A stretch of DNA of 64,000 bases, taken from positions 155,387 through 219,386 of the forward strand of contig CAYXED010000002.1 in NCBI GenBank assembly GCA_964463965.1. Direction: 5' to 3'. Made by a program: the position numbers and the translations under genes. Positions within the stretch are counted from its first letter, which is position 1, and each line of letters starts with the position of its first letter. Of the stretch, positions 1 to 64,000 are shown piece after piece. The notes beneath the pieces are model-generated. The model saw only the letters and a program-made list of their open reading frames with translations. It searched no databases and was not told the DNA's origin. Source of the DNA: an uncultured Nitrospiraceae bacterium. GTDB taxonomy: Bacteria; Nitrospirota; Nitrospiria; Nitrospirales; UBA2166.

Positions 1-663
1 TCATTGTTGGATATTCCAAGAAAAATTCTTGGAGAATTTTGTCTTTCTGAATACAAAATTATTTCTTCATATTCATCAGAAAGCTTTCAGTATTGGTGGC
101 ATCGAGACCACCCTTATCAGTGGGTACAGGAAGGTGAGGAGGTATCTGTTTTGAATGTCGGTATCCTCATACCTTGTATTGATTTTAAATTAGAAAATGG
201 CCCTACTGTAATTATTCCTGGTTCACATCGCCTGACAAATAGGCCTCTAGGGTTGCATGCCACGGAATCGTATAAACATGAACAATGTGTTGGTACAAGC
301 CAAGGAGATATTTTTGTATATCATGGTAATTTATGGCATTCCGGTACTGCTAACAGATCAGGTGTAATGCGAAATCTTATATCGATGCATTTCGTAAAAA
401 AATATCTGACGCCTTGTGAAGACATGAGTCTCCAATACTTTCAGTTACAGATAGATAACGTTGAGTTAAAATCTTTGATGACAGGTTACCATGTCCCTCA
501 TGTGAATAAATTTGGGGCCAATCGAGGTTGGGTGTCAACTGTTTGGTGGCTTTGGTTTCTACGTTATCCTTTTTGGATAATGTTGAACATTAAAAGGGTT
601 TACTGGAGACTTAGAAGACGCTTATATCGTGCCATTCTCAGTATATTTATAGATGCTCAATAG
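1..663 (+). CDS. Phytanoyl-CoA dioxygenase (PhyH)-family Fe(II)/2-oxoglutarate oxygenase, 5'-truncated by the window edge
   Basis: The ORF is open to base 1 in frame 1. HRDHP (HxD iron ligands), IIPGSH and LWHSGTANRS (distal His plus Arg) fit the PhyH pattern. The first iron motif lies about 35 aa from the edge, so the N-terminus is outside the window. The C-terminal tail is Trp/Arg-rich. Confidence 0.7.
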   Translation, partial: SLLDIPRKILGEFCLSEYKIISSYSSESFQYWWHRDHPYQWVQEGEEVSVLNVGILIPCIDFKLENGPTVIIPGSHRLTNRPLGLHATESYKHEQCVGTSQGDIFVYHGNLWHSGTANRSGVMRNLISMHFVKKYLTPCEDMSLQYFQLQIDNVELKSLMTGYHVPHVNKFGANRGWVSTVWWLWFLRYPFWIMLNIKRVYWRLRRRLYRAILSIFIDAQ

Positions 664-761
664 TGTGATTGTGTAGTCGAGGCCTTCCTTTATTCCTCAC
701 GATTCAAAGATGAAAATTTTTGATCTCATCTGGCAACATCCAGAACATATAAACACGGAAA

Positions 762-2621
762 ATGTTTTTCTCTAAACAATCAGTTGATAAAGTATTCGAT
801 ACGCTTGGTATAGGAGCTTTGTATTGGCGTGTCCTGATTCTTCCTCATTCTGGAAAAGCTGTAGTGTTGTTGTTTCTGATGTTAGGAGGGGCTTTATTTG
901 AAGCTATGACCATTGGAATGGCTGTGCCTATTTTAGATACAGCGTCCAGTCAGGATAACTTACATGACAATAAGGTGGCTATTGAGGTGATAGCTATTCT
1001 CAAGAGTGCGGGCCTTCCATCGACTCAGGTGGCTGTCGTTTTTTCTCTTATTGTGTTGGCCGCGGTGCTTTTTTTGTTGCGTGCTGTAGTGGTATTTGTC
1101 CAACATTATACGGTTACATTTATGGCTACTGATATTTATCGTGAAACCAAATCTAGGCTTTTTCAACGAATGCTGACATCTCATTATGATTTTTTTTCCA
1201 AAAAAAGCCGTGGTGCATTAATGACGGATATGACTCAACCCGTTGAGGCCGTTCATACCAGTTTTGTGCAGTTGGGAGTTTTTGTGACAGGCATGGTTAA
1301 CTGTGCCGCGCTGTTTGCTCTAATGTTATATCTATCAAGTTGGACAACCGTTTTCATAGGGGTTCTTGGGGTGGCGGGATTTTCGTGGTGGAATAAAATT
1401 CTTTCACCTCGAGCATTTCGACGAGGTCGTGAGCTATATGAATTGCATAGGCAAGAATCGAAAGTTGAGCTTGATGCAATTGATGGGATCAAAGTCGTTA
1501 AATCAAATGTTTTAGAGGATGAGCTAGTTCGACAGCATCAAAGACTCTTGCAACAGGAAATTCAGCCAAGGTTAAGGATGGCAATCTTTCAACGTGGACC
1601 TGCGCTTGTTAATGAATTTGTTATTGTTCTTGTTGTCGTTGGTCTCAGCCTAATTGCGTTCTCTCCTTTTGCTGGGGGATTAACCTTTGCCACGCTGATT
1701 GCCTTATTATTCGCATTGCGAAGGGCTAGTGCGAGTATTTCGAGTGTCACGGCCGCATCAGTTGCTTTAAAAAAGTGGTGTCGCGCTGTTGAAGTTTTAG
1801 AGGAGATTGATCAACTTATTCCTCAAGAGCCTAGTGATGGGAAGCCCGTTGGTATGGTAGGTGAAATTGTCTTTGATCAAGTGTCTTTTTTTTACGATTC
1901 TCGACCGGATCAGTGGGTGTTGAGGGATGTTACTCTTAAATTACGTAAAGGGACGGTGACTGCAATCGTTGGTTTGACGGGTGCAGGTAAGAGCACAATT
2001 GCTGACCTAATGATTAGGCTTTATGATCAGAAACAAGGAGTCATTCTCGCTGATCAAGCTAATATTGGATCGTTGAACCTTAAGCTGTGGAGGAGCAAGA
2101 TCGGTTATCTTTCTCAGGATGTTTTTATCTTTAATGAAACCTTACGCGACAATATTGTTCTCTGGAGAGAAAACGTTTCTGATGACACTCTTCGATGGGC
2201 GTTACGTTCTGCAAAACTTGATGATTTTGTTTCGAGTCTCGATCAAGGTTACGATACTATTTTGGGAGATCGGGGCCTTCGCTTGTCTGGTGGGCAACGT
2301 CAGCGTGTTGCGATTGCAAGGGCCATTATAGCAAATCCTGAAATACTCATTTTAGATGAGGCTACTAGTGCGCTTGATAATGTAACGGAGAAGTTCGTCT
2401 ACAATGCGATTCGTGAAGCTAGCCAAAATATGATTGTTATTGTGATTGCACATCGTTTGGAAACAATTCGTGATGCGGATCAAATTGCCGTACTTCATGA
2501 GGGTAAGATTGTTGAGCAGGGCAGCCATGAAGAGTTGCTAGTTAAGCGAGGTGTGTACTCGAGGCTCTATGAAAACGAAGATTCAAAGAAGGAAGATGTG
2601 CCGCTTGAGGTAAGCCAGTAG
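762..2621 (+). CDS. ABC exporter half-transporter (fused TMD-NBD, MsbA/PglK-type)
   Basis: 619 aa. A hydrophobic N-terminal half is followed by an NBD with Walker A GLTGAGKST, signature LSGGQRQR, Walker B ILILDEATSALD and H-loop IAHRL. Confidence 0.9.
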   Translation: MFFSKQSVDKVFDTLGIGALYWRVLILPHSGKAVVLLFLMLGGALFEAMTIGMAVPILDTASSQDNLHDNKVAIEVIAILKSAGLPSTQVAVVFSLIVLAAVLFLLRAVVVFVQHYTVTFMATDIYRETKSRLFQRMLTSHYDFFSKKSRGALMTDMTQPVEAVHTSFVQLGVFVTGMVNCAALFALMLYLSSWTTVFIGVLGVAGFSWWNKILSPRAFRRGRELYELHRQESKVELDAIDGIKVVKSNVLEDELVRQHQRLLQQEIQPRLRMAIFQRGPALVNEFVIVLVVVGLSLIAFSPFAGGLTFATLIALLFALRRASASISSVTAASVALKKWCRAVEVLEEIDQLIPQEPSDGKPVGMVGEIVFDQVSFFYDSRPDQWVLRDVTLKLRKGTVTAIVGLTGAGKSTIADLMIRLYDQKQGVILADQANIGSLNLKLWRSKIGYLSQDVFIFNETLRDNIVLWRENVSDDTLRWALRSAKLDDFVSSLDQGYDTILGDRGLRLSGGQRQRVAIARAIIANPEILILDEATSALDNVTEKFVYNAIREASQNMIVIVIAHRLETIRDADQIAVLHEGKIVEQGSHEELLVKRGVYSRLYENEDSKKEDVPLEVSQ

Positions 2622-2803
2622 TGTTTGATTAAAATGGCTATATAATGATGACCACATTAAAAATGTTTGTAGTATCTCTTTGCCTTCCAAGTAAATTCTG
2701 GATTTTTAACACATAACGTGATGTTCCACTCACTTCTATTTTCTATGGGGCCAAAGCTTGAAGCTCCATGTATGCTGTTTGATTCTATCTACTGAGCTTA
2801 AGG

Positions 2804-4756
2804 ATGTTTCCATTTTTCATTATTTGTTTGTTTGCTTTTGGTGTTTTTGTAGTGTGTCTTTATTATTTAAGGGAGTTGCCTGTTGATGGACATAACTCTG
2901 ACGGTGTGAAGCAAATTCGCGGCGCAGCTAAAGCAGGAGAGTGGAAGTGGCCATCAGATATGCATAAGGCAATTCCTATGAAAGCACGAATGAAGGATGT
3001 TGGTGTGTTGAGTCTTGTTTTATTGCAACGGCTGTTGAATGACCGGAATACATTTTGGCCACTGAGTAGTGTGTCTGCCGCATATCATGCTGGGTCAATT
3101 GTTTTGATATATTTTGTGTCGAGTCATTACTGGGGAATGAGTGCAGCTCTCATTGTAACCGGCTTGTTCTCGTTTTCGGTATGGCCATTTCAGATTATTT
3201 TGAGGGGTGGGTATCAAGGTGTTTCTGTGTTCTTTGTATTGCTTGCTGTGTTGTGTCTCCAGTTGGCTACTGCGTATTCTGATTTATATGAGGTTTTATT
3301 GTATTGTGCGGCAGGTTTTTTCTTTGGTTTGATGATGTTTTCTTCATCATCATGTCGAAAGCTCATTCCATTGTTTCTAGCGGCGACGATTTATTCTTTG
3401 CAGAACTCAATTGTCCCCTTAAATATTACATTTGAAAATCTTTCAAGATTACATATTGAGATTCTTGGCAATCCTTTGCTTTTAGCTGGATGCGTTATCG
3501 CGGTTGGAGTAGGCGTGGTAGGGTTGTTTGCGTGTCTTATGTATAACCGCATTATTGCAGCTGTGTACTATGGATATATTCCCAGGTTCGTAGTTGGAAA
3601 TCTTTTGGCAAGACGCAAGGAGGCATCGATCGAGAAGTATCTTCGGCATCGACACAAAGTTTGTAATGTGGCCACCAGTGTATGTAGAAGTTATGTGGCA
3701 TATCTTGTGGTCTGCATTTTTCTCTCAAGAGAGAAAGTATTTTATGAAATGCAGGCTTCAATTATTTTAGGGTTTATTTTAGCCGCCCTTTTGCTGCTCC
3801 TTCCAAATGTTGTGCGTAGTCTTGCAGGGTATATTGAGTGGTGGACGGATGCTACGGTGATTAACCATTTTCTGCCTTATGGAGATAGGTTTTTGAATGC
3901 GAGGATGCCTTTTGACCACAAAAAAAATGGTGTTGGGTGGCGCTGGCACCCTAGGTTTTTTTTAAGAATGGCTCCATTTTTGTGGGGAGGATTTCTTTGT
4001 TCCATAGTGCTATTAATTATAGAGTTTCTTAAAGAGCCATCTTACAGCCACTTTATTGGTTATTTCTCCTTATTATGCGTCTCACTCTCCCCAATAATTT
4101 GGGGAGAGGTTACTCACGCACCACAAGAAGCTCGAAGCTATTATCCTTCTGTTCTGGGGTTATTAGTCTTAATCGGTTGGAGTGTTTCAGTTTTTGATTC
4201 ATCTTCTATCTTATTTATAGGCCTCACTGGGGCATTTGTACTCGCAGCTTTAATATGGAATATTCGCATGTTAGTGACTGATGTTTGGCCAGCTCGTATG
4301 GCTGTTCTGTCACTTATGAAAACGCTTGATCGTTTAGATGTAAAACGTTTGTATACCTATGACACGCCATTTAACCATATGTTTGTCTCTGCGCTTCCAG
4401 TTGAATATATGCAGCGATTAGAGGTTTGTTTTATACGGACTTTATCAGATATTTCAGAGGGTTATGTTGCAATCCCTGCTACGAGTGAAAAAGGAGTCAC
4501 TATGGTAGGTAACAGTGTTGCAATCAATCGAGGAGATTTTCGTGATGATCCTATCCTTAATTCTCTTCTCGATTCACGTTCCATCAATGATGTTGCTGTG
4601 GAAATGTTTAAGACTGAAAACTCTAGCCGGTTCTGGGTGCACGAAGATCAAGTAACAAGTTATCGTGATCTTATATTGAACGAGATTTTTGACGAAGATC
4701 GATGGCGTGGTAATGGATGGTTACTTGATGTAAGGAAAATTCACGCATTGGGTTGA
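2804..4756 (+). CDS. Large multi-pass membrane protein with soluble C-terminal domain (possible GT-C-fold glycosyltransferase; function unknown)
   Basis: 650 aa. About 12-14 hydrophobic segments span residues 1-500, followed by a soluble tail of about 150 aa. The first loop is acidic (PVDGHNSDG). There is no diagnostic catalytic motif. A taagg sequence lies upstream of the ATG. Confidence 0.5.
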   Translation: MFPFFIICLFAFGVFVVCLYYLRELPVDGHNSDGVKQIRGAAKAGEWKWPSDMHKAIPMKARMKDVGVLSLVLLQRLLNDRNTFWPLSSVSAAYHAGSIVLIYFVSSHYWGMSAALIVTGLFSFSVWPFQIILRGGYQGVSVFFVLLAVLCLQLATAYSDLYEVLLYCAAGFFFGLMMFSSSSCRKLIPLFLAATIYSLQNSIVPLNITFENLSRLHIEILGNPLLLAGCVIAVGVGVVGLFACLMYNRIIAAVYYGYIPRFVVGNLLARRKEASIEKYLRHRHKVCNVATSVCRSYVAYLVVCIFLSREKVFYEMQASIILGFILAALLLLLPNVVRSLAGYIEWWTDATVINHFLPYGDRFLNARMPFDHKKNGVGWRWHPRFFLRMAPFLWGGFLCSIVLLIIEFLKEPSYSHFIGYFSLLCVSLSPIIWGEVTHAPQEARSYYPSVLGLLVLIGWSVSVFDSSSILFIGLTGAFVLAALIWNIRMLVTDVWPARMAVLSLMKTLDRLDVKRLYTYDTPFNHMFVSALPVEYMQRLEVCFIRTLSDISEGYVAIPATSEKGVTMVGNSVAINRGDFRDDPILNSLLDSRSINDVAVEMFKTENSSRFWVHEDQVTSYRDLILNEIFDEDRWRGNGWLLDVRKIHALG

Positions 4757-4768
4757 TCAGGTAATGCT

Positions 4769-5476
4769 ATGAAAGATTATCGCGCATTAGTTACTGGAGG
4801 CACGCGAGGCATTGGAGAAGCTATTGCCATTGCACTTGTTGATGGTGGCTATGAAGTTTTTGTGAGCGGTATTTCGCCAAATGGACAAGGGCCTTCTGGA
4901 AGCACGTATTTGCCATGTGACTTTTCTGATCCCTCTTCGCTTTCAAGCTTTGCTGATAAGGTTAAAGCATTGGATCTTTCAGTTCTTGTTAATAATGCAG
5001 GGATTAACAAAGTGGGTCCCTTTGAAAAATATGATCCATCAGATTTTGCTCGTCTTCAGCAAGTTAATGTCACTGCACCGTTTACTTTGTGTCGAGCTGT
5101 AATTGCTGGTATGCGACGACAAAAATTTGGAAGAATTGTAAACATCACGTCAGTATTCAGTGTTGTGAGCAAGGCTGAGCGTGCTGCGTATTCAACGACA
5201 AAATTTGCGTTATTTGGAATGAGTCGAGCGCTTGCGCTTGAGGTTGCACCCGACAATGTCTTGGTTAATTGCGTAGCACCTGGATTTGTTGATACAGACC
5301 TAACTCGGCGTATTTTGGGACAGGATGGAATTGAGATGATAGTGAAAGGCGTTCCCATAGGGCGTCTTGCAGAACCCAAGGAAATTGCAAATTTTGTAAA
5401 GTTTTTAGTGAGTAAAGATAATTCATATATGACCGGACAAAATATTGTTGTTGACGGTGGTTATACTAGTGCCTAA
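4769..5476 (+). CDS. Short-chain dehydrogenase/reductase (FabG-like)
   Basis: 235 aa with TGGTRGIGEAIA, NNAG and catalytic YSTTKFA (YxxxK). Confidence 0.9.
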   Translation: MKDYRALVTGGTRGIGEAIAIALVDGGYEVFVSGISPNGQGPSGSTYLPCDFSDPSSLSSFADKVKALDLSVLVNNAGINKVGPFEKYDPSDFARLQQVNVTAPFTLCRAVIAGMRRQKFGRIVNITSVFSVVSKAERAAYSTTKFALFGMSRALALEVAPDNVLVNCVAPGFVDTDLTRRILGQDGIEMIVKGVPIGRLAEPKEIANFVKFLVSKDNSYMTGQNIVVDGGYTSA

Positions 5477-6536
5477 TTTACTAATTCAATCCCACGTTGG
5501 TTCATATCAAGTTCATTTTGGAAATTTATTTTATGGGCTTGAATCCGGATTGCACGATCATGAACACCTTATTATTGATGCGAAGGTTGCTGAGTTGTAT
5601 GCGGCGCAGCTAGCTATAGCACTTAATGCGCGATCGGTGATTCGTATTGAGGCCAATGAAAAAAATAAATCTTTAGAAATGGTTCCCAGCTATGTAACAA
5701 AGCTCTTGGAAAACGGGATTAAGCGAGACCACGTTCTGATTGCTGTGGGGGGTGGCATCATACAAGACATTACTGCATTTATTGCGGCAACGTTATTTCG
5801 AGGGATTGCGTGGAGATTTTTTCCAACAACCTTGTTAGCTCAAGCTGATAGCTGTATTGGGTCTAAATCATCAATTAATATTGGGAAATACAAAAATCAG
5901 ATAGGTACTTTTACTCCCCCTCAAGACATTTGGATATCTATTGATGTTTTGGACACATTGGATGAGAGTGATATTCGATCGGGTATTGGAGAGATGATCA
6001 AGGTTCACATTATTTCTGGATGGGATGATGCAAGATCCATTACAGCGAATTACTCTAAGCTTCTAACAGATAGGGTAACTCTTGAAAATTACATTCTCAA
6101 TTCACTCAAAATCAAACAACAAAAAATTGAGGTAGATGAATTTGATAAAGCAGAGCGCCTGATTATGAATTATGGACATAGTTTTGGACATGCTATTGAA
6201 AGTGCAACAAATTATAAAATCCCTCATGGGATTGCTGTAACTATTGGAATGGATATGGCTAATTATGTCTCGTGGAAATTTGGGCTTGCTGCGCAGTCTG
6301 TATACGAAGAATTGCATTTAGTGCTAGCAGCTAATTATAAGGGATTTGATCAAATCAAAATTCCAGAAAAACAGTTTTTTTCTGCACTAGCTAGAGATAA
6401 GAAAAACATAGGATCAGATCTTTCGTTAATTCTTTTGCATGCTCCAGGGGAAGTGTTTCGTGATAGGTATCCAAACGATGGCCAATTGCATAATATTTGT
6501 AGGGAGTTTTGGAATTTACCACGCGTCCGCACTTAA
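5445..6536 (+). CDS. 3-dehydroquinate synthase-family enzyme (AroB-like / sugar-phosphate cyclase superfamily)
   Basis: GGGIIQDITAFIAAT, ADSCIGSKSSIN, GIGEMIKV, NYGHSFGHAIE and PHGIAVTIGM match the nucleotide-binding and metal-ligand motifs of the family. ATG 5445 overlaps the upstream gene by 32 nt. GTG 5469, preceded by ggtgg, is an alternative start. Confidence 0.8.
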   Translation: MLLTVVILVPNLLIQSHVGSYQVHFGNLFYGLESGLHDHEHLIIDAKVAELYAAQLAIALNARSVIRIEANEKNKSLEMVPSYVTKLLENGIKRDHVLIAVGGGIIQDITAFIAATLFRGIAWRFFPTTLLAQADSCIGSKSSINIGKYKNQIGTFTPPQDIWISIDVLDTLDESDIRSGIGEMIKVHIISGWDDARSITANYSKLLTDRVTLENYILNSLKIKQQKIEVDEFDKAERLIMNYGHSFGHAIESATNYKIPHGIAVTIGMDMANYVSWKFGLAAQSVYEELHLVLAANYKGFDQIKIPEKQFFSALARDKKNIGSDLSLILLHAPGEVFRDRYPNDGQLHNICREFWNLPRVRT

Positions 6537-6563
6537 ATTCCTATATCAAAGGGAACCGATAGA

Positions 6564-7550
6564 GTGATTAAGGTTGGCATTATAGGTTTTGGAAAAATGG
6601 GACGTATACGTTATGACACAATTCTTGATGATAGTGAAGCAAGGGTTGTTGCTATTGCAGAGCCTAGCCAAGAAATTAAACTGCCTAGAGTTAAGTTATA
6701 TTCTGACCCTGAAGCAGTAATTCGCTCCCCAGATGTTGATGCAGTATTTATTTGCACACCAAACTATCTAAATCATTCATTAACCTTACAAGCATTAGCA
6801 GCAAATAAGCATGTGTTTTGTGAAAAGCCTCCAGCGTTTTCTTCAAAAGATGTGGAGCAGGTTATTGATGCTGAGAGGATATCCTCTGGTATTACGCTTA
6901 TGTATGGGTTTAATCATCGCCATCACGATAGTATAAAATTTGCAAAAGATTTAATTGATTCTCAATCTCATGGGCGCTTGTTATGGATGCGTGGACGCTA
7001 CGGAAAAAGTGTCGATGAAAGTTTTTATCAGAATTGGAGATCAAAAAAGGAGTTTGCTGGGGGAGGAATATTAATGGATCAGGGGATCCATATGGTAGAT
7101 CTTTTTCTCATGATGGCAGGAGACTTTCATGATGTGAATGCATATGTATCAAATGTCTATTGGAAATTAGATGTCGAAGATAATGTTTTTGCAATTCTTC
7201 GTAATGATGAAGGGGTTGTCGCTTCATTGCATTCTACCATGACACAATGGAGACATTTGTTCTCTTTAGAAATGTTTTTGGAAAAAGGATATATTGTTAT
7301 TAATGGGCTGTTGACTTCTTCTGGGACATATGGTGAAGAAGCGGTAACAATAGCAAAAAATAGAACAACCGCTCCTGCCGCTGCATGGAGTGATGAAGAA
7401 CACATACGTTTTGAGGTAAATAATTCATGGAAGTATGAAGTTCAACATTTCTTTCAATCAATTAGAGATAAGACGCCTATACAAACTGGAAATTCTCAAG
7501 ATGCACTAAAATTGATGCGTGTAATTGACAAGATTTATGCACAGGACTGA
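6564..7550 (+). CDS. Gfo/Idh/MocA-family NAD(P)-dependent oxidoreductase
   Basis: 328 aa with GIIGFGKMGR Rossmann loop, VFCEKPP, FGFNHRHH and GGGILMDQGIHMVDLF. It is a clear paralogue of 37049-38101. Confidence 0.9.
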   Translation: MIKVGIIGFGKMGRIRYDTILDDSEARVVAIAEPSQEIKLPRVKLYSDPEAVIRSPDVDAVFICTPNYLNHSLTLQALAANKHVFCEKPPAFSSKDVEQVIDAERISSGITLMYGFNHRHHDSIKFAKDLIDSQSHGRLLWMRGRYGKSVDESFYQNWRSKKEFAGGGILMDQGIHMVDLFLMMAGDFHDVNAYVSNVYWKLDVEDNVFAILRNDEGVVASLHSTMTQWRHLFSLEMFLEKGYIVINGLLTSSGTYGEEAVTIAKNRTTAPAAAWSDEEHIRFEVNNSWKYEVQHFFQSIRDKTPIQTGNSQDALKLMRVIDKIYAQD

Positions 7551-7560
7551 TAGAAGCTAA

Positions 7561-8124
7561 ATGAACGATCACAAATTTCTTCAAGATTATTTTTCTCGCT
7601 ACCGTACCGCAATTTTTGGACCTGATATTTCAGAGAATCTTATTGCATTAAGAAACCTTATGATTCAAGCACGCGAAGCAAATCATAAGACGATTATTGC
7701 TGGTAATGGTGGTAGTGCGGCAATTGCTAGTCATTGTGCTGTAGATTTTAGTAAAAATGCGAAAACTCGGTGTGTGAATTTTAATGAGCCTAGTCTTGTT
7801 ACGTGCCTTGCCAATGATTATGGATATGAGAGATGGTTAGAAAAAGCATTTGAGTTGTACTCTGATGATGGGGATGTTGCAATTTTGATTAGCTCTAGTG
7901 GGCAATCAGAAAATATGTTGCGGGCAGCTGAGTATGCACAAGTCCAAGGGTTGCCTGTTGTAACTTTCACCGGTTTTTCTCCTGACAACCCTCTTCAAAA
8001 ATACGGAACGTTAAACTTTTGGGTTGATAGTAAGGCATACAATATTGTTGAAATGACCCATCAGATTTGGCTACTAGCAGTATGTGATTTAATTATTGGC
8101 GCTGCTGAATATAGTGCATCTTGA
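7561..8124 (+). CDS. SIS-domain sugar-phosphate isomerase-like protein (GmhA/DiaA type)
   Basis: 187 aa with IIAGNGGSAAIASHCAVDF and AILISSSGQS, the patterns of the SIS fold. Confidence 0.8.
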   Translation: MNDHKFLQDYFSRYRTAIFGPDISENLIALRNLMIQAREANHKTIIAGNGGSAAIASHCAVDFSKNAKTRCVNFNEPSLVTCLANDYGYERWLEKAFELYSDDGDVAILISSSGQSENMLRAAEYAQVQGLPVVTFTGFSPDNPLQKYGTLNFWVDSKAYNIVEMTHQIWLLAVCDLIIGAAEYSAS

Positions 8125-8223
8125 TCGTTGCGATTGTGACACGTACATGGTTAAAAAAATCATTTTTGGAAGGATATGCAGTTTTGGTCTTAGTAATTTC
8201 TAGCGGTCAATGGGGGTAGTCTT

Positions 8224-8892
8224 ATGAGGACAGTAGTGGTAATTTCTCCTCATCCCGATGATGAAACGCTTGGATGTGGTGGCACAATATTGAGGCATGT
8301 TGCTGAGGGGGATTCCGTACATTGGGTTATTGTTACGTGTGTGGCTGAGGAGCTTGGATATACATCCCAGGCAATTACCGATCGTGCCGAAGAAATTCAA
8401 CGTGTTGCGGATTTCTATCGATTTTCAACAGTGACTCAGTTGGGGTTCTTGACTACAAGATTAGATGTAGTGCCGCGTGCAGATATAATTGAAAAGCTAA
8501 GTGATGTTTTTGTAGAAGTTAAGCCGGAAACTCTGTATGTGCCTTACGGAGGTGATGTTCATAGTGATCATGTTGTCGTTGCCGATGCAAGCATTGCATG
8601 CACAAAATCATTTAGGTTTTCATCAGTCAAGCAAGTCAGGGCTTATGAGGTATTATCAGAAACTGAGTTTGGAATTTCTCCCAATGTTCCAGGGTTTCGC
8701 CCAAATCTCTTTATTGATATTGGACCATACCTTGAGAAAAAAATTGAAGTGATGCATCTTTATAAGGGTGAAATGGGAGTGTTGCCATTTCCTCGCTCTG
8801 TAGAGGCTATTCGTGCGCTAGCAACAGTTCGAGGTACTACTTCGGGTTGTTCTTCTGCCGAGGCTTTTATGACTTTGAGAGAAATACTTTAA
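8224..8892 (+). CDS. PIG-L/LmbE-family N-acetylglucosaminyl deacetylase
   Basis: 222 aa with VISPHPDDETLGCGGT and HSDH zinc-ligand motifs. Confidence 0.85.
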   Translation: MRTVVVISPHPDDETLGCGGTILRHVAEGDSVHWVIVTCVAEELGYTSQAITDRAEEIQRVADFYRFSTVTQLGFLTTRLDVVPRADIIEKLSDVFVEVKPETLYVPYGGDVHSDHVVVADASIACTKSFRFSSVKQVRAYEVLSETEFGISPNVPGFRPNLFIDIGPYLEKKIEVMHLYKGEMGVLPFPRSVEAIRALATVRGTTSGCSSAEAFMTLREIL

Positions 8893-8966
8893 AGACATGT
8901 AGTTTAGTAATTCATCTTTTTTCAATTGGTATTTGATTTGCTCATATTACTTCCTACCTTTTTACC

Positions 8967-10013
8967 GTGAATATTCAAAAATCTCATGAAAGTGGATTAG
9001 TCGTTCCTCCTAATATTGCTGGAACCGTTGTGATTGTTGATGGGCTTCCTGGATGTGGAAAAACAATGTTGACGGCAATCATTGGAACGCTGGCAAGAGT
9101 CCAGTTAATGAAATTTAATTATCACTTCGAGCATGTGTGTGCCCTTCATCATCTAAATTTGATTGATGAAAACACGGCAGCTGCATTGCTTCGGATACAA
9201 ACGGATCTTGATTTGCACAACGGCATGATGGCGAGAGATACTAACTTTAGATTTTCTGATTTATCATCCGTTTGGAGTCATTCGAAGGCATTACAGTATC
9301 TTATTCGAGCCTTTGGGCCTGGTGATGCAGCGGTAATTCCTAGAATTCAACGCGAAAACCCTATTTTCCATCTTGCAACGCATGCGGCATTGGGGGTCAG
9401 TGAACCCATATTTGCGGCATTGGGAAATAGGCTTCGTATGGTTGAAGTGGTTCGGCATCCATTGTACATGCTTAAACAGTGGTGTATTTGGATGCCTCGT
9501 GCAGGTGTTGACCCAAGAATGTTTGGCCTTTGGGTTCGGTATGGAAATCATTCGGTCCCCTCTTTTGCACATGGCTGGGAAGACCTTTTTCTCAGGTCAA
9601 ACATTATGGATCGAAGTATCTACGGAATAGAAAATCGATGGAGCCTTGGAGTGAGGCGGCTTAGTCAGCTTTCCGAGGAAGACCGGAGTTTGGTTATGAT
9701 GATTCCGTTTGAGAAATTTGTTATAGATCCAAAGCCTTTTATTCAAAATCTGGAAAACTTTATTGGTACCACAACCACATCCAGTACAAAACGGACAATG
9801 AAACAGCAAAAGGTTCCTAGGACAATGTATGCCGAAGGAGTCGGTTTTAGTATCTACAAACAGTATGGTTGGGAACCGCCAGATCCAGGTGCTACTGAGC
9901 AGCAAGAATTAGATAAGAGGATGGCATTTGCAGAATCAGAAGCGAGTCCTGAGGCATTGGCGGTACTTAAAAGGTTATGTGAGCGTTATGAGGCGGAATA
10001 TCTTCCACAATGA
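8967..10013 (+). CDS. P-loop protein with sulfotransferase-like pattern (tentative)
   Basis: 348 aa. GTG start with no clear RBS. GLPGCGKT lies near the N-terminus. VVRHPL and the C-terminal IPFEKFVIDPKPFIQNLENFIG resemble sulfotransferase PAPS-binding and C-terminal patterns. A kinase is also possible. Confidence 0.4.
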   Translation: MNIQKSHESGLVVPPNIAGTVVIVDGLPGCGKTMLTAIIGTLARVQLMKFNYHFEHVCALHHLNLIDENTAAALLRIQTDLDLHNGMMARDTNFRFSDLSSVWSHSKALQYLIRAFGPGDAAVIPRIQRENPIFHLATHAALGVSEPIFAALGNRLRMVEVVRHPLYMLKQWCIWMPRAGVDPRMFGLWVRYGNHSVPSFAHGWEDLFLRSNIMDRSIYGIENRWSLGVRRLSQLSEEDRSLVMMIPFEKFVIDPKPFIQNLENFIGTTTTSSTKRTMKQQKVPRTMYAEGVGFSIYKQYGWEPPDPGATEQQELDKRMAFAESEASPEALAVLKRLCERYEAEYLPQ

Positions 10014-10112
10014 TTGTGATAGAGCTCAGTTTTGGTCGTGAGACGGTGTAATGTCTTTACTATATTGTCATATGGCTAGCAGTTGGACTAGTATTACTGG
10101 TATGGGTGTGGA

Positions 10113-12284
10113 GTGGGTGACAATGTTGTTATGAGTGCGCTCAATATACTAAAGGATGTTCCGCTAAAGGTGTATATCTGCGACCTTACTCATGATACCG
10201 TTGTTTTAGTGTCCGATACTATCCCTATCAATGTTGGGTTTATCGGTGCATATGCGAAGAAAACTCACGGTGATGCCATTGATACGGCTCTGTTTAAATA
10301 CCCTCAAGCAGTTATTGAGGCAATTAAGGCCAATCCTCCAGATGTAATTGCTCTGAGTAATTACTCGTGGAATAGCAGGCTTTCAGAACGTATTGCACGA
10401 TTCGCAAAGGAATGCAACCCTAAAGTGGTTACGGTGCAAGGTGGAACAAACTTTCCTCACACCGAACAGCAGCAGCTTGAATTTTTACGCTCGCGTCCTT
10501 CGACAGATGTGTATGTAGAATTGGAAAGTGAAATGGCGTTTGCAGGGTTGATTTCTAAAATATTAGCTTGTAAGGATTCGAGGGAAACGATTTTTGAGAG
10601 TTTGATCCCCGGATGTGTATTCATCGAGCCTTCGACACGCCATAAGAGTAGCCCAGTTCTTCGCCGAGGGGAGTTGCTTCCACGTTTTGATAATCTCGAT
10701 GATATTCCATCACCTTATCTTACTGGAACACTAGACCATTTTTTTGATGGTCGATTGACACCCTTTATTGAGACTAATCGAGGTTGTCCATTTTTATGTA
10801 CTTTCTGTCACACTGGGGCGGAATATTTTAACAAAACGAAAATGTTTTCTTTTGAACGTGTTGCAGAAGAGATTAACTATATTGCCCCTCGTGTTGCGGA
10901 TCTTGGTATTGTCAATCTTCATCTTGCTGATACAAACTTTGGAATGTATCAACGTGACCGAGAGATTTGTGAGGCATTGCTGAGGAGTCAGGAAACATTT
11001 GGTTGGCCACGACAGATCATGGCTACCACTGGGAAAAATAACAAGGCACGAGTGATAGATATTACGAAAATTATGGGAACAGTGTTTTCGGTTAATATGT
11101 CTGTTCAGTCAATGGATCAAAAGGTATTGTCGAATATTAAACGAGATAATATTCGAATTGAGGATTATACCAAGGTCACTCAACATTTAAATGAAGTTGG
11201 CCGTGCTACAAAAGCAGAACTTATTTCTGGTCTTCCTGGGGAAACCCGTGAATCGTATGTTCGAGGTGTGAAGCAGGTAATGGAGTCAGGAGCGAGTAAT
11301 ATAGGCTCTTATACTTTGATGCTTCTTCATGGGACAGAATTTAAGGAGCCTGAGTATCGTACTAAGTTTGCGATAGAGGGAAAGTATAGGATTGTTCCTC
11401 TCGATTTTGGGGAATATGAAGGTGAGAAGGTTTTTGATACCGAAGAAGTATGTATTGCAACAAATACAATGACATTTGATGATTATGTTTGGATTCGAGG
11501 GTTATGTTTATTTGTTGAGGTTATGCACAATAATAGACCATTTGATGAGTTGATACGATATGGCATTGGTTGTGGGCTTACAAGGTTTGAGATTATTACT
11601 CGCGCGTATGATGAAATTAAAAATTCTCCGGCTCAAGTGCGTGAGATTGTTGATGCGTTTATGGATGAGACTCGTCGAGAATTATGGGATTCTGATGAGG
11701 AATTAATGGCATGGTTTGAGCGTGATGAAAACTATGCGAGGCTTGTTCGAGGCGAAGTTGGTGGGAATCTAATTTATAAATATAAGGCGATGAGTTTAGC
11801 ATTTCATAGTGATGAGTGGGTTGAGTTTCTTAGCTCCATCATCAGGCAACTTGTTCAAGAAATTAGACCTCAACTTGATGCGACGAAGCAATTGGAGCGA
11901 GAACTTGGATTGCTTGTGACATATGTCAAAAATAAACTAGCTGGAATTTTAAATTGTGAGGGGGATGAAGAGCCTCGTTCTATGGAGTCAGGCTTTGATA
12001 TAAAGAAGTGGGTTAAAAGTCCAGAAGGAAGTTCCTTGGAAAGCTTTGCTTTGACGAACTCTCTTACTTATACTTTTGAATATTCTCCAGATCAGTTTGT
12101 GGCCAGGCGAGATTATTTTAAGCGATATGGTACTGATGTTAATGCGTTAAGTAAAATTGTAACTCGCGTCAGTAATGTGGAAAGTCTATTCCGGACGATT
12201 CATGTAAAAAGCTCTGAGGGTACTGCATTAGTTACAGATTACGAACAAAAAGACGAGTTTACTCGGTATACCCTTTTTAACTGA
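10113..12284 (+). CDS. B12-binding-domain radical SAM enzyme (class B)
   Basis: 723 aa. The N-terminal segment is B12-binding-like (DVIALSNYSWN ... VVTVQGG). The 4Fe-4S motif is CPFLCTFC (CxxxCxxC). A C-terminal extension of about 250 aa has no motif I recognise. The start is GTG 10113 or ATG 10131. Confidence 0.85.
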   Translation: MGDNVVMSALNILKDVPLKVYICDLTHDTVVLVSDTIPINVGFIGAYAKKTHGDAIDTALFKYPQAVIEAIKANPPDVIALSNYSWNSRLSERIARFAKECNPKVVTVQGGTNFPHTEQQQLEFLRSRPSTDVYVELESEMAFAGLISKILACKDSRETIFESLIPGCVFIEPSTRHKSSPVLRRGELLPRFDNLDDIPSPYLTGTLDHFFDGRLTPFIETNRGCPFLCTFCHTGAEYFNKTKMFSFERVAEEINYIAPRVADLGIVNLHLADTNFGMYQRDREICEALLRSQETFGWPRQIMATTGKNNKARVIDITKIMGTVFSVNMSVQSMDQKVLSNIKRDNIRIEDYTKVTQHLNEVGRATKAELISGLPGETRESYVRGVKQVMESGASNIGSYTLMLLHGTEFKEPEYRTKFAIEGKYRIVPLDFGEYEGEKVFDTEEVCIATNTMTFDDYVWIRGLCLFVEVMHNNRPFDELIRYGIGCGLTRFEIITRAYDEIKNSPAQVREIVDAFMDETRRELWDSDEELMAWFERDENYARLVRGEVGGNLIYKYKAMSLAFHSDEWVEFLSSIIRQLVQEIRPQLDATKQLERELGLLVTYVKNKLAGILNCEGDEEPRSMESGFDIKKWVKSPEGSSLESFALTNSLTYTFEYSPDQFVARRDYFKRYGTDVNALSKIVTRVSNVESLFRTIHVKSSEGTALVTDYEQKDEFTRYTLFN

Positions 12285-12446
12285 TTTATTGAGAATTTTA
12301 CCTTCCGTGATGTAGGGAAGCGTTAGCTTTTGTTCCCAGGGTGCTGTTCTGTGAGCGCTTGTGAGAACGAGTTGTCGCGGGCACCTTTTTACTCCACTAG
12401 TCATATCACATGTATTCTGACCGATTGAAGTATTCGTGGGTTTTTT

Positions 12447-13565
12447 GTGGTTGCTTGCTACGAGAAACCTCTCTGCAGTCTGATGTTGAAAATGGATGAA
12501 AATTACCTTAAGGAAGTTAACTCTATTCAATTTTCCGGACGTGCTGTCGGTTCAGGTTTTCCATGTTTTATTATTGCTGAAGCGGGCGTAAATCATAATG
12601 GTAGTCTTGATATGGCAAGACAGCTAATTGATGCAGCGGCAGAAGCCGGTGCAGATGCAGTGAAGTTCCAGACCTTTAATGCGGAGAAACTTGTTGGTTC
12701 TGGAGTATCAAAAGCAGAATATCAATTGAAAACAACAGACCCAGATGAGTCACAGTTGACAATGTTGCGTCGCCTTGAATTTTCAATGGATTCGCACCGT
12801 GTTTTGCGTGACTATAGTGATGAAAAAGGCATTCTTTTCTTGTCAACGCCATTTGACCAAGAGTCTGTGGATCTTCTTGATCAGTTGGGTATACCTGTTT
12901 TCAAGATCAGCTCTGGGGATATTACTAATTGGCCTCTCTTAAAATATATTGCTAAGAAGGGGAAGCCTATTATTCTCTCTACTGGAATGTCTTATCTTGA
13001 AGAGGTCAGTGAAGCTATACGTTTAATTTTTGAAACAGGTAATGATCAAGTAAGTGTGTTGCACTGTGTTTCGAATTACCCTGCGAATCCTGAGGATATA
13101 AACTTACAAGCAATGGCAACGATGGCAAAGTCCTTTCGTCTTCCCGTGGGTTATTCAGACCATACTTTAGGCATTGAAATTTCGTTTGCTGCGGTAGCAT
13201 GTGGAGCGTGTATTATTGAAAAGCACTTCACGTTAGATAGGGCGCTGCCAGGGCCGGACCATGCTATCTCCATATTACCTCAGGAGCTTGCAGCGTTAAC
13301 CCGTGGGGTGAGGTTGATTTCAGGCGCATTAGGCAATGGCGAAAAAATTCCAGCAAAAAGCGAAAAAAAATCTCGTGAGGTTGCTAGAAGAAGCTTGGTG
13401 GCCTCTTGTGATATTGCACCTGGCACTGTCATTGAAGAGCCGATGATTCTGTGCATGCGACCTGGTACTGGGCTATCTCCAATATATTGTGATTGGGTTA
13501 TTGGGCGGAGAGCTAAGGTCAAGATTATGGCTAATCAGTTGATAGCAAGAGAAATGTTCGAATGA
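12447..13565 (+). CDS. neuB: N-acetylneuraminate/legionaminate synthase family (NeuB/LegI-like), canonical paralogue
   Basis: FIIAEAGVNHNGSLDMA, KFQTF, GYSDHTLG and EKHFTLDR are present, with a C-terminal SAF-like domain. The maximal ORF starts at GTG 12447. ATG 12483 or 12492 is the more likely true start. Confidence 0.9.
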   Translation: MVACYEKPLCSLMLKMDENYLKEVNSIQFSGRAVGSGFPCFIIAEAGVNHNGSLDMARQLIDAAAEAGADAVKFQTFNAEKLVGSGVSKAEYQLKTTDPDESQLTMLRRLEFSMDSHRVLRDYSDEKGILFLSTPFDQESVDLLDQLGIPVFKISSGDITNWPLLKYIAKKGKPIILSTGMSYLEEVSEAIRLIFETGNDQVSVLHCVSNYPANPEDINLQAMATMAKSFRLPVGYSDHTLGIEISFAAVACGACIIEKHFTLDRALPGPDHAISILPQELAALTRGVRLISGALGNGEKIPAKSEKKSREVARRSLVASCDIAPGTVIEEPMILCMRPGTGLSPIYCDWVIGRRAKVKIMANQLIAREMFE

Positions 13566-14473
13566 ATATTCTAATAGAGGCCGCAGGGAGTAAGGTTTGG
13601 GGAACTCTTTTGCCTTACTTGAGAACCGTTTCAAGTAAAATTGTTGGATTAGATATTGATGCGTTTTCGTGTGGACTCTATATGGTCAATCAAGGATATG
13701 TGGTTCCACGATATGATGAGGTGGGATGTTTCGAAAAAATACTTAAAATTTGCAGAAATGAAAAGATTGAATTGGTTCTTCCCTCAATTAATGAAGGGTT
13801 GCTGGAGTGGGCAAAGCAGCGCGTTTCTCTCCAAAGGGAGGGAATTAAGGTCTTAATATCTCCACCTGAATCTATTGCAATATGTCAGGATAAGTGGGAG
13901 ACGTATCAATTTTTTTCTGACAATAAAATTCCAACCCCGCCTACCTCGCTTAGGCATGAATATGATCTTGTGAAGCCTCGAATAGGGCGAGGGGGAACTG
14001 GGATTGAACGTATTAGCCCCACCAAAAAAATTAATATGGAAGGATATATCTCGCAGCAATTTATCAATGGTGAAGAGTTTTCGGTTGATGCCTTGTGCGA
14101 TTTTGATGGAAATGTTGTTTATGTTGTGCCACGAAAGCGACTTGCTGTTGAATCTGGGCTTTCTGTGAAAGGTCAAGTCGTAAATGATTCAGAGATTGAA
14201 ATGTATGTTCGGAAAATTTTAAGCTTAACCCCTTTTATTGGTCCCATTGATATTCAATGTTTTAAAGTTGACTCTGATATATTTTTTACTGAGATAAACC
14301 CTCGTATTGCAGGTGGATTGTCTCTTTCAATGGCCGCAACTGAAAACTGGTTTGAGGCAGTTGTGGAGATGGGGAAGGGAGTTTCTATTAATCCTGTTAA
14401 GGTCAATTATGGTTTACTCACAATGAGATACCTATCTGACTGCATAATCCATGAACGCGATTTACTTTTATGA
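13562..14473 (+). CDS. ATP-grasp family ligase
   Basis: 303 aa with KPRIGRGGTGI, EFSVDAL and TEINPRIAGG. The start makes an ATGA overlap with the upstream stop. Confidence 0.8.
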   Translation: MNILIEAAGSKVWGTLLPYLRTVSSKIVGLDIDAFSCGLYMVNQGYVVPRYDEVGCFEKILKICRNEKIELVLPSINEGLLEWAKQRVSLQREGIKVLISPPESIAICQDKWETYQFFSDNKIPTPPTSLRHEYDLVKPRIGRGGTGIERISPTKKINMEGYISQQFINGEEFSVDALCDFDGNVVYVVPRKRLAVESGLSVKGQVVNDSEIEMYVRKILSLTPFIGPIDIQCFKVDSDIFFTEINPRIAGGLSLSMAATENWFEAVVEMGKGVSINPVKVNYGLLTMRYLSDCIIHERDLLL

Positions 14474-15159
14474 TTCTTGCTGCAGGTTTTGACCTAGATG
14501 ATACGTTATATGAGCACCAGCAGTATATTGAAGGTGCCTATTGGGACATTGCTTTGGAAGTTGAGAGGAGAAAGGGTATTTCAGGTAAGAAGTTTTTTAA
14601 GCGTATTTTGTCTGATTGGACAAAGCTTACTAGTCAATCTAATACTATTTTTTCGAAAGCCTTGTCAGATTATAATATTTATTCTTTGGAACTTGAATCC
14701 GACTTACTGAATGTTTATCGTGCACATGAGCCGACACTGACACCTTACCCCGGCGTTGTTCAGGGGTTGCAAGAGTTAAAAAATAAAGGGGTTCGTCTTG
14801 GTTTACTTACGGATGGACAGCTTCAAGTCCAGCAACGTAAGCTGAATGTTTTAGGTTTGGAACAATTTTTTGATGTAAAAGTGTATACCGGAAGTTTCGG
14901 GGTTGATTTTTATAAACCCCATCCTCGGGGGTTTCAAAGTCTTGTAGCTGGCCTTAAAGTGCCTTTTGGAAAAATTGCGTATTTAGGAGACAATCCGTCA
15001 ACGGATTTCCAAGTGCCTAAGGAAATTGGTATGCAAACAATACGTTTACAGACGGGGCAGTATAAAAATCTTAAGTTGAACGCGCATTCTGTTGATCAAG
15101 TATTCTCGAGTATCTCTCAAGCAATCCATTGGTTGATTGAAAATAAAGGAACAGCTTGA
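14470..15159 (+). CDS. HAD-superfamily hydrolase/phosphatase
   Basis: 229 aa with FDLDDTLY (DxDxT), LLTDG and GDNPSTD. Confidence 0.85.
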   Translation: MILAAGFDLDDTLYEHQQYIEGAYWDIALEVERRKGISGKKFFKRILSDWTKLTSQSNTIFSKALSDYNIYSLELESDLLNVYRAHEPTLTPYPGVVQGLQELKNKGVRLGLLTDGQLQVQQRKLNVLGLEQFFDVKVYTGSFGVDFYKPHPRGFQSLVAGLKVPFGKIAYLGDNPSTDFQVPKEIGMQTIRLQTGQYKNLKLNAHSVDQVFSSISQAIHWLIENKGTA

Positions 15160-15160
15160 T

Positions 15161-16330
15161 ATGAGGAAGCGTAAGTTAGTTGTTGCTTTGACGGGTATTC
15201 GCTCAGAGTATGATATTTTTTTCTCGCCTTTAAAAGCCATTCATGAGCATCCTGATTTGGAGCTTCGCCTTATAGTTGCAGGCGCACACTTGGCTTCACG
15301 TTATGGAATGACGGTAAGGCAAATTGAAGAAGATGGGTTTTCTATTGCAGAGCGAATTGAAAGTTTGCTTGATTCTGATACTTCAAGTGGACGAATAAAA
15401 TCTGCAACTGTTGAATTAATGGGTGTAGTCAGTGCACTAGACCGGTTAAATCCTGATTATCTTTTAGTATGTGGTGACAGAGAAGAAGCAATAGTAGGCG
15501 CTTTGGCAGGAGCATACATGAATATTGCTGTTGCACACATTGGTGGTGGGGATGTGGTAGTTGGAAATGTAGATGATTCTGTTCGTCATGCTGTTACGAA
15601 GCTATCGCACTTGCACTTTGCATTCAGCAAAAACAGTGCGGACAGAATTTGCTCTATGGGAGAAGAATCTTGGCGTGTGCATCTTGTGGGTAATCCTGCT
15701 TTAGACCGCTTTGGTGTACTCCCTAAGTTGTCGCGAAAAGAGTTGAGTGATCGCTTGCATTTTGATGTTACAAAGGCTCCGGTTTTATTGGTTATACAGC
15801 ATAATATTAGCAGTGAAATTGAGAGTTCTGGCGTTCAAATGCAAACTACGATAGAAGCTATTAAAGAACTAGGGTATCCGACCTTGCTAAGCTATCCAAA
15901 TTCTGATGCTGGAAGTCGTGATATTATTAAGGTTATTGATGAACGTGCAAGGCATTTGCCTAATGTCAAGGTCTACCAAAGTCTTCCAAGGCTTGAGTTT
16001 GTTAATCTTTTACAAATAGCAGATGTATTGATAGGGAATTCAAGTTTGGGGCTTCTTGAAGCGCCATTTTTAAAGCTTCCCGCAGTGAACGTAGGCAATA
16101 GGCAGAAAAAGCGGGAACATGCCGATAATGTTTTATTTGTCTCTCACGATAAAGAAGCCATAAAAGAGTCTGTCAATATGGCATTGCATGATTCAAAGTT
16201 TCTTCAGCGGCTTAATGCGTGCTCGTGTCCATTTGGTGATGGGAAGGCTGGTCAGAAGATTGCAAGCGTGCTTGCAAAAACTGAGCTTGCTCCCGTACTC
16301 GTGAATAAAGATTGGGCATTTAAAGTATAA
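15161..16330 (+). CDS. neuC: UDP/GDP-N-acetylglucosamine-type 2-epimerase (hydrolysing), NeuC/LegG-like
   Basis: TGIRSEYDI, CGDREE, HIGGGD and IGNSS give the family pattern. ATG 15161 is preceded by aaagga. The track ORF starts at TTG 15137, inside the upstream gene. Confidence 0.85.
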   Translation: MRKRKLVVALTGIRSEYDIFFSPLKAIHEHPDLELRLIVAGAHLASRYGMTVRQIEEDGFSIAERIESLLDSDTSSGRIKSATVELMGVVSALDRLNPDYLLVCGDREEAIVGALAGAYMNIAVAHIGGGDVVVGNVDDSVRHAVTKLSHLHFAFSKNSADRICSMGEESWRVHLVGNPALDRFGVLPKLSRKELSDRLHFDVTKAPVLLVIQHNISSEIESSGVQMQTTIEAIKELGYPTLLSYPNSDAGSRDIIKVIDERARHLPNVKVYQSLPRLEFVNLLQIADVLIGNSSLGLLEAPFLKLPAVNVGNRQKKREHADNVLFVSHDKEAIKESVNMALHDSKFLQRLNACSCPFGDGKAGQKIASVLAKTELAPVLVNKDWAFKV

Positions 16331-16458
16331 TTTTTCACTGATTTAACCTTATAACCTCAACCATGTACTGTCTTTATGATATGAGTGGGAAAAGTCAATT
16401 TCCCCTTGTAATATTGAATACGACTTCAGTGCATTTGATTGACTAGTAAGGGTTTAAG

Positions 16459-17484
16459 ATGCGACAAAAAAAGAACTCATTATTGACATCAAGCTCTGTA
16501 TATATTATCGCAGAAATGGCTTGTTCCCACGAAGGCGATGTTGTTTTAGGCCAATCAATAATTGATGCCGCCGGGTCTGCTGAGGCGAATGCAATTCAAT
16601 TTCAGGTTTGGTCTCTTTCGGATATGGTCGTTCCTCATCATCCAGCGTATGAAATGCTTTCAAGTATTGAGTTGTCTCGTGATTCTTGGACTAACCTTTT
16701 TCACTATGCCAGAAAAAAATTTCCTGAGATGGAAATTATCGCATGCGTTTATGAGCGTGGGAGTGTTGATTTCTGTGAGTCTCTTGGGATTGATGCATAT
16801 AAAATTCACTCTGCTGATCTTTCAAACCCTTACCTTATAAAACATATTGCACGTACAGGTAAGCCTATTGATCTAAGTGTTGGGGCGTCGACTCTTAATG
16901 AAATTCAGACTGCAGTTGAATGGATTGGCAGCAGCTCTGAATCACCAATTTGGCTTATGTATGGATATCAAGATTTCCCTACGAAAACCGATGATGTCCA
17001 TTTGAGATATATGATGAATCTCAAGCGGCTTTTTGGATTGCCTGTTGGCTATCAGGATCATAGTGATGCCGAGACTGAGGCTTCATTTTGGCTTCCAGCT
17101 GTCGCGGTGGGTATGGGTATTGATGTCCTAGAAAAACACATTACACATGATAGATCATTGAAGGGAGTAGATCATGAGGCAGCCCTAAACCCTCAAGAAT
17201 TTTCCAGTTTTGTAGGTATGGTGCGTGAAATTGAATGTGCGCTTGGAGTCTCAACTCCGAAGGAATTTTCTAAAAATGAGATTGAATATCGTCGATCATC
17301 AAAGAAGAGCCTCGTCGCAGCTCGGGCATTAGATACGGGCACGATACTCACCGAGAAAGATTTTATTTTTATGAGGGCTGAGACTTTAGGGGTTCCTCCT
17401 GATAAAGCTCATTGGTTGATTGGGAAAAAGTTAAAAAATCCAATTGCTGCATTTCATCTCATTCTTTATGAAGATCTTGAATGA
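16459..17484 (+). CDS. NeuB-family ulosonic acid synthase, divergent second paralogue
   Basis: 341 aa. GYQDHS, LEKHITHDR and a C-terminal SAF-like domain are conserved. The N-terminal active-site strand reads IIAEMACSHEGD where the canonical paralogue has IIAEAGVNHNG. Confidence 0.8.
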   Translation: MRQKKNSLLTSSSVYIIAEMACSHEGDVVLGQSIIDAAGSAEANAIQFQVWSLSDMVVPHHPAYEMLSSIELSRDSWTNLFHYARKKFPEMEIIACVYERGSVDFCESLGIDAYKIHSADLSNPYLIKHIARTGKPIDLSVGASTLNEIQTAVEWIGSSSESPIWLMYGYQDFPTKTDDVHLRYMMNLKRLFGLPVGYQDHSDAETEASFWLPAVAVGMGIDVLEKHITHDRSLKGVDHEAALNPQEFSSFVGMVREIECALGVSTPKEFSKNEIEYRRSSKKSLVAARALDTGTILTEKDFIFMRAETLGVPPDKAHWLIGKKLKNPIAAFHLILYEDLE

Positions 17485-19247
17485 AAACCTGTTTCCTTAT
17501 TACTGCACGACTGAAATCAACTCGCCTACCAAAGAAGTTGTTGCTAGAAGTTTGTGGAAAACCATTGCTTGCCCATATGATAGACAGAATTAAAGAAGCA
17601 AGGCTTATTGACGAAATTGTTGTTTGCACTTCGACCAACAGCGAAGACGATCCCTTATGTGATTTAGCCTCTGTAGAAAATGTGTCTTATTTTAGGGGAG
17701 ATGAAGAAGATGTAGTTAAAAGACTATATGATGCTTCTTTAAAGTTTGAGGCAGATTATATTTTAAATATTACAGGCGATTGTCCTTTTGTTGATCCTGT
17801 TTATATTGATCGCATTGTAGAAGTTAATCAAACGATCAAGGCAGACTTAGTTCGTGCGTTGGAATTGCCTCATGGAGCGTATGCCTATGGTGTCTACCCA
17901 TCAGCTATAAAGACAATCCTTGATATTAAAAGTTCAAAAGACTCTGAAGTGTGGACCCCATATTTTACAGATACTAACTTATTTTCTGTCTATGATCTTC
18001 CAATTGATAATCCCCATCACCGTAGATCTCATCTTCGCATGACATTAGACTACCCTGAAGATTTGAAGTTTTTTGAGGCCGTATTTTCTCACTTATACAA
18101 TGTTGAGAGAGTTTTTAGTTTGGATGAAATTTTAGAACTTTTGAAAAATAATCCAGAGATAGTTGCTCTTAATGACCACTGTTCATTGCCATATAAAAAA
18201 CGATGGACTAGGCAATCTGTAATTGGTTTGAAGCCTAGGTGTGAAGTGAATTCTGCAGTCATTGTTGGGTGTGGTTCGATAGGAAAGAGGCATATCAAAA
18301 ATTTGTCTTCGCTGGGCATTACTGAAATTACAGCATTGAGAACTTTTCATGGTTATACCAAGGCACTCCCAGAAGAATATAATGTGATCGAAGTAGGAGA
18401 TATTGACTCTCTCAAAAAGGTATCTCCTGATATAGCCATTATTAGTAATCCAACAAGTCTCCACATTGAAACTGCAAGAACATTGCTTCAATATGTTAAG
18501 GGAGTGTTTATTGAAAAGCCTTTAGCCGCATCACTCGATGGAGTATCTGAATTTATTGATGAGGTTTATGATAGAGGCATTGTATCGTTTGTAGGATATA
18601 ACCTTGAATTTCACCCTGCAATATGCACGATTCGTGACTTGATTACATCCGGAAGTTTTGGAACTCCCATGATATTTCAATGTCAGGTCGGACAATGGTT
18701 ACCTGATTGGCATCCATACGAAGAGTATAAAGATGCGTACTATGCCCGTAAATCATTGGGTGGTGGTGCAATGTTGACTCTCAATCATGAACTTCATTTA
18801 GCAGAGTCACTTATTGGACCTTCTCAGTCTGTTGGATGCTTTCTTCCCCACACAGATCTTTTGGAAGTCGATGTTGAAACTGTTGCTGATTTGATGATCA
18901 AGCATGTTTCAGGCGCAGTTAGCCAGGTTCATTTGGATTTTATCCAGAAGCCATCTCATCGAGTTGGCGTGCTTTCATGTGAGCGTGGACGGGTGAACTA
19001 TGATTTAAGCGCAAATCAGGTGTTTGCAAGCTCTGGAGACTCTAAAGCTCCCAGGTTGGTTTGGGAAGATCCTTTGTACGATATTAATGATTCATATGTT
19101 GGAGAGATGAAAAAGTTTTTAGAGTATGTGAGAGAAGGAAGAATGCGTCATGAGTTTGATGTATGTAGGGCAAAACGTGATATGGAAGTTGTCGAAGCCG
19201 CTTTTGAATCTCACAAGTTAGGACGCTTTGTTCAATTGACTAGTTGA
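17481..19247 (+). CDS. Fusion protein: SpsF/NeuA-family cytidylyltransferase (N-terminal) plus Gfo/Idh/MocA oxidoreductase (C-terminal)
   Basis: 588 aa. Residues 1-245 carry ITARLKSTRLPKKLL and GDCPFVD. Residues 255-588 carry VIVGCGSIGKRH and FIEKPL. The start makes an ATGA overlap with the upstream gene. Confidence 0.8.
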   Translation: MKTCFLITARLKSTRLPKKLLLEVCGKPLLAHMIDRIKEARLIDEIVVCTSTNSEDDPLCDLASVENVSYFRGDEEDVVKRLYDASLKFEADYILNITGDCPFVDPVYIDRIVEVNQTIKADLVRALELPHGAYAYGVYPSAIKTILDIKSSKDSEVWTPYFTDTNLFSVYDLPIDNPHHRRSHLRMTLDYPEDLKFFEAVFSHLYNVERVFSLDEILELLKNNPEIVALNDHCSLPYKKRWTRQSVIGLKPRCEVNSAVIVGCGSIGKRHIKNLSSLGITEITALRTFHGYTKALPEEYNVIEVGDIDSLKKVSPDIAIISNPTSLHIETARTLLQYVKGVFIEKPLAASLDGVSEFIDEVYDRGIVSFVGYNLEFHPAICTIRDLITSGSFGTPMIFQCQVGQWLPDWHPYEEYKDAYYARKSLGGGAMLTLNHELHLAESLIGPSQSVGCFLPHTDLLEVDVETVADLMIKHVSGAVSQVHLDFIQKPSHRVGVLSCERGRVNYDLSANQVFASSGDSKAPRLVWEDPLYDINDSYVGEMKKFLEYVREGRMRHEFDVCRAKRDMEVVEAAFESHKLGRFVQLTS

Positions 19248-19277
19248 GTTGATAATCTGAATTAAAATGTGAAGAGT

Positions 19278-20111
19278 ATGAGTAAAACTGCATTTGATCT
19301 TACAGAAAAAACTGCTTTGGTAGTCGGGGGTAATGGGTTTCTCGGATGTCGTTTGTGTAACGAATTAATTCAGCACGGTGCCACAGTATATGCGGCAGAT
19401 TTGCGCGAATCATCTTTGGCGGCTTCTCGAGATGACTCCCTTGTCCTTGAAAAGAAGGTTTTGCAACGCACAGTTGATGTTGCTGATTCGACGTCGGTGG
19501 TCAATCTTGTTGATGGGATTATCGAAGAGGCAAAGAAGATTGATATTCTTGTTTACAGTGTTACCGCAAAGCCGCACGATTTTTATAAACCGTTTACAGA
19601 GTGTTCACTTGAAGGTTGGCAATCTCTTATGCGTATGGAGTTGGATGGGCTTTTTCTCATTTCAAAGCATGTCGGGAAGTATATGGAGGCTGCAGGTGAA
19701 GGTAGTATGGTTTTTCTTTCCTCCATCTATGGGATAGTTGGTAATGATCAGAGAATATATGAAGAGGCAAATCTTGCAACATTGTATGCTGGTATAGATA
19801 AGGATGAGGCAAAAAAAATCTACTCGCATGCGGGATATGCCGTTGCCAAAGGAGGAGTTATCGCTCTAACGCGCTTTCTTGCAGCGTACTGGGGAAAGGC
19901 TGGAATTAGAGTGAACTGTGTTTCTCCAGGAGGCATTTCGCATCCAGGGGAAGATGATGGCTTTGTTCAGCGTTATTCGTTTCGAGTGCCGATGGGCCGT
20001 AAGGGGTTGCCTTCAGAGGTTGGAGGTGCAGTTGTGTACTTATCATCGAATGCCGCTAGTTACGTGACAGGTCACAACCTTGTAGTAGATGGTGGGTGGA
20101 CATCCTGGTAA
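19278..20111 (+). CDS. Short-chain dehydrogenase/reductase
   Basis: VVGGNGFLGCRL and catalytic YAVAKGG. GTG 19269 is a possible alternative start. Confidence 0.85.
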   Translation: MSKTAFDLTEKTALVVGGNGFLGCRLCNELIQHGATVYAADLRESSLAASRDDSLVLEKKVLQRTVDVADSTSVVNLVDGIIEEAKKIDILVYSVTAKPHDFYKPFTECSLEGWQSLMRMELDGLFLISKHVGKYMEAAGEGSMVFLSSIYGIVGNDQRIYEEANLATLYAGIDKDEAKKIYSHAGYAVAKGGVIALTRFLAAYWGKAGIRVNCVSPGGISHPGEDDGFVQRYSFRVPMGRKGLPSEVGGAVVYLSSNAASYVTGHNLVVDGGWTSW

Positions 20112-20174
20112 TTATTATTGTTGGTTTTTGAATTTGTGGTTGCTAGGTACTTTTTTCTCTAGCACGTTGTTTTC

Positions 20175-20846
20175 TTGCATGTACTTTTGGAGAACTTTTT
20201 GAAGAATATAACTGCTGACTGTGTGATTTTAGGAGGTGGTGGGCATGCAGCTGTTATTCTCGATGCTATTCATGCTAGCGTCGGAAGTCTTTCGTGTGTT
20301 GTGCTAGATAAAAATCGCGATCATTGGGGAACAAAATTTTTAAATGTTGAAATCCTTGGAGACGATACCTTATTGCCAGAGTTGCTTGAGGCGGGTGTTT
20401 TGAGTTTTATTGTTGGAGTTGGAGGAGTAGGGGACAATCAGTTGCGGAAAGATTTATTTGAGCAAGGAGTTAGGCATGGATTGAAACCTATGATGGTGCA
20501 GCATCCAGCAGCAGTTCGATCTGAATGGGCCACAATTGATGCTGGGACTGTTCTTCTTGCAACATCAGTTGTTGGGCCAAGGGCAATCATTGGAGAAAAT
20601 GTGATTGTCAATACTGGAGCGATTGTTGAACATGATTGTCAAGTTGGTGATCATGCGCACATATCTATTGGTGCTCAGCTGGCAAGTGCGGTGCATGTTG
20701 GGTCAATGGCTCATGTCGGAGTTGGTGCTTCTGTAAGGCAAAGTGTTTCAATTGGAGAGGGAGCTATTGTTGGAGCTGGAGCAGTGGTTGTAAAAGATGT
20801 TGCTGATTGGAGCACTGTTTGTGGTGTTCCAGCTGATGTTATCTAG
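20175..20846 (+). CDS. PglD/NeuD/LegH-family sugar N-acetyltransferase (left-handed beta-helix)
   Basis: N-terminal ILGGGGHAAVILDAI domain followed by hexapeptide repeats (IGENVIVNTGAIVEHDCQVGDHAHISIGAQL...). The TTG start is uncertain. Confidence 0.8.
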   Translation: MHVLLENFLKNITADCVILGGGGHAAVILDAIHASVGSLSCVVLDKNRDHWGTKFLNVEILGDDTLLPELLEAGVLSFIVGVGGVGDNQLRKDLFEQGVRHGLKPMMVQHPAAVRSEWATIDAGTVLLATSVVGPRAIIGENVIVNTGAIVEHDCQVGDHAHISIGAQLASAVHVGSMAHVGVGASVRQSVSIGEGAIVGAGAVVVKDVADWSTVCGVPADVI

Positions 20847-20961
20847 TAAGGTATTATGAGGAAATATTATTATGGTAAGGCGTTATATTTATGCTTCCTT
20901 TCAGGGTGTTATGTAGGATATATGTTGCAGGATCAGTCTATTCCCAACAGAGGAGGCTCTA

Positions 20962-21663
20962 ATGCCTGGAAGTGAAGTGGATCTGGCAAAACGCTGGAAC
21001 CAAGTGTACAGCGAAAAACATATGACAAACTGGTATCCTAGCTATGATATCTTACGTTTTTGTTCAAAATTTATTCAAAAGCGTCTCACCTATGATACCT
21101 ATGATGTGAAAAAAAATGTAAAAAGTGTTCTTGATCTTGGTTCGGGAAATGGGCGGCATGTAATTTTTTTTGCAAATCAAGGATTTGAAGTTTCAGGCAT
21201 TGATATTTCTGATGATGCTATCAAGCTTTCAAAAGAGTGGTGTGCAAGAGAAGGCTTAGATGCTGATTGTCGCGTTGGAGATATCACTCACCTTCCTTAT
21301 AAAGATGCTTCGTTTGATCTTGTTGTTTCACATGGGGTTTTGGACCATGTTCATATGAGTGATGCTTGCTCTGCGGTAAACGAGGTAAACAGGGTGTTGA
21401 CTCCTTCAGGACTATTCTACTGTGATCTCAGAGGCACAGAGGACTTTGAGTTTGAGATTGGCGAAAAAATTTCATTCAATACATTTATGATCCCAGAAGG
21501 TTTTGAAAAGGGGCTGATTCAGCATTTTTTTTCATTGAAGGAAGTGCATGAGTTATTTGATGAGCATTTCAAGATAATCTATATTGAAAAAAGTGAACAT
21601 GTGTATGGCCCTGATTTTACAAAAAGAAATTCTCGGTGGATAGTTGGGGCTCAGAAACTGTGA
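20962..21663 (+). CDS. Class I SAM-dependent methyltransferase
   Basis: 233 aa with VLDLGSGNGRH motif I and DLVVSHGVLDH. gaggagg RBS upstream. Confidence 0.85.
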   Translation: MPGSEVDLAKRWNQVYSEKHMTNWYPSYDILRFCSKFIQKRLTYDTYDVKKNVKSVLDLGSGNGRHVIFFANQGFEVSGIDISDDAIKLSKEWCAREGLDADCRVGDITHLPYKDASFDLVVSHGVLDHVHMSDACSAVNEVNRVLTPSGLFYCDLRGTEDFEFEIGEKISFNTFMIPEGFEKGLIQHFFSLKEVHELFDEHFKIIYIEKSEHVYGPDFTKRNSRWIVGAQKL

Positions 21664-21801
21664 TCTCCGTAGCTAAACAACAGTAGAAATAGACCAATTC
21701 AATAATTTTTCAAGTGGCTTTACCATGATTTCTATATTTAGCCGCTCTGCACGCCTTAATTAGCTGTATTTTTTAAGTGATTATTTAAAGAGGAAATTAG
21801 T

Positions 21802-22950
21802 ATGGCAAGATACGTTGCAATGATCCCAGCTCGTTTGGGAAGTAAGCGTGTTAAAAAGAAAAACTTGAGGCTTTTGGGTGAGAAGCCATTAATTGCGTAT
21901 GCAATTGAAGTTGCCTGTGCATCAAGGGCTTTTGATGAAGTATATGTGAATTCTGAATCAGAAGTTTTTAAGGAAATAGCAGAGCGATATGGCGCAAAGT
22001 TTTATCAGCGCCCAGTAGAATTTTCAACTGATCACGCAACAAACGATGGTTTTGCTCAGGAATTCATGGATAATGTAATGTGCGATGTTTTAGTTCAAAT
22101 TAACCCTACGTCTCCTTTTATTGGAGTGGAGGATATTCAAAAGGCAAAGGCGTTATTTGAACAAGATGGCTACGATACTGTTTTGTCAGTCAAAGAACTT
22201 CGTATTGAAGGGTTACTAAAAAATACGCCATTGAACTTTAATCCCAAACAACAGATGCCTCCTTCGCAAGACCTTGAACCGCTATATGTATTTTGTAATG
22301 GTATCTTAGCGTGGAGAACGGAAATATTTCTCAAAAATATGAAGGAATATGGTTGTGCGGTCTATGGGGGAGAAGGGAAAACGGGGTACTGTGTTTTAAG
22401 TGGTGATGCAACGCTGGATATTGATGAAGGTAGCGATTTTTCTCAAGCAGAACTTGTTTTAGAGAGGCGAAGGCAGCGAGTGCTGCCTGCCCGCTATTGG
22501 GATTGTGGTGACTCTCCTGGAGAGCACTCTGAGACAACTGTTGGAGATATCCTAAAAAAAGATGGAGTTGTAAAAATTGATTTAGAGGATGTAAATCACG
22601 AGATCACGAACATTCCAAAGTTGTTGTCTGATGGGAGTAATGCTAGGTCGTGGAGTAAGCGAATTATCAATTCGAAGAGCAATTGCGTAACTTTAATTAG
22701 TCAAATGCCTGGAGATGGGAACAGATTGCACTACCATTATGATTGGGATGAATGGTGGTTTATTCTTGAAGGAGAATGGGAATACGAAGTAGAAGAAAAA
22801 ATACATCGTGTTAGTCAAGGTGATGTAGTGTTTATTGAGCGCAACCGATTGCATAAAGTAACAGCTAAAGGAGCATCGAGAGCCGTTCGCATGGCGGTCA
22901 GTTTTGATGGCGTGGCTCACGTGTATCCTGCTGAAGAAGAGACTGTATAG
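21802..22950 (+). CDS. Fusion protein: acylneuraminate cytidylyltransferase (NeuA/LegF-like) plus C-terminal cupin domain
   Basis: 382 aa with N-terminal AMIPARLGSKRVKKKNL. The C-terminal ~100 aa carry cupin motifs HYHYDWDEWWFILEGEWEY and FIERNRLHKV. Confidence 0.8.
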   Translation: MARYVAMIPARLGSKRVKKKNLRLLGEKPLIAYAIEVACASRAFDEVYVNSESEVFKEIAERYGAKFYQRPVEFSTDHATNDGFAQEFMDNVMCDVLVQINPTSPFIGVEDIQKAKALFEQDGYDTVLSVKELRIEGLLKNTPLNFNPKQQMPPSQDLEPLYVFCNGILAWRTEIFLKNMKEYGCAVYGGEGKTGYCVLSGDATLDIDEGSDFSQAELVLERRRQRVLPARYWDCGDSPGEHSETTVGDILKKDGVVKIDLEDVNHEITNIPKLLSDGSNARSWSKRIINSKSNCVTLISQMPGDGNRLHYHYDWDEWWFILEGEWEYEVEEKIHRVSQGDVVFIERNRLHKVTAKGASRAVRMAVSFDGVAHVYPAEEETV

Positions 22951-22983
22951 ATAGTAATGTGTTCAAATTTTTCTGCTAGATGA

Positions 22984-24213
22984 GTGAGCATAGTTATGCA
23001 TAGAACCAGCATGTTTAACCTCAAATTGGATATCTCTAAGAGCCATGGATCTTTTTTATTTGATATCAATCAACAAGAAGAACTACTTGACCTTTTTGGT
23101 CTTTATTCCTCTTTGCCACTAGGTTACAACCATCTTATTTTTAAAAACCAAGAGTTTCGTGAAGCTATTCTTCTGTCTGCCAATGTCAAAGTTCCAAATT
23201 GTGAACTGGATACGCCAGAGGCGGAAAAATTTTTACACGAATTTACTACACATCCTTCCATGCGGGACTTTTCATTTTTTCATTTTTCATGCACTGGGGC
23301 ATTAGCTATTGAAGCCTCTATTAAGACTGCTATTGATTATAAGAGGGCTTCAGATCCACAAATAATTACCTTTAAGGGAAGTTTCCATGGGATCAATAGT
23401 TATGGAGGGTTTTTAACTGATCGCTCTGGAAGTTCGAGTCGACGATTAGAAGGTATGCCGGGTGGTCTTTTTGGAGAACCACTGCCTAATCCTGTAATGT
23501 CGTGTCGTGATGGACAACTATTTGTTGATGACTCTTTAACGGATAGAACTTTGGAGGAAGTTGAATTCCGTTTTCGAAGAGATGAGCAGTCGATATGTGC
23601 TGTTCTTCTTGAACCTATTCAATGTACTGCAGGCGATCTTCTTTTTGATCTTCGGTTTCTTAAAGGAATACGCGATTTATGCAGTCAGTTTAATGTTCCT
23701 CTGATTTTTGATGAGGTTCAAACTGGATTTGGGGGCACTGGGACCATGTGGTACTTTGAACAATGTGGTATCGTCCCTGATATTGTTGTTTTTGGAAAAA
23801 AGTCACAGGTATCAGGGATTATGGTAAGGGAACAATTTGGAGAAATATTTAAAAATGCTCTTCGGCTGGAAGTCACATGGGATGGTGATCTTCTTGATAT
23901 GATTAGGTGTCGTTGGATTCTTCAGGCGTTTCAGAAATTTAATATTTTAGAGAATGTGATATCTCGTGGTAAGCAGTTAGGGACTGCTCTTCGAGAGATA
24001 GCATCTGTTGAAAATGTCCGTCAGGTTGGACTCCTTATCGCTTTTGATTTCAAGGATACTGGAGTTCGTGATGAGTACGTACGTTCAATGAGACATCATA
24101 AAACCATAGTTTTGCCGACGCAAGAAAAGTCAATTAGATGGAGGCCTAACCTTGCGATGACTGATGCGGAGGCAAAACTCGCGATTTCTCGTTCAGCAAA
24201 ATGTTATTCTTGA
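22984..24213 (+). CDS. Class III PLP-dependent aminotransferase (lysine 6-aminotransferase-like subgroup)
   Basis: 409 aa with LLEPIQCTAGD, FDEVQTGFGGTG and a PLP-lysine context FGKKSQVSG. The start is GTG 22984 or ATG 22996. Confidence 0.8.
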   Translation: MSIVMHRTSMFNLKLDISKSHGSFLFDINQQEELLDLFGLYSSLPLGYNHLIFKNQEFREAILLSANVKVPNCELDTPEAEKFLHEFTTHPSMRDFSFFHFSCTGALAIEASIKTAIDYKRASDPQIITFKGSFHGINSYGGFLTDRSGSSSRRLEGMPGGLFGEPLPNPVMSCRDGQLFVDDSLTDRTLEEVEFRFRRDEQSICAVLLEPIQCTAGDLLFDLRFLKGIRDLCSQFNVPLIFDEVQTGFGGTGTMWYFEQCGIVPDIVVFGKKSQVSGIMVREQFGEIFKNALRLEVTWDGDLLDMIRCRWILQAFQKFNILENVISRGKQLGTALREIASVENVRQVGLLIAFDFKDTGVRDEYVRSMRHHKTIVLPTQEKSIRWRPNLAMTDAEAKLAISRSAKCYS

Positions 24214-24235
24214 CGCTTCATGCTTGGAGAGAGTG

Positions 24236-25321
24236 ATGCTTCCTAAAGGAATTCAGAGCATTTCTGAGCTTTGTGTGCCTCCTACCTTCTCCGTTCGAGA
24301 GGTGATGGAGCAGATGAATGTGACACGTGTCGGCATCGCTTTGGTTGTTGTTGAGGATGATGTACTTGTAGGTACCGTCACCGATGGTGATTTACGGAGA
24401 GCTATGCTTGCATCTGTAGATTTTGATGGATCTGTCCAGCAGTTATTGGATAGAAAATCACTTGCAGGAACCTCAGATCCCGTTGTTGCACAGGTTGGAA
24501 TTTCTCATGCCGGTTTGCTCGCGATGTTGCAGGAGTCATGTGTTAGTCACTTACCTATTGTCGATGTGAAAATACGTGTGGTTGGGCTTGCTACTCGAAG
24601 TGAGTTTTTGCCTGACCCTACTGTAAAAACACAGGCAGTGATTATGGCAGGTGGATTTGGAACACGTCTTCAGCCACTCTGTGATGAAATTCCAAAACCC
24701 ATGCTTCCTGTTGGTGAGCGCCCCTTGATGGAGCTGATCATTGAACGTTTACGAGACTCTGGAATTAAGCAAGTCAATGTAAGTACCCATTATAAGAGGG
24801 AAAAAATTATGTCTCACTTCGGAAATGGAGGAGACTTTGGTGTTGAAATATCATATGTCGAGGAAGACAGCCCACTTGGAACTGCTGGGGCAATTGGTCT
24901 TATGAAGACTCCCGAGGAAACGTTGCTTGTGATGAACGGTGATATTCTCACTCACGTTGATTTTCGTGCGATGTCATTTTTTCATCAAGAGCACAAAGCT
25001 GACTTTACAGTTGCAGTTCGTGCGTATGATGTTGAAGTCCCCTATGGCGTTATTGAATGTGAAGATATTTGGGCATTTGCATTGACTGAAAAACCCAAAC
25101 AAACACATTTTATTAATGCGGGAATTTATTTGTTGGAGCCTGTGGTTCATCAATATATCCCCAAAGGGCGTCATTTTGACATGACCGATCTAATTCAATG
25201 TTTAATTACGAACAAAAAGCGTGTAGCAACTTTCCCTATTCAAGAGTACTGGGTTGATATTGGACAGCACGCTGATTATGCGAGGGCTAAAGAATATATT
25301 GAGGGAAAGGGTACTTTGTAG
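24236..25321 (+). CDS. ptmE: CBS-domain sugar-1-phosphate nucleotidyltransferase (PtmE-like, probable GDP-sugar forming)
   Basis: N-terminal CBS pair (VGTVTDGDLRRAM, HLPIVD) and C-terminal AVIMAGGFGTRLQPL. ATG 24236 is preceded by ggagag. The track's 5' extension overlaps the upstream gene. Confidence 0.7.
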   Translation: MLPKGIQSISELCVPPTFSVREVMEQMNVTRVGIALVVVEDDVLVGTVTDGDLRRAMLASVDFDGSVQQLLDRKSLAGTSDPVVAQVGISHAGLLAMLQESCVSHLPIVDVKIRVVGLATRSEFLPDPTVKTQAVIMAGGFGTRLQPLCDEIPKPMLPVGERPLMELIIERLRDSGIKQVNVSTHYKREKIMSHFGNGGDFGVEISYVEEDSPLGTAGAIGLMKTPEETLLVMNGDILTHVDFRAMSFFHQEHKADFTVAVRAYDVEVPYGVIECEDIWAFALTEKPKQTHFINAGIYLLEPVVHQYIPKGRHFDMTDLIQCLITNKKRVATFPIQEYWVDIGQHADYARAKEYIEGKGTL

Positions 25322-25346
25322 GGGTTAATTATAGCCAAGGGATGCA

Positions 25347-26351
25347 ATGGTTGTGACTGGAGATATAAAAGAGCTTATTGGTAAATCTGTCCTAGTGACT
25401 GGGGGAGGAGGGTTTATTGGAAGTCATTTGGTTGAGCAGCTTGTTGAGCTTGGCGTAAAGACACGTGCTTTTGTTCACTACAGAAGTGATGGGTCATGGG
25501 GTTGGCTCGATCAGTCTCCATGTAAAGATGACGTTGAAGTAATTGCGGGAGACTTACGTGATCGTGACAATGTAGCCACTGCAGTGAAAAATGTTGATAT
25601 TGTGTATCATTTGGCAGCATTAATTGCGATTCCATATTCCTATAGTTCACCTGGCTCATTTATACAGGCAAATGTTGAGGGTACCTTTAATATTGTTCAG
25701 GCTTGTCGAGACTTTAATATTCAGAAAATGATTCATACATCCACAAGCGAAGTGTATGGTACGGCTCAGCGTGTGCCGATTGATGAAATGCATCCGTTGC
25801 AGGCACAATCCCCATATGCAGCAAGCAAAATTGCTGCCGATAAGATTGTAGAATCATTTCATCTCTCATTTGGACTACCAACAATTACAGTACGTCCCTT
25901 CAATACATTTGGTCCCCGTCAGTCTTCTAGGGCAGTAATTCCAACTATCATTGCTCAGGCATTGACCAGTGAAAAAATTCGGCTGGGGAATGTTCATCCC
26001 ACGCGGGATTTGAATTATGTGGCAAATACTGTTGATGGTTTTGTGCGTGCGGCTTTGAGCAAGAGTGGAGTTGGCTGGACAGTAAACCTTGGATCTGGAG
26101 TTGAGGTGAGTGTTGGGGATCTTGCTAAGATGATTTCACGCCTTGTGGGAAAAGAAGCGGTTATTGAAGTCGATGAGCAACGTGTCCGTCCACAAAGAAG
26201 TGAGGTTGATCGGTTGCTTGCTGACAACGCTCTAGCACAATCAAAACTGAAGTGGAAACCTGTTGTTTCTCTAGAGCAAGGGCTGATTAATACAATTGAA
26301 TGGATGCGTAAGTATATAGATAAATATCGCCCATCTTCGTACGTTGTATGA
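25347..26351 (+). CDS. legB: NAD-dependent nucleotide-sugar 4,6-dehydratase (LegB-like extended SDR)
   Basis: 334 aa with VTGGGGFIGSHLV, STSEVYG and YAASKIAADK. It sits between the PtmE-like and LegC-like genes. Confidence 0.75.
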   Translation: MVVTGDIKELIGKSVLVTGGGGFIGSHLVEQLVELGVKTRAFVHYRSDGSWGWLDQSPCKDDVEVIAGDLRDRDNVATAVKNVDIVYHLAALIAIPYSYSSPGSFIQANVEGTFNIVQACRDFNIQKMIHTSTSEVYGTAQRVPIDEMHPLQAQSPYAASKIAADKIVESFHLSFGLPTITVRPFNTFGPRQSSRAVIPTIIAQALTSEKIRLGNVHPTRDLNYVANTVDGFVRAALSKSGVGWTVNLGSGVEVSVGDLAKMISRLVGKEAVIEVDEQRVRPQRSEVDRLLADNALAQSKLKWKPVVSLEQGLINTIEWMRKYIDKYRPSSYVV

Positions 26352-27539
26352 ATGCCTGAGAAGTCAATGCCTCACACAAAAATTCCCTTGAGTGCTCCAG
26401 AGCTCAGTGGTAATGAATGGAAATATGTCAAGGAAGGTCTTGATTCTGGCTGGGTATCATCTGTTGGACCTTTTGTTGATCGGTTTGAATCAGAATTAGC
26501 TCAATATGTTGACGTAGCGCATGCTGTGGCTATGGTAAATGGAACGGCCGCACTCCATATAGCTTTACAAGTTATAGGGGTGAAGCCTGACGACGAGGTT
26601 CTTGTTTCCAATCTCACATTTATCTCCCCTGTAAACGCAATACGATATTGTCAGGCACATCCAGTACTTATGGATGTACATCCTGATACGTGGCAGATAG
26701 ACCACAATAAACTAGATGAGTTTTTAGAGCATAATTGTGAAATTAGAGGAGATGAATGTTTTAACCGTTTATCTGGGAGACGTGTTCGTGCAATTCTTCC
26801 CGTTCATATTCTTGGACTTGCTTGTGAAATTGATGTGATCATGAATATTGCAAAACGTTATCATTTGCATGTTTTAGAAGATGCAGCTGAGGGTATGGGG
26901 GTACGCTACCGTGGACGGCATGTAGGTACCTTTGGGGATATAGGCGTGTTTAGTTTTAATGGGAATAAAATTATGACTACTGGTGGGGGGGGGATGCTCG
27001 TCACCAATGATGAAGAGAAAGCTAAACATGCACGCTACTTATCAACGCAGGCAAAGGATAACCTAGTCGAATCTATACATAATTGTGTTGGGTATAACTA
27101 CAGATTAACTAATATCCAGGCCTGTATTGGTGTAGCTCAACTAGAGCAGCTTGATGAGTTTGTCTCAAAAAAACGCACTATTGCTTCACAATATAGTGAG
27201 GCATTTCGAGAGCTACCGCAGGTGTATGTCATGCCTTCCCCTCCGCATACAGAACCAAGCTACTGGTTATATACAATTCTTCTCGGAGAATCTTTTAGGA
27301 TCGAAGATCGTAAGGCTATTATTGAGAGGTTGAATCGGAGTGGAATTTCTGCAAGACCGTTATGGCATACGATTCACAACCTTAGGCCATACCGTAATTG
27401 CCTTTCTTATAAAGTTCAATGTTCTGTGGCATTATATGAACGAGGAATTAGTCTTCCCTCAAGTGTTAGTCTTAAACAGCACGAAGTTGCTGCCTGTATT
27501 GATGCTGTTCACGACAGTGTCAAATCTCTTTTAACTTAA
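26352..27539 (+). CDS. legC: DegT/DnrJ/EryC1-family aminotransferase (LegC-like)
   Basis: 395 aa with the PLP lysine in FSFNGNKIMTTGGGGM. The start codon directly abuts the upstream stop. Confidence 0.75.
   Translation: MPEKSMPHTKIPLSAPELSGNEWKYVKEGLDSGWVSSVGPFVDRFESELAQYVDVAHAVAMVNGTAALHIALQVIGVKPDDEVLVSNLTFISPVNAIRYCQAHPVLMDVHPDTWQIDHNKLDEFLEHNCEIRGDECFNRLSGRRVRAILPVHILGLACEIDVIMNIAKRYHLHVLEDAAEGMGVRYRGRHVGTFGDIGVFSFNGNKIMTTGGGGMLVTNDEEKAKHARYLSTQAKDNLVESIHNCVGYNYRLTNIQACIGVAQLEQLDEFVSKKRTIASQYSEAFRELPQVYVMPSPPHTEPSYWLYTILLGESFRIEDRKAIIERLNRSGISARPLWHTIHNLRPYRNCLSYKVQCSVALYERGISLPSSVSLKQHEVAACIDAVHDSVKSLLT
26985..26993 (+). repeat. G9 homopolymer inside the LegC-like coding sequence
   Basis: Direct count gives ggt ggg ggg ggg, encoding GGGG of TTGGGGM. 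It is the longest G/C run I found in the window. Confidence 0.95.
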
Positions 27540-27564
27540 TTCTCACGTTTAACATCAGGTAAAC

Positions 27565-29652
27565 ATGGCAGTTGTTTTTATTGAGCACCTTTCGTTGCGT
27601 GTGTGGTTCTTCAATGTATGGCCACATTTGGTCGTGAGGCGTTTGAGTGGCGCTGCAAGGGTAGAACAATGTTTTGTTTTTGACGCAAATCAATGTTCAC
27701 TATGGCTGGCAGGTGTGATTTCACGGATGCTTGGCTGTAAGGTATTGAGGTTAAAATTTAGGCGTGTAGATGTGCAGGATGATGCTGGAAATATGATTGA
27801 AGAACGATTGAGGTTTTTTGACTTATTTGAAACACAAGAAGCAATGAGAGATATTTTCAGGGCTTCGCTAGCACAATATGACTTTTACTCACCCATTAGA
27901 ACTTTTCTTGAAAAGGAGTTTGTTGCAGCTGTGAGGCGACATGTGCTACTCGTGCAGGTTTCTTTATGGAAAGCAAAGAAAATACACTGTGCTGAAACAC
28001 CAACACTATTTATTGCATGTGAGAGCGGATTTTCTGCGATCGCTGCATATGCAAAACTTCATGGTGTTCAGGTTGTCGGATTTCGAAAGCCTTGGAGACC
28101 AATCAATTTCTTAAGGCATCTGGTCGGATGGGAAGGAGTCCCTCTTTTTCGTTCTATACGGCATTATCTAGCTGTTCTTTTTATTTTACTGCGATGGTGG
28201 TTGACTAAAAATCCTAGAAGTTGCTCAGGCTTCGAATTAAAGCCTGCAGGAACAAAACAGCTTGATGATGATCAAGGGTTAAATCAGAAAATTAAATTAG
28301 CTCTCCAGCAATATGGCCAATTGCACCTAGAAAGCCCTGAAAAGGCTTCTGACCTTTTCTTTTGGCAACAATCAGAAATTTTAGCTGAAGACATGCTTGT
28401 ACTTTTGAACTCTCGGCGTTCCATTCAGGATGAACAGGGAATGGATGCTGCTGGAATTTCTAGACTTGCATTGTCACCTCAAGGGCTTATCACTTCAAAG
28501 ACCCCTTCGTATATTTTTTGGTCAGATATTCAGAATAAAAGACTGCCTTCTCGTAATGGCCTTCTTTCTTCTCTAGAATCACTGTGGCTCACTAGTAAAA
28601 TTAATGCCTATCACGAGATGAAGTCTTACTGGAAAACACTGTTTTCTACTGAGCAGGTAAAAATTTTTTGTACGTGGCAACGATTTAATGCGCAGCACTG
28701 TCCTATCACTGATGCTTTGAGAGAATGTGGAGGGATTATGGCCATGTATCCTCGTGCATATAATCCTCACCCATGCCCGCTCACAGCTGTGTCAATTGAT
28801 GTGTGTTTTTCATATTCAAAGTTGGATGCTGATGTTGAACGTCGATCGTATTCGAATATCCCTTATCATGTTGTCACTGGTTTTATTGGGGACCACAGGT
28901 TTTCTCTTGTGAAACCTGAAGCCAATCGTGTGCGAATGATGTTGCAAGGTAATGGTGCTAAGAAAATAATTGCGTTGTTTGATGAAAACTCAGGTGACGA
29001 TCCACGGTGGCATACAGACCACGAATTTACCAAAGGCAACTATATTGTTTTGCTCGAGAAAGTTCTTCAGGAGCCATGGCTTGCTTTGGTTATCAAACCA
29101 AAAGTTCCTGGAACTCTCCGTCGTCGACTTGGTGATGTTACTCATATTTTGGATAGAGCAATTGCGACGGGTCGATGTTATATCTATGAGGAGAGTGGGA
29201 CCGCTACGTCCTATTCGCCTGCGATTGCAGCATTGTCCGCTGATATTGCTGTGCATGCTCATTTATGTGCAGGTACTGCTGGAGTTGAATCAGCGTTGGC
29301 AGGAGTGCCTACTTTATTGGTTGACCGGGAAGGATGGTCCGTCAGTCCTCTCTATGAATTGGGGGTAGGCCGTGTGGTGTTTCGAGATTGGGATACTTTG
29401 TGGAATGCCTGTTTGGATCATTGGGCGAGCCCTGGTGGGATACCAGGTTTTGGTAGTTGGGCATCGATAATCAATACAATTGATCCTTTTCGTGATGGAC
29501 GTGCTGCCGAAAGGATGGGTACTTATCTCAAATGGATCCTTGATGATTTGAAGGATGGGCTTTCCCGTGAGATGGCGATGGCTAATGCGGCAGAACGCTA
29601 TTGTATGATCTGGGGACAAGATAAAATTTCAGAAGTTTCTCGACTGGTATGA
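27565..29652 (+). CDS. Hypothetical protein, 695 aa (candidate novel glycosyl/nonulosonate transferase)
   Basis: Long uninterrupted ORF with an ATG start and no motif I recognise. It lies immediately downstream of the PtmE/LegB/LegC block. Confidence 0.6.
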   Translation: MAVVFIEHLSLRVWFFNVWPHLVVRRLSGAARVEQCFVFDANQCSLWLAGVISRMLGCKVLRLKFRRVDVQDDAGNMIEERLRFFDLFETQEAMRDIFRASLAQYDFYSPIRTFLEKEFVAAVRRHVLLVQVSLWKAKKIHCAETPTLFIACESGFSAIAAYAKLHGVQVVGFRKPWRPINFLRHLVGWEGVPLFRSIRHYLAVLFILLRWWLTKNPRSCSGFELKPAGTKQLDDDQGLNQKIKLALQQYGQLHLESPEKASDLFFWQQSEILAEDMLVLLNSRRSIQDEQGMDAAGISRLALSPQGLITSKTPSYIFWSDIQNKRLPSRNGLLSSLESLWLTSKINAYHEMKSYWKTLFSTEQVKIFCTWQRFNAQHCPITDALRECGGIMAMYPRAYNPHPCPLTAVSIDVCFSYSKLDADVERRSYSNIPYHVVTGFIGDHRFSLVKPEANRVRMMLQGNGAKKIIALFDENSGDDPRWHTDHEFTKGNYIVLLEKVLQEPWLALVIKPKVPGTLRRRLGDVTHILDRAIATGRCYIYEESGTATSYSPAIAALSADIAVHAHLCAGTAGVESALAGVPTLLVDREGWSVSPLYELGVGRVVFRDWDTLWNACLDHWASPGGIPGFGSWASIINTIDPFRDGRAAERMGTYLKWILDDLKDGLSREMAMANAAERYCMIWGQDKISEVSRLV

Positions 29653-29705
29653 TGTGATAAAAATAACACAGCGTTTCTATTTTATTCCTATTATGGTGAG
29701 GAGAT

Positions 29706-30530
29706 ATGGCTAAAGAGGATTTGAGGGCAGCGTGGCAAGAAACATCTCATGCACAATACTTTGATGCATGGGCAGAATTTAGCAATAATAGGTTGCGTGG
29801 GGTGTGTGAAAGTTTTAATGAGGTTAGGTCTTTTTTGAAAAATAAGCACACAATTCAGGGGAGAGATTTACTTGAAATTGCCTGTGCAACTGGAGAGTTC
29901 AGTCGTTATATAAACACGTATCATTCTGAATTCCACTACAGGGGACTTGATATATCTGAACCTGCAATTCATCGAGCAAGAGCAAAGTATCCGACTGCCA
30001 GCTTTGACTTATGTCGGCCTGATCTCTCAGATGTTGTGTCATCCGGTATTAGCCCCACGGTCGTATGGGCGCGTGATGTCGTCCATCATCAACCAGATCC
30101 CTTTGAGTACCTCTCAACCTTGTTGTCGATTGCGAAGGAGGTCACCATTCTTCGTATTCGTACTCGAGACAATGGTTCGAGTATTATAGACCCAGAGATA
30201 TCTTGTCAGTGGCACTATAATCATTGGGTCCCCTACATCATACTAAATATTGATGAAGTTATTGGGTTCATTCAAAAAACTATTTCGGTAAAAAAAATAT
30301 TTGTTGCAAAACGATATGTTCAGCTTGGTGGGTTATATAATCGTTTTGTACCGAAAGATTGTTACTACCCTGAGACAGGTACCGCAGAAACTGCTCTGTA
30401 TATAGAGCATTCAAGTGTTTTGGTGAATAGTCCTGAGATTGTTGTTTCTCAGAAGGAAGATACTGATTATGTTGCTCCGCTGTGGTTGCGAGGGGTGACA
30501 TATATGCGGCGTAAGTATTTTTTAAAATAA
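29706..30530 (+). CDS. Class I SAM-dependent methyltransferase-like protein
   Basis: 274 aa with LLEIACATGEFS (motif I-like) and RDVVHH. ggtgaggag RBS upstream. Confidence 0.65.
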   Translation: MAKEDLRAAWQETSHAQYFDAWAEFSNNRLRGVCESFNEVRSFLKNKHTIQGRDLLEIACATGEFSRYINTYHSEFHYRGLDISEPAIHRARAKYPTASFDLCRPDLSDVVSSGISPTVVWARDVVHHQPDPFEYLSTLLSIAKEVTILRIRTRDNGSSIIDPEISCQWHYNHWVPYIILNIDEVIGFIQKTISVKKIFVAKRYVQLGGLYNRFVPKDCYYPETGTAETALYIEHSSVLVNSPEIVVSQKEDTDYVAPLWLRGVTYMRRKYFLK

Positions 30531-30625
30531 TATTTTTTGAAATATTTCTAAAGACATGCCTGCTATATCATTTTTGTACACGCGATGCTTACTCGGAGTG
30601 CGTAGCTGTGGGGAGAACTTGATCC

Positions 30626-31807
30626 TTGGAAGATAAGTTTGAAGTTATTAATGTAGGGGATAAGGCCGACATTACTCATATCATTTCTGAGAATGATGTT
30701 GACCGATATGCAGATATTACTGGGGACACTAACCCCCTTCATATGAGTGAGGAGTATGCTTCGACGACATCGTTTAAAAAGCGAGTTGTCCATGGGATGC
30801 TGACAGCATCATTTATTTCCAACATCATTGGAACCAAGCTCCCAGGGACTGGGGCTCTATGGTATGAGTTGAACATTAGGTTTATTGCACCTGTGCGTAT
30901 TGGTGATGAGATCACAGTGCATGCAGAGGTTATAAGAAAATCACGCGCTTTACGTGTTGTATCATTGGACATTCACGTACAACTAAAAAACTCTCAACGA
31001 GTAATTGAAGGACAGGCAAAAGTAAAAATATTGGAGCAAAAAAAAAAAGGTGAAGCCATCATGAATTCAGGAGCGGTAATTATTACAGGGGCAAGTCGTG
31101 GAATTGGTGCAGCAACGGCACGTTTATTGGCGTCTACTGGAATTCCTGTTGTTGTTAATTACCTGAAAAGTGAGGAGAAGGCACGTGCATTGGTTAATTC
31201 TCTCGCACAGGACGGCCATCAGGCAATTGCTGTTGCGGGGGATGTTTGTTCCTCTCAGGATATGATTGGTCTTGTTGAAGCTGCCATATCTAAATTTGGG
31301 TCACTTAGAGGTATTGTCAACAATGCTTCAGCTTACCCTCAAAGTAAAGCTTTCGATGATTTAAGCTGGAGTAATTTTCAAGAGCAAATTGATGTACAGA
31401 TCAAAGGGGCTTTTCATTTATGCCAGGCAGCAATGCCATGGTTTTTGAAACAGGGGAGCGGCTCAATTGTTAACATAGGATCTATTTTTTCTGATGGCAT
31501 TCCTCCTTCGTTTTTAATGCCATATGTGGTTTCGAAAGCGGCGTTAAATGCGTTTACGAAATCACTTGCTGCAGAGTATGGGCCAAAAAATATTAGAGTA
31601 AATTCTGTTGCTCCAGGGATGACTGATACCGATTTTATTGCAGATGTTCCTGAGAAGACACGGATGTTGAACAAAATGCAGGCCCCACTTCGCCGATTAG
31701 CTGAACCAGAAGATACTGCTGGGGCAGTGGCATATTTGTTAAGCCATCAGTCAAAATTTGTTACTGGGGAGACAATTAGAGTTTGTGGTGGGATTGTGAT
31801 GTGCTGA
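30626..31807 (+). CDS. MaoC-like (R)-hydratase/dehydratase fused to a FabG-like SDR
   Basis: 393 aa. Residues 1-140 carry the hydratase-2 motif ADITGDTNPLHMSEEYAS. Residues 150-393 carry IITGASRGIGAATA and YVVSKAALNAF. The TTG start is preceded by ggggag. The fusion depends on the length of the A11 tract. Confidence 0.8.
   Translation: MEDKFEVINVGDKADITHIISENDVDRYADITGDTNPLHMSEEYASTTSFKKRVVHGMLTASFISNIIGTKLPGTGALWYELNIRFIAPVRIGDEITVHAEVIRKSRALRVVSLDIHVQLKNSQRVIEGQAKVKILEQKKKGEAIMNSGAVIITGASRGIGAATARLLASTGIPVVVNYLKSEEKARALVNSLAQDGHQAIAVAGDVCSSQDMIGLVEAAISKFGSLRGIVNNASAYPQSKAFDDLSWSNFQEQIDVQIKGAFHLCQAAMPWFLKQGSGSIVNIGSIFSDGIPPSFLMPYVVSKAALNAFTKSLAAEYGPKNIRVNSVAPGMTDTDFIADVPEKTRMLNKMQAPLRRLAEPEDTAGAVAYLLSHQSKFVTGETIRVCGGIVMC
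31038..31048 (+). repeat. A11 homopolymer at the MaoC/SDR domain junction
   Basis: Direct count gives caa aaa aaa aaa (QKKK). It is the longest homopolymer I found in the window. Confidence 0.95.
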
Positions 31808-31830
31808 CATATGGGTATGAGTAGATAATT

Positions 31831-33639
31831 GTGTACAATTTGACCTATGCAGAAATCCAGGCAGAGCTTGCAGGGCGGGATCTTTCCTGGTTACAAAAAT
31901 TTAACATAGCCGTTTTGAGAAATATTACTGTTGAGTCGATTGAGCCGCTATTGAGATATGAAGCAGCTCACTTAGGCCTCAATGCGGCGGTGTCTTTTGG
32001 TCAATTTGACAATATCTTCCAAGAGACTGTTGGAGAGGACGAAGAGTTACTACAATCAGCTGATTGTATTTTAGTTTTTACCCATCTTGAAACTCTTTCA
32101 CCTGCATTTTCTATGAGTTTTTCTTCTTTAGGAAAAGATGACATCAAGGGTGAGCTTGAGCGAAATTTTGAATATTTCAGGAGTGTTTTAGCTGGGATTA
32201 GGAAAAAAACTGAATCAGTCGTTCTGTGGCATGGCGTAGTTGCGCCAGCACATCCATCGTTTGGAATTGCTGATTGGATTGTTGAATGTGGGCAACGAAA
32301 AACTATAAATCAACTGAATGAATTGTTACGAGAAGCTTTGAGCGAAGTAAAGAGTGCATATTATGTAGATATGGATGCGTGTGCCGCTCGTGTGGGTCAT
32401 GAGAATTTTTTTGATGCTAGGTTTTGGCATATTGGGAAAGCACCGTATCACCGCAGAGCCCTTATGGAAATTGCGAGGGAAGATTTTGTATTTATTCGTG
32501 GGTTTATAGGAAAAACAAAAAAATGTCTTGTGCTTGACTGTGATAATACGCTGTGGGGTGGGATTCTTGGCGAAGATGGGATTCAAAATATCCAGCTTTC
32601 TCAATCACATCCTGGTTCATCGTTTTGGGAGTTCCAACGAGAAATAGTCAATCTACATAATAGGGGAGTTTTGATAGCACTTTGCAGTAAAAACAATGAA
32701 GCAGATGTCTGGGAAGTTTTTGATACCCATCCCGACATGGTGTTGAAGCGGGAGCATATTTCTTCGGCTCAGATTAATTGGGAAGACAAGGCTAGCAATA
32801 TTAAGCGAATTGCTGATGAGTTGAATATTGGACTTGACAGTCTCGTATATCTCGATGACTCAGCCTTTGAAATTAATTTAATTGAATGTGAGGTGCCAGA
32901 GGTAATGGCGATACAGCTGATGCCTGAACAAGCGGTGAAATATAGAAAAATTTTGTCTTCCGGAGGATGGTTCGACCGTCTAAGTGTTACTGAGGAAGAC
33001 AAACAGCGTGGAGCAATGTATCGTGCAGAAATCAAACGAAAAAAATTACGTGGCCAAACTACAGATTTAACAGAGTATTATAGATCTTTAAATATGAACT
33101 TAGAAATACGGTTTATTACTGAGGCTACATTACCTCGCATTACACAGTTAACACAAAAAACCAATCAGTTTAATTTGACTACCAAGCGCTACACTGAAAC
33201 TGAAATTCATAGTTTTATGACGTCCAAAGAGCATGATATCTTAGGCGTTCGCTTGAATGACCGTTTTGGTGATTCAGGAATTATAGGAGTAGGAATTCTC
33301 GATCGTAGCGGACATCCTAATGAGGCTAGGATCGACACTTTCTTATTGTCGTGCCGTGTATTGGGACGGGGTGTTGAGGACATGGTTCTTGCCCACCTTA
33401 TGCGTTTGGCCGCTGCGCGGGGAGTCTCAAGAGTTGTGGGTGTTTATGTGCAGACTAAAAAAAATGAGCAAGTTAAAGAGTTTTATCCTCGTCATGGGTT
33501 TATATCTGAACCTCTCAGTCTAGAGATACAAGAGGGGAGAGGGCTTTCTTCTAATCTCTTCTCTGCAGATCTTGGAGTGTATAGTAGCAATGTCCCTGAT
33601 TTTTTTGATTCAGTAATTTCAGATGTTGACTATGTTTGA
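31831..33639 (+). CDS. FkbH-like HAD-IIIC phosphatase/acyl-loading enzyme with C-terminal GNAT-like region
   Basis: 602 aa with LVLDCDNTLWGG (DxDxT), LCSKNNE and YLDDS. GTG start. Confidence 0.8.
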   Translation: MYNLTYAEIQAELAGRDLSWLQKFNIAVLRNITVESIEPLLRYEAAHLGLNAAVSFGQFDNIFQETVGEDEELLQSADCILVFTHLETLSPAFSMSFSSLGKDDIKGELERNFEYFRSVLAGIRKKTESVVLWHGVVAPAHPSFGIADWIVECGQRKTINQLNELLREALSEVKSAYYVDMDACAARVGHENFFDARFWHIGKAPYHRRALMEIAREDFVFIRGFIGKTKKCLVLDCDNTLWGGILGEDGIQNIQLSQSHPGSSFWEFQREIVNLHNRGVLIALCSKNNEADVWEVFDTHPDMVLKREHISSAQINWEDKASNIKRIADELNIGLDSLVYLDDSAFEINLIECEVPEVMAIQLMPEQAVKYRKILSSGGWFDRLSVTEEDKQRGAMYRAEIKRKKLRGQTTDLTEYYRSLNMNLEIRFITEATLPRITQLTQKTNQFNLTTKRYTETEIHSFMTSKEHDILGVRLNDRFGDSGIIGVGILDRSGHPNEARIDTFLLSCRVLGRGVEDMVLAHLMRLAAARGVSRVVGVYVQTKKNEQVKEFYPRHGFISEPLSLEIQEGRGLSSNLFSADLGVYSSNVPDFFDSVISDVDYV

Positions 33640-33666
33640 AAACGTGCCTGGTTCTCAGCTACTGTT

Positions 33667-33906
33667 ATGACTATTAAAGACCGTGTGATTAAAGTTGTGA
33701 GTATGACGCTCCAAGTGCCAGCGAGCAGTATTAATGAAGCTTCATCACCAGACAATATTGAGCAATGGGATTCGATGCAGCACATGAATCTTATTTTGGG
33801 GCTTGAAGAAGAGTTTTCTGTACAATTTACAGATCAGCAAGTTGTTGATCTTTTAAATGTTGAGTTAATCGTGATGACGCTTGTAGAGTTGGGGGTTAGT
33901 GATTAA
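33667..33906 (+). CDS. Acyl carrier protein
   Basis: 79 aa, acidic, with an ACP pattern and a candidate phosphopantetheine Ser in EQWDSMQHMNLI. Confidence 0.8.
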   Translation: MTIKDRVIKVVSMTLQVPASSINEASSPDNIEQWDSMQHMNLILGLEEEFSVQFTDQQVVDLLNVELIVMTLVELGVSD

Positions 33907-34513
33907 TCAACCACAGCAGCGTACGTTGAGACGTGTTATCACGCACGAATGCTCTGAGTGGTTTAAGTATACAGTGATATATTTTCCTGGGAGTATCGGG
34001 TTCCGATTGCGAAGAGCATATTATGGGTTCTTTCTTAAGGGAAGGCTAGGGGAATATCCAACTATCGGTTTTGGTACTTGTCTTGAAAACTTAGATGGCC
34101 TGATTGTAGGGGATGGCTTGTTAACAGGACCGTTTGTGCATATTGTGCCTGGTGCTTGTCTTGGTATTCGTATTGGCAATCACGTTTCTATTGCTGATGG
34201 GGCATTTATTCGGTCGGCAAATCACTCTTATTTTGATCTTGATAAAAGAATACAGGATCAAGGCCATTTTAGTAAGGAAGTCAAGACATCTAAGGGGGAG
34301 AGTGCAAGTATTATCATTGAAGATAACGTACATATTGGTGCAAGGTGTATTATTCTCTCTGGGGCAAAAATTGGTGAAGGCAGCATTGTCGCTGCAGGCG
34401 CAGTTGTCTCTTCAGAGATCCCAGAAAACTCAATTGTTGCAGGAAACCCAGCAAGAGTGATTGCTAGTCGCGAAAAACTTTCGTTTTCAAAAAATATTAT
34501 TCAAACACCATGA
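33899..34513 (+). CDS. Hexapeptide-repeat (LbH) acyltransferase
   Basis: 204 aa with IGNHVSIADGAFI and IEDNVHIGARCIILSGAKIGEGSIVAAGAVV. The GTG start overlaps the ACP stop by 8 nt. Confidence 0.8.
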   Translation: MINQPQQRTLRRVITHECSEWFKYTVIYFPGSIGFRLRRAYYGFFLKGRLGEYPTIGFGTCLENLDGLIVGDGLLTGPFVHIVPGACLGIRIGNHVSIADGAFIRSANHSYFDLDKRIQDQGHFSKEVKTSKGESASIIIEDNVHIGARCIILSGAKIGEGSIVAAGAVVSSEIPENSIVAGNPARVIASREKLSFSKNIIQTP

Positions 34514-34600
34514 ATATGATAATGTTTAATCGATCTACTCACATTTTTGGCTTTTGGCTATTTATGCAGATTGGCTATGGGATGGTAGAGGTATAGATAC

Positions 34601-35380
34601 GTGTCGAGTTATATAACTACACTTTTCAATGTGAAAGGAAAAGTAGCAGCTCTCACAGGTGCTGCTGGATACCTTGTTGGAGAGATTGCGTCTGGATTTA
34701 TAAAGGCTGGGGCAAAAGTTGCTCTATTGGATAAGGATTCGGATCGACTTGAAAAAGTATTTAAGAAAATTAAGGCTGACGGAGGTGATGCGCTTGTATT
34801 ACCGACTGATGTTACCAGTAAAGAATCATTTGAGGGAGCCTTAGAGAAAGTACTTGAGCGATACAATGATGTTGATTTTCTTGTAAATGGCGCTGGTTTT
34901 AATGCGCCCACTCCCTTCCTCGATATTACTGTTGATGAATGGAATAGTATTATCAGTGTGCAGCTTACAGGTACAATGCTAGGTTGCCAAGTATTTGGTG
35001 GTTATATGGTCTCTCAAGGGAAGGGTTCCATTATTAACATTTCTTCTGCATCAGCTGGCCCACCACTTTCAAAAGCATTTACATATTCAGTTGCTAAAGC
35101 TGGAGTGAAAAACCTCACGGAAAACTTAGCGCGTGAATGGGCAATCTCTGGAGTGAGAGTCAACGCGTTACGACCAGGGTTTTTTCCAACGGAATGGAGC
35201 AAAAAACATTTTTTATCTGCAGACCGTGTTGAGGCTATTCTCAACCATACTCCCATGAAGAGATTTGGGGAGCCTCACGAATTAGTTGGTACCGTGCTAT
35301 GGTTGTGTGCAGAGTCTTCAAGTTTTGTGACTGGAGCAGAAATTAAAGTTGACGGTGGTTTTTCCGCGATGACTATATGA
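34601..35380 (+). CDS. Short-chain dehydrogenase/reductase
   Basis: 259 aa with LTGAAGYLVGEIA, NGAG and YSVAKAGVKNL. GTG start. Confidence 0.85.
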   Translation: MSSYITTLFNVKGKVAALTGAAGYLVGEIASGFIKAGAKVALLDKDSDRLEKVFKKIKADGGDALVLPTDVTSKESFEGALEKVLERYNDVDFLVNGAGFNAPTPFLDITVDEWNSIISVQLTGTMLGCQVFGGYMVSQGKGSIINISSASAGPPLSKAFTYSVAKAGVKNLTENLAREWAISGVRVNALRPGFFPTEWSKKHFLSADRVEAILNHTPMKRFGEPHELVGTVLWLCAESSSFVTGAEIKVDGGFSAMTI

Positions 35381-36135
35381 CCCTTCCTCAAACTATTATT
35401 GTGACTGGAGGCACAAAAGGCATAGGAGCCGAAATATCAAGTGCCTTTTGTAAGTCAGGGGCATCAGTTCTTATTGGTGCTAGGCATGATAATGGTTTTG
35501 TAAAAGATCTCGGCAAAACAGCCCGTTTTCAGTGCATCGATGTGTGTAGGCCTAATGATCACAAAATGCTAGTTGAAGCAGCATTAGAATGGACAGGGCG
35601 TATTGACGTGTTTATTAATTGTGCGGGTTATTCAGCATGGAAGCCTGTAGTGGGAATTGATGAGCATTTCTGGGATCAAATGATTGATACTAATCTAAAA
35701 GGCACATTTTTTGGCTGCCAAGCAGCAGCAGAGCATCTTCAAAGTCCAGGTGGATCAATTATCAACATATCAAGCTTAGCTGGAAAGCGTGGGAGTGCAA
35801 ACAATTCTGTCTATTGTGCCTCAAAGTTTGGAGTTAACGGACTGACTCAAGCTTTAGCAAAAGAACTTGGGCCACGTGGAATTAGGGTAAATGCTGTGTG
35901 CCCTGTTTATGTGCAGACCCCTGGACTGCTTAATGCGCTTCAAGATATTCATGCCCCTCCACTAGGTACAGATGTTACTCAGTATTTAGAAACGTTCACC
36001 GAAGGAAATTCGGCCTTATCTCGCTTGCCTTCTGGTAATGAAGTTGCGAAAGCTTGTATCTTTTTAGCATCTAAGGAATCGTCGGCGATTACTGGGCAAT
36101 GTATTAATGTCGATTGTGGTGTGTTACCTCAATAA
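35377..36135 (+). CDS. Short-chain dehydrogenase/reductase
   Basis: 252 aa with VTGGTKGIGAEIS and YCASKFGVNGL. ATGA overlap with the upstream gene. Confidence 0.9.
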   Translation: MTLPQTIIVTGGTKGIGAEISSAFCKSGASVLIGARHDNGFVKDLGKTARFQCIDVCRPNDHKMLVEAALEWTGRIDVFINCAGYSAWKPVVGIDEHFWDQMIDTNLKGTFFGCQAAAEHLQSPGGSIINISSLAGKRGSANNSVYCASKFGVNGLTQALAKELGPRGIRVNAVCPVYVQTPGLLNALQDIHAPPLGTDVTQYLETFTEGNSALSRLPSGNEVAKACIFLASKESSAITGQCINVDCGVLPQ

Positions 36136-36272
36136 ACTACCTACTTTCTTATTAGAGACCATATGACCAATATGGGTTTTCTATGTAGTGGCAAAGGCAG
36201 ATACCTCCCCCCCTCTATTTAATTGATGAGTAAAGTTTATCTTCCAATGAAAATTTATTAGTTGAGGCATCC

Positions 36273-37052
36273 GTGAAGGGGAAAAAAGTTATAGCTATAG
36301 TGCCAGCCAGAATGGCCTCATCGCGCTTTCCAGGTAAGCCACTCACAATGATCCATGGTTTGGCGATGGTTGAACATGTTCGCCGGAGAGCTTTGTTGGC
36401 TAATGGTATTGATGAGGTTGTTGTTGCGACGTGTGATAAAGTTATTGCTGATACCGTTATTTCCGCAGGAGGTGAAGCAGTTATGACCTCGGATAAACAT
36501 GAGCGTTCAACTGAACGTGTTGCTGAGGCAATGCAATCTCTTACTGGAGATGTTGTTGTAGTTGTTCAGGGGGATGAGCCTCTGCTTTTGCCGCACACTG
36601 TTGAACGTGTGGCAAACCCTTTAGTTGAAAGAGATGATGTTCAATGTGCAGCGTTTCTCTCAAATATTAAGCATGAAAGCGATTATGATAACCCGAATAT
36701 TGTGAAGGCAGCATGTGATCAGAGAGATTTTGTCTTCTTTTTGTCTCGGGCAAGAATCCCCTATGTTCGACGGCCAGGTTCTTTGCCTATATATCGCGAG
36801 ACTGGAATTAGGGCATTTAAATCCACTTTTCTTCCTGTCTATGCACAGTTAAGGGAAACACCTCTTGAGAAAGCAGAGGAAGTCGATATGCTGCGTATAT
36901 TGGAACATCGATACTCAATCTTGGGTGTTTTAGGAGATGAAGAAACGATTGGCGTAGACCATAAAGAGGATATTGAAGGTATTGAATGTAGCTTGAAAAC
37001 AGATCCTGTACAAATAGCCCTACACAAGGCTATTACCGGAGGCAGTGCATGA
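36273..37052 (+). CDS. KdsB-like 3-deoxy-ulosonate cytidylyltransferase
   Basis: 259 aa with AIVPARMASSRFPGKPL and VVQGDEPLL, closely following the KdsB pattern. GTG start. Confidence 0.8.
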   Translation: MKGKKVIAIVPARMASSRFPGKPLTMIHGLAMVEHVRRRALLANGIDEVVVATCDKVIADTVISAGGEAVMTSDKHERSTERVAEAMQSLTGDVVVVVQGDEPLLLPHTVERVANPLVERDDVQCAAFLSNIKHESDYDNPNIVKAACDQRDFVFFLSRARIPYVRRPGSLPIYRETGIRAFKSTFLPVYAQLRETPLEKAEEVDMLRILEHRYSILGVLGDEETIGVDHKEDIEGIECSLKTDPVQIALHKAITGGSA

Positions 37053-38101
37053 AAGCGGTCATTATTGGATACGGATATATGGGGGAAATTCGAAAGCGTG
37101 TTATAGACACGATTGATGGGCTTACCCTTGAAGCAATTTGTGATCCAAATTTAAATTCTAATGATACAAATCATGATTGCCCCATTTACGATGATTATCG
37201 TGAGGTAATTGACAAGGTATGCCCTGATATAGTTTTTGTTTGTACCCCTAATAGGTTTTCTCCAGAAGTTTGTGTATACGCTATGGAGCGAGGGCATCAT
37301 GTCTTTTGTGAAAAACCCCCTGGAAGAAATCTTCAGGATATTAGGAAAATTATTGCTGCAGAACAGGGAGCTCAAAATGTGAAATTGATGTTTGGGTTCA
37401 ATCATCGCCATCATCCAGCCATTCTTGAGGCAAAGGCTTTGGTTGATGCTGGGCGAATGGGGCGTATTATGTGGTTACGTGGAGTATATGGGAAATCTGG
37501 TGGATTTGGGAGTAGTTTTGAAAGTTCATGGCGTAATGATCCTGCTATTTCTGGTGGTGGGATTCTTTTAGATCAAGGAATTCATATGCTTGATCTGTTT
37601 AGGTTTTTTTGTGGTGATTTTGAGCATGTTCAAGGATTATTAACAACGGCATGCTGGGATATTCCTGTTGAGGATAATGCGTTTGTACTGTTACGCAATA
37701 AGCAGGGACAGATTGCTCAACTCCACTCTTCGGCGACATTATGGAAACATACTTTTCATATAGAACTTGGGCTAGAGAGAGGATATTTAATCGCCCATGG
37801 GCTTCTGTCAAAGACCGGAAGCTATGGGAGAGAGACATTGATTATTGGGCGTAAGCCTGCCACTGCTGATGAAGCTGCCGTGGGTAACCCTCGAGAAGAA
37901 ATTATTTATTTTGATAAAGATTTGTCGTGGGATGTACAAGTTCTAGAGTTATTGCACTGTATAGAGAATGATTGCCCTGTGGTTGAAAGTTCATCGAGTG
38001 ATGCCTTGAAGGTAATGGAGCTGATTGATGCCGTATATCGGGAAGCAGGAGCAAATGTTGAGCTATCGGTTGCGTCGATGACTGCAGAGGAACGGTCATG
38101 A
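37049..38101 (+). CDS. Gfo/Idh/MocA-family oxidoreductase (paralogue of 6564-7550)
   Basis: 350 aa with VIIGYGYMG, VFCEKPP, FGFNHRHH and GGGILLDQGIHMLDLF. Confidence 0.9.
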   Translation: MKAVIIGYGYMGEIRKRVIDTIDGLTLEAICDPNLNSNDTNHDCPIYDDYREVIDKVCPDIVFVCTPNRFSPEVCVYAMERGHHVFCEKPPGRNLQDIRKIIAAEQGAQNVKLMFGFNHRHHPAILEAKALVDAGRMGRIMWLRGVYGKSGGFGSSFESSWRNDPAISGGGILLDQGIHMLDLFRFFCGDFEHVQGLLTTACWDIPVEDNAFVLLRNKQGQIAQLHSSATLWKHTFHIELGLERGYLIAHGLLSKTGSYGRETLIIGRKPATADEAAVGNPREEIIYFDKDLSWDVQVLELLHCIENDCPVVESSSSDALKVMELIDAVYREAGANVELSVASMTAEERS

Positions 38102-39123
38102 AAACTGTTGTTTTTGAGCAAAACTGTATGGAGTTTGAAATCAAACCTCATGAAATGTTGGGGAAATATCTTGCCTTGAGTGGAAGAGAGATTGAGTCAT
38201 GGCTTTTAGATTCTGACCAATTGGTAGAGTGTGTTTGTCCAGGATGCCAAGAGAGTAAGAGTGTTATCGCATTTGAAAAGCTTGGTCTGACATATCGTGA
38301 GTGCGTTCATTGTAGGTCTGTGTATGTAACGCCTCGACCACAGGAAACGCTCCTTGTTGATTTCTATAGAAACTCACGTGCTGCAAGATTTTGGAGAGAG
38401 AGTATTCTTTTAGAAACAAAAAATATGAGACGAGAAAAAGTCTTTAAGCCTCGTGCTCAATGGTTGTTGGGAGTAGTGGATCGTTATTATCCATCGGCTG
38501 CTAAAGGTATTGTTATTGGTTATCATAATGACTTGCTCATTCAGGAGCTTTCGTCCCAAGAAAAACATCTTTTTGAAATGATAGTTACTAATCCAATTGC
38601 AGATATTGAATATGAAAAAACGAACTTTCAGAATGTCCGTATTTGCCCTGAGAATATTGTAGATGTACCTTCACATGGACCTGTCGAGCTGTTTTTGGCA
38701 TTTGACATATTAGATCGTTGTTATGATGTTAATACAGTACTTTCAACTGCAAGTCAGGTTTTGTCTCCAGGAGGGCTCCTTCTGGGTAGTACGGTGTTAA
38801 GTACTGGGTTTGATATACAAGTATTATGGGATCGCTCTGAAAATACATATCCCCCTGACCGGCTTAATCTTCTTTCAGTTGAAGGCTTAACTACGTTGTA
38901 TGAACGACATGGCTTTGAGGCAATTGAATTTAGCACCCCGGGTATGTTTGATGTTGAGGTTGTTGAACGAGCAATACGTTCAAGCTCGGAAGAGAACTGG
39001 CCAAAATTTATTCGTTATGTACTTGAAAGTAGGAACGAAGAGGCTAAAAGTGATCTTCAAGAATACCTTCAGCGGTATCGTTTGAGCTCATTTGCACGAT
39101 TTGTTTTGAGGAAGAAAAGCTAA
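38098..39123 (+). CDS. Zn-ribbon plus class I methyltransferase-like protein
   Basis: 341 aa. N-terminal CPGC...CVHC four-Cys ribbon. The later segment VELFLAFDILDRCYDVNTVLSTASQVLSPGGLLLGS resembles MTase motifs II-III. The glycine-rich SAM loop is not obvious. Confidence 0.5.
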   Translation: MKTVVFEQNCMEFEIKPHEMLGKYLALSGREIESWLLDSDQLVECVCPGCQESKSVIAFEKLGLTYRECVHCRSVYVTPRPQETLLVDFYRNSRAARFWRESILLETKNMRREKVFKPRAQWLLGVVDRYYPSAAKGIVIGYHNDLLIQELSSQEKHLFEMIVTNPIADIEYEKTNFQNVRICPENIVDVPSHGPVELFLAFDILDRCYDVNTVLSTASQVLSPGGLLLGSTVLSTGFDIQVLWDRSENTYPPDRLNLLSVEGLTTLYERHGFEAIEFSTPGMFDVEVVERAIRSSSEENWPKFIRYVLESRNEEAKSDLQEYLQRYRLSSFARFVLRKKS

Positions 39124-39127
39124 ATTT

Positions 39128-39937
39128 TTGAATGGTGACAATATGTTAGCAGAAAAAATACACAAAATTTTCCAAGAAGGAAAAGTTAGTATTGGATCTT
39201 GGATGTCTATGGCTCATGTTTCAATTGCTGAAATTTTAGCAGGAGCTGGGTTTGATTGGGTCGTGATTGAGACGGAGCATACTGCTATTGATGTGTCAGA
39301 AGTATTGCGTCTTATCATTGCGCTTGAAGGAGAAGGGACTGTCCCGTTGGTGCGGCTTGCTTGGAATGATCCTATCCAAGCTAAAGCAGTATTGGATTCA
39401 GGGGCAGCTGGTGTTTTAGTTCCCAATGTCAATACCAAGGAAGATGCTGAATTAGCCGTTAGTAGTGTCAAGTATCCTCCATTAGGTTCTCGTGGTGTCG
39501 GTCTTGCACGGGCGCAAAGATATGGAGAAGATCTGCAGCACTATGTTGAGCGTGCGAATCGAGACAGTTTACTTATGGTGCAGATTGAACATATTGATGC
39601 TGTGAATAATATTGACAGTATTCTTTCCGTGCCTGGTATTACTGGCACATTTATTGGTCCATATGATTTATCTTTATCTATGGGGCTAGTAGGGCAATTG
39701 TCTCACCCTAAAGTGCAGGCGGCCAAACAGCGTGTATTGGAAGCGACTAAGGATCATGGGCTGGTTCCTGGAATTCATTTAGTACACTCAGATACTGCAG
39801 CCGAAGAATTTAAGCAATGTGTAGAAGTGGGCTATAAATTCATCGCCTTAGGTACTGATATTTTATTTCTTGGAAACTCTTGCCGTGATCTTCACGCTAA
39901 AACGCGTAACTTCCTCAAAAAAATAACAGTCAATTGA
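39128..39937 (+). CDS. HpcH/HpaI-family class II (pyruvate) aldolase
   Basis: SWMSMAHVSIAEILAGAGFDWVVIETEHTAIDV and VRL...GVLVPNV match the family pattern. The start is TTG 39128 or ATG 39143. Confidence 0.8.
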   Translation: MNGDNMLAEKIHKIFQEGKVSIGSWMSMAHVSIAEILAGAGFDWVVIETEHTAIDVSEVLRLIIALEGEGTVPLVRLAWNDPIQAKAVLDSGAAGVLVPNVNTKEDAELAVSSVKYPPLGSRGVGLARAQRYGEDLQHYVERANRDSLLMVQIEHIDAVNNIDSILSVPGITGTFIGPYDLSLSMGLVGQLSHPKVQAAKQRVLEATKDHGLVPGIHLVHSDTAAEEFKQCVEVGYKFIALGTDILFLGNSCRDLHAKTRNFLKKITVN

Positions 39938-40593
39938 CCGTACTTCGTGCCATCGTTTTGGACTTTGATGGTGTGCTCGCCGAGTCTAACGAAGTCAAGG
40001 AGCATGCCTTTGAAGACTTATTTGCGCTATATCCGCTCTATCAAGAGGACATGCGGAACTATCATAGAGAGCACTACTCCATGCCACGTGAAGAGAAGTT
40101 TAAATATTATGTTTCAAATTTCATGGGGAGAAAAAATGATTTGGCTATGACCTCAACTATGTCAAAGCAGTTCTCAGACTTTGTAAAACCTCTCGTAATT
40201 AGTGCTCCGGATGTGCCTGGAGCTAGGGAATTTCTTAACGAGTTTTCAACAAAAATTCCCCTATATATCTCATCTGTGACTCCGCAATCTGAATTATTAG
40301 AAATTGTTGCTGCAAGAGGGATAGCTCCTATGGTTCAGGGAATTTTTGGAAATCCGCCATGGAGAAAACCCGATGCAATATGTGAGATTTTGAAACGTGA
40401 AAATGCAGATCCGTCAGAGGTTGTATTTATTGGGGATTCTCCGTCAGATTTTTATTCCGCAAAAGAAGTTGGAGTAAGGTTTATTGGGCGAGACAGTGGA
40501 GTGCTATTTGATGGCATTGAGGTGAAGCTACATAAAAATTTATTTATAATTTCAAGCATTGTACGAGAATTGGTAAAGGGGCGAGATGACTGA
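39934..40593 (+). CDS. HAD-superfamily phosphatase (phosphoglycolate-phosphatase-like)
   Basis: 219 aa with VLDFDGVLAES (DxDG) and IGDSPSD. TTGA overlap with the upstream gene. Confidence 0.8.
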   Translation: MTVLRAIVLDFDGVLAESNEVKEHAFEDLFALYPLYQEDMRNYHREHYSMPREEKFKYYVSNFMGRKNDLAMTSTMSKQFSDFVKPLVISAPDVPGAREFLNEFSTKIPLYISSVTPQSELLEIVAARGIAPMVQGIFGNPPWRKPDAICEILKRENADPSEVVFIGDSPSDFYSAKEVGVRFIGRDSGVLFDGIEVKLHKNLFIISSIVRELVKGRDD

Positions 40594-41521
40594 CGTCGAT
40601 ATTTTTGTAACATTATCTACTTTTTGCGAAGACTCTGATGAACCAATGATGGTTTTGGAACAAAGTGGTTTTACTTTCAATGTAAACTCTCTTGCACGGC
40701 GTATGACTTCTGGGGAAGTAATTGAATTAGGAGGGAAGGCGAGGGCGTTTGTTGCGGGTCTAGAGAAATATGATGCAGAAACCATTTCACAAATGCCTAA
40801 TATATCTTGCATAAGTCGCTGCGGGGTTGGGATTGATAATATTGATTTGAAAGTTGCAGAACAGAGAAATATTGAAATTTTAAATACTCCTGAGGAGCCT
40901 ATCATTGCGGTAGCCGAAATGACATTGGCCATGATGCTTGCGTTGCTTCGTCAGCTTCCCCGTGTGAATGCTTTAATGAGGGATAGAAAGTGGAAACGTG
41001 TGCGAGGAAACCTTCTTGCGGGCAAGACAATTGGAATCATCGGAATGGGGCGTATTGGGAAGCGTGTAATTGAGCTTGTTAGGGCATTCCGTGCACGTGC
41101 TATTGTGGTAGATCCTTTCCCTGATATTAATTGGGCACGTGAGAATGAGGTGGAGCTGGTCGATATGAATGAGCTCCTTCAGCGCGCTGAAATTATTTCC
41201 ATTCACGCATCTCCATCCGGGGACAATGTGTGTTTATTGGATGAAGAAAATATCCAGAAAATTCGTCCTGGAGCGTGGTTAATTAATATGGCTAGGGGAG
41301 ATATGGTAAATGATGTAGCCCTCGCTAGTGCGCTTTTATCCGGACAACTGAGCGGTGTTGGTATGGATGTGTTTTCTACCGAACCTTATAGTGGCGTTCT
41401 CTGTGATAGTGATCGTGTGATGCTATCTCCACACCAAGCAACATTAACTGTAGAAACTCGTGAAAAAATGGAACTTAAGGCAGTCAAAAATGCTGTTGAC
41501 TACCTTAAAGCACACGGTTGA
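40586..41521 (+). CDS. D-isomer-specific 2-hydroxyacid dehydrogenase (phosphoglycerate dehydrogenase-like)
   Basis: 311 aa with GKTIGIIGMGRIGKRV and the Arg/Glu/His triad context (MARGDMV, DVFSTEP, SPHQA). Confidence 0.85.
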   Translation: MTDVDIFVTLSTFCEDSDEPMMVLEQSGFTFNVNSLARRMTSGEVIELGGKARAFVAGLEKYDAETISQMPNISCISRCGVGIDNIDLKVAEQRNIEILNTPEEPIIAVAEMTLAMMLALLRQLPRVNALMRDRKWKRVRGNLLAGKTIGIIGMGRIGKRVIELVRAFRARAIVVDPFPDINWARENEVELVDMNELLQRAEIISIHASPSGDNVCLLDEENIQKIRPGAWLINMARGDMVNDVALASALLSGQLSGVGMDVFSTEPYSGVLCDSDRVMLSPHQATLTVETREKMELKAVKNAVDYLKAHG

Positions 41522-43137
41522 CTTTTTTAAAGGCTCTGGATATGACAGAAGAGCAGTTTAGCTATGTTACCGCTGCATGCGACAGAATTCTAACCCGATC
41601 AAATGTTCCTCTTGAGTGGGTAGCCATCCCCTGGCTTCATGTGCATTGTGGCCATCCACATTATCTGGCCAACTACATGGGTCTTTTAAAAAGTATGCAT
41701 GTTTCTGATTGCCAGGGGAATGATGCCTATGATAAGGGCATGAGTTTAGAAAAACTCTTCAGCGCAACGTATAAAATAGGGAAGACTGCAAAAAATATAT
41801 TATGGGGATCTCCATATAAAAAAAGTAAATCTTCATGCAAGTTGGATTTCGGGCACACCAATCAGATAGATATTATTATAGTGTCATGGCTAGTCAATAC
41901 CGCTCATCTTGAGCATCAAGATGATTTCTATTTTGGGAGCCTTCAGTCACTTCTAGCTGGGAGAGGCCTAAATTCACTGCTTGTGTTGAAGAATCAGACA
42001 GGACTTCCTACTTATTCTCTCCTTGATCGTGCGCGACGCATTGGGGCTAGCGCAAGGATAATGCTTCCAGATACAAATACTCTTTTTAGGGAGCTTGGTT
42101 ACCTTAAGCGTGTTGTTGGGGCACGATATCAACTTAATGTTTTAGAGAATGAGGCATTCTCTATCATAGAGAAAAACGTGTGCCGGGAGGCAAAACAACG
42201 TGTTGTGTCAAATGGCACAATTGCTAATCTTCGTTTGCATGACCAGATGGTTGATTTGTGTCAGCAGGTTCGACCATCTATCGTAATTTCCTTGTATGAA
42301 GGATACTCTTGGGAACGATGCCTTTGGAGAGCAGTTCGAGATTCTAAGGTGTCTGCCTGTCGTGTGGGGTATCAACATACAGTATTACGGAAACATGCGC
42401 ACTCTGCTATCCGGACATTTGGGCAAACCAATCAATATGATCCAGATATTATTCTTGCTCTCGGCGAGATAACACAAAATATATTACAAAGGAAAGATGC
42501 CACTAAAAACTCTCCAGTATTTTCCTTTGGATCTCATCGACGTATGCCACGTAAAGTATTAGATGGTAAACCAAGTTTTATCTCAACGTTTCTTGTGCTG
42601 CCTGAGGGTATGCCAACAGAAGCAATTTTTCTCTTTGAATTTGCGATCACTTGTGCAAAACGATTAGAGAAAGTTAAATTTATTTTTCGTACTCACCCTA
42701 ATTTAGACTTTCTAAGCATTAAAGGGAATATTCGGGGATTTGATGATGAATTGCATAATGTTGAAGTGAGTAACAAACAACTACTTGAAGATGATTTAGA
42801 GAGGTCAGGTTACGTAATGTATCGGGGGTCGTCATCAGTCCTATATGCAGTAATTGCAGGATTGAAGCCATTTTATATTGAAAAATTTGGTGAAATGTCA
42901 ATTGATCCATTGTACGAATTAAAGACATGGAGAGAAACTATTCATTCCATAGATGATTGGGAAAGTATATTTTTGAAATCTCAGATTGATAAAGATAAAA
43001 ATGGTGATCAGGGTTGGGAATCTGCTCGAGCGTACTGTGATAGGTATGCTCCGCCTGTTCAAGGACTAGCAATTGACAGTATGTTGAAGGCGGCAATTGG
43101 TTTTAAAAACACACCGCCTGTGCAGCATAGAGGATGA
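41518..43137 (+). CDS. Hypothetical protein, 539 aa (candidate transferase)
   Basis: Long ORF with no motif I recognise. The start is TTG 41518 (TTGA overlap) or ATG 41542. Confidence 0.6.
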   Translation: MTFLKALDMTEEQFSYVTAACDRILTRSNVPLEWVAIPWLHVHCGHPHYLANYMGLLKSMHVSDCQGNDAYDKGMSLEKLFSATYKIGKTAKNILWGSPYKKSKSSCKLDFGHTNQIDIIIVSWLVNTAHLEHQDDFYFGSLQSLLAGRGLNSLLVLKNQTGLPTYSLLDRARRIGASARIMLPDTNTLFRELGYLKRVVGARYQLNVLENEAFSIIEKNVCREAKQRVVSNGTIANLRLHDQMVDLCQQVRPSIVISLYEGYSWERCLWRAVRDSKVSACRVGYQHTVLRKHAHSAIRTFGQTNQYDPDIILALGEITQNILQRKDATKNSPVFSFGSHRRMPRKVLDGKPSFISTFLVLPEGMPTEAIFLFEFAITCAKRLEKVKFIFRTHPNLDFLSIKGNIRGFDDELHNVEVSNKQLLEDDLERSGYVMYRGSSSVLYAVIAGLKPFYIEKFGEMSIDPLYELKTWRETIHSIDDWESIFLKSQIDKDKNGDQGWESARAYCDRYAPPVQGLAIDSMLKAAIGFKNTPPVQHRG

Positions 43138-43146
43138 GGAGGAAGC

Positions 43147-43743
43147 ATGGTATATGCAGCTCAGTATTTGGCGGAAACTGCTCAGATTGTTGAGAAACTC
43201 GACCCTAATGCCATTGAAAAGCTTGCACGGATGATTGTTGAGATGCGTGCACAAGGAGGACGGTTATTTATTTTGGGTGTTGGTGGAGGTGCTGGGCATG
43301 CTTCTCATGCTGTATGTGATTTCAGGAAGATTGCTGGCATTGAGTGTTATGCGCCAAGTGATAATGTATCGGAGTTGACTGCTCGAGTAAATGATGAAGG
43401 GTGGGATACTACATATGCAGAGTGGCTTAAAATTAGCCGTCTTTGTGGCAATGATCTTATCCTTATTTTTTCCGTTGGAGGAGGTGACCGAGAGAGGAAT
43501 GTAAGTCAAAACATTGTGTGTGCAATCGATTATGCTCAGAAAGTAAGGGCAAAGGTCATGGGGATTGTTGGGCGTGATGGGGGGTACACTGCAAAGGTTG
43601 CAGATGCGTGTGTGATAGTTCCCACTGTAAATCCAAAATCTGTGACGGTTCATACTGAAGGGTTTCAAGCACTTCTCTGGCATCTATTAGTGTCACACCC
43701 TGATGTGCAAAAGGGTCCTATGAAATGGGAGACACTCCAATAA
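43147..43743 (+). CDS. SIS-domain isomerase (GmhA-like phosphoheptose isomerase family)
   Basis: 198 aa with LFILGVGGGAGHASHAVCDF and ILIFSVGGG. Confidence 0.8.
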   Translation: MVYAAQYLAETAQIVEKLDPNAIEKLARMIVEMRAQGGRLFILGVGGGAGHASHAVCDFRKIAGIECYAPSDNVSELTARVNDEGWDTTYAEWLKISRLCGNDLILIFSVGGGDRERNVSQNIVCAIDYAQKVRAKVMGIVGRDGGYTAKVADACVIVPTVNPKSVTVHTEGFQALLWHLLVSHPDVQKGPMKWETLQ

Positions 43744-43759
43744 TTGGAGGTATGGGAAA

Positions 43760-44443
43760 ATGCCAATTTTTCTAGACTCAAGTAACCTTGATGAAATTAA
43801 GCCATTCCATCGGATGGGTATCGTGCGAGGGGTAACCACCAATCCAACCATTATGCTTAAAGACGGAGTTGCTGGAGGCATGCAGGCAATTGAAGAGAGA
43901 TCAAAAGCAATTGCTACGCTTATTGCCCCTTATCCTCTTTCTGTTGAAGTGACTACAAATGATAGGAAAAAAATGCTTGAACAGGCTAGGGCGTATGCTG
44001 AGTGGGCAGATAACATTGTGGTCAAAATTACCATTCATGGACCAGAGGGAGAACTTGAGAACATGGAAGTTATTCATGAACTAGAGACTGTTCATGATGT
44101 TCGTGTCAATGTCACAGCCATGATGAGTGCTCAGCAATGCTTATTAGCCGCAATGGCGGGAGCAACATATGTGTCACTTTTTGGTGGGAGAGTCAACAAT
44201 ATGGGTTATAACGCTTGTGGAGAAATTCGGAGACTTCGACAGGTTCTAGATGATTTTGATCTTCCTGCAAAAATTATTGTTGGGTCGACGAGAGAGGTTC
44301 TTAATGTTATTGAATGGTTAGAAGCAGGTGCACACATTGTAACGACTGTTCCAAATTTGATACGTGGTATGCTCGTCCACCCGTATTCAAAAGAAACAGT
44401 CCAAATGTTTCTTCGGGATGCCAAGAAGTCCGAAGAATTATAA
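43760..44443 (+). CDS. Transaldolase-family protein, short type (TalC / fructose-6-phosphate aldolase-like)
   Basis: 227 aa with N-terminal FLDSSNLDEIKPFHRMGIVRGVTTNPTI and a Schiff-base lysine context NIVVKITIHG. Confidence 0.85.
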   Translation: MPIFLDSSNLDEIKPFHRMGIVRGVTTNPTIMLKDGVAGGMQAIEERSKAIATLIAPYPLSVEVTTNDRKKMLEQARAYAEWADNIVVKITIHGPEGELENMEVIHELETVHDVRVNVTAMMSAQQCLLAAMAGATYVSLFGGRVNNMGYNACGEIRRLRQVLDDFDLPAKIIVGSTREVLNVIEWLEAGAHIVTTVPNLIRGMLVHPYSKETVQMFLRDAKKSEEL

Positions 44444-44453
44444 GGAGTCAGTG

Positions 44454-45224
44454 ATGAAAGTTGTGCTTCTCTGTGGAGGTTTTGGTACTAGACTTCAGGA
44501 AGAAACTGAAGTTAAGCCAAAGCCAATGATCGAGATAGGGAGAAAGCCAATCTTGTGGCATATCATGAAAAACTATGAGTCGCAGGGCTTTAATAACTTT
44601 GTTGTTGCTCTTGGCTATAAGGGAGAATTAATTAAAGAATACTTCATGCATTATAGATACCGGTTTGGGAGTATGTCTATCCGCTTAAAAACTGGGGATG
44701 TGATGGAGTCTGGTACTCCCGATGAAGATTGGCTGATTCATCTGTTAGATACAGGGTTGCATACTCAAACTGGAGGTCGTGTCAAACGTGCGGCACAGTA
44801 TATTGGTAATGATGCATTCATGATGACATATGGGGATGGTCTTTCAAATGTTAACTTGGCGAAGCTTCTTGAGTTTCACAAAAGCCATGGGAAGTTGGCA
44901 ACTATGACAGCAGTACGACCTCCAGCTCGGTTTGGCGGCATCAGTTTAAATGGGGATCATGTTGTGAGATTTGAAGAAAAACCTCAGATTGGAGAAGGAT
45001 GGATCAATGGAGGTTTTTTCATTTTTGAATCTAAAATTATTGAATATATTGAGAGAGATGAAACCATCTTAGAGAGGGAGCCTCTCGAACGCCTGGCAAA
45101 GGAAGGACAATTGATGGCATATCGACATGAAGGTTTTTGGCAATGTATGGATACTCTCCGTGATGTTAGGCTTTTAGAGGCACTTTGGGAAAAAGGTACT
45201 CCCGCGTGGAAAAACTGGGAGTAG
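44454..45224 (+). CDS. rfbF: Glucose-1-phosphate cytidylyltransferase
   Basis: MKVVLLCGGFGTRL, with typical length and C-terminus (WQCMDTLRD). ATG 44454 is preceded by aaggag. The track's 5' extension lies inside the upstream gene. Confidence 0.9.
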   Translation: MKVVLLCGGFGTRLQEETEVKPKPMIEIGRKPILWHIMKNYESQGFNNFVVALGYKGELIKEYFMHYRYRFGSMSIRLKTGDVMESGTPDEDWLIHLLDTGLHTQTGGRVKRAAQYIGNDAFMMTYGDGLSNVNLAKLLEFHKSHGKLATMTAVRPPARFGGISLNGDHVVRFEEKPQIGEGWINGGFFIFESKIIEYIERDETILEREPLERLAKEGQLMAYRHEGFWQCMDTLRDVRLLEALWEKGTPAWKNWE

Positions 45225-45240
45225 GGAAGGACATTGGACA

Positions 45241-46227
45241 ATGAGCGCGACTTTTTGGAAGGGCCATAAGGTATTTGTTACCGGAGCAACTGGAATGGTT
45301 GGTTCATGGCTGGTCAAGCAGTTGTTGAGTGCCAAAGCTGATGTAGTAGCGTTGATTCGAGATGCAGATCCTCATTCAGAGCTTCTTAGGAGTGGGGATC
45401 TGCATCGTCTATCTGTCGTAAATGGAGCATTAGAGGATTATCATACAGTTGAACGTGCCATTAATGAGCATGAGATTGATACAGTATTTCATCTTGGAGC
45501 CCAGACAATTGTAGGTGTTGCTCATCGTTCACCTCTGCAGACATTTGAGGCAAATATTCGTGGTACTTATAATTTACTTGATGCATGTCGAGTACACGGA
45601 GAAAAGGTAAAGCGAGTAATAATTGCTTCAAGTGACAAGGCATATGGAGCACAGGAGAATCTTCCTTATACTGAGGCTACTCCTTTGACAGGTAATCACC
45701 CTTATGAAATTTCAAAAAGTTGTGCTGATAGGCTCGCACAAGCATATCATCATACATATGGTTTGCCTGTCACCATCGCACGATGTGGGAATGTTTATGG
45801 TGGAGGTGATCTAAACTGGAGTCGAATCGTTCCAGGAAGTATCAGATCGTTCTTTCTTGGAGATTCACCTATCATTCGCAGTGATGGAACCTATGTAAGG
45901 GATTTCATATACGCAAAAGATGCAGTATTAGCCTATTTGACTCTTGGGGAAAAGCTCACAAATAACGATGTCTGTGGGCAGGCTTTTAATTTTAGCAATG
46001 AAACACCACTCACAGTTCAGGAAATACTATCAATAATTCAGAAAGCAATGGGATGTGAAGATATTAAACTAGATATACGTAATGATTCAAAAGGAGAGAT
46101 ACATTCACAATATCTTTCCGCTAAAAAATCTAAAGATATTTTAAAATGGAAACCTACATATACGCTTGAATCAGGTTTAGCAGAAACCATTGAATGGTAT
46201 AAGAATTTTCTTGAAGAGAGGGTGTGA
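45241..46227 (+). CDS. rfbG: CDP-glucose 4,6-dehydratase
   Basis: 328 aa with VTGATGMVGSWL and YEISKSCADR. It lies immediately downstream of rfbF. Confidence 0.9.
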   Translation: MSATFWKGHKVFVTGATGMVGSWLVKQLLSAKADVVALIRDADPHSELLRSGDLHRLSVVNGALEDYHTVERAINEHEIDTVFHLGAQTIVGVAHRSPLQTFEANIRGTYNLLDACRVHGEKVKRVIIASSDKAYGAQENLPYTEATPLTGNHPYEISKSCADRLAQAYHHTYGLPVTIARCGNVYGGGDLNWSRIVPGSIRSFFLGDSPIIRSDGTYVRDFIYAKDAVLAYLTLGEKLTNNDVCGQAFNFSNETPLTVQEILSIIQKAMGCEDIKLDIRNDSKGEIHSQYLSAKKSKDILKWKPTYTLESGLAETIEWYKNFLEERV

Positions 46228-46676
46228 TGATTGAAGGAGTACTAGTTCATTCACTTAAGCAGTTTCCAGATGAACGTGGAAGTGTCATGCATATGCTTCG
46301 TTCGGACGCCCCTCATTTCCAAAAATTTGGAGAGATTTATTTTTCCGTTGTGTACCCTGGGGTAGTCAAGGGATGGCATCTTCACAAGGAAATGACACTA
46401 AATTATGCCGTTATTTCTGGAAAAATTAAATTGGTTCTTTACGATGACAGAGCTAACTCTTCCACTCACGGGGAGGTAAATGAGTTATTCATAGGGGATT
46501 CAAATTATGTTTTAGTACAAATTCCTTTTGGCATTTGGAATGGCTTTAAGGGGGTTGGAGTAACTCCGGGAATAGTCGCAAATTGTTCGACGATACCTTA
46601 CCGGGAAGATGAAATTGTTCGCCGAGATCCCTTTGATCCTTCAATTCCATACACTTGGGATTTAAAACATCAATGA
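46224..46676 (+). CDS. RmlC-like cupin sugar epimerase (4-keto-6-deoxyhexose 3,5- or 5-epimerase family)
   Basis: 150 aa with FPDERGSVMHM and GEIYFSVVYPGVVKGWHLHKEM. The start (GTG 46224 or ATG 46227) overlaps the upstream gene by 1-4 nt. Confidence 0.75.
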   Translation: MMIEGVLVHSLKQFPDERGSVMHMLRSDAPHFQKFGEIYFSVVYPGVVKGWHLHKEMTLNYAVISGKIKLVLYDDRANSSTHGEVNELFIGDSNYVLVQIPFGIWNGFKGVGVTPGIVANCSTIPYREDEIVRRDPFDPSIPYTWDLKHQ

Positions 46677-47539
46677 AAAAAAAAGTTCTTATTGTAGGTG
46701 GTAGGGGAATGTTAGCCTCAGACTTTGAAAAGACTGCTCTTGCACAGGGGCATGATGTTTTATCGCTTTCTCACCAAGATCTTGACATCACAAGCCCGCA
46801 GTCTGTGCAGAAAACTATACAAGACTTTACTCCTTGCTGTGTTCTTGATGCAGCTGGCGTAGATGTTGATACATGTGAAATTGACCCAAATCATGGCTAT
46901 CGGACTCATACGTGGGGAGCAATGCTCCTTGCGCAGGCCTGTGAGCGCATTGGTGCCACATTTGTTTATGTCAGCTCATGTGGCTTATTTGGAGATGACC
47001 TAGTATTTCATTCTGAGTACGACTCAGTAGTCTTAAAAACAAAATACTCCAAATCAAAGTACTTTGGTGAGCTGGAGGCAAAAAACTGGTGTCGGCGAGT
47101 ATTTATTATTAGGTGCGGATGGTTATTTGGAGGAACACCAGATCACCGAAGAAATTTTGTTGTACAGCGTATTAAAGAAGCACAAAGCAAAAATGTGATT
47201 AACAGCGCTGGAGATAAGTATGGTAGCCCTACACTAACGAGTGACTTGTCTGAAAAAATTCTCCAGCTTCTTGAAACTAATCTCTATGGAACTTACCACA
47301 TTTCAAATGTAGGAGGTTGTTCGAGATATGAATATACATCCTTCATACTTCATACCTTTGGGCTGGGCACCCATGTTGACAAAGTTGACTCCTCTTCATT
47401 CCCTCGTCCTGCTTCAACGCCTAACTCCGAAATGCTTGAAAATGCAAATCTTCAATTTTCAAATATTGGTGTTTTAACGCCCTGGCAAGAGGCAATTGAG
47501 CGTTATATCAGAACATTGAAAGATAAAACGTTTGTATGA
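46673..47539 (+). CDS. RmlD-like 4-keto-6-deoxyhexose reductase (SDR)
   Basis: MKKKVLIVGGRGMLASDF. ATG 46673 makes an ATGA overlap with the upstream stop. Confidence 0.75.
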   Translation: MKKKVLIVGGRGMLASDFEKTALAQGHDVLSLSHQDLDITSPQSVQKTIQDFTPCCVLDAAGVDVDTCEIDPNHGYRTHTWGAMLLAQACERIGATFVYVSSCGLFGDDLVFHSEYDSVVLKTKYSKSKYFGELEAKNWCRRVFIIRCGWLFGGTPDHRRNFVVQRIKEAQSKNVINSAGDKYGSPTLTSDLSEKILQLLETNLYGTYHISNVGGCSRYEYTSFILHTFGLGTHVDKVDSSSFPRPASTPNSEMLENANLQFSNIGVLTPWQEAIERYIRTLKDKTFV

Positions 47540-48624
47540 TGCCAGCTATAAGCGTCCTCATGACTGTGTACAATGGGGAATCCTTTTTATCTGATGCAAT
47601 AAAGAGCATCTTAAATCAAACGTTTAATGATTTTGAATTTATTATTGTTGACAATGCTAGTACTGATAGTTCTGTAAAAATTATAGAGTCATTTGTTGAC
47701 TCTCGCATACGTCTTGTAAAAAATATTTCAAACCAAGGACAAACTAAGGCATTAAATATTGGATTGAGGGTAAGCCGTGGGCGGTATATCGCGAGAATTG
47801 ATGCTGATGATGTGGCTCGAGCACATCGCTTAGAAACTCAATTTAATTTCCTTGAAAAGCAGACTAAATATTCTGTTGTTGGAAGCCATGTTTGTTTAAT
47901 TGATTCTCGTGGAGCACAATGGCACACACTGTATTTTCCTGTGAACTATGAAGATATTACTTGGGTAGCCTTGCATGCAAGCCCCGTTGCACATTCAGCA
48001 GTTTTGATGAGAAGTTCAGTAATACTTGAACTTGGAGGCTATGATGAAAGTTTTGTTATAACCCAAGATTATGCTTTGTGGACTGCTTTGATAGGCAAGG
48101 GACACCACATTACAAATTTTGATAATGTTTTGACTTGTCTTAGGGTTCACCCTGGGCAGTTGTCTCGAGGGGATGCTCAGTCAAAATTAGTTAATGAGAC
48201 AACACGTCTTATTAGGAAGAATGTCGCGAGTCAACTGAATATTTATGCTAGTGATGAAGAAACTAAAGGTTTGTTTTGCTTGTTACGACACTCTGCAAGT
48301 GTGTCCAGCTATCCCATTGAGACATCGCTCAAGTTGTTCTATAGAATTTCTTCGGTTTTCAAATATCGAGTGAATCAGAACTCTTTTTTTTATGTTAAGA
48401 CTCTAGTTCGGCTGGCAATTCTTCGAAAAGAACTGCCATTTTTAGTCAGGGGAAAAATTCTTTTTAGAGCAGTGTTTTCACTTTTTTTTACTAAGAATGC
48501 ATATAGTGCTGCCTTTTTTATTTGTAGGTGGATTTTTACAGGAAAATTTTTTGGTGCACTTCGAATGGAATTGTGGCGGAGAAGAAGGCAAGATTTAGGC
48601 AAGCATTTATCGGAATTACAATAG
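47536..48624 (+). CDS. Family 2 glycosyltransferase
   Basis: ISVLMTVYNGESFL...QTFNDFEFIIVDNASTDSS and ARIDADD (DxD). The C-terminal tail is amphipathic and hydrophobic. Confidence 0.9.
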   Translation: MMPAISVLMTVYNGESFLSDAIKSILNQTFNDFEFIIVDNASTDSSVKIIESFVDSRIRLVKNISNQGQTKALNIGLRVSRGRYIARIDADDVARAHRLETQFNFLEKQTKYSVVGSHVCLIDSRGAQWHTLYFPVNYEDITWVALHASPVAHSAVLMRSSVILELGGYDESFVITQDYALWTALIGKGHHITNFDNVLTCLRVHPGQLSRGDAQSKLVNETTRLIRKNVASQLNIYASDEETKGLFCLLRHSASVSSYPIETSLKLFYRISSVFKYRVNQNSFFYVKTLVRLAILRKELPFLVRGKILFRAVFSLFFTKNAYSAAFFICRWIFTGKFFGALRMELWRRRRQDLGKHLSELQ

Positions 48625-48690
48625 AAATATTTTGACATGGAAGAGTTAAAGTTATTTGGATAAAAACTTTATCAGGTAAAACTTGCAGGG

Positions 48691-49590
48691 ATGAAAAGTT
48701 TATACTTAATTCATACAGGACGATCATATTTGCCTGAACTTGAAGCCTATAAGCGATTTTTTGGGCAGGCGTATACACTGAATGTTGTGGAAAAGGGGAC
48801 TTTTCCTCCTGGGGACTATAAGTCATCTGTTTTATGGTTTTTCATGGGTTTGTATCCGAATAAGTATAGGGCTGATTTCATCATCCATGATTATAGATCT
48901 CTTTCAACTGGGTATTTCCCACGCATAAAGAATCAAATCAAAAAAACATTAAATCAGAGGCCAGATTTGAGGGTTTTCTTAAATGAGAGAGGGGCTCGAG
49001 AATATAATTTTAATGATAAGGTGCCTTTCGTATTTATTGACATGGGTATTCACGAACACCTACGTCCTCAAGTACAAGGTGCCAAAGATAAATTTTTATA
49101 TGACTTTTGCTATGTTGGAGATGTTTTTTACAAGAGACAAATTGATAGGTTGTTAGAGAGTTTTTCAAAAACTTACAGTTACAGGACATTGGTGCTAGTG
49201 GGGCGTTATGACCCGAGTATTAAGGAAGCCTTTAAGGCTAATGAGAATATATTATTTCTTGGGAAACGTACTCTGAGGGATACATACAAAATTATATCTG
49301 ACAGCGAATTTGCTTTATGTTATTTGCCAAATAAATACCCTTACTTCTTTCAAACGCCCACGAAATTATTGGAATATGCAGCATTAGGAAAAAAAATCAT
49401 TGTGAATGATGTTGCTTCAAATATTTTGACCTGTACTAAATATAATATCAACGTAGAGGTTGTAAAAGGCCATGATATTCCTGATGGTAAATCGCTGAAA
49501 ACTCTCAAGGATAATAGTTGCTTTGATTCATCGTGTATTGCTTGGGAAGGTATAATTAAAAGGAGTGGGGTGTTAGATTATTTAATGTGA
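48691..49590 (+). CDS. Putative GT-B-type glycosyltransferase
   Basis: 299 aa. The C-terminal half (LVLVGR..., FLGKR..., TKLLEYAALGKKIIVND) resembles the GT4 nucleotide-sugar-binding domain. Confidence 0.5.
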   Translation: MKSLYLIHTGRSYLPELEAYKRFFGQAYTLNVVEKGTFPPGDYKSSVLWFFMGLYPNKYRADFIIHDYRSLSTGYFPRIKNQIKKTLNQRPDLRVFLNERGAREYNFNDKVPFVFIDMGIHEHLRPQVQGAKDKFLYDFCYVGDVFYKRQIDRLLESFSKTYSYRTLVLVGRYDPSIKEAFKANENILFLGKRTLRDTYKIISDSEFALCYLPNKYPYFFQTPTKLLEYAALGKKIIVNDVASNILTCTKYNINVEVVKGHDIPDGKSLKTLKDNSCFDSSCIAWEGIIKRSGVLDYLM

Positions 49591-49680
49591 TAGCTTAGGG
49601 TTTTGTTGTGTTGCATGAGAGAAGAAAAGTAAATTTCAATGATGGGATTGGAAAGTTTAAGGTAGATTGTTGAGCATACT

Positions 49681-50949
49681 ATGATTCATGGTTTTGCGTG
49701 GATTCTTCTCCTCTATAGTTTTCTCCCAATTATTTTGGGCATGAAGTTTGTGCGAGGAACGCGCATGAGTCTTGCCTTTATTGCAGTAATGGGTTTTCAC
49801 CATGTTATTGCAGTATTAAATTCTTTTGTCTCCACGGTGAGAGGTGCTGGAAAAGATGGAGAGCGGTTTCATTACATAGCAGATGGGATAGCTCAAAATC
49901 AGGATTTTTATTTTTCTATTGGGCCTGATTTATATCACAACTTTCTTGCTATTTCTTATTTCGTTTTTGGGAGCTCTCGGTTTTTGGGCGCAGAGCTTTC
50001 AGTAATGGCATTTGGATTTTCGTTTCTATTGTTAGTAAAGCTTATGGATATATTGGAAATTAGTCGGTACCGTGTGAGTGTCTTGCTTTTATTTGGGCTA
50101 CTTCCTACGGCCTTAATTCACACGTCAGTTACACTTAGAGAGTCGTGGGAAATTTTATTCTTCATGTCTACGGTTTATTTTGGGTTGCGTTACCAGTTTT
50201 ATAGAAAGTGGAAATATATTTTTCTGGCAATAGCTGCTGTAGCTGCTTTTGGTAGCCTTCATCATGGGATGCTTGCTTTTTCTGTGTTTCTGCTTCCTTG
50301 TGTGCTTCTTTGGCCAATTGGGCATCGTAGTATGTCGAGAGCCTTTGTAACTCGGCCACGTGCTATTTTTGCGCTGTTAGGTTGTTTTGGAGCGCTTGCA
50401 GTAGCTCTCGCTCTAACTACCAAAAATTTTAATGTTGAGTTAGCATCAAGCCTAATGCAAGGGGAAGTCTTAGAATATTCATCAGGATTTAGAGAAGGCA
50501 CTGCTACTAGTCGCGCAACATATGATGCACCTCTTGAGCTATCTTCAGTTTCTGGTTTTTTGCTTTCTTTTGCCATGATTATTCTCCATTATGTACTAGA
50601 GCCTTTTCCATGGAAGATTATGAATATAGTTGATTTATACGCATTTTTTGAGGTTTTACTTAGAGTGCTTCTTTTCATGTTTTCATGGTGGGCAATAACT
50701 CAAGAGCATGGTGCAAAGAAACAGGTTATGAAAATGTTGCTTGTTTTATATGTTGTACTTTCAATCATTTGGGCTCTTGGGACGACAAACTATGGTACTG
50801 CAATTAGGCATCATCTTGTAGGTTATTGGATCATTCTTCTTCTTGGAGCTCCACAAATGTTTCGTGCTATTAGTGCTTTACATCTTGTTGTGTTTCCACC
50901 TCTTGCTCGAGTTCAAAAGTGGTATCGGAACTCTCTTCCAAACCCCTAA
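49681..50949 (+). CDS. Multi-pass membrane protein, O-antigen polymerase/ligase (Wzy-like)
   Basis: 422 aa with about 10-12 hydrophobic segments and one larger loop (residues ~255-290). It sits among glycosyltransferase genes. Confidence 0.55.
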   Translation: MIHGFAWILLLYSFLPIILGMKFVRGTRMSLAFIAVMGFHHVIAVLNSFVSTVRGAGKDGERFHYIADGIAQNQDFYFSIGPDLYHNFLAISYFVFGSSRFLGAELSVMAFGFSFLLLVKLMDILEISRYRVSVLLLFGLLPTALIHTSVTLRESWEILFFMSTVYFGLRYQFYRKWKYIFLAIAAVAAFGSLHHGMLAFSVFLLPCVLLWPIGHRSMSRAFVTRPRAIFALLGCFGALAVALALTTKNFNVELASSLMQGEVLEYSSGFREGTATSRATYDAPLELSSVSGFLLSFAMIILHYVLEPFPWKIMNIVDLYAFFEVLLRVLLFMFSWWAITQEHGAKKQVMKMLLVLYVVLSIIWALGTTNYGTAIRHHLVGYWIILLLGAPQMFRAISALHLVVFPPLARVQKWYRNSLPNP

Positions 50950-50981
50950 AATGGTTTTTTCAAAGTAAGGGATAGATTGTC

Positions 50982-52943
50982 ATGTGTGGGATTGTTGGGT
51001 TTTTTGATTTAGCCAAACGATATAGTGCCGATAGATCTTTGGAAATTATGAAGGTGATGTCAGAGAAACTTTTTAATCGTGGGCCTGATGATAGTGGTAC
51101 TTGGATAGACAGTATGGATCACGTCACCTTAGGACATCGTCGACTCAGTGTTATTGACCTCTCTCCACAGGGTAGGCAGCCGATGCTTTCGTCTACTGGA
51201 CGCTATGTAATTGTTTACAATGGAGAAATTTATAATTATCAGAAAATCCGTCTTGAGCAGGAAGCAAATGGCTACTCCTTTTCAGGTTCTTCAGATACAG
51301 ACGTACTTCTAAATACAATAGAGCAGACCGGACTTTTCGAAACATTATCTCGCCTGGTTGGAATGTTTGCTTTTGGGTTGTGGGATCGTGAACAAAAGAA
51401 ACTTCATCTGGTACGAGATCGCATTGGTATTAAGCCTCTGTATTATGGTTGGGCAGGGAAAAACTTTTTATTCGGGTCTTCATTGCAGGCTTTGAGGGCT
51501 CATCCACAGTTTGAGAAGAAAATTAATAATGAGGCAGTGGCTCTTATGTTGCGCTACGGGTCTGTTCCAGCTCCGTTATCTATTTATGAAAACATTTTTA
51601 AGTTATTGCCCGGTTCCGTATTAACTGTTAGCCATTTGGAACTAGAAAAGAAAGAATCCGGTGTTGTCGTGCCTTATTGGTCACCTGAAAGTATTGTAAG
51701 GCAAGGTATAGAGTCTCCATTTGAAGGTAATGATGAAGATGCTATTGATACTTTAGAGGACCTTCTCAAAGATGCTATAGCACAGAGAATGATTGCTGAT
51801 GTTCCTCTAGGAGCATTTCTTTCTGGAGGTGTTGATTCTTCCACAGTTGTTGCACTTATGCAGGCACAGGCTACCAACCCTGTAAAGACGTTTACTATTG
51901 GTTTCCAAGAACAAGCATATAACGAGGCAAAATATGCTAAGGATGTGGCTCGACACTTGGGTACTGATCATCATGAGCTATATGTTACGCCGCAAGATAC
52001 CCTCTCTGTTATCCCGAAGTTACCTTTATTATACGACGAACCATTTTCAGATTCATCTCAGATCCCTACTTACCTTGTATCAAAGTTAGCGAGAACAAAG
52101 GTTACAGTAGCACTATCTGGGGATGGAGGAGATGAATTGTTTGGTGGCTATAATCGTCATATCTGGGGGCCGCGTATCTGGAAGAGATTTGGGTCCGTTC
52201 CTTTTTCATTAAGAAAAGCAGGCTCTGCTGCAATTAATCTTATTTCACCTGTTACCTGGAATAAGATAGCTTATAGCGCACAATCATTGTTTCCTAATAT
52301 TGATCTTCCGAGGGCACCTGGAGATAAATTGTACAAAATTGCAAGTGTTTTAGAGTCTCCAACGTCTCAGCAGGTCTATGAGCAACTAGTATCGCATTGG
52401 GGAAACTCTGAAGTATTAGCATTAAAGTCACTGGAGCAGCAGAAAAAAACTGTCGATCAAGGTTCAAGTTTTGAATTTAAAGATATGTCGGAGATGATGA
52501 TGTATCGCGATTTGGTGTCTTACCTTCCAAACGATATTTTGACAAAGTTGGATAGGGCAAGTATGGGTGTTAGTTTAGAAGCGAGAGTGCCTATTCTTGA
52601 CCATCGTGTGGTTGAATTTTCATGGAAGCTTTCAGGAAAATCTATGAGAATTAGAAATGGCACAGGGAAATGGTTGTTGAGGCAGGTTCTTCATAGATAT
52701 GTGCCTATGTCACTGATTGAGAGGCCAAAAGTAGGTTTTGGTGTTCCACTTGATCATTGGTTGAGGGGCCCTCTTCGAGAGTGGGCGGAATCGCTTATTG
52801 AAGAATCTCGATTAGAGCGGGAAGGGTTTTTCGATCCCAAAATAGTTCGTGAAAAATGGAACTCACATCTATCAAAAAGTCAAAATTTGCAGCATCAGTT
52901 GTGGGATATTCTTATGTTTCAAGCGTGGTTGGAAGCGAACTGA
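50982..52943 (+). CDS. asnB: Asparagine synthase (glutamine-hydrolysing)-family amidotransferase
   Basis: 653 aa with the MCGIVGF Ntn nucleophile and FLSGGVDSS PP-loop. Confidence 0.9.
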   Translation: MCGIVGFFDLAKRYSADRSLEIMKVMSEKLFNRGPDDSGTWIDSMDHVTLGHRRLSVIDLSPQGRQPMLSSTGRYVIVYNGEIYNYQKIRLEQEANGYSFSGSSDTDVLLNTIEQTGLFETLSRLVGMFAFGLWDREQKKLHLVRDRIGIKPLYYGWAGKNFLFGSSLQALRAHPQFEKKINNEAVALMLRYGSVPAPLSIYENIFKLLPGSVLTVSHLELEKKESGVVVPYWSPESIVRQGIESPFEGNDEDAIDTLEDLLKDAIAQRMIADVPLGAFLSGGVDSSTVVALMQAQATNPVKTFTIGFQEQAYNEAKYAKDVARHLGTDHHELYVTPQDTLSVIPKLPLLYDEPFSDSSQIPTYLVSKLARTKVTVALSGDGGDELFGGYNRHIWGPRIWKRFGSVPFSLRKAGSAAINLISPVTWNKIAYSAQSLFPNIDLPRAPGDKLYKIASVLESPTSQQVYEQLVSHWGNSEVLALKSLEQQKKTVDQGSSFEFKDMSEMMMYRDLVSYLPNDILTKLDRASMGVSLEARVPILDHRVVEFSWKLSGKSMRIRNGTGKWLLRQVLHRYVPMSLIERPKVGFGVPLDHWLRGPLREWAESLIEESRLEREGFFDPKIVREKWNSHLSKSQNLQHQLWDILMFQAWLEAN

Positions 52944-52947
52944 GGCA

Positions 52948-54087
52948 ATGAAAAAACCATGTGTTATTTTCGTAGCTAACCGTGGGTATGGTCTGTTTAG
53001 TTCTCGCTTGATTTTGATGAAATATTTTTTATCTCACGGTTGGACAGTGGTTGCTGCAGCAGCTCCGGATATATACTTAGAAAAATTGAACGATGTTGGT
53101 ATTACTATTGAGCCTGTGCCGTTCTACCGAGGAGGACTCTCTTTGGAGAACGACTGGAAGGCTTTTGAAAAATTACTTCGCGTCTACAAGAAATTCTCTC
53201 CTCATTTGGTACATCATTTTCAGGCAAAGCCCATTATTATGGGAACTATAGCCGCAAAAAAAAATTGTAAAGCAAAGATTGTAAATACTGTGACAGGCTT
53301 GGGACATGCATTTATCCATGGAGGTATAGTCAAGTATCTTGCTTCATTGGGGTATAGGTTGTGTCTCAGTCGTAGTGATATGACTGTATTTCAGAACCAC
53401 GATGATCTTAATTTTTCTCTTACAAAGAAGTGGGTTTCTATAGAAAAAACAAAATTGATAATAGGCTCTGGAGTTGATATTCAACGTTTTAAACCGACAC
53501 AAATTTTTGATTATAAATCTACCCCTCGTATTCTTATGGTTGCTCGACTGTTGTGGCAAAAGGGAGTATTAGAGTTTGTAGAGTCCGCAAAACTACTTAA
53601 GAAAATCTTTCCAAATGTTTTATTTCAGTTAGTTGGTGAACGAGACCTTATTCACCCTGATGCCGTATCAGAAAAGTGGATTCAAGATGTTGTTGACCAG
53701 GAGATAATTCAATATCTAGGGTATATCACGGATATTTATTCAATCCTTTCTTCTTCCTATCTTGTCGTACTTCCTTCCTATCGTGAAGGTTTGCCTCGTA
53801 TACTTCTAGAAGCGGCAGCATGTGGGGTTCCTGCAGTTACAACTAGTGCGCCGGGATGTAGGGAGGCAGTAGTTGATGGTGAAACGGGATGGTTAGTTCC
53901 TCCAAGAGATAGTGGGGCATTAGCCCAAGCAATTTCAAGAGTGATAGAGGATCCAGTGTTAAGGTCTAGGGCGGGAAGGTCTGCACGAAAAAGAATTGAA
54001 AAAATGTTTGACATTCAAATCATTGCAGAGCAACAGATTGCAGTTTACCGGGAGATTGGTATTCAGATTGATATGGCATTAGAGTGA
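52948..54087 (+). CDS. Family 4 (GT-B) glycosyltransferase
   Basis: EGLPRILLEAAACGVPAV (E-x7-E). ATG 52948 lies just after the asnB stop. The track's 5' extension overlaps asnB. Confidence 0.9.
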   Translation: MKKPCVIFVANRGYGLFSSRLILMKYFLSHGWTVVAAAAPDIYLEKLNDVGITIEPVPFYRGGLSLENDWKAFEKLLRVYKKFSPHLVHHFQAKPIIMGTIAAKKNCKAKIVNTVTGLGHAFIHGGIVKYLASLGYRLCLSRSDMTVFQNHDDLNFSLTKKWVSIEKTKLIIGSGVDIQRFKPTQIFDYKSTPRILMVARLLWQKGVLEFVESAKLLKKIFPNVLFQLVGERDLIHPDAVSEKWIQDVVDQEIIQYLGYITDIYSILSSSYLVVLPSYREGLPRILLEAAACGVPAVTTSAPGCREAVVDGETGWLVPPRDSGALAQAISRVIEDPVLRSRAGRSARKRIEKMFDIQIIAEQQIAVYREIGIQIDMALE

Positions 54088-54971
54088 TGAACAGTCCACG
54101 CTACAGTAATTTATATCATCAGCCAGTTATTATCATCGGGGCAGGGCGGTCAGGTACAAATATGTTGAGAGATGTTTTAGTCCAACTGCCAGGGTTTGGA
54201 ACTTGGCCGTGTGATGAAATCAATTATATTTGGAGGCATGGGAACGTACGCTATCCTTCTGATGAATTTCTTCCTGAGCAGGCATTATTTGAGGTGAAGA
54301 AATATATTCGAGAGTCATTTTCAAATTTGGCACGAAAGCATCGTTTAACATATGTGGTAGAAAAAACCTGTGCTAACTCTCTTCGTGTTGATTTTGTGAG
54401 ACAAGTTTTTCCAAATGGTAAGTTTATTTTTATTGTTCGAGATGGGAGAGATGTTATTGCTTCAGCAATGAAGAGGTGGACTGCAAGTTTTGATCTTCCA
54501 TATGTATTGAGAAAAGCCTGGTATGTTCCAATATCGGACCTTCCGTATTATGGGGTTAAATATTTTTTGAATCATCTTCATAGAGCATGGTCTCGTGATG
54601 GAAAGCTCGCCTATTGGGGCCCATGTTTTGAGGGGATGAAGGATATATTGCATTCTAAATCATTGTCAGAAATTTGTGCGATGCAATGGGTTCGTTGTGT
54701 TGAGAAAGCAGAGCAGGGTTTGTGTAAAGTTGACCCATCAAGTGTATATCAGTTGAGGTATGAAGATTTTGTCAAACAACCAAGCTTGGAAGTTGATCGC
54801 TTGGCGACGTTTTTAGGGATTGATGCTCCTTCAACAGAGTGGTTTCAGCAGTGCTTGATGGATGTTAAACCTCAGTATATTGGAAAGTGGAAAAGTGAAC
54901 TTGATAATAGGGATTTATCTCGTGTGCAACCTCTCATTCAGAGCACATTGCAGCGGCATGGCTATGTATAG
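54084..54971 (+). CDS. Sulfotransferase-family protein
   Basis: 295 aa with IIIGAGRSGTNMLRD (5'-PSB-like) and FIFIVRDGRDVIAS (3'-PB-like). GTGA overlap with the upstream gene. Confidence 0.8.
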   Translation: MMNSPRYSNLYHQPVIIIGAGRSGTNMLRDVLVQLPGFGTWPCDEINYIWRHGNVRYPSDEFLPEQALFEVKKYIRESFSNLARKHRLTYVVEKTCANSLRVDFVRQVFPNGKFIFIVRDGRDVIASAMKRWTASFDLPYVLRKAWYVPISDLPYYGVKYFLNHLHRAWSRDGKLAYWGPCFEGMKDILHSKSLSEICAMQWVRCVEKAEQGLCKVDPSSVYQLRYEDFVKQPSLEVDRLATFLGIDAPSTEWFQQCLMDVKPQYIGKWKSELDNRDLSRVQPLIQSTLQRHGYV

Positions 54972-55014
54972 AAGAGTGTGCCATAGGCTGTTAGGGTAGG
55001 GTGGCTGTCTATGT

Positions 55015-56169
55015 ATGATTGTCGTATTCAGTTCTGTTTTGTATGGTATAGGAGGTTTTTTTTCATTGAATACTAAATTCTTATTTTTTAAAGGACGGGT
55101 TGCGCTGTATGCAATTTTAAAATCTTTAAATATTGGGCCTGGTGACAAAGTCGTGCTTCCAGGTTTTACCTGCATTGTTGTGCCTAATGCGGTTCGGTAT
55201 GTTGGTGCGACGCCCGTTTACGTTGATATCGACCCTAAAACATTTAATATTGATATATCAAAGATTGATCAAAAATCTCTTTCAGGAGCACGTGCAATTG
55301 TTGTTCAGCATACATTTGGTATTCCAGCTGATGTTGATAGTGTAAAGAATATAGCAAGTCCTTTGGGTTGCGTTACTATTGAAGATTCTTGTCAGGCATT
55401 GGGTTCGAAGTACAAAGGGAAGGAAGTTGGGGCTTCTGGGGATTTTTCATTTTTTTCTTCCCAATGGTCAAAACCCGTAACTACTGGATTGGGTGGTTGG
55501 GCAGTTGTAAATAACCCAGAGTTTATCGGTAATATGGAGAGAATCTACCCTGAGTTTGATTTTCCATCTTGGGCAGAGGTTTTTGAGCTACGTGTACAAT
55601 ATTTTATGCATTCCATACTTTTCAGGCCTGCTTTATTTTGGTTTTTACAGGAACTTTATAGAGCACTTTCACTGCGTGGGATAATTATTAGTTCGTCAAG
55701 TATTGATGAACTAGAAGGACACATGCCTTTGAAATATGCTAAGTCAATGTCTCGATGGCAAAAATCTATCCTTTTACGAAAGCTTCAAGATTTTGATCGA
55801 CATATTGAGCATAGAAAATGGGTTGTTTCAATGTACGAAAAATATTTAGAAAATTTTGAAATAGATGTTGCAGTGCTTTCAAAATACCATGATCCTGTTT
55901 TTTTAAGGTATCCTGTAGTCTTAAAAAGACATGATAAGCAAGTAGTATTACAACATGCACGCAGAGCTGGAATTGAGTTGGGGGACTGGTTTCTTTCTCC
56001 AGTGCATCCAAACTGCAATACTTGGGGAAGTGTTGGTTATGAACGTGGAATGTGCCCTATAGCTGAGAGTGTTTGTGAAAGGATTGTCAATCTCCCATGT
56101 CATATTGGTGTGGGAGAAAAATATGTGAATCGTGTAGCAGACTTTCTTTCAGGCCAAGGGTTAAACTAA
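55015..56169 (+). CDS. DegT/DnrJ/EryC1-family aminotransferase-like protein (divergent)
   Basis: 384 aa with GDKVVLPGFTCIVVPNAV and a candidate PLP lysine in SSQWSKPVTTGLGG. The N-terminus is shorter than in canonical members. Confidence 0.7.
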   Translation: MIVVFSSVLYGIGGFFSLNTKFLFFKGRVALYAILKSLNIGPGDKVVLPGFTCIVVPNAVRYVGATPVYVDIDPKTFNIDISKIDQKSLSGARAIVVQHTFGIPADVDSVKNIASPLGCVTIEDSCQALGSKYKGKEVGASGDFSFFSSQWSKPVTTGLGGWAVVNNPEFIGNMERIYPEFDFPSWAEVFELRVQYFMHSILFRPALFWFLQELYRALSLRGIIISSSSIDELEGHMPLKYAKSMSRWQKSILLRKLQDFDRHIEHRKWVVSMYEKYLENFEIDVAVLSKYHDPVFLRYPVVLKRHDKQVVLQHARRAGIELGDWFLSPVHPNCNTWGSVGYERGMCPIAESVCERIVNLPCHIGVGEKYVNRVADFLSGQGLN

Positions 56170-56204
56170 CGAGTAATATTTAAAATGATGCCATATTGTA
56201 AAAC

Positions 56205-57443
56205 ATGGGCAGTGATCTTTCCGCTGAAAATTTGATGGTTTCACCAGACTCTCATTTAGAAAATATCTCTTCAAATATAGGCTCTCGAGATAAGTTTCTT
56301 CCGTTTCATATTCCTGATATTGGAGATGAAGAAATAAATGCAGTTATTGAAACATTAAAATCTGGTTGGTTAACTACTGGGCCAAAAGTACATCAGTTTG
56401 AGAAAGAATTTTCAGAATTCATTGGTGTACGCCATGCCATTGCCGTCAATTCCGGTACTGCAGCATTGCATTTGGCCTTAGCAGCGATTGGAGTTACTGA
56501 AGGTGACGAGATTATTGTGCCTACAATGACGTTCGGGGCTACCGCTGAGGTTGTATGTCACTTGAAGGCAAAACCAATATTTGTCGATTGTAACAAAAAG
56601 ACTATGAATATTGATCTTGATGGGGTTCAAAAAGCCATTACTTCAAAAACAAAAGCTATCATTCCAGTTCATATGGGGGGGCATCCGTGTGAAATGGACA
56701 AACTCTCAGCAATAAGCAGCGCTGCTTCAATTAAGGTCATTGAGGATGCTGCGCACGCATTTCCAGCACGGCATATGGGTGTAATGATAGGGAATATTAG
56801 TGATATTTCTTGTTTTTCATTTTATGCTACGAAAACGTTGACCACTGGAGAGGGTGGAATGGTTACGACAAATGATGATAAATGGGCCAATCAAATTCTG
56901 GCTATGAGTCAACATGGAATCAATAAGGGTGCTTGGAATCGATATGCTTCTCAGGGCTCTTGGTACTATGAAATTGCCACTCTCGGCTATAAGTATAATC
57001 TGTCGGATATGGCCGCAGCTATTGGCATTCAGCAGTTGAAAAAAACATCCTTGTTTTTAAAGGTACGTGAGAGAATCGCAGGCTTGTATACTAGGAGTTT
57101 TTCTGATTTACCTGAAATTAAAACTCCAGTTTGTTCAAGTGATATCAATCATGCGTGGCACCTGTATGTTATTCAGCTAGAGCTTGAAAGGCTGACTATA
57201 ACTAGAAACGAATTTATTGACTTATTGAAAGAAAAAAATATTGGAACATCTGTTCATTTCATTCCTCTACACTTACATCCTTTCTACCGAGACACCTTTG
57301 GGTATTCCTCAGAAAACTTCCCCAATGCCACAAGAACCTATGAGCGAATTATTTCATTGCCTATTTATTCTAAAATGAAAGATGATGATATTCATTATGT
57401 GATTGAGGTAGTGCGTAGTATTATTCAACGTTGTAAAAAATGA
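56205..57443 (+). CDS. DegT/DnrJ/EryC1-family nucleotide-sugar aminotransferase (PglE/WecE-like)
   Basis: 412 aa with GWLTTGPKV and the PLP lysine in FSFYATKTLTTGEGGM. Confidence 0.9.
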   Translation: MGSDLSAENLMVSPDSHLENISSNIGSRDKFLPFHIPDIGDEEINAVIETLKSGWLTTGPKVHQFEKEFSEFIGVRHAIAVNSGTAALHLALAAIGVTEGDEIIVPTMTFGATAEVVCHLKAKPIFVDCNKKTMNIDLDGVQKAITSKTKAIIPVHMGGHPCEMDKLSAISSAASIKVIEDAAHAFPARHMGVMIGNISDISCFSFYATKTLTTGEGGMVTTNDDKWANQILAMSQHGINKGAWNRYASQGSWYYEIATLGYKYNLSDMAAAIGIQQLKKTSLFLKVRERIAGLYTRSFSDLPEIKTPVCSSDINHAWHLYVIQLELERLTITRNEFIDLLKEKNIGTSVHFIPLHLHPFYRDTFGYSSENFPNATRTYERIISLPIYSKMKDDDIHYVIEVVRSIIQRCKK

Positions 57444-58030
57444 TTAAGAGACTTTTTGATGTGAGCATGGCTTTGACTGGGCTTGCTTTGCTGTTTCCTC
57501 TTTTGATTGCCGTGGCATGCCTTATAAAAATAGATTCCCTCGGTCCAGTGATTTTTAGGCAAGAACGTATCGGTCAGCGTTTTCAGCCCTTCATTATATA
57601 CAAGTTTCGTACAATGATTGCTGATACTTCGTCACAGGAAACTCAGGGATTGAGAAGTCAAAAACATCGAATCACTCATATTGGGAAATGGCTGCGTAAA
57701 ACAAAAATTGATGAACTGCCTCAACTACTGAACGTGTTCAAGGGAGACATGAGTTTAGTCGGTCCTCGTCCTGAAATCAGATTATATGTTGAAAGGTTTC
57801 GCAGTGATTATGAAGAGGTCCTTACAGTACAGCCTGGGATGACCGATCTTGCATCACTCAAATATCGGGATGAGGAGCGTGTTCTTGAGCTTTCTGTAGA
57901 TCCAGAAGAAGAATACATGCATAAGATTTTGCCAGAAAAAATTAGATTGGCTAAGGAATATATGAAACATTCGTCATTTCTTTTTGACTTAAGGCTAATA
58001 TTTCGAACATTGTTATGTCTTAGATATTAA
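57440..58030 (+). CDS. Small monotopic phosphoglycosyl transferase (PglC/WbaP C-terminal type, bacterial sugar transferase)
   Basis: 196 aa with N-terminal re-entrant helix KRLFDVSMALTGLALLFPLL and KIDELPQLLNVFKGDMSLVGPRP. Confidence 0.9.
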   Translation: MIKRLFDVSMALTGLALLFPLLIAVACLIKIDSLGPVIFRQERIGQRFQPFIIYKFRTMIADTSSQETQGLRSQKHRITHIGKWLRKTKIDELPQLLNVFKGDMSLVGPRPEIRLYVERFRSDYEEVLTVQPGMTDLASLKYRDEERVLELSVDPEEEYMHKILPEKIRLAKEYMKHSSFLFDLRLIFRTLLCLRY

Positions 58031-58062
58031 GTTTAGTAATATTTTTAGAAAATTCCCTGTAT

Positions 58063-58097
58063 TCCCGATGGTTTTATTGACCGTCGGGATTTTTTTT
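58063..58097 (+). terminator. Rho-independent terminator
   Basis: tcccgatgg (58063-58071) pairs with ccgtcggga (58081-58089). This gives 9 bp including one G-U, a 9-nt loop and then T8 (58090-58097). It starts 33 nt after the sugar-transferase stop. Confidence 0.8.
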
Positions 58098-58330
58098 GCT
58101 TTGAGTATAATCAGGTGTTTTAATATTTTTGTATCTATAGTAGTATTTTTTAGAAATAACTGTGTTATCTTAGATTCTGAACAATATAATACCTGTGGTA
58201 TGTCTATGAGGGGGATTGTAAGACATTTGTCTCTATTCAGGTTGATGACTTGAATCATTTTTAGTTTTTTGATGCGATGCTCTGATTATTTTCATAACGC
58301 GAAGGGAGTAGCCTTAACTTAGGAATAGGT

Positions 58331-60223
58331 ATGATGCAATTTCTTTTAGATTTTCGTCGGCCTATTATTGTGCTTTTGCATGTGGGCTTAATCGTTCTAG
58401 CCAACTTTATTGCATTTTGGTTGTTATATGGCCCGGTAGTTCCTCTCGCGTTACTAGGAAGCTATGTTGATTTATTACCATGGTTGGTAGTTATTCGTGG
58501 GCTTACTTTTATTCCTTTTAGGCTTTATGAAGGATTGTGGCGGTACGCTGGCATATATGATCTTCGAAATATTATTGGAGCAGTTTTTATTAGTACTTCA
58601 GTTTTTTATATGGTCGTTTACTGGGGTTTGAACGAGGATACATATCCAAAACCTGTTATCCTTATTGACGCACTTGTGCTGATCATCTTGCTCGGTGGAA
58701 GTAGAATGGCAAGACGTCTCTATCGTGATGCAGGAAGGGTAAAGCCTGGAAAACGTATATTAATATATGGTGCTGGTGGTGCTGGTGAACGAATTGTTAG
58801 GGACATGCAAAATAATCCATTTTATGAATTTGACCCTATTGGTTTCTTGGACGATGACCCATCAAAAGTTGGAGGTCATATTCATGGAGTCAAGGTATTA
58901 GGGACGCGTGGTGCGCTTGCTAAGGTGATAAGAAATACTGATCCTGATGCTATTCTAATTGCTATTCCTTCTGTGAAGCCAGTACCAATTCGGGAGATTC
59001 TTGAGGTTTTAGCGCCATTTAAAGTCCCAATTCAAACACTACCTAATGTTAGGGATATGCGTAAAGATGATGTCAATATGAGTCAAGTCAGGAGCCTTTC
59101 CATTAATGATTTGTTGGAACGTGCTCCGATAGGTCTTGATTCTAAACCTATTAAGGATCTTATACAGGGAAAGCGAATTTTAGTTACAGGTGCTGGTGGG
59201 TCTATCGGTGCTGAATTGTGCCGGCAGATTATTTCATTCCACCCATCTGCACTTGTTTTGTATGAAAGGTATGAATACGGCTTGTATACCGTTGCAAGCG
59301 AGTTAGCATCTGAAAATAAAGCTTGGCCCTTACATGCAGTTATAGGAGATGTTACGGATGCGCAGCGTATCCACGAGGTTTTTTTAGAGCATAGACCAGA
59401 AGTTATTTTTCATGCCGCTGCGCATAAGCATGTTCCACTTATGGAATTAAACCCTTGCGAAGCTGTAAAAAATAACATTAGTGGAACAAGAATGATGGCA
59501 GAGGCAGCGAAACGCCACCATGTGGAACGGTTCATTCTAATCTCAACAGATAAAGCTGTAAGTCCATCTAGTATAATGGGAGCTACAAAACGGGTTTCAG
59601 AGTTATTGATGCAAGGCATGCATCTAGAGAATGGCAATGCCTACAGTGGAGTACGGTTTGGAAATGTTCTTGGTAGTGCTGGAAGTGTGATCCCTAGGTT
59701 TTTGGAACAAATTAAGGCTGGTGGGCCAGTAACAGTTACCCATCCAGAGATGAGAAGGTATTTCATGTTGATTCCAGAGGCGGTACAGCTAGTCTTGTAT
59801 GCGGCAGCTTTAGCAAAAGGGGGGGAACTTTTTGTCCTAGAAATGGGGGAGTCAATCAAAGTTGTCGATTTGGCACGTAATATGATCCGCTTATCTGGTT
59901 TCGTTCCTGAAGAGGAGATGGCAATAACTTTTGTCGGACGAAGGCCTGGTGAAAAACTACAGGAAGAACTAATTGATAGCAATGAGACCCTTGAGTCTTC
60001 TTCAGTTGAACGTGTTTTTAAAATTCGTTCCAGTTATGTCCCTGAACCTTCTTTTCTATCTAAGACTGTGGAAGAGCTGGAGAAGCGTGCTGCCAGTGGC
60101 GATACTCGTGGCGTAATTGATGGTCTCAAAAGGCTTGTTCCAACCTATAGGCCTGCTGAAACGTCAGTATCAAATACATTGGCTCTTGGAGAAAAATCTA
60201 GAGATGTATCAGAGAAGATTTAA
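58331..60223 (+). CDS. Membrane-anchored nucleotide-sugar 4,6-dehydratase (PglF/CapD/WbpM-like)
   Basis: 630 aa with four N-terminal hydrophobic helices, two Rossmann loops (LIYGAGGAGERIV, LVTGAGGSIGAEL) and MGATKRVSE. Confidence 0.9.
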   Translation: MMQFLLDFRRPIIVLLHVGLIVLANFIAFWLLYGPVVPLALLGSYVDLLPWLVVIRGLTFIPFRLYEGLWRYAGIYDLRNIIGAVFISTSVFYMVVYWGLNEDTYPKPVILIDALVLIILLGGSRMARRLYRDAGRVKPGKRILIYGAGGAGERIVRDMQNNPFYEFDPIGFLDDDPSKVGGHIHGVKVLGTRGALAKVIRNTDPDAILIAIPSVKPVPIREILEVLAPFKVPIQTLPNVRDMRKDDVNMSQVRSLSINDLLERAPIGLDSKPIKDLIQGKRILVTGAGGSIGAELCRQIISFHPSALVLYERYEYGLYTVASELASENKAWPLHAVIGDVTDAQRIHEVFLEHRPEVIFHAAAHKHVPLMELNPCEAVKNNISGTRMMAEAAKRHHVERFILISTDKAVSPSSIMGATKRVSELLMQGMHLENGNAYSGVRFGNVLGSAGSVIPRFLEQIKAGGPVTVTHPEMRRYFMLIPEAVQLVLYAAALAKGGELFVLEMGESIKVVDLARNMIRLSGFVPEEEMAITFVGRRPGEKLQEELIDSNETLESSSVERVFKIRSSYVPEPSFLSKTVEELEKRAASGDTRGVIDGLKRLVPTYRPAETSVSNTLALGEKSRDVSEKI

Positions 60224-60253
60224 TTTTTTTGTAGTTTTTCCCTGGCTTCATTG

Positions 60254-62842
60254 TTAACAGTTTTCCATTAAAGCTTGGCCGGTATGTGAGTGCTTAGCTT
60301 TCATCATTTGCTGTGGATTTCCTGTAGCAATAATTTCCCCTCCCCGGTCTCCTCCTTCCGGTCCAAGGTCAATAATGTGGTCTGCATGTCTGATAATGTC
60401 GAGATTGTGTTCTATGACTATTACGCTGTTTCCCTCAGAAACAAGTCTGTCAAGAACATCAAGGAGCTTTTGAATGTCAACGAAGTGGAGTCCTGTTGTT
60501 GGTTCATCAAGAATATAAAGTGTTCGCCCTGTTGATCTTTTTGACAGTTCCCGTGCAAGTTTTACCCGTTGTGCTTCCCCTCCCGATAATGTGGTTGCTG
60601 GCTGACCTATACGCATATACCCTAACCCCACATCTCGAAGTGTCTCAAGTTTTTTTCTTATGAGAGGCAGTCTTTGAAAAGACTCAATGCCTTCTTCAAC
60701 CGTCAAGTTTAATACTTCAGCTATATTCATTCCCTGGTGTCTCACGTCAAGCGTTTCACGGTTATAACGCGCGCCATCGCATATTTCACATTTTACAAAA
60801 ATGTCAGGGAGAAAATGCATCTCGATTTTTATCATTCCATCACCATGGCAAGCCTCACAGCGACCCCCTTTAACGTTAAAGCTATATCGCCCTGGGCGGT
60901 AGCCGCGTATTCGAGAATCTGGGAGTTGAGCGAAAAAATCCCTGATGTATGTAAATAGACCTGTATATGTAGCAGGGTTTGAGCGTGGTGTTCTTCCAAT
61001 TGGATCCTGTGTAATATTAATGACTTTATCAATATACTCTATACCGGCAATAGTATGACAACCGGTAAGGCGATCAGCTTTGTTTGCTGATTTTCTAATT
61101 CTTCTCTTTCCATCTTTCTTGTATAAAGTTTTAACAAGAGATTTGTACAGGACATCAAAGATTAGAGAGCTTTTTCCCGACCCGGAGACTCCTGTTACAC
61201 AGGTCAGTGTCCCAAGAGGTATGGAGGCTGTAACGCTTTTAAGGTTATGGGTGTGGGCGCCTTCTACCTTTAGAAATCTTTTTGAACCTCGCTGACGGGA
61301 GGGGAGAGTGACGGTAGATTTTCCTGAGAGATATCTCCCTGTAATTGACGATGAGGTTTCCATAATTTCTGAGGGTGAGCCGCTAGCGACAATTTTCCCT
61401 CCGTGGATTCCAGCACCTGGGCCCATATCAAGTATATAGTCCGCACTGCGAATTGTATCGGTGTCATGTTCAACGACTACAACGGTGTTCCCAAGCTCTT
61501 GTAGTTCTTTGAGCGTAGTTAGGAGGCGTTTATTATCTCTCGGATGTAACCCAATGCTTGGTTCATCAAGAATATAGAGTACACCAACTAACCTGGATCC
61601 TATTTGTGTTGCAAGCCTAATTCTTTGACTTTCTCCGCCGGAAAGAGTGGCCGCTGTTCGATCAAGAGTGAGGTAATCAAGTCCCACATTTACAAGAAAA
61701 CCAAGGCGTTCAAGAATTTCTTTGAATATGCTTTTGGCGATGACGGTTTCACGGTCATTGAGAGCGAGATTTGTAAGATTTTTTTTTGCATCTCTGACTG
61801 AAAGTCTACAGACATCAGCAATATTAAGACCTCCGATGCGTACTGAAAGACTTTCGGGTTTCAATCGTTTTCCATCACAGGTCTGGCACTGAAGAAACTC
61901 ATCGTAACGGCGACCTGCTGATGTGCCTAGATCATCAGGTAACTCTGCGCGTAGTGTTCCAGAAGGTCTTAGTCCAAGCCCATCGCACGATGGACACGCT
62001 CCATATGGGCTATTAAATGAAAAGAAACGAGGGCTTATTTCTGGGTAACTCACCTTGCATGTGATGCATGCGAGTGTCTCACTAAATAGTAAATTATTTT
62101 TTTCATCGATGTAAATCCCTACAAGCCCTTTTGTTAGGTTTTTTGCAATTTCCATAGAATCTGCTAGGCGATGACGCAAACTGTCGTTTCTTTCAGATGG
62201 AAGAAGTAGCCTATCAACGACAATTTCAATGGTGTGCATGCGTTTTTTATCAAGTTCAATATTGTTGCTAAGGTCATGCAATTTTCCATCAATTCTCGCA
62301 CGTACAAATCCTTGCCGACGCATTTCAAGTAATTCTTTTCTGTATTCACCTTTTCGTTGTCTAACAATAGGGGCAAGGACCATGCATTTTTTTTCTCCAG
62401 GGGTGGCAAGTACTGTGTCTACCATTTGTTGTACTGTTTGTGCAGTGATTTCGTTGCCACATTGGAAACAAAATGGATGTCCTATACGAGCGAAGAGTAG
62501 GCGAAGGTAGTCATAAATTTCCGTTACTGTTCCAACGGTTGATCGAGGGTTACGAGATGCTGCCTTCTGTTCTATTGAAATTGCTGGAGACAGTCCTTCA
62601 ATACCGTCAACATCTGGTTTGTCCATCTGTTGTAAAAATTGCCTCGCATAGGCGGAGAGTGACTCGACGTATCGACGCTGGCCTTCAGCATAGATTGTGT
62701 CAAATGCAAGCGAGGACTTTCCAGATCCACTTGGGCCTGTGATTACAACAAGGCGATTACGAGGGATCTCCACATCAATATTGCGAAGATTGTGCTCCCT
62801 GGCGCCACGGATGGTTAGAAAAGATTGTCCAGACATAACCAT
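60254..62842 (-). CDS. uvrA: Excinuclease ABC subunit A (UvrA), short form
   Basis: [25 protein letters not shown], a second Walker [13 protein letters not shown], two LSGGE signatures and the Zn-module cysteines are present. The start is probably ATG 62842 or 62836; the track's TTG 62893 is less likely. Confidence 0.9.
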
Positions 62843-62920
62843 CCGGATGGTGGAGGATAGTTGAACAGCTCCAGGGTAACTTAGGAGCCTCAATAACTAT
62901 TTTTTAATACCGTGAAAAAG

Positions 62921-63223
62921 TTATTTCTTTTTAGAGCCGACGACTTTATCTTTACACGCTTTCGCGACTCTAAATTTGACCACCTTTTTGGCAGGTATTT
63001 TTATTGTTTCTCCCGTTTGAGGGTTGCGGCCTTTTCGTGCCTTGCGTTGTACGAGAACGAGCTTTCCAATGCCTGGAAGAGTAAATGCATTCTTGGCCTC
63101 TTTATAAGCAAGCGCGGCAATCTCATCTAGCAATTCAGTTGTTGCTTTTTTCGTCATACCGGATTTGGTGGCTAGATGTTCAACAATTGCAGATTTTGTC
63201 ATCGGTTTTGACGTAGTTGCCAT
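62921..63223 (-). CDS. hup: HU/IHF-family nucleoid-associated DNA-binding protein
   Basis: 100 aa with the GRNPQTGETIKIPAKKVVKFR arm motif. A short N-terminal extension and a Lys-rich C-terminus are present. aggggga RBS. Confidence 0.9.
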   Translation of the reverse strand: MATTSKPMTKSAIVEHLATKSGMTKKATTELLDEIAALAYKEAKNAFTLPGIGKLVLVQRKARKGRNPQTGETIKIPAKKVVKFRVAKACKDKVVGSKKK

Positions 63224-63279
63224 TGTATTACTCCCCCTTCGCCCGTATTACGTTAATGACTTTGTTAGCACTTTCGCGA

Positions 63280-63308
63280 AGAATAGCCGTCTATAGAAAA
63301 GTTGTCAA
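63280..63308 (-). promoter_or_regulatory. Candidate sigma70-type promoter for the HU gene
   Basis: On the - strand: TTGACA (63308-63303), a 17-nt spacer, then TATTCT (63285-63280). It lies about 55 nt upstream of the start codon. Confidence 0.45.
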
Positions 63309-63372
63309 TAGAAAATACGCCCGCTTAATTGACTGCAGATTCTCAAGTAGGTGAGGTATTTTTGACGCGTGT

Positions 63373-64000
63373 CTAAATAGCCCTTTGCAAAGATTTTTTG
63401 GAAAGAGGCCCAAGGACTGTAAGGGTTTGAGAGTCAGTATCAGAAATTTCATTTATCACACGCTCGATATCATGGTTTTTAACGTGGTCAATGGAAGACA
63501 TAATGGCTGCTAATGGAACGTGATTTCCAACATACATTTCATCTCGTGCTAATTTTGTCATTCGGCTACTTGTGCTTTCAAGGTTTAGCGCAATACTACC
63601 CTTCAGTTGAGACTTTGCACGCTTTAGTTCTTCAGTATTAGGAGGACGTGTTTGCATTTTTTTAAGTTCTTTGCCTATTAAACTTATAACGCGAGGAGCT
63701 TCATCGGCTTGCGTTGCAGCGTAGATTGTAAAGAGTCCAATATCTTCAAAGTGAGAAAGACTAGAGTAAATTGAGTAAACAAGGCCTCTTTTTTCCCTAA
63801 TTTCTAAAAATAGCCTAGAGCTTACACTTCCACCTAACATCGTGTTTACAAGACTTAGTGCATATCGGTCCTTATGCCCTCTTGGAAGGCCTTTCATACC
63901 AAGGCAGATGTGTGCCTGTGTGAGGTTTTTTTTCCGAACAAGCACTCCAGGTGTAATAGTAGGGTGATATCTACTTTTTGGAGAAGAGTCGTTTTTTTGA
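63373..64000 (-). CDS. M16 (pitrilysin)-family peptidase, C-terminal part (N-terminus outside the window)
   Basis: The frame stays open from 63945 to base 64000. LVNTMLGGSVSSRLFLEIREKRGLVYSIYS is the typical pattern of the second half of an M16 peptidase. Confidence 0.8.
   Translation of the reverse strand, partial: QKNDSSPKSRYHPTITPGVLVRKKNLTQAHICLGMKGLPRGHKDRYALSLVNTMLGGSVSSRLFLEIREKRGLVYSIYSSLSHFEDIGLFTIYAATQADEAPRVISLIGKELKKMQTRPPNTEELKRAKSQLKGSIALNLESTSSRMTKLARDEMYVGNHVPLAAIMSSIDHVKNHDIERVINEISDTDSQTLTVLGPLSKKSLQRAI

Follow-up and report, generated by a model that had tools for sequence, protein, structure and literature searches.

We propose, with a probability of roughly 0.7, that the stretch of DNA analysed here (64,000 nt, hereafter the window) is part of a flexible cell-surface glycan island that extends over at least 79 kb and forms a mosaic in which each cassette accounts for one activated sugar or decoration. 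The genes present, their arrangement and the way cassettes are conserved or exchanged could be observed directly, and Pfam and NCBIfam profile searches, with matches for nearly all genes, support the view of an earlier note on this DNA that it is a glycan biosynthesis island implying several activated-sugar types (Table 1). Loci of this kind are known; new in this one are a few undescribed enzyme families. The host is probably an uncultured marine bacterium with closest relatives labelled Nitrospiraceae or Nitrospira, an assignment based on one UvrA paralogue (66–68% identity, without synteny) and the label of one MAG.

All 55 genes in 1–60223, the 79-aa acyl carrier protein included, lie on the + strand and give a coding share of 97%. 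Within 4–60223, every ORF that reaches 100 aa and matches Pfam or NCBIfam is on this strand, while the 13 minus-strand ORFs of 100–139 aa are each nested inside a + strand gene with a domain match. The earlier statement that every credible ORF up to 60223 is on the + strand was thereby borne out, the first minus-strand gene being the UvrA paralogue at the right-hand boundary, beyond which lie HU, M16 peptidase and PNPase as housekeeping genes. The 13 four-base start/stop overlaps listed earlier all exist: 12 were recovered by a mechanical scan and the one at 46673 by reading, where a real ATGA provides a start yielding MKKKVLIVGG, a typical Rossmann N-terminus, within a longest ORF that begins at 46655. 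It should be noted that the overlap at 41518 needs a TTG start, and that public gene calls put the start of this protein 8 codons later. The hairpin previously singled out as the one convincing terminator is the strongest such site in the 60 kb and lies inside the sole 300-nt intergenic gap; overall, terminator-like sites occur at chance level (16 vs 15.4, 18 vs 15.0 and 18 vs 14.2 expected). Of the proposed size of about 60 kb, the glycan island on one strand stands, but its length had been set by the edge of the window, which cuts the island 240 nt into the PhyH gene. Base 1 corresponds to position 9240 of the sequence L088, with identical overlap, and a further 19.2 kb or more of + strand sugar genes precede it on the parent metagenome contig. 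The island thus runs in one direction through no fewer than 72 genes and 79 kb, with the window holding its last 60 kb; both figures are lower bounds, the left boundary lying beyond the sequence covered.

Table 1. Features of the window (single coordinates are gene starts; bit scores are given against model cut-offs where available).
Position	Strand	Feature	Evidence
1–663	+	PhyH-family dioxygenase, 3' part	Pfam PhyH 52.7 bits
762–2621	+	Fused ABC exporter (membrane domain and ATPase), MsbA/HepA/PglK type	ABC_membrane, ABC_tran
2804–4756	+	Orphan membrane protein, 650 aa, ~11 transmembrane helices and C-terminal soluble part	
4769–12284	+	Cyclase/C-methylation cassette	Pfam domains, NCBIfam scores
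4769	+	SDR	
5445–6536	+	AroB-related sugar-phosphate cyclase	TIGR04425 460.3 bits vs 400 (above)
6564	+	GFO/IolG-like oxidoreductase	
7561	+	SIS/GmhA-like isomerase	
8224	+	PIG-L deacetylase	
8967	+	P-loop protein, 348 aa	
10113–12284	+	B12-binding radical-SAM enzyme, KedN5-like	KedN5 family 211 bits vs 700 (below)
12447–27539	+	Legionaminic-acid-type nonulosonic acid cassette with extra genes	Pfam, NCBIfam
12447	+	NeuB/LegI synthase	TIGR03569 447.4 vs 399.65 (above)
13562	+	ATP-grasp protein	
14470	+	HAD protein	
15137	+	NeuC/LegG hydrolysing 2-epimerase	TIGR03568 385.4 vs 235.9 (above)
16459	+	Second, divergent NeuB	223 vs 399.65 (below)
17481	+	CMP-transferase fused to GFO	CTP_transf_3
19269	+	SDR	
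20175	+	NeuD/LegH N-acetyltransferase	TIGR03570 191.3 vs 160.8 (above)
20962	+	Methyltransferase	
21802	+	CMP-transferase fused to cupin	CTP_transf_3
22984	+	Class III aminotransferase	
24164	+	CBS-nucleotidyltransferase	CBS + NTP_transferase architecture
25347	+	LegB NAD-dependent 4,6-dehydratase	TIGR04180 442.8 vs 475
26352	+	LegC aminotransferase	TIGR04181 486.9 vs 420 (above)
27565–29652	+	695-aa protein, family without Pfam model	Predicted GT-B fold
29706–30530	+	SAM-dependent methyltransferase	Methyltransf_12, Methyltransf_23
30626–36135	+	Acyl-decoration cassette	Pfam domains
30626	+	MaoC dehydratase fused to SDR	
31831	+	FkbH domain fused to GNAT	FkbH TIGR01686 322.8 bits vs 146.65
33667–33906	+	Acyl carrier protein, 79 aa	DSM serine motif in translation
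33899	+	Hexapeptide acyltransferase	
34601, 35377	+	Two SDRs	
36273–44443	+	KdsB-like and aldolase cassette	
36273	+	KdsB-like CMP-transferase	TIGR00466 163.3 vs 155.2; NF003952 233.5 vs 193 (both above)
37049	+	GFO oxidoreductase	
38098	+	Methyltransferase-like protein	
39128	+	HpcH/HpaI class II pyruvate aldolase	HpaI structure 4b5s, E 8e-52
39934	+	HAD phosphatase	
40586	+	PGDH-like 2-hydroxyacid dehydrogenase	
41518	+	539-aa protein, family with EG...HP motifs	
43147	+	SIS isomerase	
43760	+	Fructose-6-phosphate aldolase/transaldolase-like protein	
44364–47539	+	CDP-6-deoxyhexose cassette	
44364	+	Glucose-1-phosphate cytidylyltransferase RfbF	TIGR02623 346.8 vs 300.25 (above)
45241	+	4,6-dehydratase, RfbG-like	TIGR02622 201.7 vs 278.45 (below)
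46224	+	RmlC-like epimerase	rmlC 28.3 bits
46673 (most likely start)	+	RmlD-like reductase	rmlD 181.8 vs 224.05
47536–54971	+	Assembly and late-modification genes	Pfam domains
47536	+	GT2 glycosyltransferase	109.8 bits
48691	+	Weak GT1-like protein	
49681–50949	+	Membrane protein, ~9 transmembrane helices, Wzy-like candidate	Hydrophobic segments, place among glycosyltransferases
50982	+	AsnB-type amidotransferase	asn_synth_AEB 493.7 bits vs 267.1
52849	+	GT4 glycosyltransferase	116.6 bits
54084	+	Sulfotransferase	
55015–58030	+	Initiation module	
55015	+	DegT-like protein	DegT 446 bits
56205	+	PglE/PseC-like aminotransferase	PseC 391.6 bits vs 423.5 (below)
57440	+	Small PglC-type polyprenyl-phosphate sugar-phosphate transferase	Bac_transf 194.5 bits
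58063–58097	+	Intrinsic-terminator-like hairpin (58063–58089) and eight T	11 pairs, 6 G–C
58331–60223	+	Membrane-anchored PglF/WbpM-like NDP-HexNAc 4,6-dehydratase, last gene of the island	Polysacc_synt_2 377.3 bits, CoA_binding_3
60254–62893	-	UvrA paralogue, right-hand boundary	UvrA_inter, ABC_tran

In the related marine MAG GCA_002726235.1, gene order and direction match those of the island for 63 kb or more. Identity to the island is 73–83% for the epimerase pair, the HMGL-like gene, E1 alpha, E1 beta and PhyH and 74–75% for LegB and LegC, and other genes are replaced. Single cassettes were found on unrelated contigs, the Leg genes alongside the 695-aa protein in L092, L176, L177 and L178, and homologues of GFO (59%), MT (37%), SIS (59%) and FSA (73%) plus an HpcH gene in L093, and cassettes found elsewhere always stand among other glycan genes. 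Since cassettes occur singly elsewhere and some are replaced in the related MAG, the island is a modular mosaic whose cassettes are swapped in its nearest relative. The earlier idea of one locus holds insofar as the cassettes keep to the company of glycan genes, but their separate distribution and exchange, the very pattern that the note had set against it, make this locus a mosaic. Cassettes travelling separately also speak for two or more independent glycoconjugate loci that adjoin in the same orientation and each have their own product (e.g. nonulosonic-acid protein glycosylation and an O-antigen/capsule cluster), as do gaps of 90–300 nt at cassette borders (e.g. before 12447, 16459, 21802, 36273 and 58331), two membrane-protein groups (762–4756 and 49681) and a terminator ahead of the last gene. 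We regard such independence as possible but doubtful, since the 79 kb hold just one initiating phosphotransferase, the canonical glycosyltransferases form one block at 47.5–54 kb, the related MAG retains the overall order, and neither the window nor the upstream genes include flagellin, Maf, S-layer or capsule-export genes nearby.

For the legionaminic-acid set, profile matches suggest a candidate gene for every step, with LegC, LegG, LegH and LegI above NCBIfam cut-offs; LegB stays just under its own, yet this is by far the best-matching family for the protein. Both fused CMP-transferases match Pfam CTP_transf_3 (82 and 85 bits) and fall below the PseF equivalog cut-off of 205.7 (103.8 and 27.5). 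Together with the KdsB-like enzyme, which exceeds the KdsB cut-offs, they are the three CTP_transf_3 enzymes expected from the earlier claim of CMP-linked sugars. The CBS-nucleotidyltransferase named there as GDP-linked was likewise found, but it reaches no equivalog cut-off (top NCBIfam match mannose-1-phosphate guanylyltransferase, 160 bits vs 440), and GDP as the carrier of its product would follow by analogy with Campylobacter. Directly downstream of the legionaminic-acid cassette, the 695-aa protein belongs to a family in which none of 25 homologues has a Pfam domain. Its AlphaFold model (pLDDT 86.8, pTM 0.86) retrieves GT-B proteins in Foldseek (3dzc, 2.4e-7; HepE 4xsu, 9e-7; polysialyltransferase 5wcn, 1.4e-5), an HP motif is absent from the protein, and homologues stand within Leg-type clusters in 6/6 contexts examined, in 4 of them directly 3' of a DegT/LegC-like gene. 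Structure prediction and context thus make it a candidate glycosyltransferase tied to the legionaminic-type pathway.

Profile searches also recovered the further enzymes listed in the earlier note, namely the carrier protein, the B12 radical-SAM enzyme, the sulfotransferase, three methyltransferase-like genes and the AsnB-like amidotransferase; matches of the carrier protein amount to 26–31 bits, all under cut-offs of 70–106. In the KdsB-like cassette, the HpcH/HpaI aldolase, which retains the catalytic His, Arg, Glu and Asp, sits where KdsA would be, and no window protein matches KdsA or DAHP_synth_1. The 539-aa protein represents a family of 1674 representatives without a Pfam model, in which E253–G254 and H385–P386, 132 aa apart, are invariant in 40 sequences and the first acidic position of the D/E-D/E-G motif is replaced by Y, H or F. 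For comparison, the NmB polysialyltransferase carries E153–G154 and H278–P279, a motif spacing of 125 residues (PMC2169525). By its EG and HP motifs, the family appears sialyltransferase-like and is a candidate glycosyltransferase.

The CDP-linked route anticipated from rfbF and rfbG holds for RfbF, which lies above its cut-off, but not to the same degree for the RfbG-like dehydratase, which lies below and scores about equally on the CDP-glucose (201.7) and dTDP-glucose (184.9) dehydratase models. RfbH and RfbI, which serve 3,6-dideoxyhexose synthesis, were not found (best RfbH score 186.9 vs 423), and RmlC-like and RmlD-like genes are present instead. The PglF-like enzyme suggested for a UDP-linked sugar was identified and has hydrophobic segments at its N-terminus. 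Only three canonical glycosyltransferases stand alongside these many sugar pathways, and the only multi-pass proteins in the window are the ABC exporter, the ~11-helix and ~9-helix orphans and the PglF-like protein. Neither the window proteins nor precomputed Pfam matches for the upstream 19 kb include Wzx (MOP), Wzz, Wza/Wzc, KpsMT, WaaL or STT3, and for an oligosaccharyltransferase no STT3 or Wzy_C match was obtained in the window. Neither Pfam nor PDB yields a match to the ~9-helix protein even at E <=10; Wzy proteins are often unrecognisable from sequence. The exporter, with ~7 hydrophobic segments, shares architecture and superfamily with PglK, MsbA and HepA, stays under all equivalog cut-offs (HepA family 362 bits, MsbA 337, PglK model NF050066 246 vs 1000), and is a candidate flippase or exporter for a lipid-linked glycan. 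The ~11-helix orphan has no Pfam, NCBIfam or PDB match and only 3 homologues in a word-seeded search of a 5.8-billion-protein database, one of which adjoins a DegT gene and an NTP-transferase-like gene; its AlphaFold model is unusable (pLDDT 46.6). D52 and D65 are invariant in loop 1, and the conserved acidic character of this first loop is a hint of a GT-C-like transferase or ligase, so that the protein might possibly substitute for an oligosaccharyltransferase.

The left third of the window (PhyH, ABC exporter, orphan membrane protein, SDR, AroB-related cyclase, GFO, SIS, PIG-L and B12 radical-SAM) could, along with E1, HMGL and a second radical-SAM gene from upstream, also be read as an aminocyclitol or branched-sugar natural-product cluster abutting the glycan island. 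The cyclase lies above the TIGR04425 cut-off, the top match of the radical-SAM enzyme is KedN5-like (an antibiotic-pathway C-methyltransferase family), the exporter adjoins these genes, and E1 alpha/beta pairs are responsible for two-carbon branches on antibiotic deoxysugars. This reading nevertheless appears unlikely, since genes for polyketides, nonribosomal peptides or an aglycone were not encountered, NDP-sugar enzymes lie on both flanks in the same orientation and at short distances, the related MAG likewise has its homologues of the upstream cassette embedded among sugar genes, and the homologue of the orphan membrane protein adjoins a DegT gene. Least probable of all is a single operon spanning the whole 60 kb, with one upstream promoter and one glycan: co-orientation, the 13 overlaps, the one strong terminator and sigma-70-like sites rarer than in shuffled sequence favour it, but fourteen intergenic gaps of 87–300 nt could house promoters of a type beyond our scan, which modelled sigma-70 consensus sites and simple hairpins only, and relatives exchange cassettes independently.

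For the mosaic island, we envisage that the PglF/PglE/PglC-like module would produce a 4-amino-4,6-dideoxy-HexNAc and load it on undecaprenyl phosphate, while RfbF, dehydratase, epimerase and reductase would provide a CDP-6-deoxyhexose, the legionaminic-acid set a CMP-nonulosonic acid, and the second NeuB with the second cytidylyltransferase a further nonulosonic acid variant. FkbH, carrier protein, acyltransferase and reductases could deliver glyceroyl or hydroxyacyl N-acyl groups, the KdsB-like cassette another CMP-activated keto-acid sugar, and the cyclase, radical-SAM, methyl-, sulfo- and amidotransferases more decoration. Assembly of the repeat or oligosaccharide would fall to the three canonical glycosyltransferases together with the two unclassified candidates of 695 aa and 539 aa, and the ABC exporter with the two uncharacterised membrane proteins may serve transport and attachment. 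Substrates, GDP carrier and order of steps are what we infer in this scheme, as is the final glycoconjugate, which may be an O-antigen, a capsule or a protein glycan.

Marine O-chain clusters of Pelagibacterales span 10–90 kb and 8–101 genes (PMC11898729). Such clusters, also known as replacement flexible genomic islands, of marine bacteria such as Pelagibacterales and Alteromonas likewise combine sugar-nucleotide, transferase and decoration genes over tens of kb (PMC11898729, PMC4033161). Shared as well are the cassette-wise exchange between close relatives, here compared with a related MAG and not within a population, and the surrounding housekeeping genes; size and one-strand layout of our island are not exceptional, although with at least 79 kb it stands near the upper end and is without a recognisable Wzx, Wzz or ligase. 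We know of no precedent in O-chain clusters for a sugar-phosphate cyclase, two B12 radical-SAM enzymes, FkbH with a carrier protein, an HpcH aldolase or a sulfotransferase. A GDP-linked route to CMP-legionaminic acid in Campylobacter jejuni was reportedly described by Schoenhofen et al. in 2009, and for each step of this pathway (PtmE, LegB, LegC, LegH, LegG, LegI, LegF) a candidate is present here, the nucleotidyltransferase also sharing the CBS domain. In contrast to C. jejuni, the cytidylyltransferases are fused (to GFO or cupin), LegB is just under its cut-off, a second divergent NeuB, ATP-grasp, HAD and class III aminotransferase genes are interleaved, and the island is without flagellar or Maf genes nearby.

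The Leg locus of Tannerella is immediately followed by its Leg transferase gene, and both the general O-glycosylation locus of Tannerella forsythia, which has Pse/Leg-derivative transferases, and our island display a GT-B-type candidate directly downstream of the CMP-nonulosonic acid genes with an adjoining methyltransferase (PMC5420450). The Tannerella nonulosonic acid bears a glyceroyl group, for which FkbH and the carrier protein could be the source here, and a logic of D/E-D/E-G and HP motifs holds for CMP-sugar transferases (PMC5420450). However, the Tannerella transferases are ~445 aa long and TagB-like, while our 695-aa protein has neither the HP motif nor a sequence match to them, and the HP motif instead belongs to the 539-aa protein encoded in the KdsB-like cassette. 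From the Campylobacter pgl locus (PglF, PglE, PglD, PglC, PglK, PglB), the island shares PglF-like, PglE-like, PglC-type and NeuD/PglD-family proteins and a PglK/MsbA-type ABC half-transporter, here scattered over 60 kb and without a detected STT3/PglB. The Kdo pathway (KdsD, KdsA, KdsC, KdsB) is mirrored by an SIS isomerase, an HAD phosphatase and a KdsB-family cytidylyltransferase in one cassette, where, instead of a KdsA-type synthase, HpcH/HpaI and FSA-type aldolases and GFO, methyltransferase-like and PGDH-like proteins are present. This KdsB-like cassette with a pyruvate aldolase in the place of KdsA is, alongside the 695-aa and 539-aa families, a new lead provided by the island.

The earlier note had described bases 1-60223 as a glycan island of about 60 kb read from a single strand. 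Our ORF listing and profile searches bear this out, as all ORFs from base 4 to base 60223 that are matched by a Pfam or NCBIfam profile lie on the + strand, and all 13 minus-strand ORFs of 100-139 aa are nested inside + strand genes. Within the window the island holds 55 genes, counting a 79-aa acyl carrier protein at 33667-33906, which cover 97% of the sequence. Twelve of the 13 four-base overlaps listed in the note were recovered mechanically; the remaining one, at 46673, proved to be a genuine ATGA, where the ATG start yields a Rossmann-type N-terminus; the overlap at 41518 requires a TTG start, and public gene calls start that protein 8 codons later. The proposed terminator, a hairpin at 58063-58089 followed by eight T, was confirmed as the best terminator-like site of the region and sits in the sole 300-nt gap, while terminator-like sites taken together were at chance level in a scan of the island. 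GC skew is positive over the entire island and approximately zero at the strand switch.

Gene content of the one-strand glycan island (window positions; cut-offs are those of NCBIfam or curated profiles)
Position	Strand	Genes
19.2 kb upstream of base 1	+	NUDIX, DegT, second B12 radical-SAM enzyme, aldo-keto reductase, three epimerase/dehydratases, GHMP kinase, class I/II aminotransferase, HMGL-like enzyme, E1 alpha/beta thiamine-diphosphate pair, two PhyH genes, four unknown proteins
762	+	MsbA/HepA/PglK-type ABC exporter
2804-4756	+	orphan membrane protein, 650 aa, ~11 helices
4769-12284	+	AroB-related sugar-phosphate cyclase (TIGR04425, 460 bits, cut-off 400), GFO, SIS, PIG-L deacetylase, KedN5-like B12 radical-SAM
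12447-27539	+	legionaminic-acid set, candidate for every step (NeuB, NeuC, NeuD, LegC above cut-offs; LegB 443, cut-off 475); CBS-nucleotidyltransferase; interleaved ATP-grasp, HAD, divergent second NeuB, two fused cytidylyltransferases, methyltransferase, class III aminotransferase
27565	+	695-aa protein
30626-36135	+	acyl cassette: MaoC-SDR, FkbH-GNAT, carrier protein, hexapeptide acyltransferase, two SDRs
36273-44443	+	KdsB-like cassette: cytidylyltransferase (above KdsB cut-offs), SIS isomerase, HAD phosphatase, HpcH/HpaI aldolase, GFO oxidoreductase, methyltransferase-like protein, PGDH-like dehydrogenase, FSA-type aldolase
44364-47539	+	RfbF (347 bits, cut-off 300), 4,6-dehydratase, RmlC-like epimerase, RmlD-like reductase
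47536-54971	+	GT2, weak GT1-like, ~9-helix orphan, AsnB-type amidotransferase, GT4, sulfotransferase
55015-60223	+	two DegT proteins, small PglC-type phosphotransferase, PglF-like dehydratase
60254-62893	-	UvrA paralogue, 879 aa

The window is identical to part of metagenome scaffold ENA ERZ23498633 scaffold_4 (586,671 bp) and also matches JGI contig Ga0115658_1000031 (246,783 bp). The window opens 240 nt into a PhyH gene, and the further 19.2 kb upstream consist entirely of + strand sugar genes, so that the island measures at least 79 kb, with 72 genes or more. The second B12 radical-SAM enzyme found there (L094/L088 1-9240, stretches covering the upstream DNA) has 663 aa. E1 pairs attach two-carbon branches to deoxysugars in antibiotic pathways, and by this analogy a branched-chain sugar is possible from the upstream genes. 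A GHMP-kinase homologue accompanies the upstream DegT protein in 31 of 80 metagenome loci. A metagenome scan with this DegT protein, made to extend the locus leftwards, did not recover the parent contig and yielded an overlap of just one 1.6-kb fragment. The right boundary is sharp, with the UvrA paralogue, HU, an M16 peptidase and PNPase on the opposite strand. The UvrA paralogue adjoins HU and shows 66-68% identity to Nitrospira/Nitrospirales MAG proteins without synteny; since neither HU nor a glycan island adjoins it in any of 80 genomes carrying it, these genomes are uninformative on the island.

The best named homologues of several island proteins belong to a marine MAG labelled Nitrospiraceae bacterium (GCA_002726235.1), in which the order NeuB, NeuC, CBS-nucleotidyltransferase, LegB, LegC and a 675-aa protein is kept at 55, 36, 52, 74, 75 and 56% identity, respectively. 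Further upstream in the same MAG, an epimerase pair, an HMGL-like gene, E1 alpha, E1 beta and PhyH are found at 73-83% identity, the two stretches spanning at least 63 kb of one contig with the same polarity, while the genes between and after the conserved cassettes differ. On an unrelated contig (L093), homologues of the GFO (59%), methyltransferase (37%), SIS (59%) and FSA (73%) proteins adjoin an HpcH aldolase gene, which assigns the SIS and FSA genes at 43-44 kb to the aldolase cassette rather than to the CDP-hexose genes. Gene content, layout and the conservation and exchange of cassettes are directly observed, and by these comparisons the island is a mosaic whose cassettes travel separately and always among glycan genes. 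A Leptospira rfb locus, which would share ~40% GC, one-strand organisation and sialic-type genes, was rejected as the identity of this DNA, as the named close relatives are only Nitrospiraceae/Nitrospira MAGs.

GC content falls to 0.36-0.39 at 46000-50000 and 54000-58000, compared to ~0.41-0.43 elsewhere; these stretches hold glycosyltransferase, Wzy-like and initiation genes, and low GC is commonly seen in exchanged O-chain genes. Sigma-70-like hexamer pairs in bases 1-60000 are rarer than in dinucleotide-preserving shuffles (23 vs 51.7 +/- 6.4, 28 vs 44.0 +/- 7.0 and 44 vs 53.7 +/- 8.1), with no deficit in the flank at 59800-64000 (7 vs 6.8). Scans of the window for tRNAs, Rfam families, long repeats and tandem repeats detected no tRNA or RNA family and nothing notable among repeats; at 30516-30544, where a methyltransferase gene ends, there are 1.9 copies of a 15-nt AT-rich unit.

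Four nucleotide carriers had been claimed for the locus. CMP and CDP stand, with enzymes above curated cut-offs, and UDP follows from strong family membership, whereas GDP is suggested only by analogy with the Campylobacter pathway. The 348-aa protein at 8967-10013 begins with a P-loop-like stretch and matches Sulfotransfer_3 very weakly (E 0.11); it may be either a kinase or a second sulfotransferase, and has a 41% homologue in a Leg-type locus (L176) that also carries a homologue of the 695-aa protein. For the DegT-family protein at 55015-56169, the match to the family is confined to two separate stretches (189.7 bits); the protein stays below every equivalog cut-off and may be a diverged or non-aminotransferase member.

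KdsA was not found in the KdsB-like cassette. Its aldolase matches HpaI at 8e-52 and retains the residues aligned to the HpaI segments GEH, VRPSWNDP, QIE and GPADLS, residues that we take to be catalytic (His, Arg) and metal-binding (Glu, Asp). If KdsD/KdsA/KdsC/KdsB serve as the analogy, the cassette could use aldolase chemistry to form a keto-deoxy acid sugar, with CMP activation as the next step. Literature searches for an HpcH aldolase with a cytidylyltransferase returned no description of such a cassette.

For the 695-aa protein, 25 homologues were found, none with a Pfam domain. All six homologue contexts examined are legionaminic-type clusters, and in four of them the gene directly follows a DegT/LegC-like gene; on L093 a 515-aa unknown gene intervenes. 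While the family profile gave no match to the PDB by sequence, the AlphaFold model (pLDDT 86.8, pTM 0.86) was matched by Foldseek to GT-B proteins, namely UDP-GlcNAc 2-epimerases, HepE, OtsA and a polysialyltransferase (E 2e-7 to 1e-5, target TM scores 0.5-0.6). Taking the predicted GT-B fold and the fixed position into account, the protein is a candidate glycosyltransferase of the legionaminic-type pathway. Transferases of such nonulosonic acid derivatives have been described as scarcely known; in Tannerella the transferase gene lies directly downstream of the Leg genes, with a methyltransferase alongside (PMC5420450), and the candidate gene here has a similar position relative to its Leg genes.

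The 539-aa family comprises 1674 representatives at E <=0.001 and 553 at <=1e-30, and a Pfam search returned no model for it. E253-G254 and H385-P386 are invariant in 40 aligned members and lie 132 residues apart; the NmB polysialyltransferase has an essential E153-G154 and a CMP-binding H278-P279 at a spacing of 125 (PMC2169525). We regard this resemblance to sialyltransferases as a partial motif match only. The 539-aa protein gave no tblastn match among 72,556 plasmids. An hhalign comparison of the 539-aa and 695-aa families was not significant (probability 1.2%) and aligned just a short common C-terminal stretch.

For the 650-aa membrane protein, scoring of 8000 word-sharing candidates from a 5.8-billion-protein database gave only three homologues at 28-40% identity. 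A WxWPSDMHK stretch is invariant, and the first loop contains acidic residues and a K-D pair, both conserved; one homologue adjoins a DegT gene. The AlphaFold model of the membrane protein, built from a 4-sequence alignment, was unusable (pLDDT 46.6). Five unknown proteins and two family alignments gave no meaningful sequence or profile match in the PDB.

In a more speculative joint reading, to which we give a probability of roughly one in five for the whole, 36273-44443 would encode a pathway not yet described that leads to a CMP-activated 3-deoxy-2-ulosonic acid. The role of the PEP-dependent KdsA/NeuB-type synthase would be taken over by a class II pyruvate aldolase (HpcH/HpaI), assisted by the FSA-type aldolase and the SIS isomerase, and the HAD phosphatase and KdsB-like enzyme would finish activation. 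The 539-aa EG...HP family would act as a dedicated sialyltransferase-like transferase and the 695-aa GT-B family as a new legionaminic-acid-linked glycosyltransferase, while a carbocyclic or C-methylated unit of a surface glycan would come from the AroB-related cyclase together with the B12 radical-SAM enzyme.

For the locus as a whole, the architecture is the one expected for such loci, and the chemistry is inferred. PglF-like and PglE-like enzymes would make a bacillosamine-type sugar, which the PglC-type enzyme would load onto undecaprenyl phosphate. GT2, GT4, GT1-like and the two candidate families would add a CDP-derived 6-deoxyhexose, one or two CMP-nonulosonic acids and the CMP-keto-acid sugar; glyceroyl or hydroxyacyl groups would come from FkbH, carrier protein and acyltransferase, and methyl-, sulfo- and amido-transferases would finish the units. 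Flipping, polymerisation or attachment of the product would fall to the ABC exporter and the two orphan membrane proteins. Neither the window nor the Pfam hits of the upstream genes showed a Wzx, Wzz, Wza/Wzc, KpsMT, WaaL or STT3 family, and the product may be an O-antigen, a capsule or a protein glycan.

Surface glycans of marine bacteria govern encounters with phages, grazers and particles, and glycan islands are the most variable part of the genome. In this single locus of one uncultured lineage, the predicted chemistry combines nonulosonic acids with a second keto-acid sugar, with decoration by sulfate, amide and acyl groups, and possibly with a cyclitol or C-methyl unit. It offers three targets for enzyme discovery: the predicted GT-B family accompanying legionaminic-type genes, the large Pfam-less family with sialyltransferase-like motifs, and the aldolase-based cassette, which may make a new CMP-sugar. 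No general principle is altered, since island type, size and modularity are already known.

Literature searches on FkbH with O-antigen, on sugar-phosphate cyclase with O-antigen and on GCA_002726235.1 returned nothing relevant. For each of the pgl, Kdo and 3,6-dideoxyhexose systems, defining enzymes were sought and not found, and the island is therefore not a member of any of these systems. O-chain clusters of marine bacteria span 10-90 kb and 8-101 genes (PMC11898729), and such clusters, or replacement flexible islands, vary by cassette exchange (PMC11898729, PMC4033161). They are the closest known kind, of which the island described here is a large member, unusual in its enzyme content.

Follow-up and report, generated by a model that had tools for sequence, protein, structure and literature searches.

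Gene content of the locus

The window, which is the whole 64-kb stretch of DNA that was analysed, contains at 5445-12284 the six gene families described in the initial annotation: a cyclase-family protein related to dehydroquinate synthase (DHQS), a Gfo/Idh/MocA oxidoreductase, a SIS isomerase, a PIG-L deacetylase, a P-loop protein and a B12-radical SAM enzyme. Each was confirmed with Pfam except the protein at 8967-10013, which has no Pfam match and carries a GLPGCGKT motif. The features are as follows.

4769-5476, + strand: SDR, classical ketoreductase (Pfam adh_short_C2, 177 bits)
5469-6536, + strand: DHQS-like enzyme, TIGR04425 (Pfam, on 5445-6536: DHQ_synthase N-terminal domain, 117 bits, and DHQS_C, 102 bits)
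6564-7550, + strand: Gfo/Idh/MocA NAD(P) sugar oxidoreductase (Pfam)
7561-8124, + strand: GmhA-like SIS phosphosugar isomerase (SIS_2, 48.5 bits)
8224-8892, + strand: PIG-L/LmbE-type de-N-acetylase (Pfam PIG-L, 79.7 bits)
8967-10013, + strand: protein with a predicted sulfotransferase fold, the P-loop protein of the initial annotation (AlphaFold2 and Foldseek)
10113-12284, + strand: class B (B12-binding) radical SAM enzyme of a family of about 710 aa (Pfam B12-binding and Radical_SAM)
12447-27539, + strand: nonulosonic acid pathway of the legionaminic-acid type, its genes interspersed with those of the module (Pfam, NCBIfam)
21802-22950, + strand: CTP_transf_3 (CMP-ulosonate synthetase family) fused to a cupin (Pfam CTP_transf_3 and Cupin_2)
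22984-24213, + strand: class III aminotransferase, lysine-6-transaminase-like (Aminotran_3, 182 bits)
36273-41521, + strand: second half of an extended type A gene set (Pfam, NCBIfam), made up of the next six genes
36273-37052, + strand: CTP_transf_3
37049-38101, + strand: Gfo/Idh/MocA paralogue
38098-39123, + strand: 341-aa protein of unknown function
39128-39937, + strand: HpcH/HpaI pyruvate aldolase
39934-40593, + strand: HAD phosphatase
40586-41521, + strand: PGDH-like 2-hydroxyacid dehydrogenase
43147-43743: distal SIS (Pfam, weak, 30.7 bits)
43760-44443: TAL/FSA (Pfam)

The legionaminic-type genes at 12447-27539 encode two NeuB, ATP-grasp, HAD, NeuC, a CTP_transf_3-Gfo fusion, SDR, PglD-like, methyltransferase, CBS-NTP-transferase, LegB-like and LegC proteins. 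NeuB scores 447 bits on TIGR03569 (cutoff 400), and the matches to NeuC_NnaA (385 bits, cutoff 236) and LegC (487 bits, cutoff 420) are also above their cutoffs, with the LegB-like protein at 443 bits (cutoff 475). A Pfam search of every large ORF revealed no shikimate-pathway gene and no second DHQS in the 64-kb window, within which the DHQS-family protein thus lies far from shikimate genes, as had been noted.

Family assignment and active site

The DHQS-like gene most likely starts at GTG 5469 rather than at TTG 5445 as in the ORF list; the resulting 355-aa product matches public gene call P0001 exactly. Its metal and nucleotide motifs are intact, in agreement with the initial annotation (E175, H237, H253 and GGGIIQD, counted from GTG 5469). 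Among the NCBIfam models, the protein exceeds the cutoff of TIGR04425, named AroB-related putative sugar phosphate phospholyase, cyclizing (460 bits, cutoff 400), and falls below that of aroB (260 bits, cutoff 305). The nearest solved structures are those of DHQS (6e-45), followed by DOIS (5e-29), ValA (1e-24) and DDGS (1e-16), and identity of the protein to DHQS is only 28-31%. In a neighbour-joining tree of the family and 24 reference cyclases, with glycerol dehydrogenase as outgroup, TIGR04425 members were monophyletic in 100 of 100 bootstraps, outside DHQS, DOIS, EEVS, DDGS and EVS, and did not group with AroB.

All 13 active-site residues of DHQS are kept (R130, D146, K152, N162, E194, K197, K250, R264, N268, H271, H275, H287 and K356, in A. 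nidulans numbering). All 39 genomic and all 69 IMG/VR members have the full pattern, the sole variation being K197H in some of them. As the residues that bind substrate, metal and phosphate do not differ from those of DHQS, the reaction is expected to begin as it does there, with an NAD+-dependent oxidation and then the elimination of phosphate. The active-site alignment showed neither the DOIS marker residues (R264G, N268E, K356N) nor those of EEVS/DDGS (K250M, R264E/A/D, N268D/A, H275P/M) in the family, so the likeness to DOIS/EEVS aminocyclitol pathways proposed initially does not extend to the catalytic site. EVS, the substrate of which is sedoheptulose 7-phosphate, exhibits the DHQS pattern except for K356R. 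As EVS takes this substrate yet differs from DHQS at K356R only, the residue pattern leaves the substrate of the family undefined.

Judged by sequence, TIGR04425 is a distinct, widespread, uncharacterised clade of the dehydroquinate-synthase/sugar-phosphate-cyclase superfamily, and the data support the view that the protein at 5469-6536 is not a shikimate AroB. A literature search found no published function or paper on the family; many database entries label the protein 3-dehydroquinate synthase.

Conserved gene partners

The SDR gene at 4769-5476, which was missing from the initial annotation of the cluster, is the most constant partner of the cyclase-like gene. In the window, its stop overlaps the GTG 5469 start by 8 nt. 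Of 82 related loci from many phyla, 75 have an SDR gene directly 5' of the DHQS-like gene, with offsets of -213 to +4 nt, and an SDR gene is found in 63/69 IMG/VR loci. As it is directly upstream in 75 of the 82, this arrangement is far beyond chance, and we propose that the DHQS-like enzyme acts as a unit with its translationally coupled SDR. In five IMG/VR loci, a DegT aminotransferase gene takes the place of the SDR directly 5' of the DHQS-like gene.

The module is spread over many bacterial phyla, archaea and 69 IMG/VR contigs (putatively viral). The type A loci (n=42) usually contain Gfo (37), 2-hydroxyacid dehydrogenase (31), CTP_transf_3 (29) and SIS (27), and less often HpcH (14); SIS is also present in 25 IMG/VR loci. 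The Gfo/Idh/MocA and SIS genes beside the cyclase-like gene are therefore true recurrent partners, as previously suggested. The Gfo at 6564-7550 is nearest to levoglucosan dehydrogenase, glucose-fructose oxidoreductase and anhydrofructose reductase among solved structures, and in NCBIfam it scores highest, though well below cutoff, on inositol 2-dehydrogenase (108 bits). The SIS at 7561-8124 scores 69 bits on the gmhA model (cutoff 209); its nearest solved structures are all phosphoheptose isomerases (best 1.5e-16), and it keeps the GNGGSA and SSSGxS motifs.

The cupin-fused CTP_transf_3 at 21802-22950 (104 bits on the PseF model, cutoff 206) probably carries out the activation step of the module. 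Its homologues (44-46% identity) directly adjoin the SDR and DHQS-like genes on IMG/VR contigs, and occur one to two genes past SIS in L001/L003 and L084. The class III aminotransferase at 22984-24213 (LAT family, 259 bits, cutoff 521) is an optional member; at least 12 IMG/VR loci, together with L013 and L048, have a homologue of it (39-48% identity) immediately next to the DHQS-like gene. The CMP-transferase and aminotransferase genes of the window are 14 kb away from the cyclase-like gene. A compact IMG/VR set recurs that comprises CTP_transf_3-cupin, SDR, DHQS-like enzyme, class III aminotransferase and SIS, and compact type A sets of this origin carry CTP_transf_3-cupin without a NeuB or HpcH enzyme. 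The gene order in the closest relatives (L001/L003, L083, L084) is SDR, DHQS-like, Gfo, SIS (L001/L003 and L084 only), sulfotransferase-fold or DUF386, and CTP_transf_3-cupin. The genes at 36273-41521 are contiguous with the SDR and DHQS-like genes in other genomes, e.g. L012, L014 and L028; the dehydrogenase at 40586-41521 is nearest to D-3-phosphoglycerate dehydrogenases (1e-49). Thus, the GmhA- and PGDH-like partners resemble phosphosugar or phospho-acid enzymes.

In type B loci, the SDR/DHQS-like pair is accompanied by an AHAS-like TPP enzyme, HpcH- or NeuB-like enzymes and an FGGY kinase, and also by the NDP-4-amino-4,6-dideoxyhexose route (NTP-transferase, 4,6-dehydratase, DegT) and GT2 enzymes. 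CMP activation cannot be universal, because every type B locus and 13/42 type A loci lack CTP_transf_3. In Bacteroidota, YhcH/DUF386 (sialate anomerase family) and Maf-type transferases adjoin the module. Taken together, a conserved glycan-locus context is supported for the DHQS-like family.

Neighbouring genes outside the module

PIG-L and B12-radical SAM genes had been listed as cyclase partners, yet they occur in only 1/82 and 2/82 cyclase loci, respectively, and recur together in legionaminic-type clusters without the cyclase. The radical SAM enzyme (211 bits on the KedN5-family model, cutoff 700) has more than 2000 homologues. In L085, L086 and L087, its relatives are found among NeuB, NeuC, PglD, CBS-NTP-transferase, DegT and CTP_transf_3 genes, and these three loci lack a DHQS-like gene; the radical SAM gene adjoins a PIG-L gene in L087 and a CE4 deacetylase gene in L085. 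The radical SAM gene at 10113-12284 is thus associated with legionaminic-type clusters, outside the cyclase module, and the PIG-L enzyme at 8224-8892 probably tailors the nonulosonic acid.

The protein at 8967-10013 belongs to an unnamed family (599 homologues) and gave no above-threshold Pfam or NCBIfam match. Its AlphaFold2 model (pLDDT 87.9) has a predicted sulfotransferase fold, the best 50 Foldseek PDB matches all being PAPS sulfotransferases (best E 2.5e-7, TM 0.4-0.55), which argues against its assignment to an aminocyclitol pathway. In a sub-lineage, its gene is found together with the cyclase module, lying within it in L084 and a short distance away in L083. The distal SIS/TAL pair, previously tied to the cyclase, adjoins a CDP-glucose pathway and is conserved with the cyclase in 3/82 (SIS) and 0/82 (TAL/FSA) loci. 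Of the proposed aminocyclitol-type set, the cyclase-family protein, Gfo/Idh/MocA and adjacent SIS therefore stand as a module, whereas PIG-L, the P-loop protein and B12-radical SAM fall to other sub-pathways. We propose a tailoring role outside the core for PIG-L and B12-radical SAM and, in a looser sense, for the sulfotransferase-fold protein.

Proposed function

The reading that we favour, to which we give about an even chance, is that the TIGR04425 enzyme and its SDR carry out DHQS-type chemistry on a DAHP-like substrate, yielding a ketone that is reduced or aminated and then CMP-activated for a surface glycan. We infer the substrate, product and order of steps as follows. Using bound NAD+ and metal, as DHQS does, the DHQS-like enzyme would oxidise a hydroxyl group on a 2-keto-acid sugar 7-phosphate resembling DAHP, and phosphate would then be eliminated to leave a keto intermediate. 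This ketone would be the branch point, reduced by the SDR or, in some relatives, aminated by a DegT-type or class III aminotransferase. The GmhA-like isomerase, Gfo/Idh/MocA and PGDH-like dehydrogenase may prepare or re-tailor the sugar phosphate, and the cupin-fused CTP_transf_3 would convert the acid product to its CMP derivative for a surface glycan. If DAHP itself were the substrate, the SIS enzyme would have no explained role.

The product of the clade is probably an acidic seven-carbon sugar or sugar-like ring. A carbocyclic dehydroquinate/quinate-type acid and a pyranose 7-deoxy-keto-heptulosonic acid are about equally probable. The latter is favoured on one count, as it better fits CMP activation and transfer; on chemical grounds, a CMP-activated carbocycle is a poor glycosyl donor. 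To our knowledge, every characterised member of the superfamily cyclises, and a non-cyclising outcome would be without precedent there.

Such cyclisation is also consistent with another reading, which we regard as unlikely, in which the SDR/DHQS-like pair makes a stable carbocyclic quinate-like acid. This would be no glycosyl donor, but an acyl or ether substituent, e.g. on an amino sugar or nonulosonic acid, with the nearby CMP-transferases serving other sugars. The type B loci fit this, as does the window, in which CTP_transf_3 occurs three times and NeuB twice, alongside an ATP-grasp ligase. However, the compact IMG/VR type A sets contain no NeuB or HpcH enzyme to supply another ulosonic acid, a single CTP_transf_3 is present in 21 of the 29 type A loci that bear one, NeuB is nearby in only 5/42 type A loci, and the 40 largest neighbour clusters include neither a ligase nor an acyltransferase as a conserved partner.

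We rate as similarly improbable a cyclase of the DOIS or EEVS/EVS type that converts glucose 6-phosphate or sedoheptulose 7-phosphate to a neutral cyclitol or aminocyclitol (carbasugar), which would be tailored by Gfo, SIS, PIG-L, the P-loop protein and B12-radical SAM and attached to a glycan. The protein does fall in a cyclase superfamily, and EVS shows that an active site close to that of DHQS can accept sedoheptulose 7-phosphate. The enzyme is also constantly partnered by a GmhA-like isomerase, the top match of Gfo, below cutoff, is an inositol dehydrogenase, and some loci place an aminotransferase gene beside the cyclase-like gene, which recalls the DOIS and DegT pairing. Against this, the family lacks the marker residues of these cyclases and lies outside their clades, similarity declines from DHQS through DOIS and EEVS to DDGS, PIG-L, B12-radical SAM and the distal SIS/TAL pair are not conserved with the enzyme, the P-loop protein has a predicted sulfotransferase fold, and the frequent CMP-ulosonate-type transferase indicates a carboxylated substrate. 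Finally, a divergent or spare 3-dehydroquinate synthase for aromatic amino acids, placed in a glycan locus by chance, is highly improbable: the full catalytic residue set, the nearest structures and the database names would agree with it, but the model scores, the separate clade, the low identity to DHQS, an SDR and sugar-modifying context conserved across phyla and the lack of any shikimate gene among recurrent neighbours do not.

Comparison with known systems

AroB/DHQS (EC 4.2.3.4) and aminoDHQ synthase (RifG type) have the same fold and domains as the DHQS-like enzyme. In contrast to DHQS, the family has SDR, sugar-tailoring or CMP-activating genes as its recurrent neighbours. EVS, EEVS (ValA) and DDGS of C7-cyclitol pathways also have a specialised non-shikimate role within the superfamily, and, as with sedoheptulose 7-phosphate cyclases, the family is partnered with a heptose-phosphate-type isomerase. 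Nevertheless, it exhibits neither the K356R change of EVS nor the residue switches of EEVS/DDGS, and it is found in surface-glycan loci with CMP-transferases, whereas the C7-cyclitol enzymes are found in secondary-metabolite clusters with kinases and NDP-transferases. The cyclase/aminotransferase pairing of 2-deoxystreptamine biosynthesis (DOIS and DegT, BtrC/BtrS) is matched in the five IMG/VR loci with DegT. However, the family lacks G264, E268 and N356 of DOIS, its usual partner is a reductase, and no aminoglycoside glycosyltransferase set accompanies it.

The CMP-Kdo (KdsD-KdsA-KdsC-KdsB), NeuC-NeuB-NeuA, Leg and Pse pathways share with the module a SIS isomerase and CTP_transf_3 activation and, in some loci, a C-C aldolase or synthase; Maf-type transferases and a YhcH-family protein are likewise nearby, and the locus itself has a legionaminic-type pathway. 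The module differs in having a DHQS-like phospho-lyase/cyclase and an SDR where those pathways use a phosphatase, in the rarity of NeuB and in its divergent CMP-transferase. The inferred logic also resembles the NDP-hexose 4,6-dehydratase branch point (RmlB, then RmlC/RmlD or DegT), in which oxidation by tightly bound NAD+ and elimination give a ketone that is reduced by an SDR or aminated, and a cupin domain is common to both pathways. As the module would use a DHQS rather than an SDR fold, release phosphate rather than water and act on a substrate that is not nucleotide-linked, this likeness is one of analogy and not of membership.

Gene content of the locus

Genes occupy approximately 60 kb of the window, almost all of them on the + strand and at a GC content of approximately 0.41. 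Some 55 consecutive genes (1-60223) lie on the same strand with a steadily positive GC skew. The skew declines to near zero at 60 kb; there, UvrA and peptidase M16 genes occupy the opposite strand. The initial annotation had proposed that an aminocyclitol-like enzyme set is embedded in a glycan locus in this region. Pfam searches found in place each of the families that it named, but it had omitted the upstream SDR, which is part of the feature. The genes concerned are as follows.

4769-5476, + strand, upstream SDR
5445-6536, + strand, DHQ_synthase N- and C-terminal domains (Pfam)
6564-7550, + strand, Gfo/Idh/MocA (Pfam)
7561-8124, + strand, SIS_2 (Pfam)
8224-8892, + strand, PIG-L (Pfam)
8967-10013, + strand, no family match, GLPGCGKT present
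10113-12284, + strand, B12-binding and Radical_SAM (Pfam)

The likely start of the DHQS-like gene is the GTG at 5469, which yields a 355-aa product identical to the public gene call and overlaps the SDR gene by 8 nt, up to the SDR stop codon. Among all large ORFs annotated within the 64-kb window, neither a shikimate gene nor a second DHQS (3-dehydroquinate synthase, AroB) was found. The locus is an extensive surface-polysaccharide or glycan island containing several branches for CMP- and NDP-sugars, and the module formed by the SDR, the DHQS-like gene and their recurrent partners is split into three parts within it.

2804-4756, 650-aa ORF, no Pfam or NCBIfam match
4769-8124, first part of the module: SDR, DHQS-like, Gfo and SIS
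12447-27539, legionaminic-type pathway (NeuB, NeuC_NnaA and LegC above cutoff, LegB-like just below)
21802-24213, second part of the module: CTP_transf_3-cupin and class III aminotransferase
27565-29652, 695-aa ORF, no Pfam or NCBIfam match, recurring near the module in related loci L013 and L060
36273-41521, third part of the module: CTP_transf_3, Gfo, 341-aa protein, HpcH, HAD and 2-hydroxyacid dehydrogenase
41518-43137, 539-aa ORF, no Pfam or NCBIfam match
43147-48624, distal SIS and FSA/TalC-like genes, then glucose-1-phosphate cytidylyltransferase, 4,6-dehydratase, RmlC-like, RmlD-like and GT2
44364-47539, CDP-glucose-derived deoxyhexose route (glucose-1-phosphate cytidylyltransferase above cutoff)
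49681-50949, 422-aa ORF, no Pfam match
50982-52943, asparagine-synthase-type amidotransferase
54084-54971, canonical sulfotransferase

The first and third parts of the module are contiguous in other genomes, for example at loci L012, L014 and L028. Downstream of the CDP-glucose route lie glycosyltransferases, the canonical sulfotransferase, the amidotransferase, an initiating sugar transferase and a Polysacc_synt_2 protein. The 650-, 695-, 539- and 422-aa ORFs may encode novel glycosyltransferases or polymerases. Inside the legionaminic-type branch, a 588-aa fusion of CTP_transf_3 and Gfo/Idh/MocA (17481-19247) precedes an SDR (19269-20111); the two fused domains are separate adjoining genes in the related loci L083-L087.

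Family assignment and phylogeny of the DHQS-like protein

The DHQS-like protein matches TIGR04425 (AroB-related putative sugar phosphate phospholyase, cyclizing) with 460.3 bits over model positions 1-345 of 348, above the curated cutoff of 400, and scores 260.2 bits with the AroB equivalog TIGR01357, under its cutoff of 305. As TIGR04425 is a hypothetical-equivalog model, the family is catalogued without an assigned function, and many databases mislabel its members as "3-dehydroquinate synthase". In sequence comparisons, the nearest solved structures are DHQS (6e-45), DOIS (BtrC, 5e-29), ValA/EEVS (1e-24) and DDGS (1e-16).

For the phylogeny (NJ with 100 bootstraps), 39 family members were aligned with the cyclase sequences from the source data of PMC4426668 (eLife 2015). 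The TIGR04425 family is monophyletic in 100/100 bootstraps, falls outside DHQS (eight bacterial, archaeal and fungal references), aminoDHQS, DOIS, EEVS, DDGS and EVS, and does not cluster with the three EVS references. DHQS is its sister group in 40 of the 100 NJ replicates, i.e. there is no stable sister, and the identity of the family to DHQS is 28-31%. The earlier proposal that a cyclase-family enzyme without a shikimate role lies in a glycan locus is thus borne out by the score below the aroB cutoff, the separate clade and the non-shikimate context, and we rate the family as a clade of the sugar-phosphate-cyclase superfamily that has been co-opted for the synthesis of CMP-sugars and surface glycans. 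The searchable literature yielded no description of the function of the family or of the conserved module, and nothing relevant that ties dehydroquinate synthase, AroB-like proteins or heptulosonic acid to nonulosonic acids, flagellin glycosylation, O-antigen or cytidylyltransferases. The bradyrhizose, caryose and carbasugar literature offered no biosynthetic lead.

Active-site residues

We compared 13 positions (A. nidulans numbering) that, from the DHQS literature, we take to be the active-site positions of DHQS; they differ from the published list of 14 fingerprint residues, which were reportedly defined by Kean et al. in 2014. These positions, comprising catalytic, metal, phosphate and carboxylate sites, are R130, D146, K152, N162, E194, K197, K250, R264, N268, H271, H275, H287 and K356. 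They are invariant across the eight DHQS references, and all 13 are kept in the window protein as R111, D127, K133, N143, E175, K178, K216, R230, N234, H237, H241, H253 and K311. The DHQS pattern is complete in 39/39 genomic members, K197H in eight of them being the sole variation, and full in all 69 members found on IMG/VR contigs; K356 is kept in 39/39 and 69/69.

Table. Residues that distinguish the cyclase groups from the DHQS pattern
DOIS: R264G, N268E, K356N
EEVS: K250M, R264E/A, N268D, H275M/P
DDGS: K250M, R264D, N268A, H275P
EVS: K356R only
Window family: K250, R264, N268, H275 and K356, i.e. no DOIS, EEVS/DDGS or EVS change

As the DOIS and EEVS switches are absent, the enzyme is not DOIS- or EEVS-like. 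EVS takes sedoheptulose 7-phosphate with a nearly DHQS-like pattern, so the residues favour a DAHP-like substrate without proving it, and sedoheptulose 7-phosphate would also be possible. The phylogenetic and active-site check suggested in the initial annotation places the family in a separate clade, outside AroB as well as DOIS, EEVS, DDGS and EVS, and with the DHQS residue pattern.

The position K197 (K178 in the window protein) is replaced by His in 8/21 type A genomic members and in 21/69 IMG/VR members. His197 in IMG/VR loci tracks the class III aminotransferase (15/15) and the cupin-fused CMP-transferase (18/18). The aminoDHQ synthase RifG exhibits Arg at this column.

Conserved neighbourhood and distribution

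The best 120 database matches are 59-100% identical to the window protein, and 80 loci in very diverse lineages were recovered when one genome of each GTDB species was scanned. The family is present in at least 80 species-level genomes of more than 25 named lineages, including Nitrospiraceae, SAR11, SAR86, SAR116, Verrucomicrobiota, Planctomycetota, Bacteroidota, Chloroflexota and Patescibacteria; archaeal carriers include Thaumarchaeota, Halobacteriales and Methanomassiliicoccales. Joostella sp. CR20 (L042) is a carrier that has been cultured. Neighbours were clustered de novo and counted from ORF calls and HMMs built in this analysis. The SDR lies directly upstream of the DHQS-like gene in 75/82 loci, and the pair occurs in two gene contexts, designated type A, to which the window belongs, and type B.

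Table. Neighbours of the DHQS-like gene in loci with at least four genes on each side
Type A (n=42): Gfo 37, SDR 37, PGDH-like 2-hydroxyacid dehydrogenase 31, CTP_transf_3 29, GmhA-like SIS 27, HpcH aldolase 14, Maf-type transferase 13, NeuB 5
Type B (n=14): AHAS-like TPP enzyme 14, SDR 13, 4,6-dehydratase/epimerase 12, DegT 8, HpcH-like 6, NeuB-like 6, FGGY kinase 3, CTP_transf_3 0

The closest relatives, a Nitrospiraceae MAG (74% identity) and two metagenome contigs, exhibit the order SDR, DHQS-like, Gfo and usually SIS, then a sulfotransferase-fold or DUF386 gene, then CTP_transf_3-cupin and finally legionaminic-type genes. The 341-aa protein (38098-39123) is found again between CTP_transf_3 and Gfo in 13 of the 42 type A loci; its only family signal is weak and methyltransferase-like (PF13489, 20.8 bits).

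With regard to the partner enzymes in the window, the GmhA-like SIS scores 69 bits on TIGR00441, under the cutoff of 209; among solved structures it is nevertheless closest to GmhA, and it retains the phosphate-loop motif. The CTP_transf_3 (PF02348) domain encoded at 21802-22950 reaches 84.8 bits, above the gathering score, and the CTP_transf_3-cupin protein stays under the equivalog cutoffs (PseF, 104 vs 206; the KdsB model was also not reached). Its cupin domain gave generic metal-cupin matches only.

In type B, the pair lies amid an AHAS-like TPP enzyme and an HpcH-like aldolase or a divergent NeuB, often with an FGGY kinase, and is accompanied by an NDP-4-amino-4,6-dideoxyhexose route, without a CMP-transferase. 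This context was observed in the genomic loci L037, L046, L050, L055, L058-L063, L067, L069, L070 and L076-L081 and in the IMG/VR loci L096, L097, L110 and L116-L156. L078, on a Gammaproteobacteria MAG chromosome (OZ257143.1), carries two DHQS-like genes, four genes apart and on opposite strands.

Members of the family are also found on 69 IMG/VR contigs, which are filed as viral (L088-L156) and of which eight are giant-virus MAG bins. On these contigs, the SDR and DHQS-like genes are paired within compact gene sets of type A or type B. The compact type A set comprises CTP_transf_3-cupin, SDR, DHQS-like, class III aminotransferase and SIS; its CTP_transf_3-cupin shares 44-46% identity with window 21802-22950 and its aminotransferase 39-48% with window 22984-24213. 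In five IMG/VR loci, a DegT aminotransferase takes the place of the SDR directly upstream. No family member was found in cultured phage genomes, where the search returned just matches of approximately 30-36%, several of them annotated aroB or on bacterial records; these look like host-type aroB.

Genes outside the cyclase module

The radical SAM enzyme (10113-12284) exhibits a class B (cobalamin-dependent) architecture (PF02310, 41.7 bits; PF04055, 53.1 bits), scores 211 bits on the KedN5 model, under the cutoff of 700, and belongs to a family of approximately 710 aa with more than 2000 homologues. It recurs on three unrelated contigs (L085-L087) inside legionaminic-type clusters comprising NeuB, a NeuC-type epimerase, PglD-like, CBS-NTP-transferase, DegT, CTP_transf_3, Gfo and SDR. 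A deacetylase adjoins it in L085 (CE4) and L087 (PIG-L), and no DHQS-like gene lies within 8 kb of it on these three contigs. As the radical SAM enzyme and a deacetylase recur in legionaminic clusters without the cyclase, the PIG-L and radical SAM enzymes are best interpreted as a pair that tailors nonulosonic acids and not as cyclitol enzymes. The analogy with aminocyclitol gene sets, in which these proteins had been likened to BtrD and GenK/GenD1, does not hold: the DOIS/EEVS residues are absent, and PIG-L and radical SAM genes occur in only 1/82 and 2/82 cyclase loci, respectively. For Magnetospirillum gryphiswaldense, C-methylated or chain-extended (C10) CMP-ulosonic acids have been described, but no pathway to them (bioRxiv 10.64898/2026.04.20.719630); the radical SAM family could explain such compounds.

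The P-loop protein (8967-10013) has 599 unnamed homologues and is covered by neither a Pfam nor an NCBIfam model; its P-loop GLPGCGKT is invariant, and it travels with the cyclase module in a sub-lineage. A role as a phosphate-supplying kinase was rejected, as no PDB sequence match was obtained and the fold search gave sulfotransferases only. With an AlphaFold2 model of pLDDT 87.9, the best 50 PDB matches were all PAPS sulfotransferases (E to 2.5e-7, with modest TM of 0.3-0.55), and the score on PF13469 is 13 bits, below the cutoff of 27. As a second, canonical sulfotransferase is encoded at 54084-54971, sulfation of the glycan is possible.

The distal SIS and TAL/FSA genes, previously suggested to feed the cyclase, are indeed present, but they are not conserved with it and stand beside the glucose-1-phosphate cytidylyltransferase pathway (TIGR02623, 347 bits vs a cutoff of 300). 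The stretch 43147-48624 is therefore a CDP-deoxyhexose branch, not a feeder for the cyclase.

Proposed pathway and product

The family has the DHQS catalytic apparatus, is obligately coupled to an enzyme that processes ketones, and is frequently linked to a CMP-ulosonate-type transferase. The exchange of SDR and aminotransferase at one position is the strongest hint that the product of the DHQS-like enzyme is a ketone branch point. Based on these observations, a DAHP-like 2-keto-acid 7-phosphate would undergo NAD+- and metal-dependent oxidation, followed by beta-elimination of phosphate. The resulting ketone would be reduced by the SDR or aminated by the DegT or class III aminotransferase, and in type A the product would then be activated with CMP. 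The substrate could come from primary metabolism or from in-cluster enzymes. For type A, the candidate suppliers are SIS, Gfo and the PGDH-like dehydrogenase; for type B, they are the TPP enzyme, the FGGY kinase and NeuB-like or HpcH-like enzymes.

Two supply routes were considered as general steps and rejected. Oxidation of C1 of sedoheptulose 7-phosphate to the 2-keto acid by SIS, Gfo and the PGDH-like enzyme is compatible with the type A loci of bacteria, but Gfo and the dehydrogenase are missing from the compact IMG/VR sets, and this route is retained as one possible feeder only. The HpcH aldolase, present in only 14/42 type A loci, is not an obligatory step.

With regard to the product, we consider two structures about equally likely. 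The first is a carbocyclic acid of the dehydroquinate/quinate type: to our knowledge, every characterised member of the sugar-phosphate-cyclase superfamily cyclises, and in DHQS chemistry the enol-pyranose intermediate closes spontaneously. The second is a 7-deoxy-keto-heptulosonic acid that retains the ring oxygen, which suits the CMP activation, the YhcH-family anomerase-like gene and the Maf-type transferases, although it demands a mechanistic departure without precedent in the superfamily. Whichever structure applies, we tentatively propose, with somewhat less than even confidence, that TIGR04425 represents a sixth functional clade within the superfamily and that, together with the reductase or aminotransferase coupled to it and a CMP-transferase of its own, it makes an undescribed C7 acidic surface sugar. 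This sugar would be either a carbocyclic 'carba-ulosonic' acid of the (amino)quinate type or a 7-deoxy-(amino)heptulosonic acid, i.e. a short sialic-acid-like sugar, and would be common on the bacteria of sea and soil, on some archaea and perhaps on giant viruses.

Significance and comparison with known systems

Surface glycans govern phage attachment, grazing and immune recognition, and their chemistry is largely unknown in uncultured lineages. If the proposal is correct, a DHQS-fold enzyme in a CMP-sugar pathway would represent a new route to a surface sugar, in which phosphate elimination replaces the phosphatase or NDP-sugar dehydratase of known pathways. The compact four- or five-gene IMG/VR versions offer a directly testable minimal pathway, and the biochemical characterisation of one member would re-annotate thousands of genes named "3-dehydroquinate synthase". 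Where a TIGR04425 gene is counted as aroB, metabolic reconstructions would call the shikimate pathway too often.

The proposed ketone branch point is analogous to that of the NDP-4-keto-6-deoxyhexoses, which are likewise reduced or aminated. Compared with AroB/DHQS, the DHQS-like protein is alike at the active site but differs in model score, clade and gene context, and it groups with none of DOIS, EEVS/DDGS and EVS.

Follow-up and report, generated by a model that had tools for sequence, protein, structure and literature searches.

A TokK/CysS-like radical SAM enzyme encoded beside legionaminic-acid-type genes in an uncultured Nitrospiraceae bacterium: a candidate sugar C-methyltransferase

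The gene and its surroundings

The stretch of DNA analysed here (the window) comprises 64,000 nucleotides from an uncultured Nitrospiraceae bacterium and is occupied by a co-directional island of about 60 kb, which holds an AroB-related cyclase cassette, an FkbH-ACP acyl system, GmhA-like genes and several glycosyltransferases. The open reading frame of interest lies at 10113..12284 on the plus strand, the strand of all genes mentioned below, and encodes a TokK/CysS-like cobalamin-dependent radical SAM enzyme of 723 residues, as identified by Pfam, NCBIfam, phmmer and fold matches. It begins with GTG, and translation could just as well start at an ATG in frame at codon 7 (nt 10131), given that alignments with homologues begin only at residue 13-17. 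At 53-68% identity over 98% of its length it is matched by more than 120 database proteins, more than 150 full-length relatives are found in a representative library, and the mean column identity in an alignment of 25 orthologues is 67%, C-terminus included. Judged by this conservation, the reading frame is a real gene under strong constraint. A scan for promoters and terminators around the gene gave counts no higher than the shuffled expectation.

Two genes upstream lies a PIG-L family N-deacetylase (8224..8892), homologues of which are found near the orthologue in L005 and L006. It is followed, directly upstream of the radical SAM gene, by a 348-aa protein (8967..10013) with a P-loop-like GLPGCGKT motif and no family match, which has homologues in L002 (46%) and L008 (43%). 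On the downstream side, the radical SAM gene is separated by 163 nt from NeuB1, a NeuB/LegI-type nonulosonic acid synthase (12447..13565; Pfam NeuB 326 bits; TIGR03569 447 versus 400). Next come an ATP-grasp ligase (13562..14473), a HAD hydrolase (14470..15159) and a NeuC/LegG-type hydrolysing 2-epimerase (15137..16330; TIGR03568 385 bits, cut-off 236), so the first-pass annotation, which had placed the gene just before these four, named all of them correctly.

The series continues with a divergent second NeuB (16459..17484), a fusion of a cytidylyltransferase with a Gfo/Idh/MocA domain (17481..19247), and a block at 19269..22950 that encodes an SDR, a NeuD/PglD-type N-acetyltransferase, a class I SAM methyltransferase and a cytidylyltransferase-cupin fusion. 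Further downstream, at 24164..27539, are a CBS-nucleotidyltransferase (PtmE-like), an NDP-sugar 4,6-dehydratase (LegB-like) and a DegT aminotransferase (LegC-like). These three are typical of the early part of the GDP-sugar route to legionaminic acid, and the same set flanks the orthologues. The window thus contains, between 12.4 and 27.5 kb, a complete legionaminic-acid-type (Leg-type) gene set, by which we mean NeuB/LegI, NeuC/LegG, CMP-transferase, 4,6-dehydratase, DegT, PglD/NeuD and the PtmE-like CBS-nucleotidyltransferase.

Domain architecture and relation to characterised enzymes

The N-terminal part of the protein is a Rossmann-type cobalamin-binding domain (aa 31-146, 10203..10550) that matches the B12-binding family PF02310 at 41.7 bits (cut-off 32.1) and, in the AlphaFold model, superposes on the cobalamin domains of TokK, CysS and TsrM. 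The protein contains no DxHxxG motif, and therefore base-off/His-off binding of cobalamin, as in TokK, is expected. The radical SAM core follows at aa 220-381 (10770..11255; PF04055, 53.1 bits, cut-off 29.5). It carries the only CxxxCxxC motif of the protein, CPFLCTFC (aa 225-232, 10785..10808), whose cysteines C225, C229 and C232 would bind the [4Fe-4S] cluster and which is immediately followed by a clade-specific H233-T234-G235. These are also the only three cysteines that are invariant in the 25 orthologues, and an auxiliary cluster is therefore not expected. The pairing of a B12-binding N-terminus with CPFLCTFC had already been recognised by the first reading of the sequence, and both domains score above their Pfam cut-offs. 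By its domain order, a Rossmann cobalamin domain before a radical SAM core, the protein is a predicted member of class B, the cobalamin-dependent radical SAM enzymes.

The C-terminal domain (aa ~470-723, 11520..12281) was originally described as about 250 residues without a recognisable motif. This is correct at the level of Pfam, where no family rises above noise beyond aa 381. It does not hold at the level of the fold, since the region corresponds to the third domain of TokK and CysS. The domain is supported by the AlphaFold model, Foldseek and orthologue conservation; its pLDDT is mostly 80-95, and that of the whole model is 85.8. On the strength of the model, it is probably a substrate-channel or cap domain.

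Comparison with solved structures by phmmer gives TokK (1e-47) and CysS (3e-31) as the best matches, with identities of 32% (399 positions) and 30% (260 aa), respectively; TokK and CysS are themselves 36% identical. The same two proteins stand out in the Foldseek search with the AlphaFold model, where the alignments extend over the full length: E 4e-37 and TM 0.71-0.77 (TMq 0.71, TMt 0.76) over about 730 columns for TokK, E 1e-32 and TM 0.64-0.76 over about 720 columns for CysS. The next fold match, TsrM, has a TM of 0.41, and OxsB and AprD4 are at 0.37-0.44. The class B assignment of the first-pass annotation thus gains two named nearest relatives, found both by phmmer and by full-length fold. 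Some members of class B, among them OxsB, AprD4 and BchE, are non-methylating enzymes. The top NCBIfam match is the KedN5 methylcobalamin-dependent C-methyltransferase family (NF033712; 211.1 bits, E 2e-62, aa 67-414). This score is far under the family cut-off (211 versus 700 bits), and the C-terminal third of our protein is not aligned to the model.

It is useful to compare the protein with these relatives. TokK and ThnK, the sequential C6 methylases of carbapenem biosynthesis in Streptomyces (PDB 7KDX/7KDY), have the same three-domain plan, i.e. a cobalamin Rossmann domain, a radical SAM barrel and a large C-terminal domain. In TokK, the third domain forms the substrate channel (10.1101/2021.07.10.451909). 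The substrate of TokK is a pantetheinylated carbapenam made by an antibiotic cluster, whereas our protein is encoded in a surface-sugar cluster; it is also some 40-60 residues longer than TokK and forms a clade apart from it in a neighbour-joining tree. CysS, the iterative methylase of cystobactamid biosynthesis (PDB 9N1B-D), has a C-terminal domain of the same type and acts on a carrier-tethered aminobenzoate, whose aryl O-methyl group it extends. The TokK and CysS substrates are pantetheinylated and not sugars, which counts against a sugar methylase.

At the level of residues, the scaffold is shared and the pocket is not. TokK and our protein have in common Y84-x-W86-N87, ETNRGC, D273-x-N275, K308-N309, Q332, E369 and E377-T378, and CysS has every one of these that falls in its recovered fragment 117-380, which excludes Y-x-W-N. 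The phmmer alignment sets ALSCYVWN of TokK against ALSNYSWN, so W86 (codon at 10368..10370) is the equivalent of TokK Trp76, which lies under the corrin ring. Among the characterised methylases compared, only TokK, ThnK and CysS have Trp76 (10.1101/2021.07.10.451909). W86 is invariant in the 25 orthologues and is retained in 21/22 of the mid-tier and 29/36 of the low-tier relatives from glycan loci. By contrast, the position of the active-site Trp215 of TokK, two residues after the third cluster cysteine, is a Trp in CysS as well and is T234 in 15/15 orthologue-tier sequences (E or Q in other glycan-locus clades), while the position of Arg280, which anchors the substrate carboxylate in TokK, is M303. 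The substrate pocket can therefore not be read from TokK.

Two class B enzymes provide precedents for the chemistry considered below: GenK methylates a sugar carbinol carbon of an aminoglycoside, and Fom3 methylates a cytidylylated, i.e. CMP-linked phosphonate, substrate. Their substrates are chemically analogous to CMP-nonulosonate, but both enzymes belong to class B subgroups other than that of our protein and are absent from its significant sequence or fold matches. They also lack the TokK-type Trp according to a published alignment (10.1101/2021.07.10.451909).

Gene context of orthologues and relatives

The genomic context was compared over 24 distinct orthologue loci (at least 48% identity), 13 of which have full 10-kb flanks. 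NeuB is found within 10 kb in 15 of the 24, and in 10 of the 13 with full flanks; the three full-flank loci where it is absent are L011, L091 and L093. The co-occurrence with NeuB that had been proposed as a check is seen in these loci. The loci span Nitrospirota, Deltaproteobacteria, Sulfuritalea, SAR324, Magnetovibrio, Omnitrophota, Elusimicrobia and SAR11. Had the orthologues been found in porphyrin or lipid contexts, the glycan assignment would have been in doubt; what surrounds them instead are Leg-type clusters, in at least eight phylum-level lineages. Genes of the Leg set occur in L002, L005-L009, L012, L015 and L092, and NeuB is accompanied in the orthologue loci by NeuC, CMP-transferase, CBS-NTP transferase, 4,6-dehydratase, DegT and PglD.

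Clustering of the neighbours of the orthologues returned this Leg core as the only common gene set, and no partner gene specific enough to place the enzyme at one step of the pathway. Other neighbours are sparse: PIG-L in three loci, the 348-aa P-loop protein in three, and the AroB-like cassette in 2/24, with a trio of SDR, AroB-like and GFO genes adjoining the orthologue in the SAR324 locus L008. A metagenome scan with the single 723-aa protein returned only four loci, one of which duplicates L003, too few for statistics.

The association extends beyond the orthologues. In a second clade at 35-40% identity, mostly from Acidobacteriota, NeuB lies within 10 kb in 12/23 loci, and in five of these NeuB and the radical SAM gene are 142-470 bp apart. 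At 31-35% identity the neighbours are a glycosyltransferase, an NDP-sugar epimerase/dehydratase and Wzz, and some distant relatives are found in polysaccharide loci without NeuB. No porphyrin or lipid loci were seen among those of the more distant relatives.

In four SAR11 loci, a BtuB-like TonB-dependent receptor is encoded directly upstream of the orthologue, which gives indirect genomic support to the use of cobalamin by the family. The pairing of receptor and enzyme in single-cell genomes of SAR11 hints that the availability of B12 could influence the surface chemistry of cells in the ocean. A DUF6580 protein also adjoins the SAR11 orthologues; it had no match in a PDB sequence search.

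Proposed function and alternative readings

We propose that the 723-aa protein is a radical SAM C-methyltransferase of TokK/ThnK/CysS architecture with an accessory, tailoring role in a legionaminic-acid-type nonulosonic acid pathway, and we assign this reading a probability of roughly 0.55. The domain content, the motifs, the fold similarity and the conserved neighbourhood are the observations from which we infer that the enzyme would use cobalamin, transfer a methyl group and act on a particular site of a sugar of this kind. All computational tests that were run agree with, and so support, the hedged suggestion of the first-pass annotation that a sugar or its N-acyl group undergoes radical tailoring; the chemistry would be as follows. 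By homology, the [4Fe-4S] cluster on C225/C229/C232 would reductively cleave SAM to a 5'-deoxyadenosyl radical, which would remove hydrogen at a substrate sp3 carbon. Methylcobalamin, bound base-off above W86 by the N-terminal Rossmann domain, would then pass its methyl group to the substrate radical, and the resulting cob(I)alamin would be re-methylated by a second SAM. All three domains, the C-terminal one included, would contribute to the substrate channel.

The substrate is most probably a nonulosonic acid or a nucleotide-linked precursor of one. Methylation could occur on a backbone carbon, e.g. C9 or C3, or on an existing methyl, whether that of an N-acetyl or N-acetimidoyl group or one borne by O or N. 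Iterative alkylation is plausible because the three closest characterised relatives each add at least two methyls in sequence. The conserved Leg-type context points to an undescribed carbon-methylated form of legionaminic-acid-type sugars; to our knowledge, C-methylation is not needed for any legionaminic or pseudaminic acid derivative known so far.

The enzyme might also be a B12 radical SAM methylase whose substrate is another product of the same glycan island, so that the linkage to NeuB would reflect no more than a shared island. Hexose or heptose derivatives, a cyclitol made by the AroB-like cassette, and acyl or aminoacyl side chains that are still to be attached are all candidates, and the window does hold many further pathways (AroB-related, FkbH-ACP, GmhA-like, ATP-grasp, glycosyltransferases). 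The trio beside the SAR324 orthologue, the NeuB-free polysaccharide loci of distant relatives, and the carrier-arm-tethered substrates of TokK and CysS would also fit. We nonetheless consider it unlikely, as the Leg core comprises the only genes common to most orthologue loci and the AroB-like cassette occurs in so few of them. None of the orthologue loci contains the ACP or FkbH-like genes seen in the window, and for this reason a link to the FkbH-ACP acyl system, attractive in view of the pantetheine-tethered substrates of TokK and CysS, was rejected.

A reaction on the sugar other than methylation appears quite improbable. It could be an OxsB-like rearrangement or ring contraction, an AprD4-like dehydration or deoxygenation, an epimerisation, or the formation of a C-C bond, and it would be in line with the pocket residues, which are unlike those of TokK and CysS, and with the presence of OxsB, AprD4 and BchE among the weaker matches. 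However, OxsB and AprD4 are much poorer fold matches, the nearest proteins by sequence, profile and fold (TokK, CysS and the KedN5 family) are all C-methylases, and the Y-x-W-N motif of the TokK/ThnK/CysS group, at the cobalamin face, is kept. Least credible, and close to refuted, is a role unrelated to glycans, in which the protein would methylate phosphorus in a phosphonate pathway, or would serve porphyrin, hopanoid or lipid metabolism, and be located here by chance. Weak NCBIfam matches to PhpK (58 bits), BchE (49.5 bits) and HpnJ/HpnR are what speaks for it; all are far below their cut-offs and below the KedN5 match, genes of phosphonate, porphyrin or hopanoid pathways are found neither in the window nor near the orthologues, and the synteny with NeuB is kept across phyla. 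PhpK-like phosphorus methylation in particular was rejected, given that the match reaches 58 of the 600 bits set as cut-off and that phosphonate genes are lacking.

Returning to the tailoring of nonulosonic acids, known systems offer a parallel in gene organisation. PtmG/PtmH of C. jejuni and the deacetylase and formyltransferase of the Kuenenia Leg cluster are accessory genes located among leg core genes, and they act at the nucleotide-sugar level. Like these loci, the window carries an accessory deacetylase, the PIG-L protein upstream of the radical SAM gene. The chemistry differs: known tailoring of legionaminic and pseudaminic acids is polar N/O chemistry (acetimidoylation, N- and O-methylation, formylation, acylation), and neither a radical or cobalamin enzyme nor C-methylation was described in the literature we found. 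Our search retrieved no paper that links radical SAM enzymes with nonulosonic acid pathways, in accordance with the earlier statement that no characterised class B member is known to act there. Combining radical SAM with legionaminic, pseudaminic, O-antigen, capsule or flagellin glycosylation yielded nothing relevant, and the words glycan, sugar and polysaccharide are absent from a 2026 review of B12 radical SAM enzymes.

We speculate further, and consider it doubtful at this stage, that the TokK-like clade radically C-alkylates CMP-activated nonulosonic acids, maybe repeatedly at one carbon, to give undescribed carbon-extended or branched ulosonic acids, and that this is widespread and includes SAR11. 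Magnetospirillum gryphiswaldense contains unexplained 'C10-marker' CMP-ulosonic acids that were detected by mass spectrometry as a CH2-spaced series and have no gene assigned (10.64898/2026.04.20.719630). A direct link to these compounds is not supported: there is no Magnetospirillum locus in the best 80 of 581 genome matches (to 31% identity). The report serves only as a precedent for +CH2 backbones, for which condensation of a heptose derivative by NeuB is a possible alternative route.

If the speculation is true, the predicted products would share their chemical space with the C10-marker compounds, and the enzymes would be a testable candidate route to the +CH2 ulosonic acids reported in environmental bacteria. 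Many uncultured and marine bacteria would then show carbon-alkylated nonulosonic acids that are invisible to current structure databases and relevant to phage recognition, grazing, and surface charge or hydrophobicity; in SAR11, with its own BtuB-like receptor, the diversity of surface glycans would be tied to B12 availability. The TokK/ThnK/CysS group, so far known only from antibiotic pathways with carrier-tethered substrates, would extend to nucleotide sugars or glycans. The clade of the 723-aa protein is itself a large, unstudied family with hundreds of 50%-identity clusters.

Architecture and active-site residues of the radical SAM protein

The radical SAM gene directly upstream of NeuB1 (nt 10113-12284, plus strand, GTG start, 723 aa) is a real gene, as the first-pass annotation had proposed; translation could equally well begin at an in-frame ATG six codons downstream (nt 10131), since homologue alignments start only at residue 13-17. 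Both domains previously read from the sequence score above their Pfam cut-offs, i.e. the B12-binding domain (aa 31-146, 41.7 bits, cut-off 32.1) and the Radical_SAM core (aa 220-381, 53.1 bits, cut-off 29.5), and CPFLCTFC (aa 225-232) is present as the sole CxxxCxxC motif. Its cysteines are the only ones invariant among 25 orthologues, and an auxiliary cluster is thus absent. A motif search found no DxHxxG motif in the protein.

Among curated profiles, that of the KedN5 family (methylcobalamin-dependent C-methyltransferases) matches best (E = 2e-62); its 211 bits lie far under the family cut-off of 700. The nearest solved structures by sequence are the carbapenem C-methylase TokK (1.2e-47, aa 73-492) and the cystobactamid methylase CysS (3e-31), followed by AprD4 at only 8e-4. 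Identity is 32% with TokK over 399 positions and 30% with CysS, as compared to 36% between these two. An AlphaFold model built on the 25 orthologues (mean pLDDT 85.8, pTM 0.85) was aligned by Foldseek to TokK over about 730 columns (E 4e-37, TM 0.71/0.76) and to CysS over about 720 columns (E 1e-32, TM 0.64-0.76); the next matches, TsrM, MgmA, OxsB and AprD4, have TM values of 0.35-0.44. The C-terminal 250 or so residues had been described as lacking a recognisable motif. This holds for Pfam, where nothing credible was found downstream of aa 381, but not for the fold: since the alignment to both structures spans the full length, the model predicts that this region is the third domain hitherto described for TokK and CysS alone. 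The TokK substrate channel is built jointly from this domain and the other two (10.1101/2021.07.10.451909).

The same study places Trp76 of TokK under the corrin and Trp215 in the active site, and among the characterised methylases compared there, the two residues are common only to TokK, ThnK (also a carbapenem C-methylase) and CysS (10.1101/2021.07.10.451909). Trp76 corresponds to the invariant W86 of our protein, in a shared Y-x-W-N context, whereas the positions of Trp215 and of the substrate anchor Arg280 are occupied by T234 and M303, respectively. As judged from these residues, the protein would combine the cofactor-binding and catalytic scaffold of a TokK-type methylase with a different pocket. 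Domain order, profile, sequence and fold matches all agree with the earlier class B assignment, and we have high confidence in a class B enzyme of TokK/CysS-type architecture. By analogy, its predicted action is that of a TokK-type C-methylase, and we file it outside every named family because it falls under the KedN5 cut-off and lacks the TokK pocket residues.

Relatives and their genomic context

The query has more than 120 database relatives at 53-68% identity across 98% of its length, all annotated simply as 'radical SAM protein', and an exhaustive search of 1.84 billion cluster representatives found 1437 relatives (E <= 1e-30, more than 150 of them full-length). Neighbourhoods were sampled in 79 genome loci and the contigs of six database homologues, searched with the window's own proteins. 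The link to NeuB is conserved: orthologues (at least 48% identity) have NeuB within 10 kb in 15 of 24 distinct loci, or in 10 of 13 when full 10-kb flanks are available on both sides. At 35-40% identity (mostly Acidobacteriota) the count is 12 of 23 loci, with five NeuB genes at 142-470 bp from the radical SAM gene, and at 34% or below it is 2 of 39. Among the carriers are deltaproteobacterial, Sulfuritalea, SAR324, Magnetovibrio, Omnitrophota, Elusimicrobia and SAR11 genomes. Where NeuB is present, the orthologue loci also encode NeuC, a CMP-transferase and a CBS-nucleotidyltransferase, together with an NDP-sugar 4,6-dehydratase, a DegT aminotransferase, a PglD-type acetyltransferase and an SDR/Gfo pair; these genes make up the set for the GDP-sugar route to legionaminic acid.

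Three full-flank orthologue loci have no NeuB within 10 kb. One of them (L091) retains a CBS-nucleotidyltransferase, a CMP-transferase-family gene, a HisH/HisF-like amidotransferase and a formyltransferase, and another (L011) is a SAR11 locus. In the third (L093:8000-15000), a 58%-identity orthologue is stranded amid transposases, an integrase and a fragment of DegT, and no sugar cluster is intact there, which is evidence that the orthologue travels with mobile DNA. Among 104 immediate neighbours classified with Pfam in the tier at 34% or below, NDP-sugar epimerases/dehydratases, GT2 and GT4 glycosyltransferases, nucleotidyltransferases, Wzz and further radical SAM genes predominate. No orthologue was found in a porphyrin or lipid context in the loci examined.

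In a neighbour-joining tree, the glycan-locus sequences are all separate from TokK and CysS, and the orthologue clade is monophyletic. At positions 233/234 and 303 the orthologues have H-T and M; the middle tier has H-E and F, and the distant tier V-Q and D. The pocket positions vary by clade while scaffold residues are retained, a sequence pattern that would be expected of one enzyme type fitted to different glycan substrates. The query represents a clade of TokK/CysS-like cobalamin radical SAM enzymes that is new, widespread and embedded in legionaminic-acid-type clusters.

SAR11 is generally regarded as a lineage with few uses for B12. Four loci from SAR11 single-cell genomes (L014:5502-7845, L018:7474-9953, L017:1087-3527 and L011:7861-9807) have a TonB-dependent receptor of 615-651 aa directly upstream of the orthologue, and a DUF6580 membrane protein of 161-164 aa then follows in three of the four. 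The best structural and profile match of the receptors is BtuB (PDB 1NQF, 4e-15; TIGR01779, 109-179 bits, under cut-off), so that receptor and orthologue look like a B12 uptake-plus-enzyme module. This arrangement lends independent, indirect support to the predicted use of cobalamin.

The window has a single radical SAM gene. Extra ones adjoin the orthologue at four other loci: L007:12170-14101 (minus strand), L014:3274-5241 and 7935-9965, L092:1534-3111 and 19566-21158, and L009:123-1976. The L009 gene has a Radical_SAM match only, and the others have B12-binding and Radical_SAM domains; those of L007 and L014:7935-9965, for which PhpK/BchE are the best models, fall into another subfamily. 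Such genes in legionaminic-acid-type clusters suggest multi-step radical tailoring.

Pathway step, substrate and site of modification

NeuB1 (TIGR03569, 447 bits, cut-off 400), the ATP-grasp ligase, the HAD hydrolase and NeuC (TIGR03568, 385 bits) are all present downstream, as first annotated, and the co-directional run containing the radical SAM gene (nt 4-60223) consists entirely of surface-glycan biosynthesis genes. Every canonical legionaminic acid step is encoded beside the radical SAM gene, which is therefore an add-on to that pathway. Its immediate neighbours differ between loci: in L005 it lies next to NeuC and PIG-L, in L009 and L037 next to DegT and a CMP-transferase, in L092 next to a Gfo/CMP-transferase/SDR trio, and in the window next to PIG-L, a P-loop protein outside any family, and NeuB1. 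When neighbours were clustered across the orthologue loci, the common partners were the legionaminic acid core only. In the orthologue loci searched, the radical SAM gene is not accompanied by the FkbH-ACP acyl system of the window, and a carrier-tethered acyl substrate is therefore disfavoured. A 2026 preprint reports that deacetylation, formylation and methylation of legionaminic-type sugars happen at the CMP-sugar level, and that deacetylase and formyltransferase genes are inserted amid the leg genes of Kuenenia; the placement of PIG-L two genes ahead of the radical SAM gene agrees with this pattern. The substrate is therefore most likely the nonulosonic acid or a nucleotide-linked precursor. 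The methyl of an N-acetyl or acetimidoyl group would be chemically nearest to the C-H alpha to an amide carbonyl that TokK attacks; an O- or N-methyl group is a candidate by analogy to CysS/KedN5, and the backbone C9 methyl or C3 methylene is possible.

Ulosonic acids with an additional CH2 do exist in nature. CMP-activated ulosonic acids whose carbon backbone is extended are reported from Magnetospirillum gryphiswaldense, detected by a C10 marker at m/z 311.10 (297.09 for Leg/Pse) with parent ions spaced by CH2 and with no gene assigned (SugarBase, 10.64898/2026.04.20.719630). Since the best 80 of 581 genome hits of the query include no Magnetospirillum locus, the series counts as precedent only. 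It is also possible that C10 sugars arise by NeuB condensation with a heptose derivative, and the window does hold GmhA-like genes and a divergent second NeuB. Carbon methylation in the nonulosonic acid pathway is the reading that we favour, with a probability slightly above one half (about 0.55); the earlier interpretation, radical tailoring of a sugar or its N-acyl group, is supported as far as computation reaches. Literature searches found no paper in the library covered that joins 'radical SAM' with 'nonulosonic', no connection to 'pseudaminic' or 'legionaminic' in titles or abstracts, and nothing relevant under O-antigen, capsule or flagellin glycosylation; the words glycan, sugar, polysaccharide and sialic are all absent from a review on B12 radical SAM enzymes published in 2026.

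Other genes of the glycan island

The second NeuB (16459-17484) reaches 223 bits with TIGR03569 (cut-off 400). There are also three cytidylyltransferase genes (17481-19247, 21802-22950 and 36273-37052), of which two are fusions, to Gfo/Idh/MocA and to a cupin respectively, so that the products of the island probably include more than one CMP-activated ulosonic acid. A possible NDP-heptose or deoxyheptose branch, which bears on the heptose route to C10 ulosonic acids, is found at 43147-46227: it consists of a GmhA-like SIS protein, a transaldolase/FSA-family protein, a nucleotidyltransferase and a gene resembling NDP-sugar 4,6-dehydratases. The cassette at 4769-8124 (SDR, AroB-related gene, Gfo/Idh/MocA oxidoreductase, GmhA-like SIS protein) may be a cyclitol or carbasugar branch; its AroB-related protein matches 'cyclizing sugar phosphate phospholyase' (TIGR04425, 460 bits, cut-off 400), and the SDR/AroB-like/Gfo trio also directly follows the orthologue in a SAR324 locus (L008).

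The 348-aa P-loop-like protein directly upstream of the radical SAM gene (8967-10013, motif GLPGCGKT) has no match in Pfam or NCBIfam; it has homologues in L002 (46%), one of the orthologue loci, and in L008 (43%, two genes upstream of the orthologue). The acyl-side-chain module (30626-36135) comprises a MaoC-dehydratase::SDR fusion, a hexapeptide acyltransferase, two SDRs, an FkbH-domain/GNAT protein (TIGR01686, 323 bits) and a 79-aa ACP-like ORF (33667-33906). Three large proteins lack a family match: one of 650 aa (2804-4756, multi-pass membrane-like), one of 695 aa (27565-29652) and one of 539 aa (41518-43137). Each is a candidate glycosyltransferase or polymerase acting on the unusual sugar; L002 encodes a homologue of the 695-aa protein (39% identity), likewise placed after DegT. 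The co-directional island of about 60 kb ends at UvrA, which is encoded on the opposite strand (60254-62893, minus); its nearest named relatives are from Nitrospira/Nitrospirota (67-68% identity), which makes an uncultured member of Nitrospirota the probable source of the window, and metagenomic proteins reach 78-82%.
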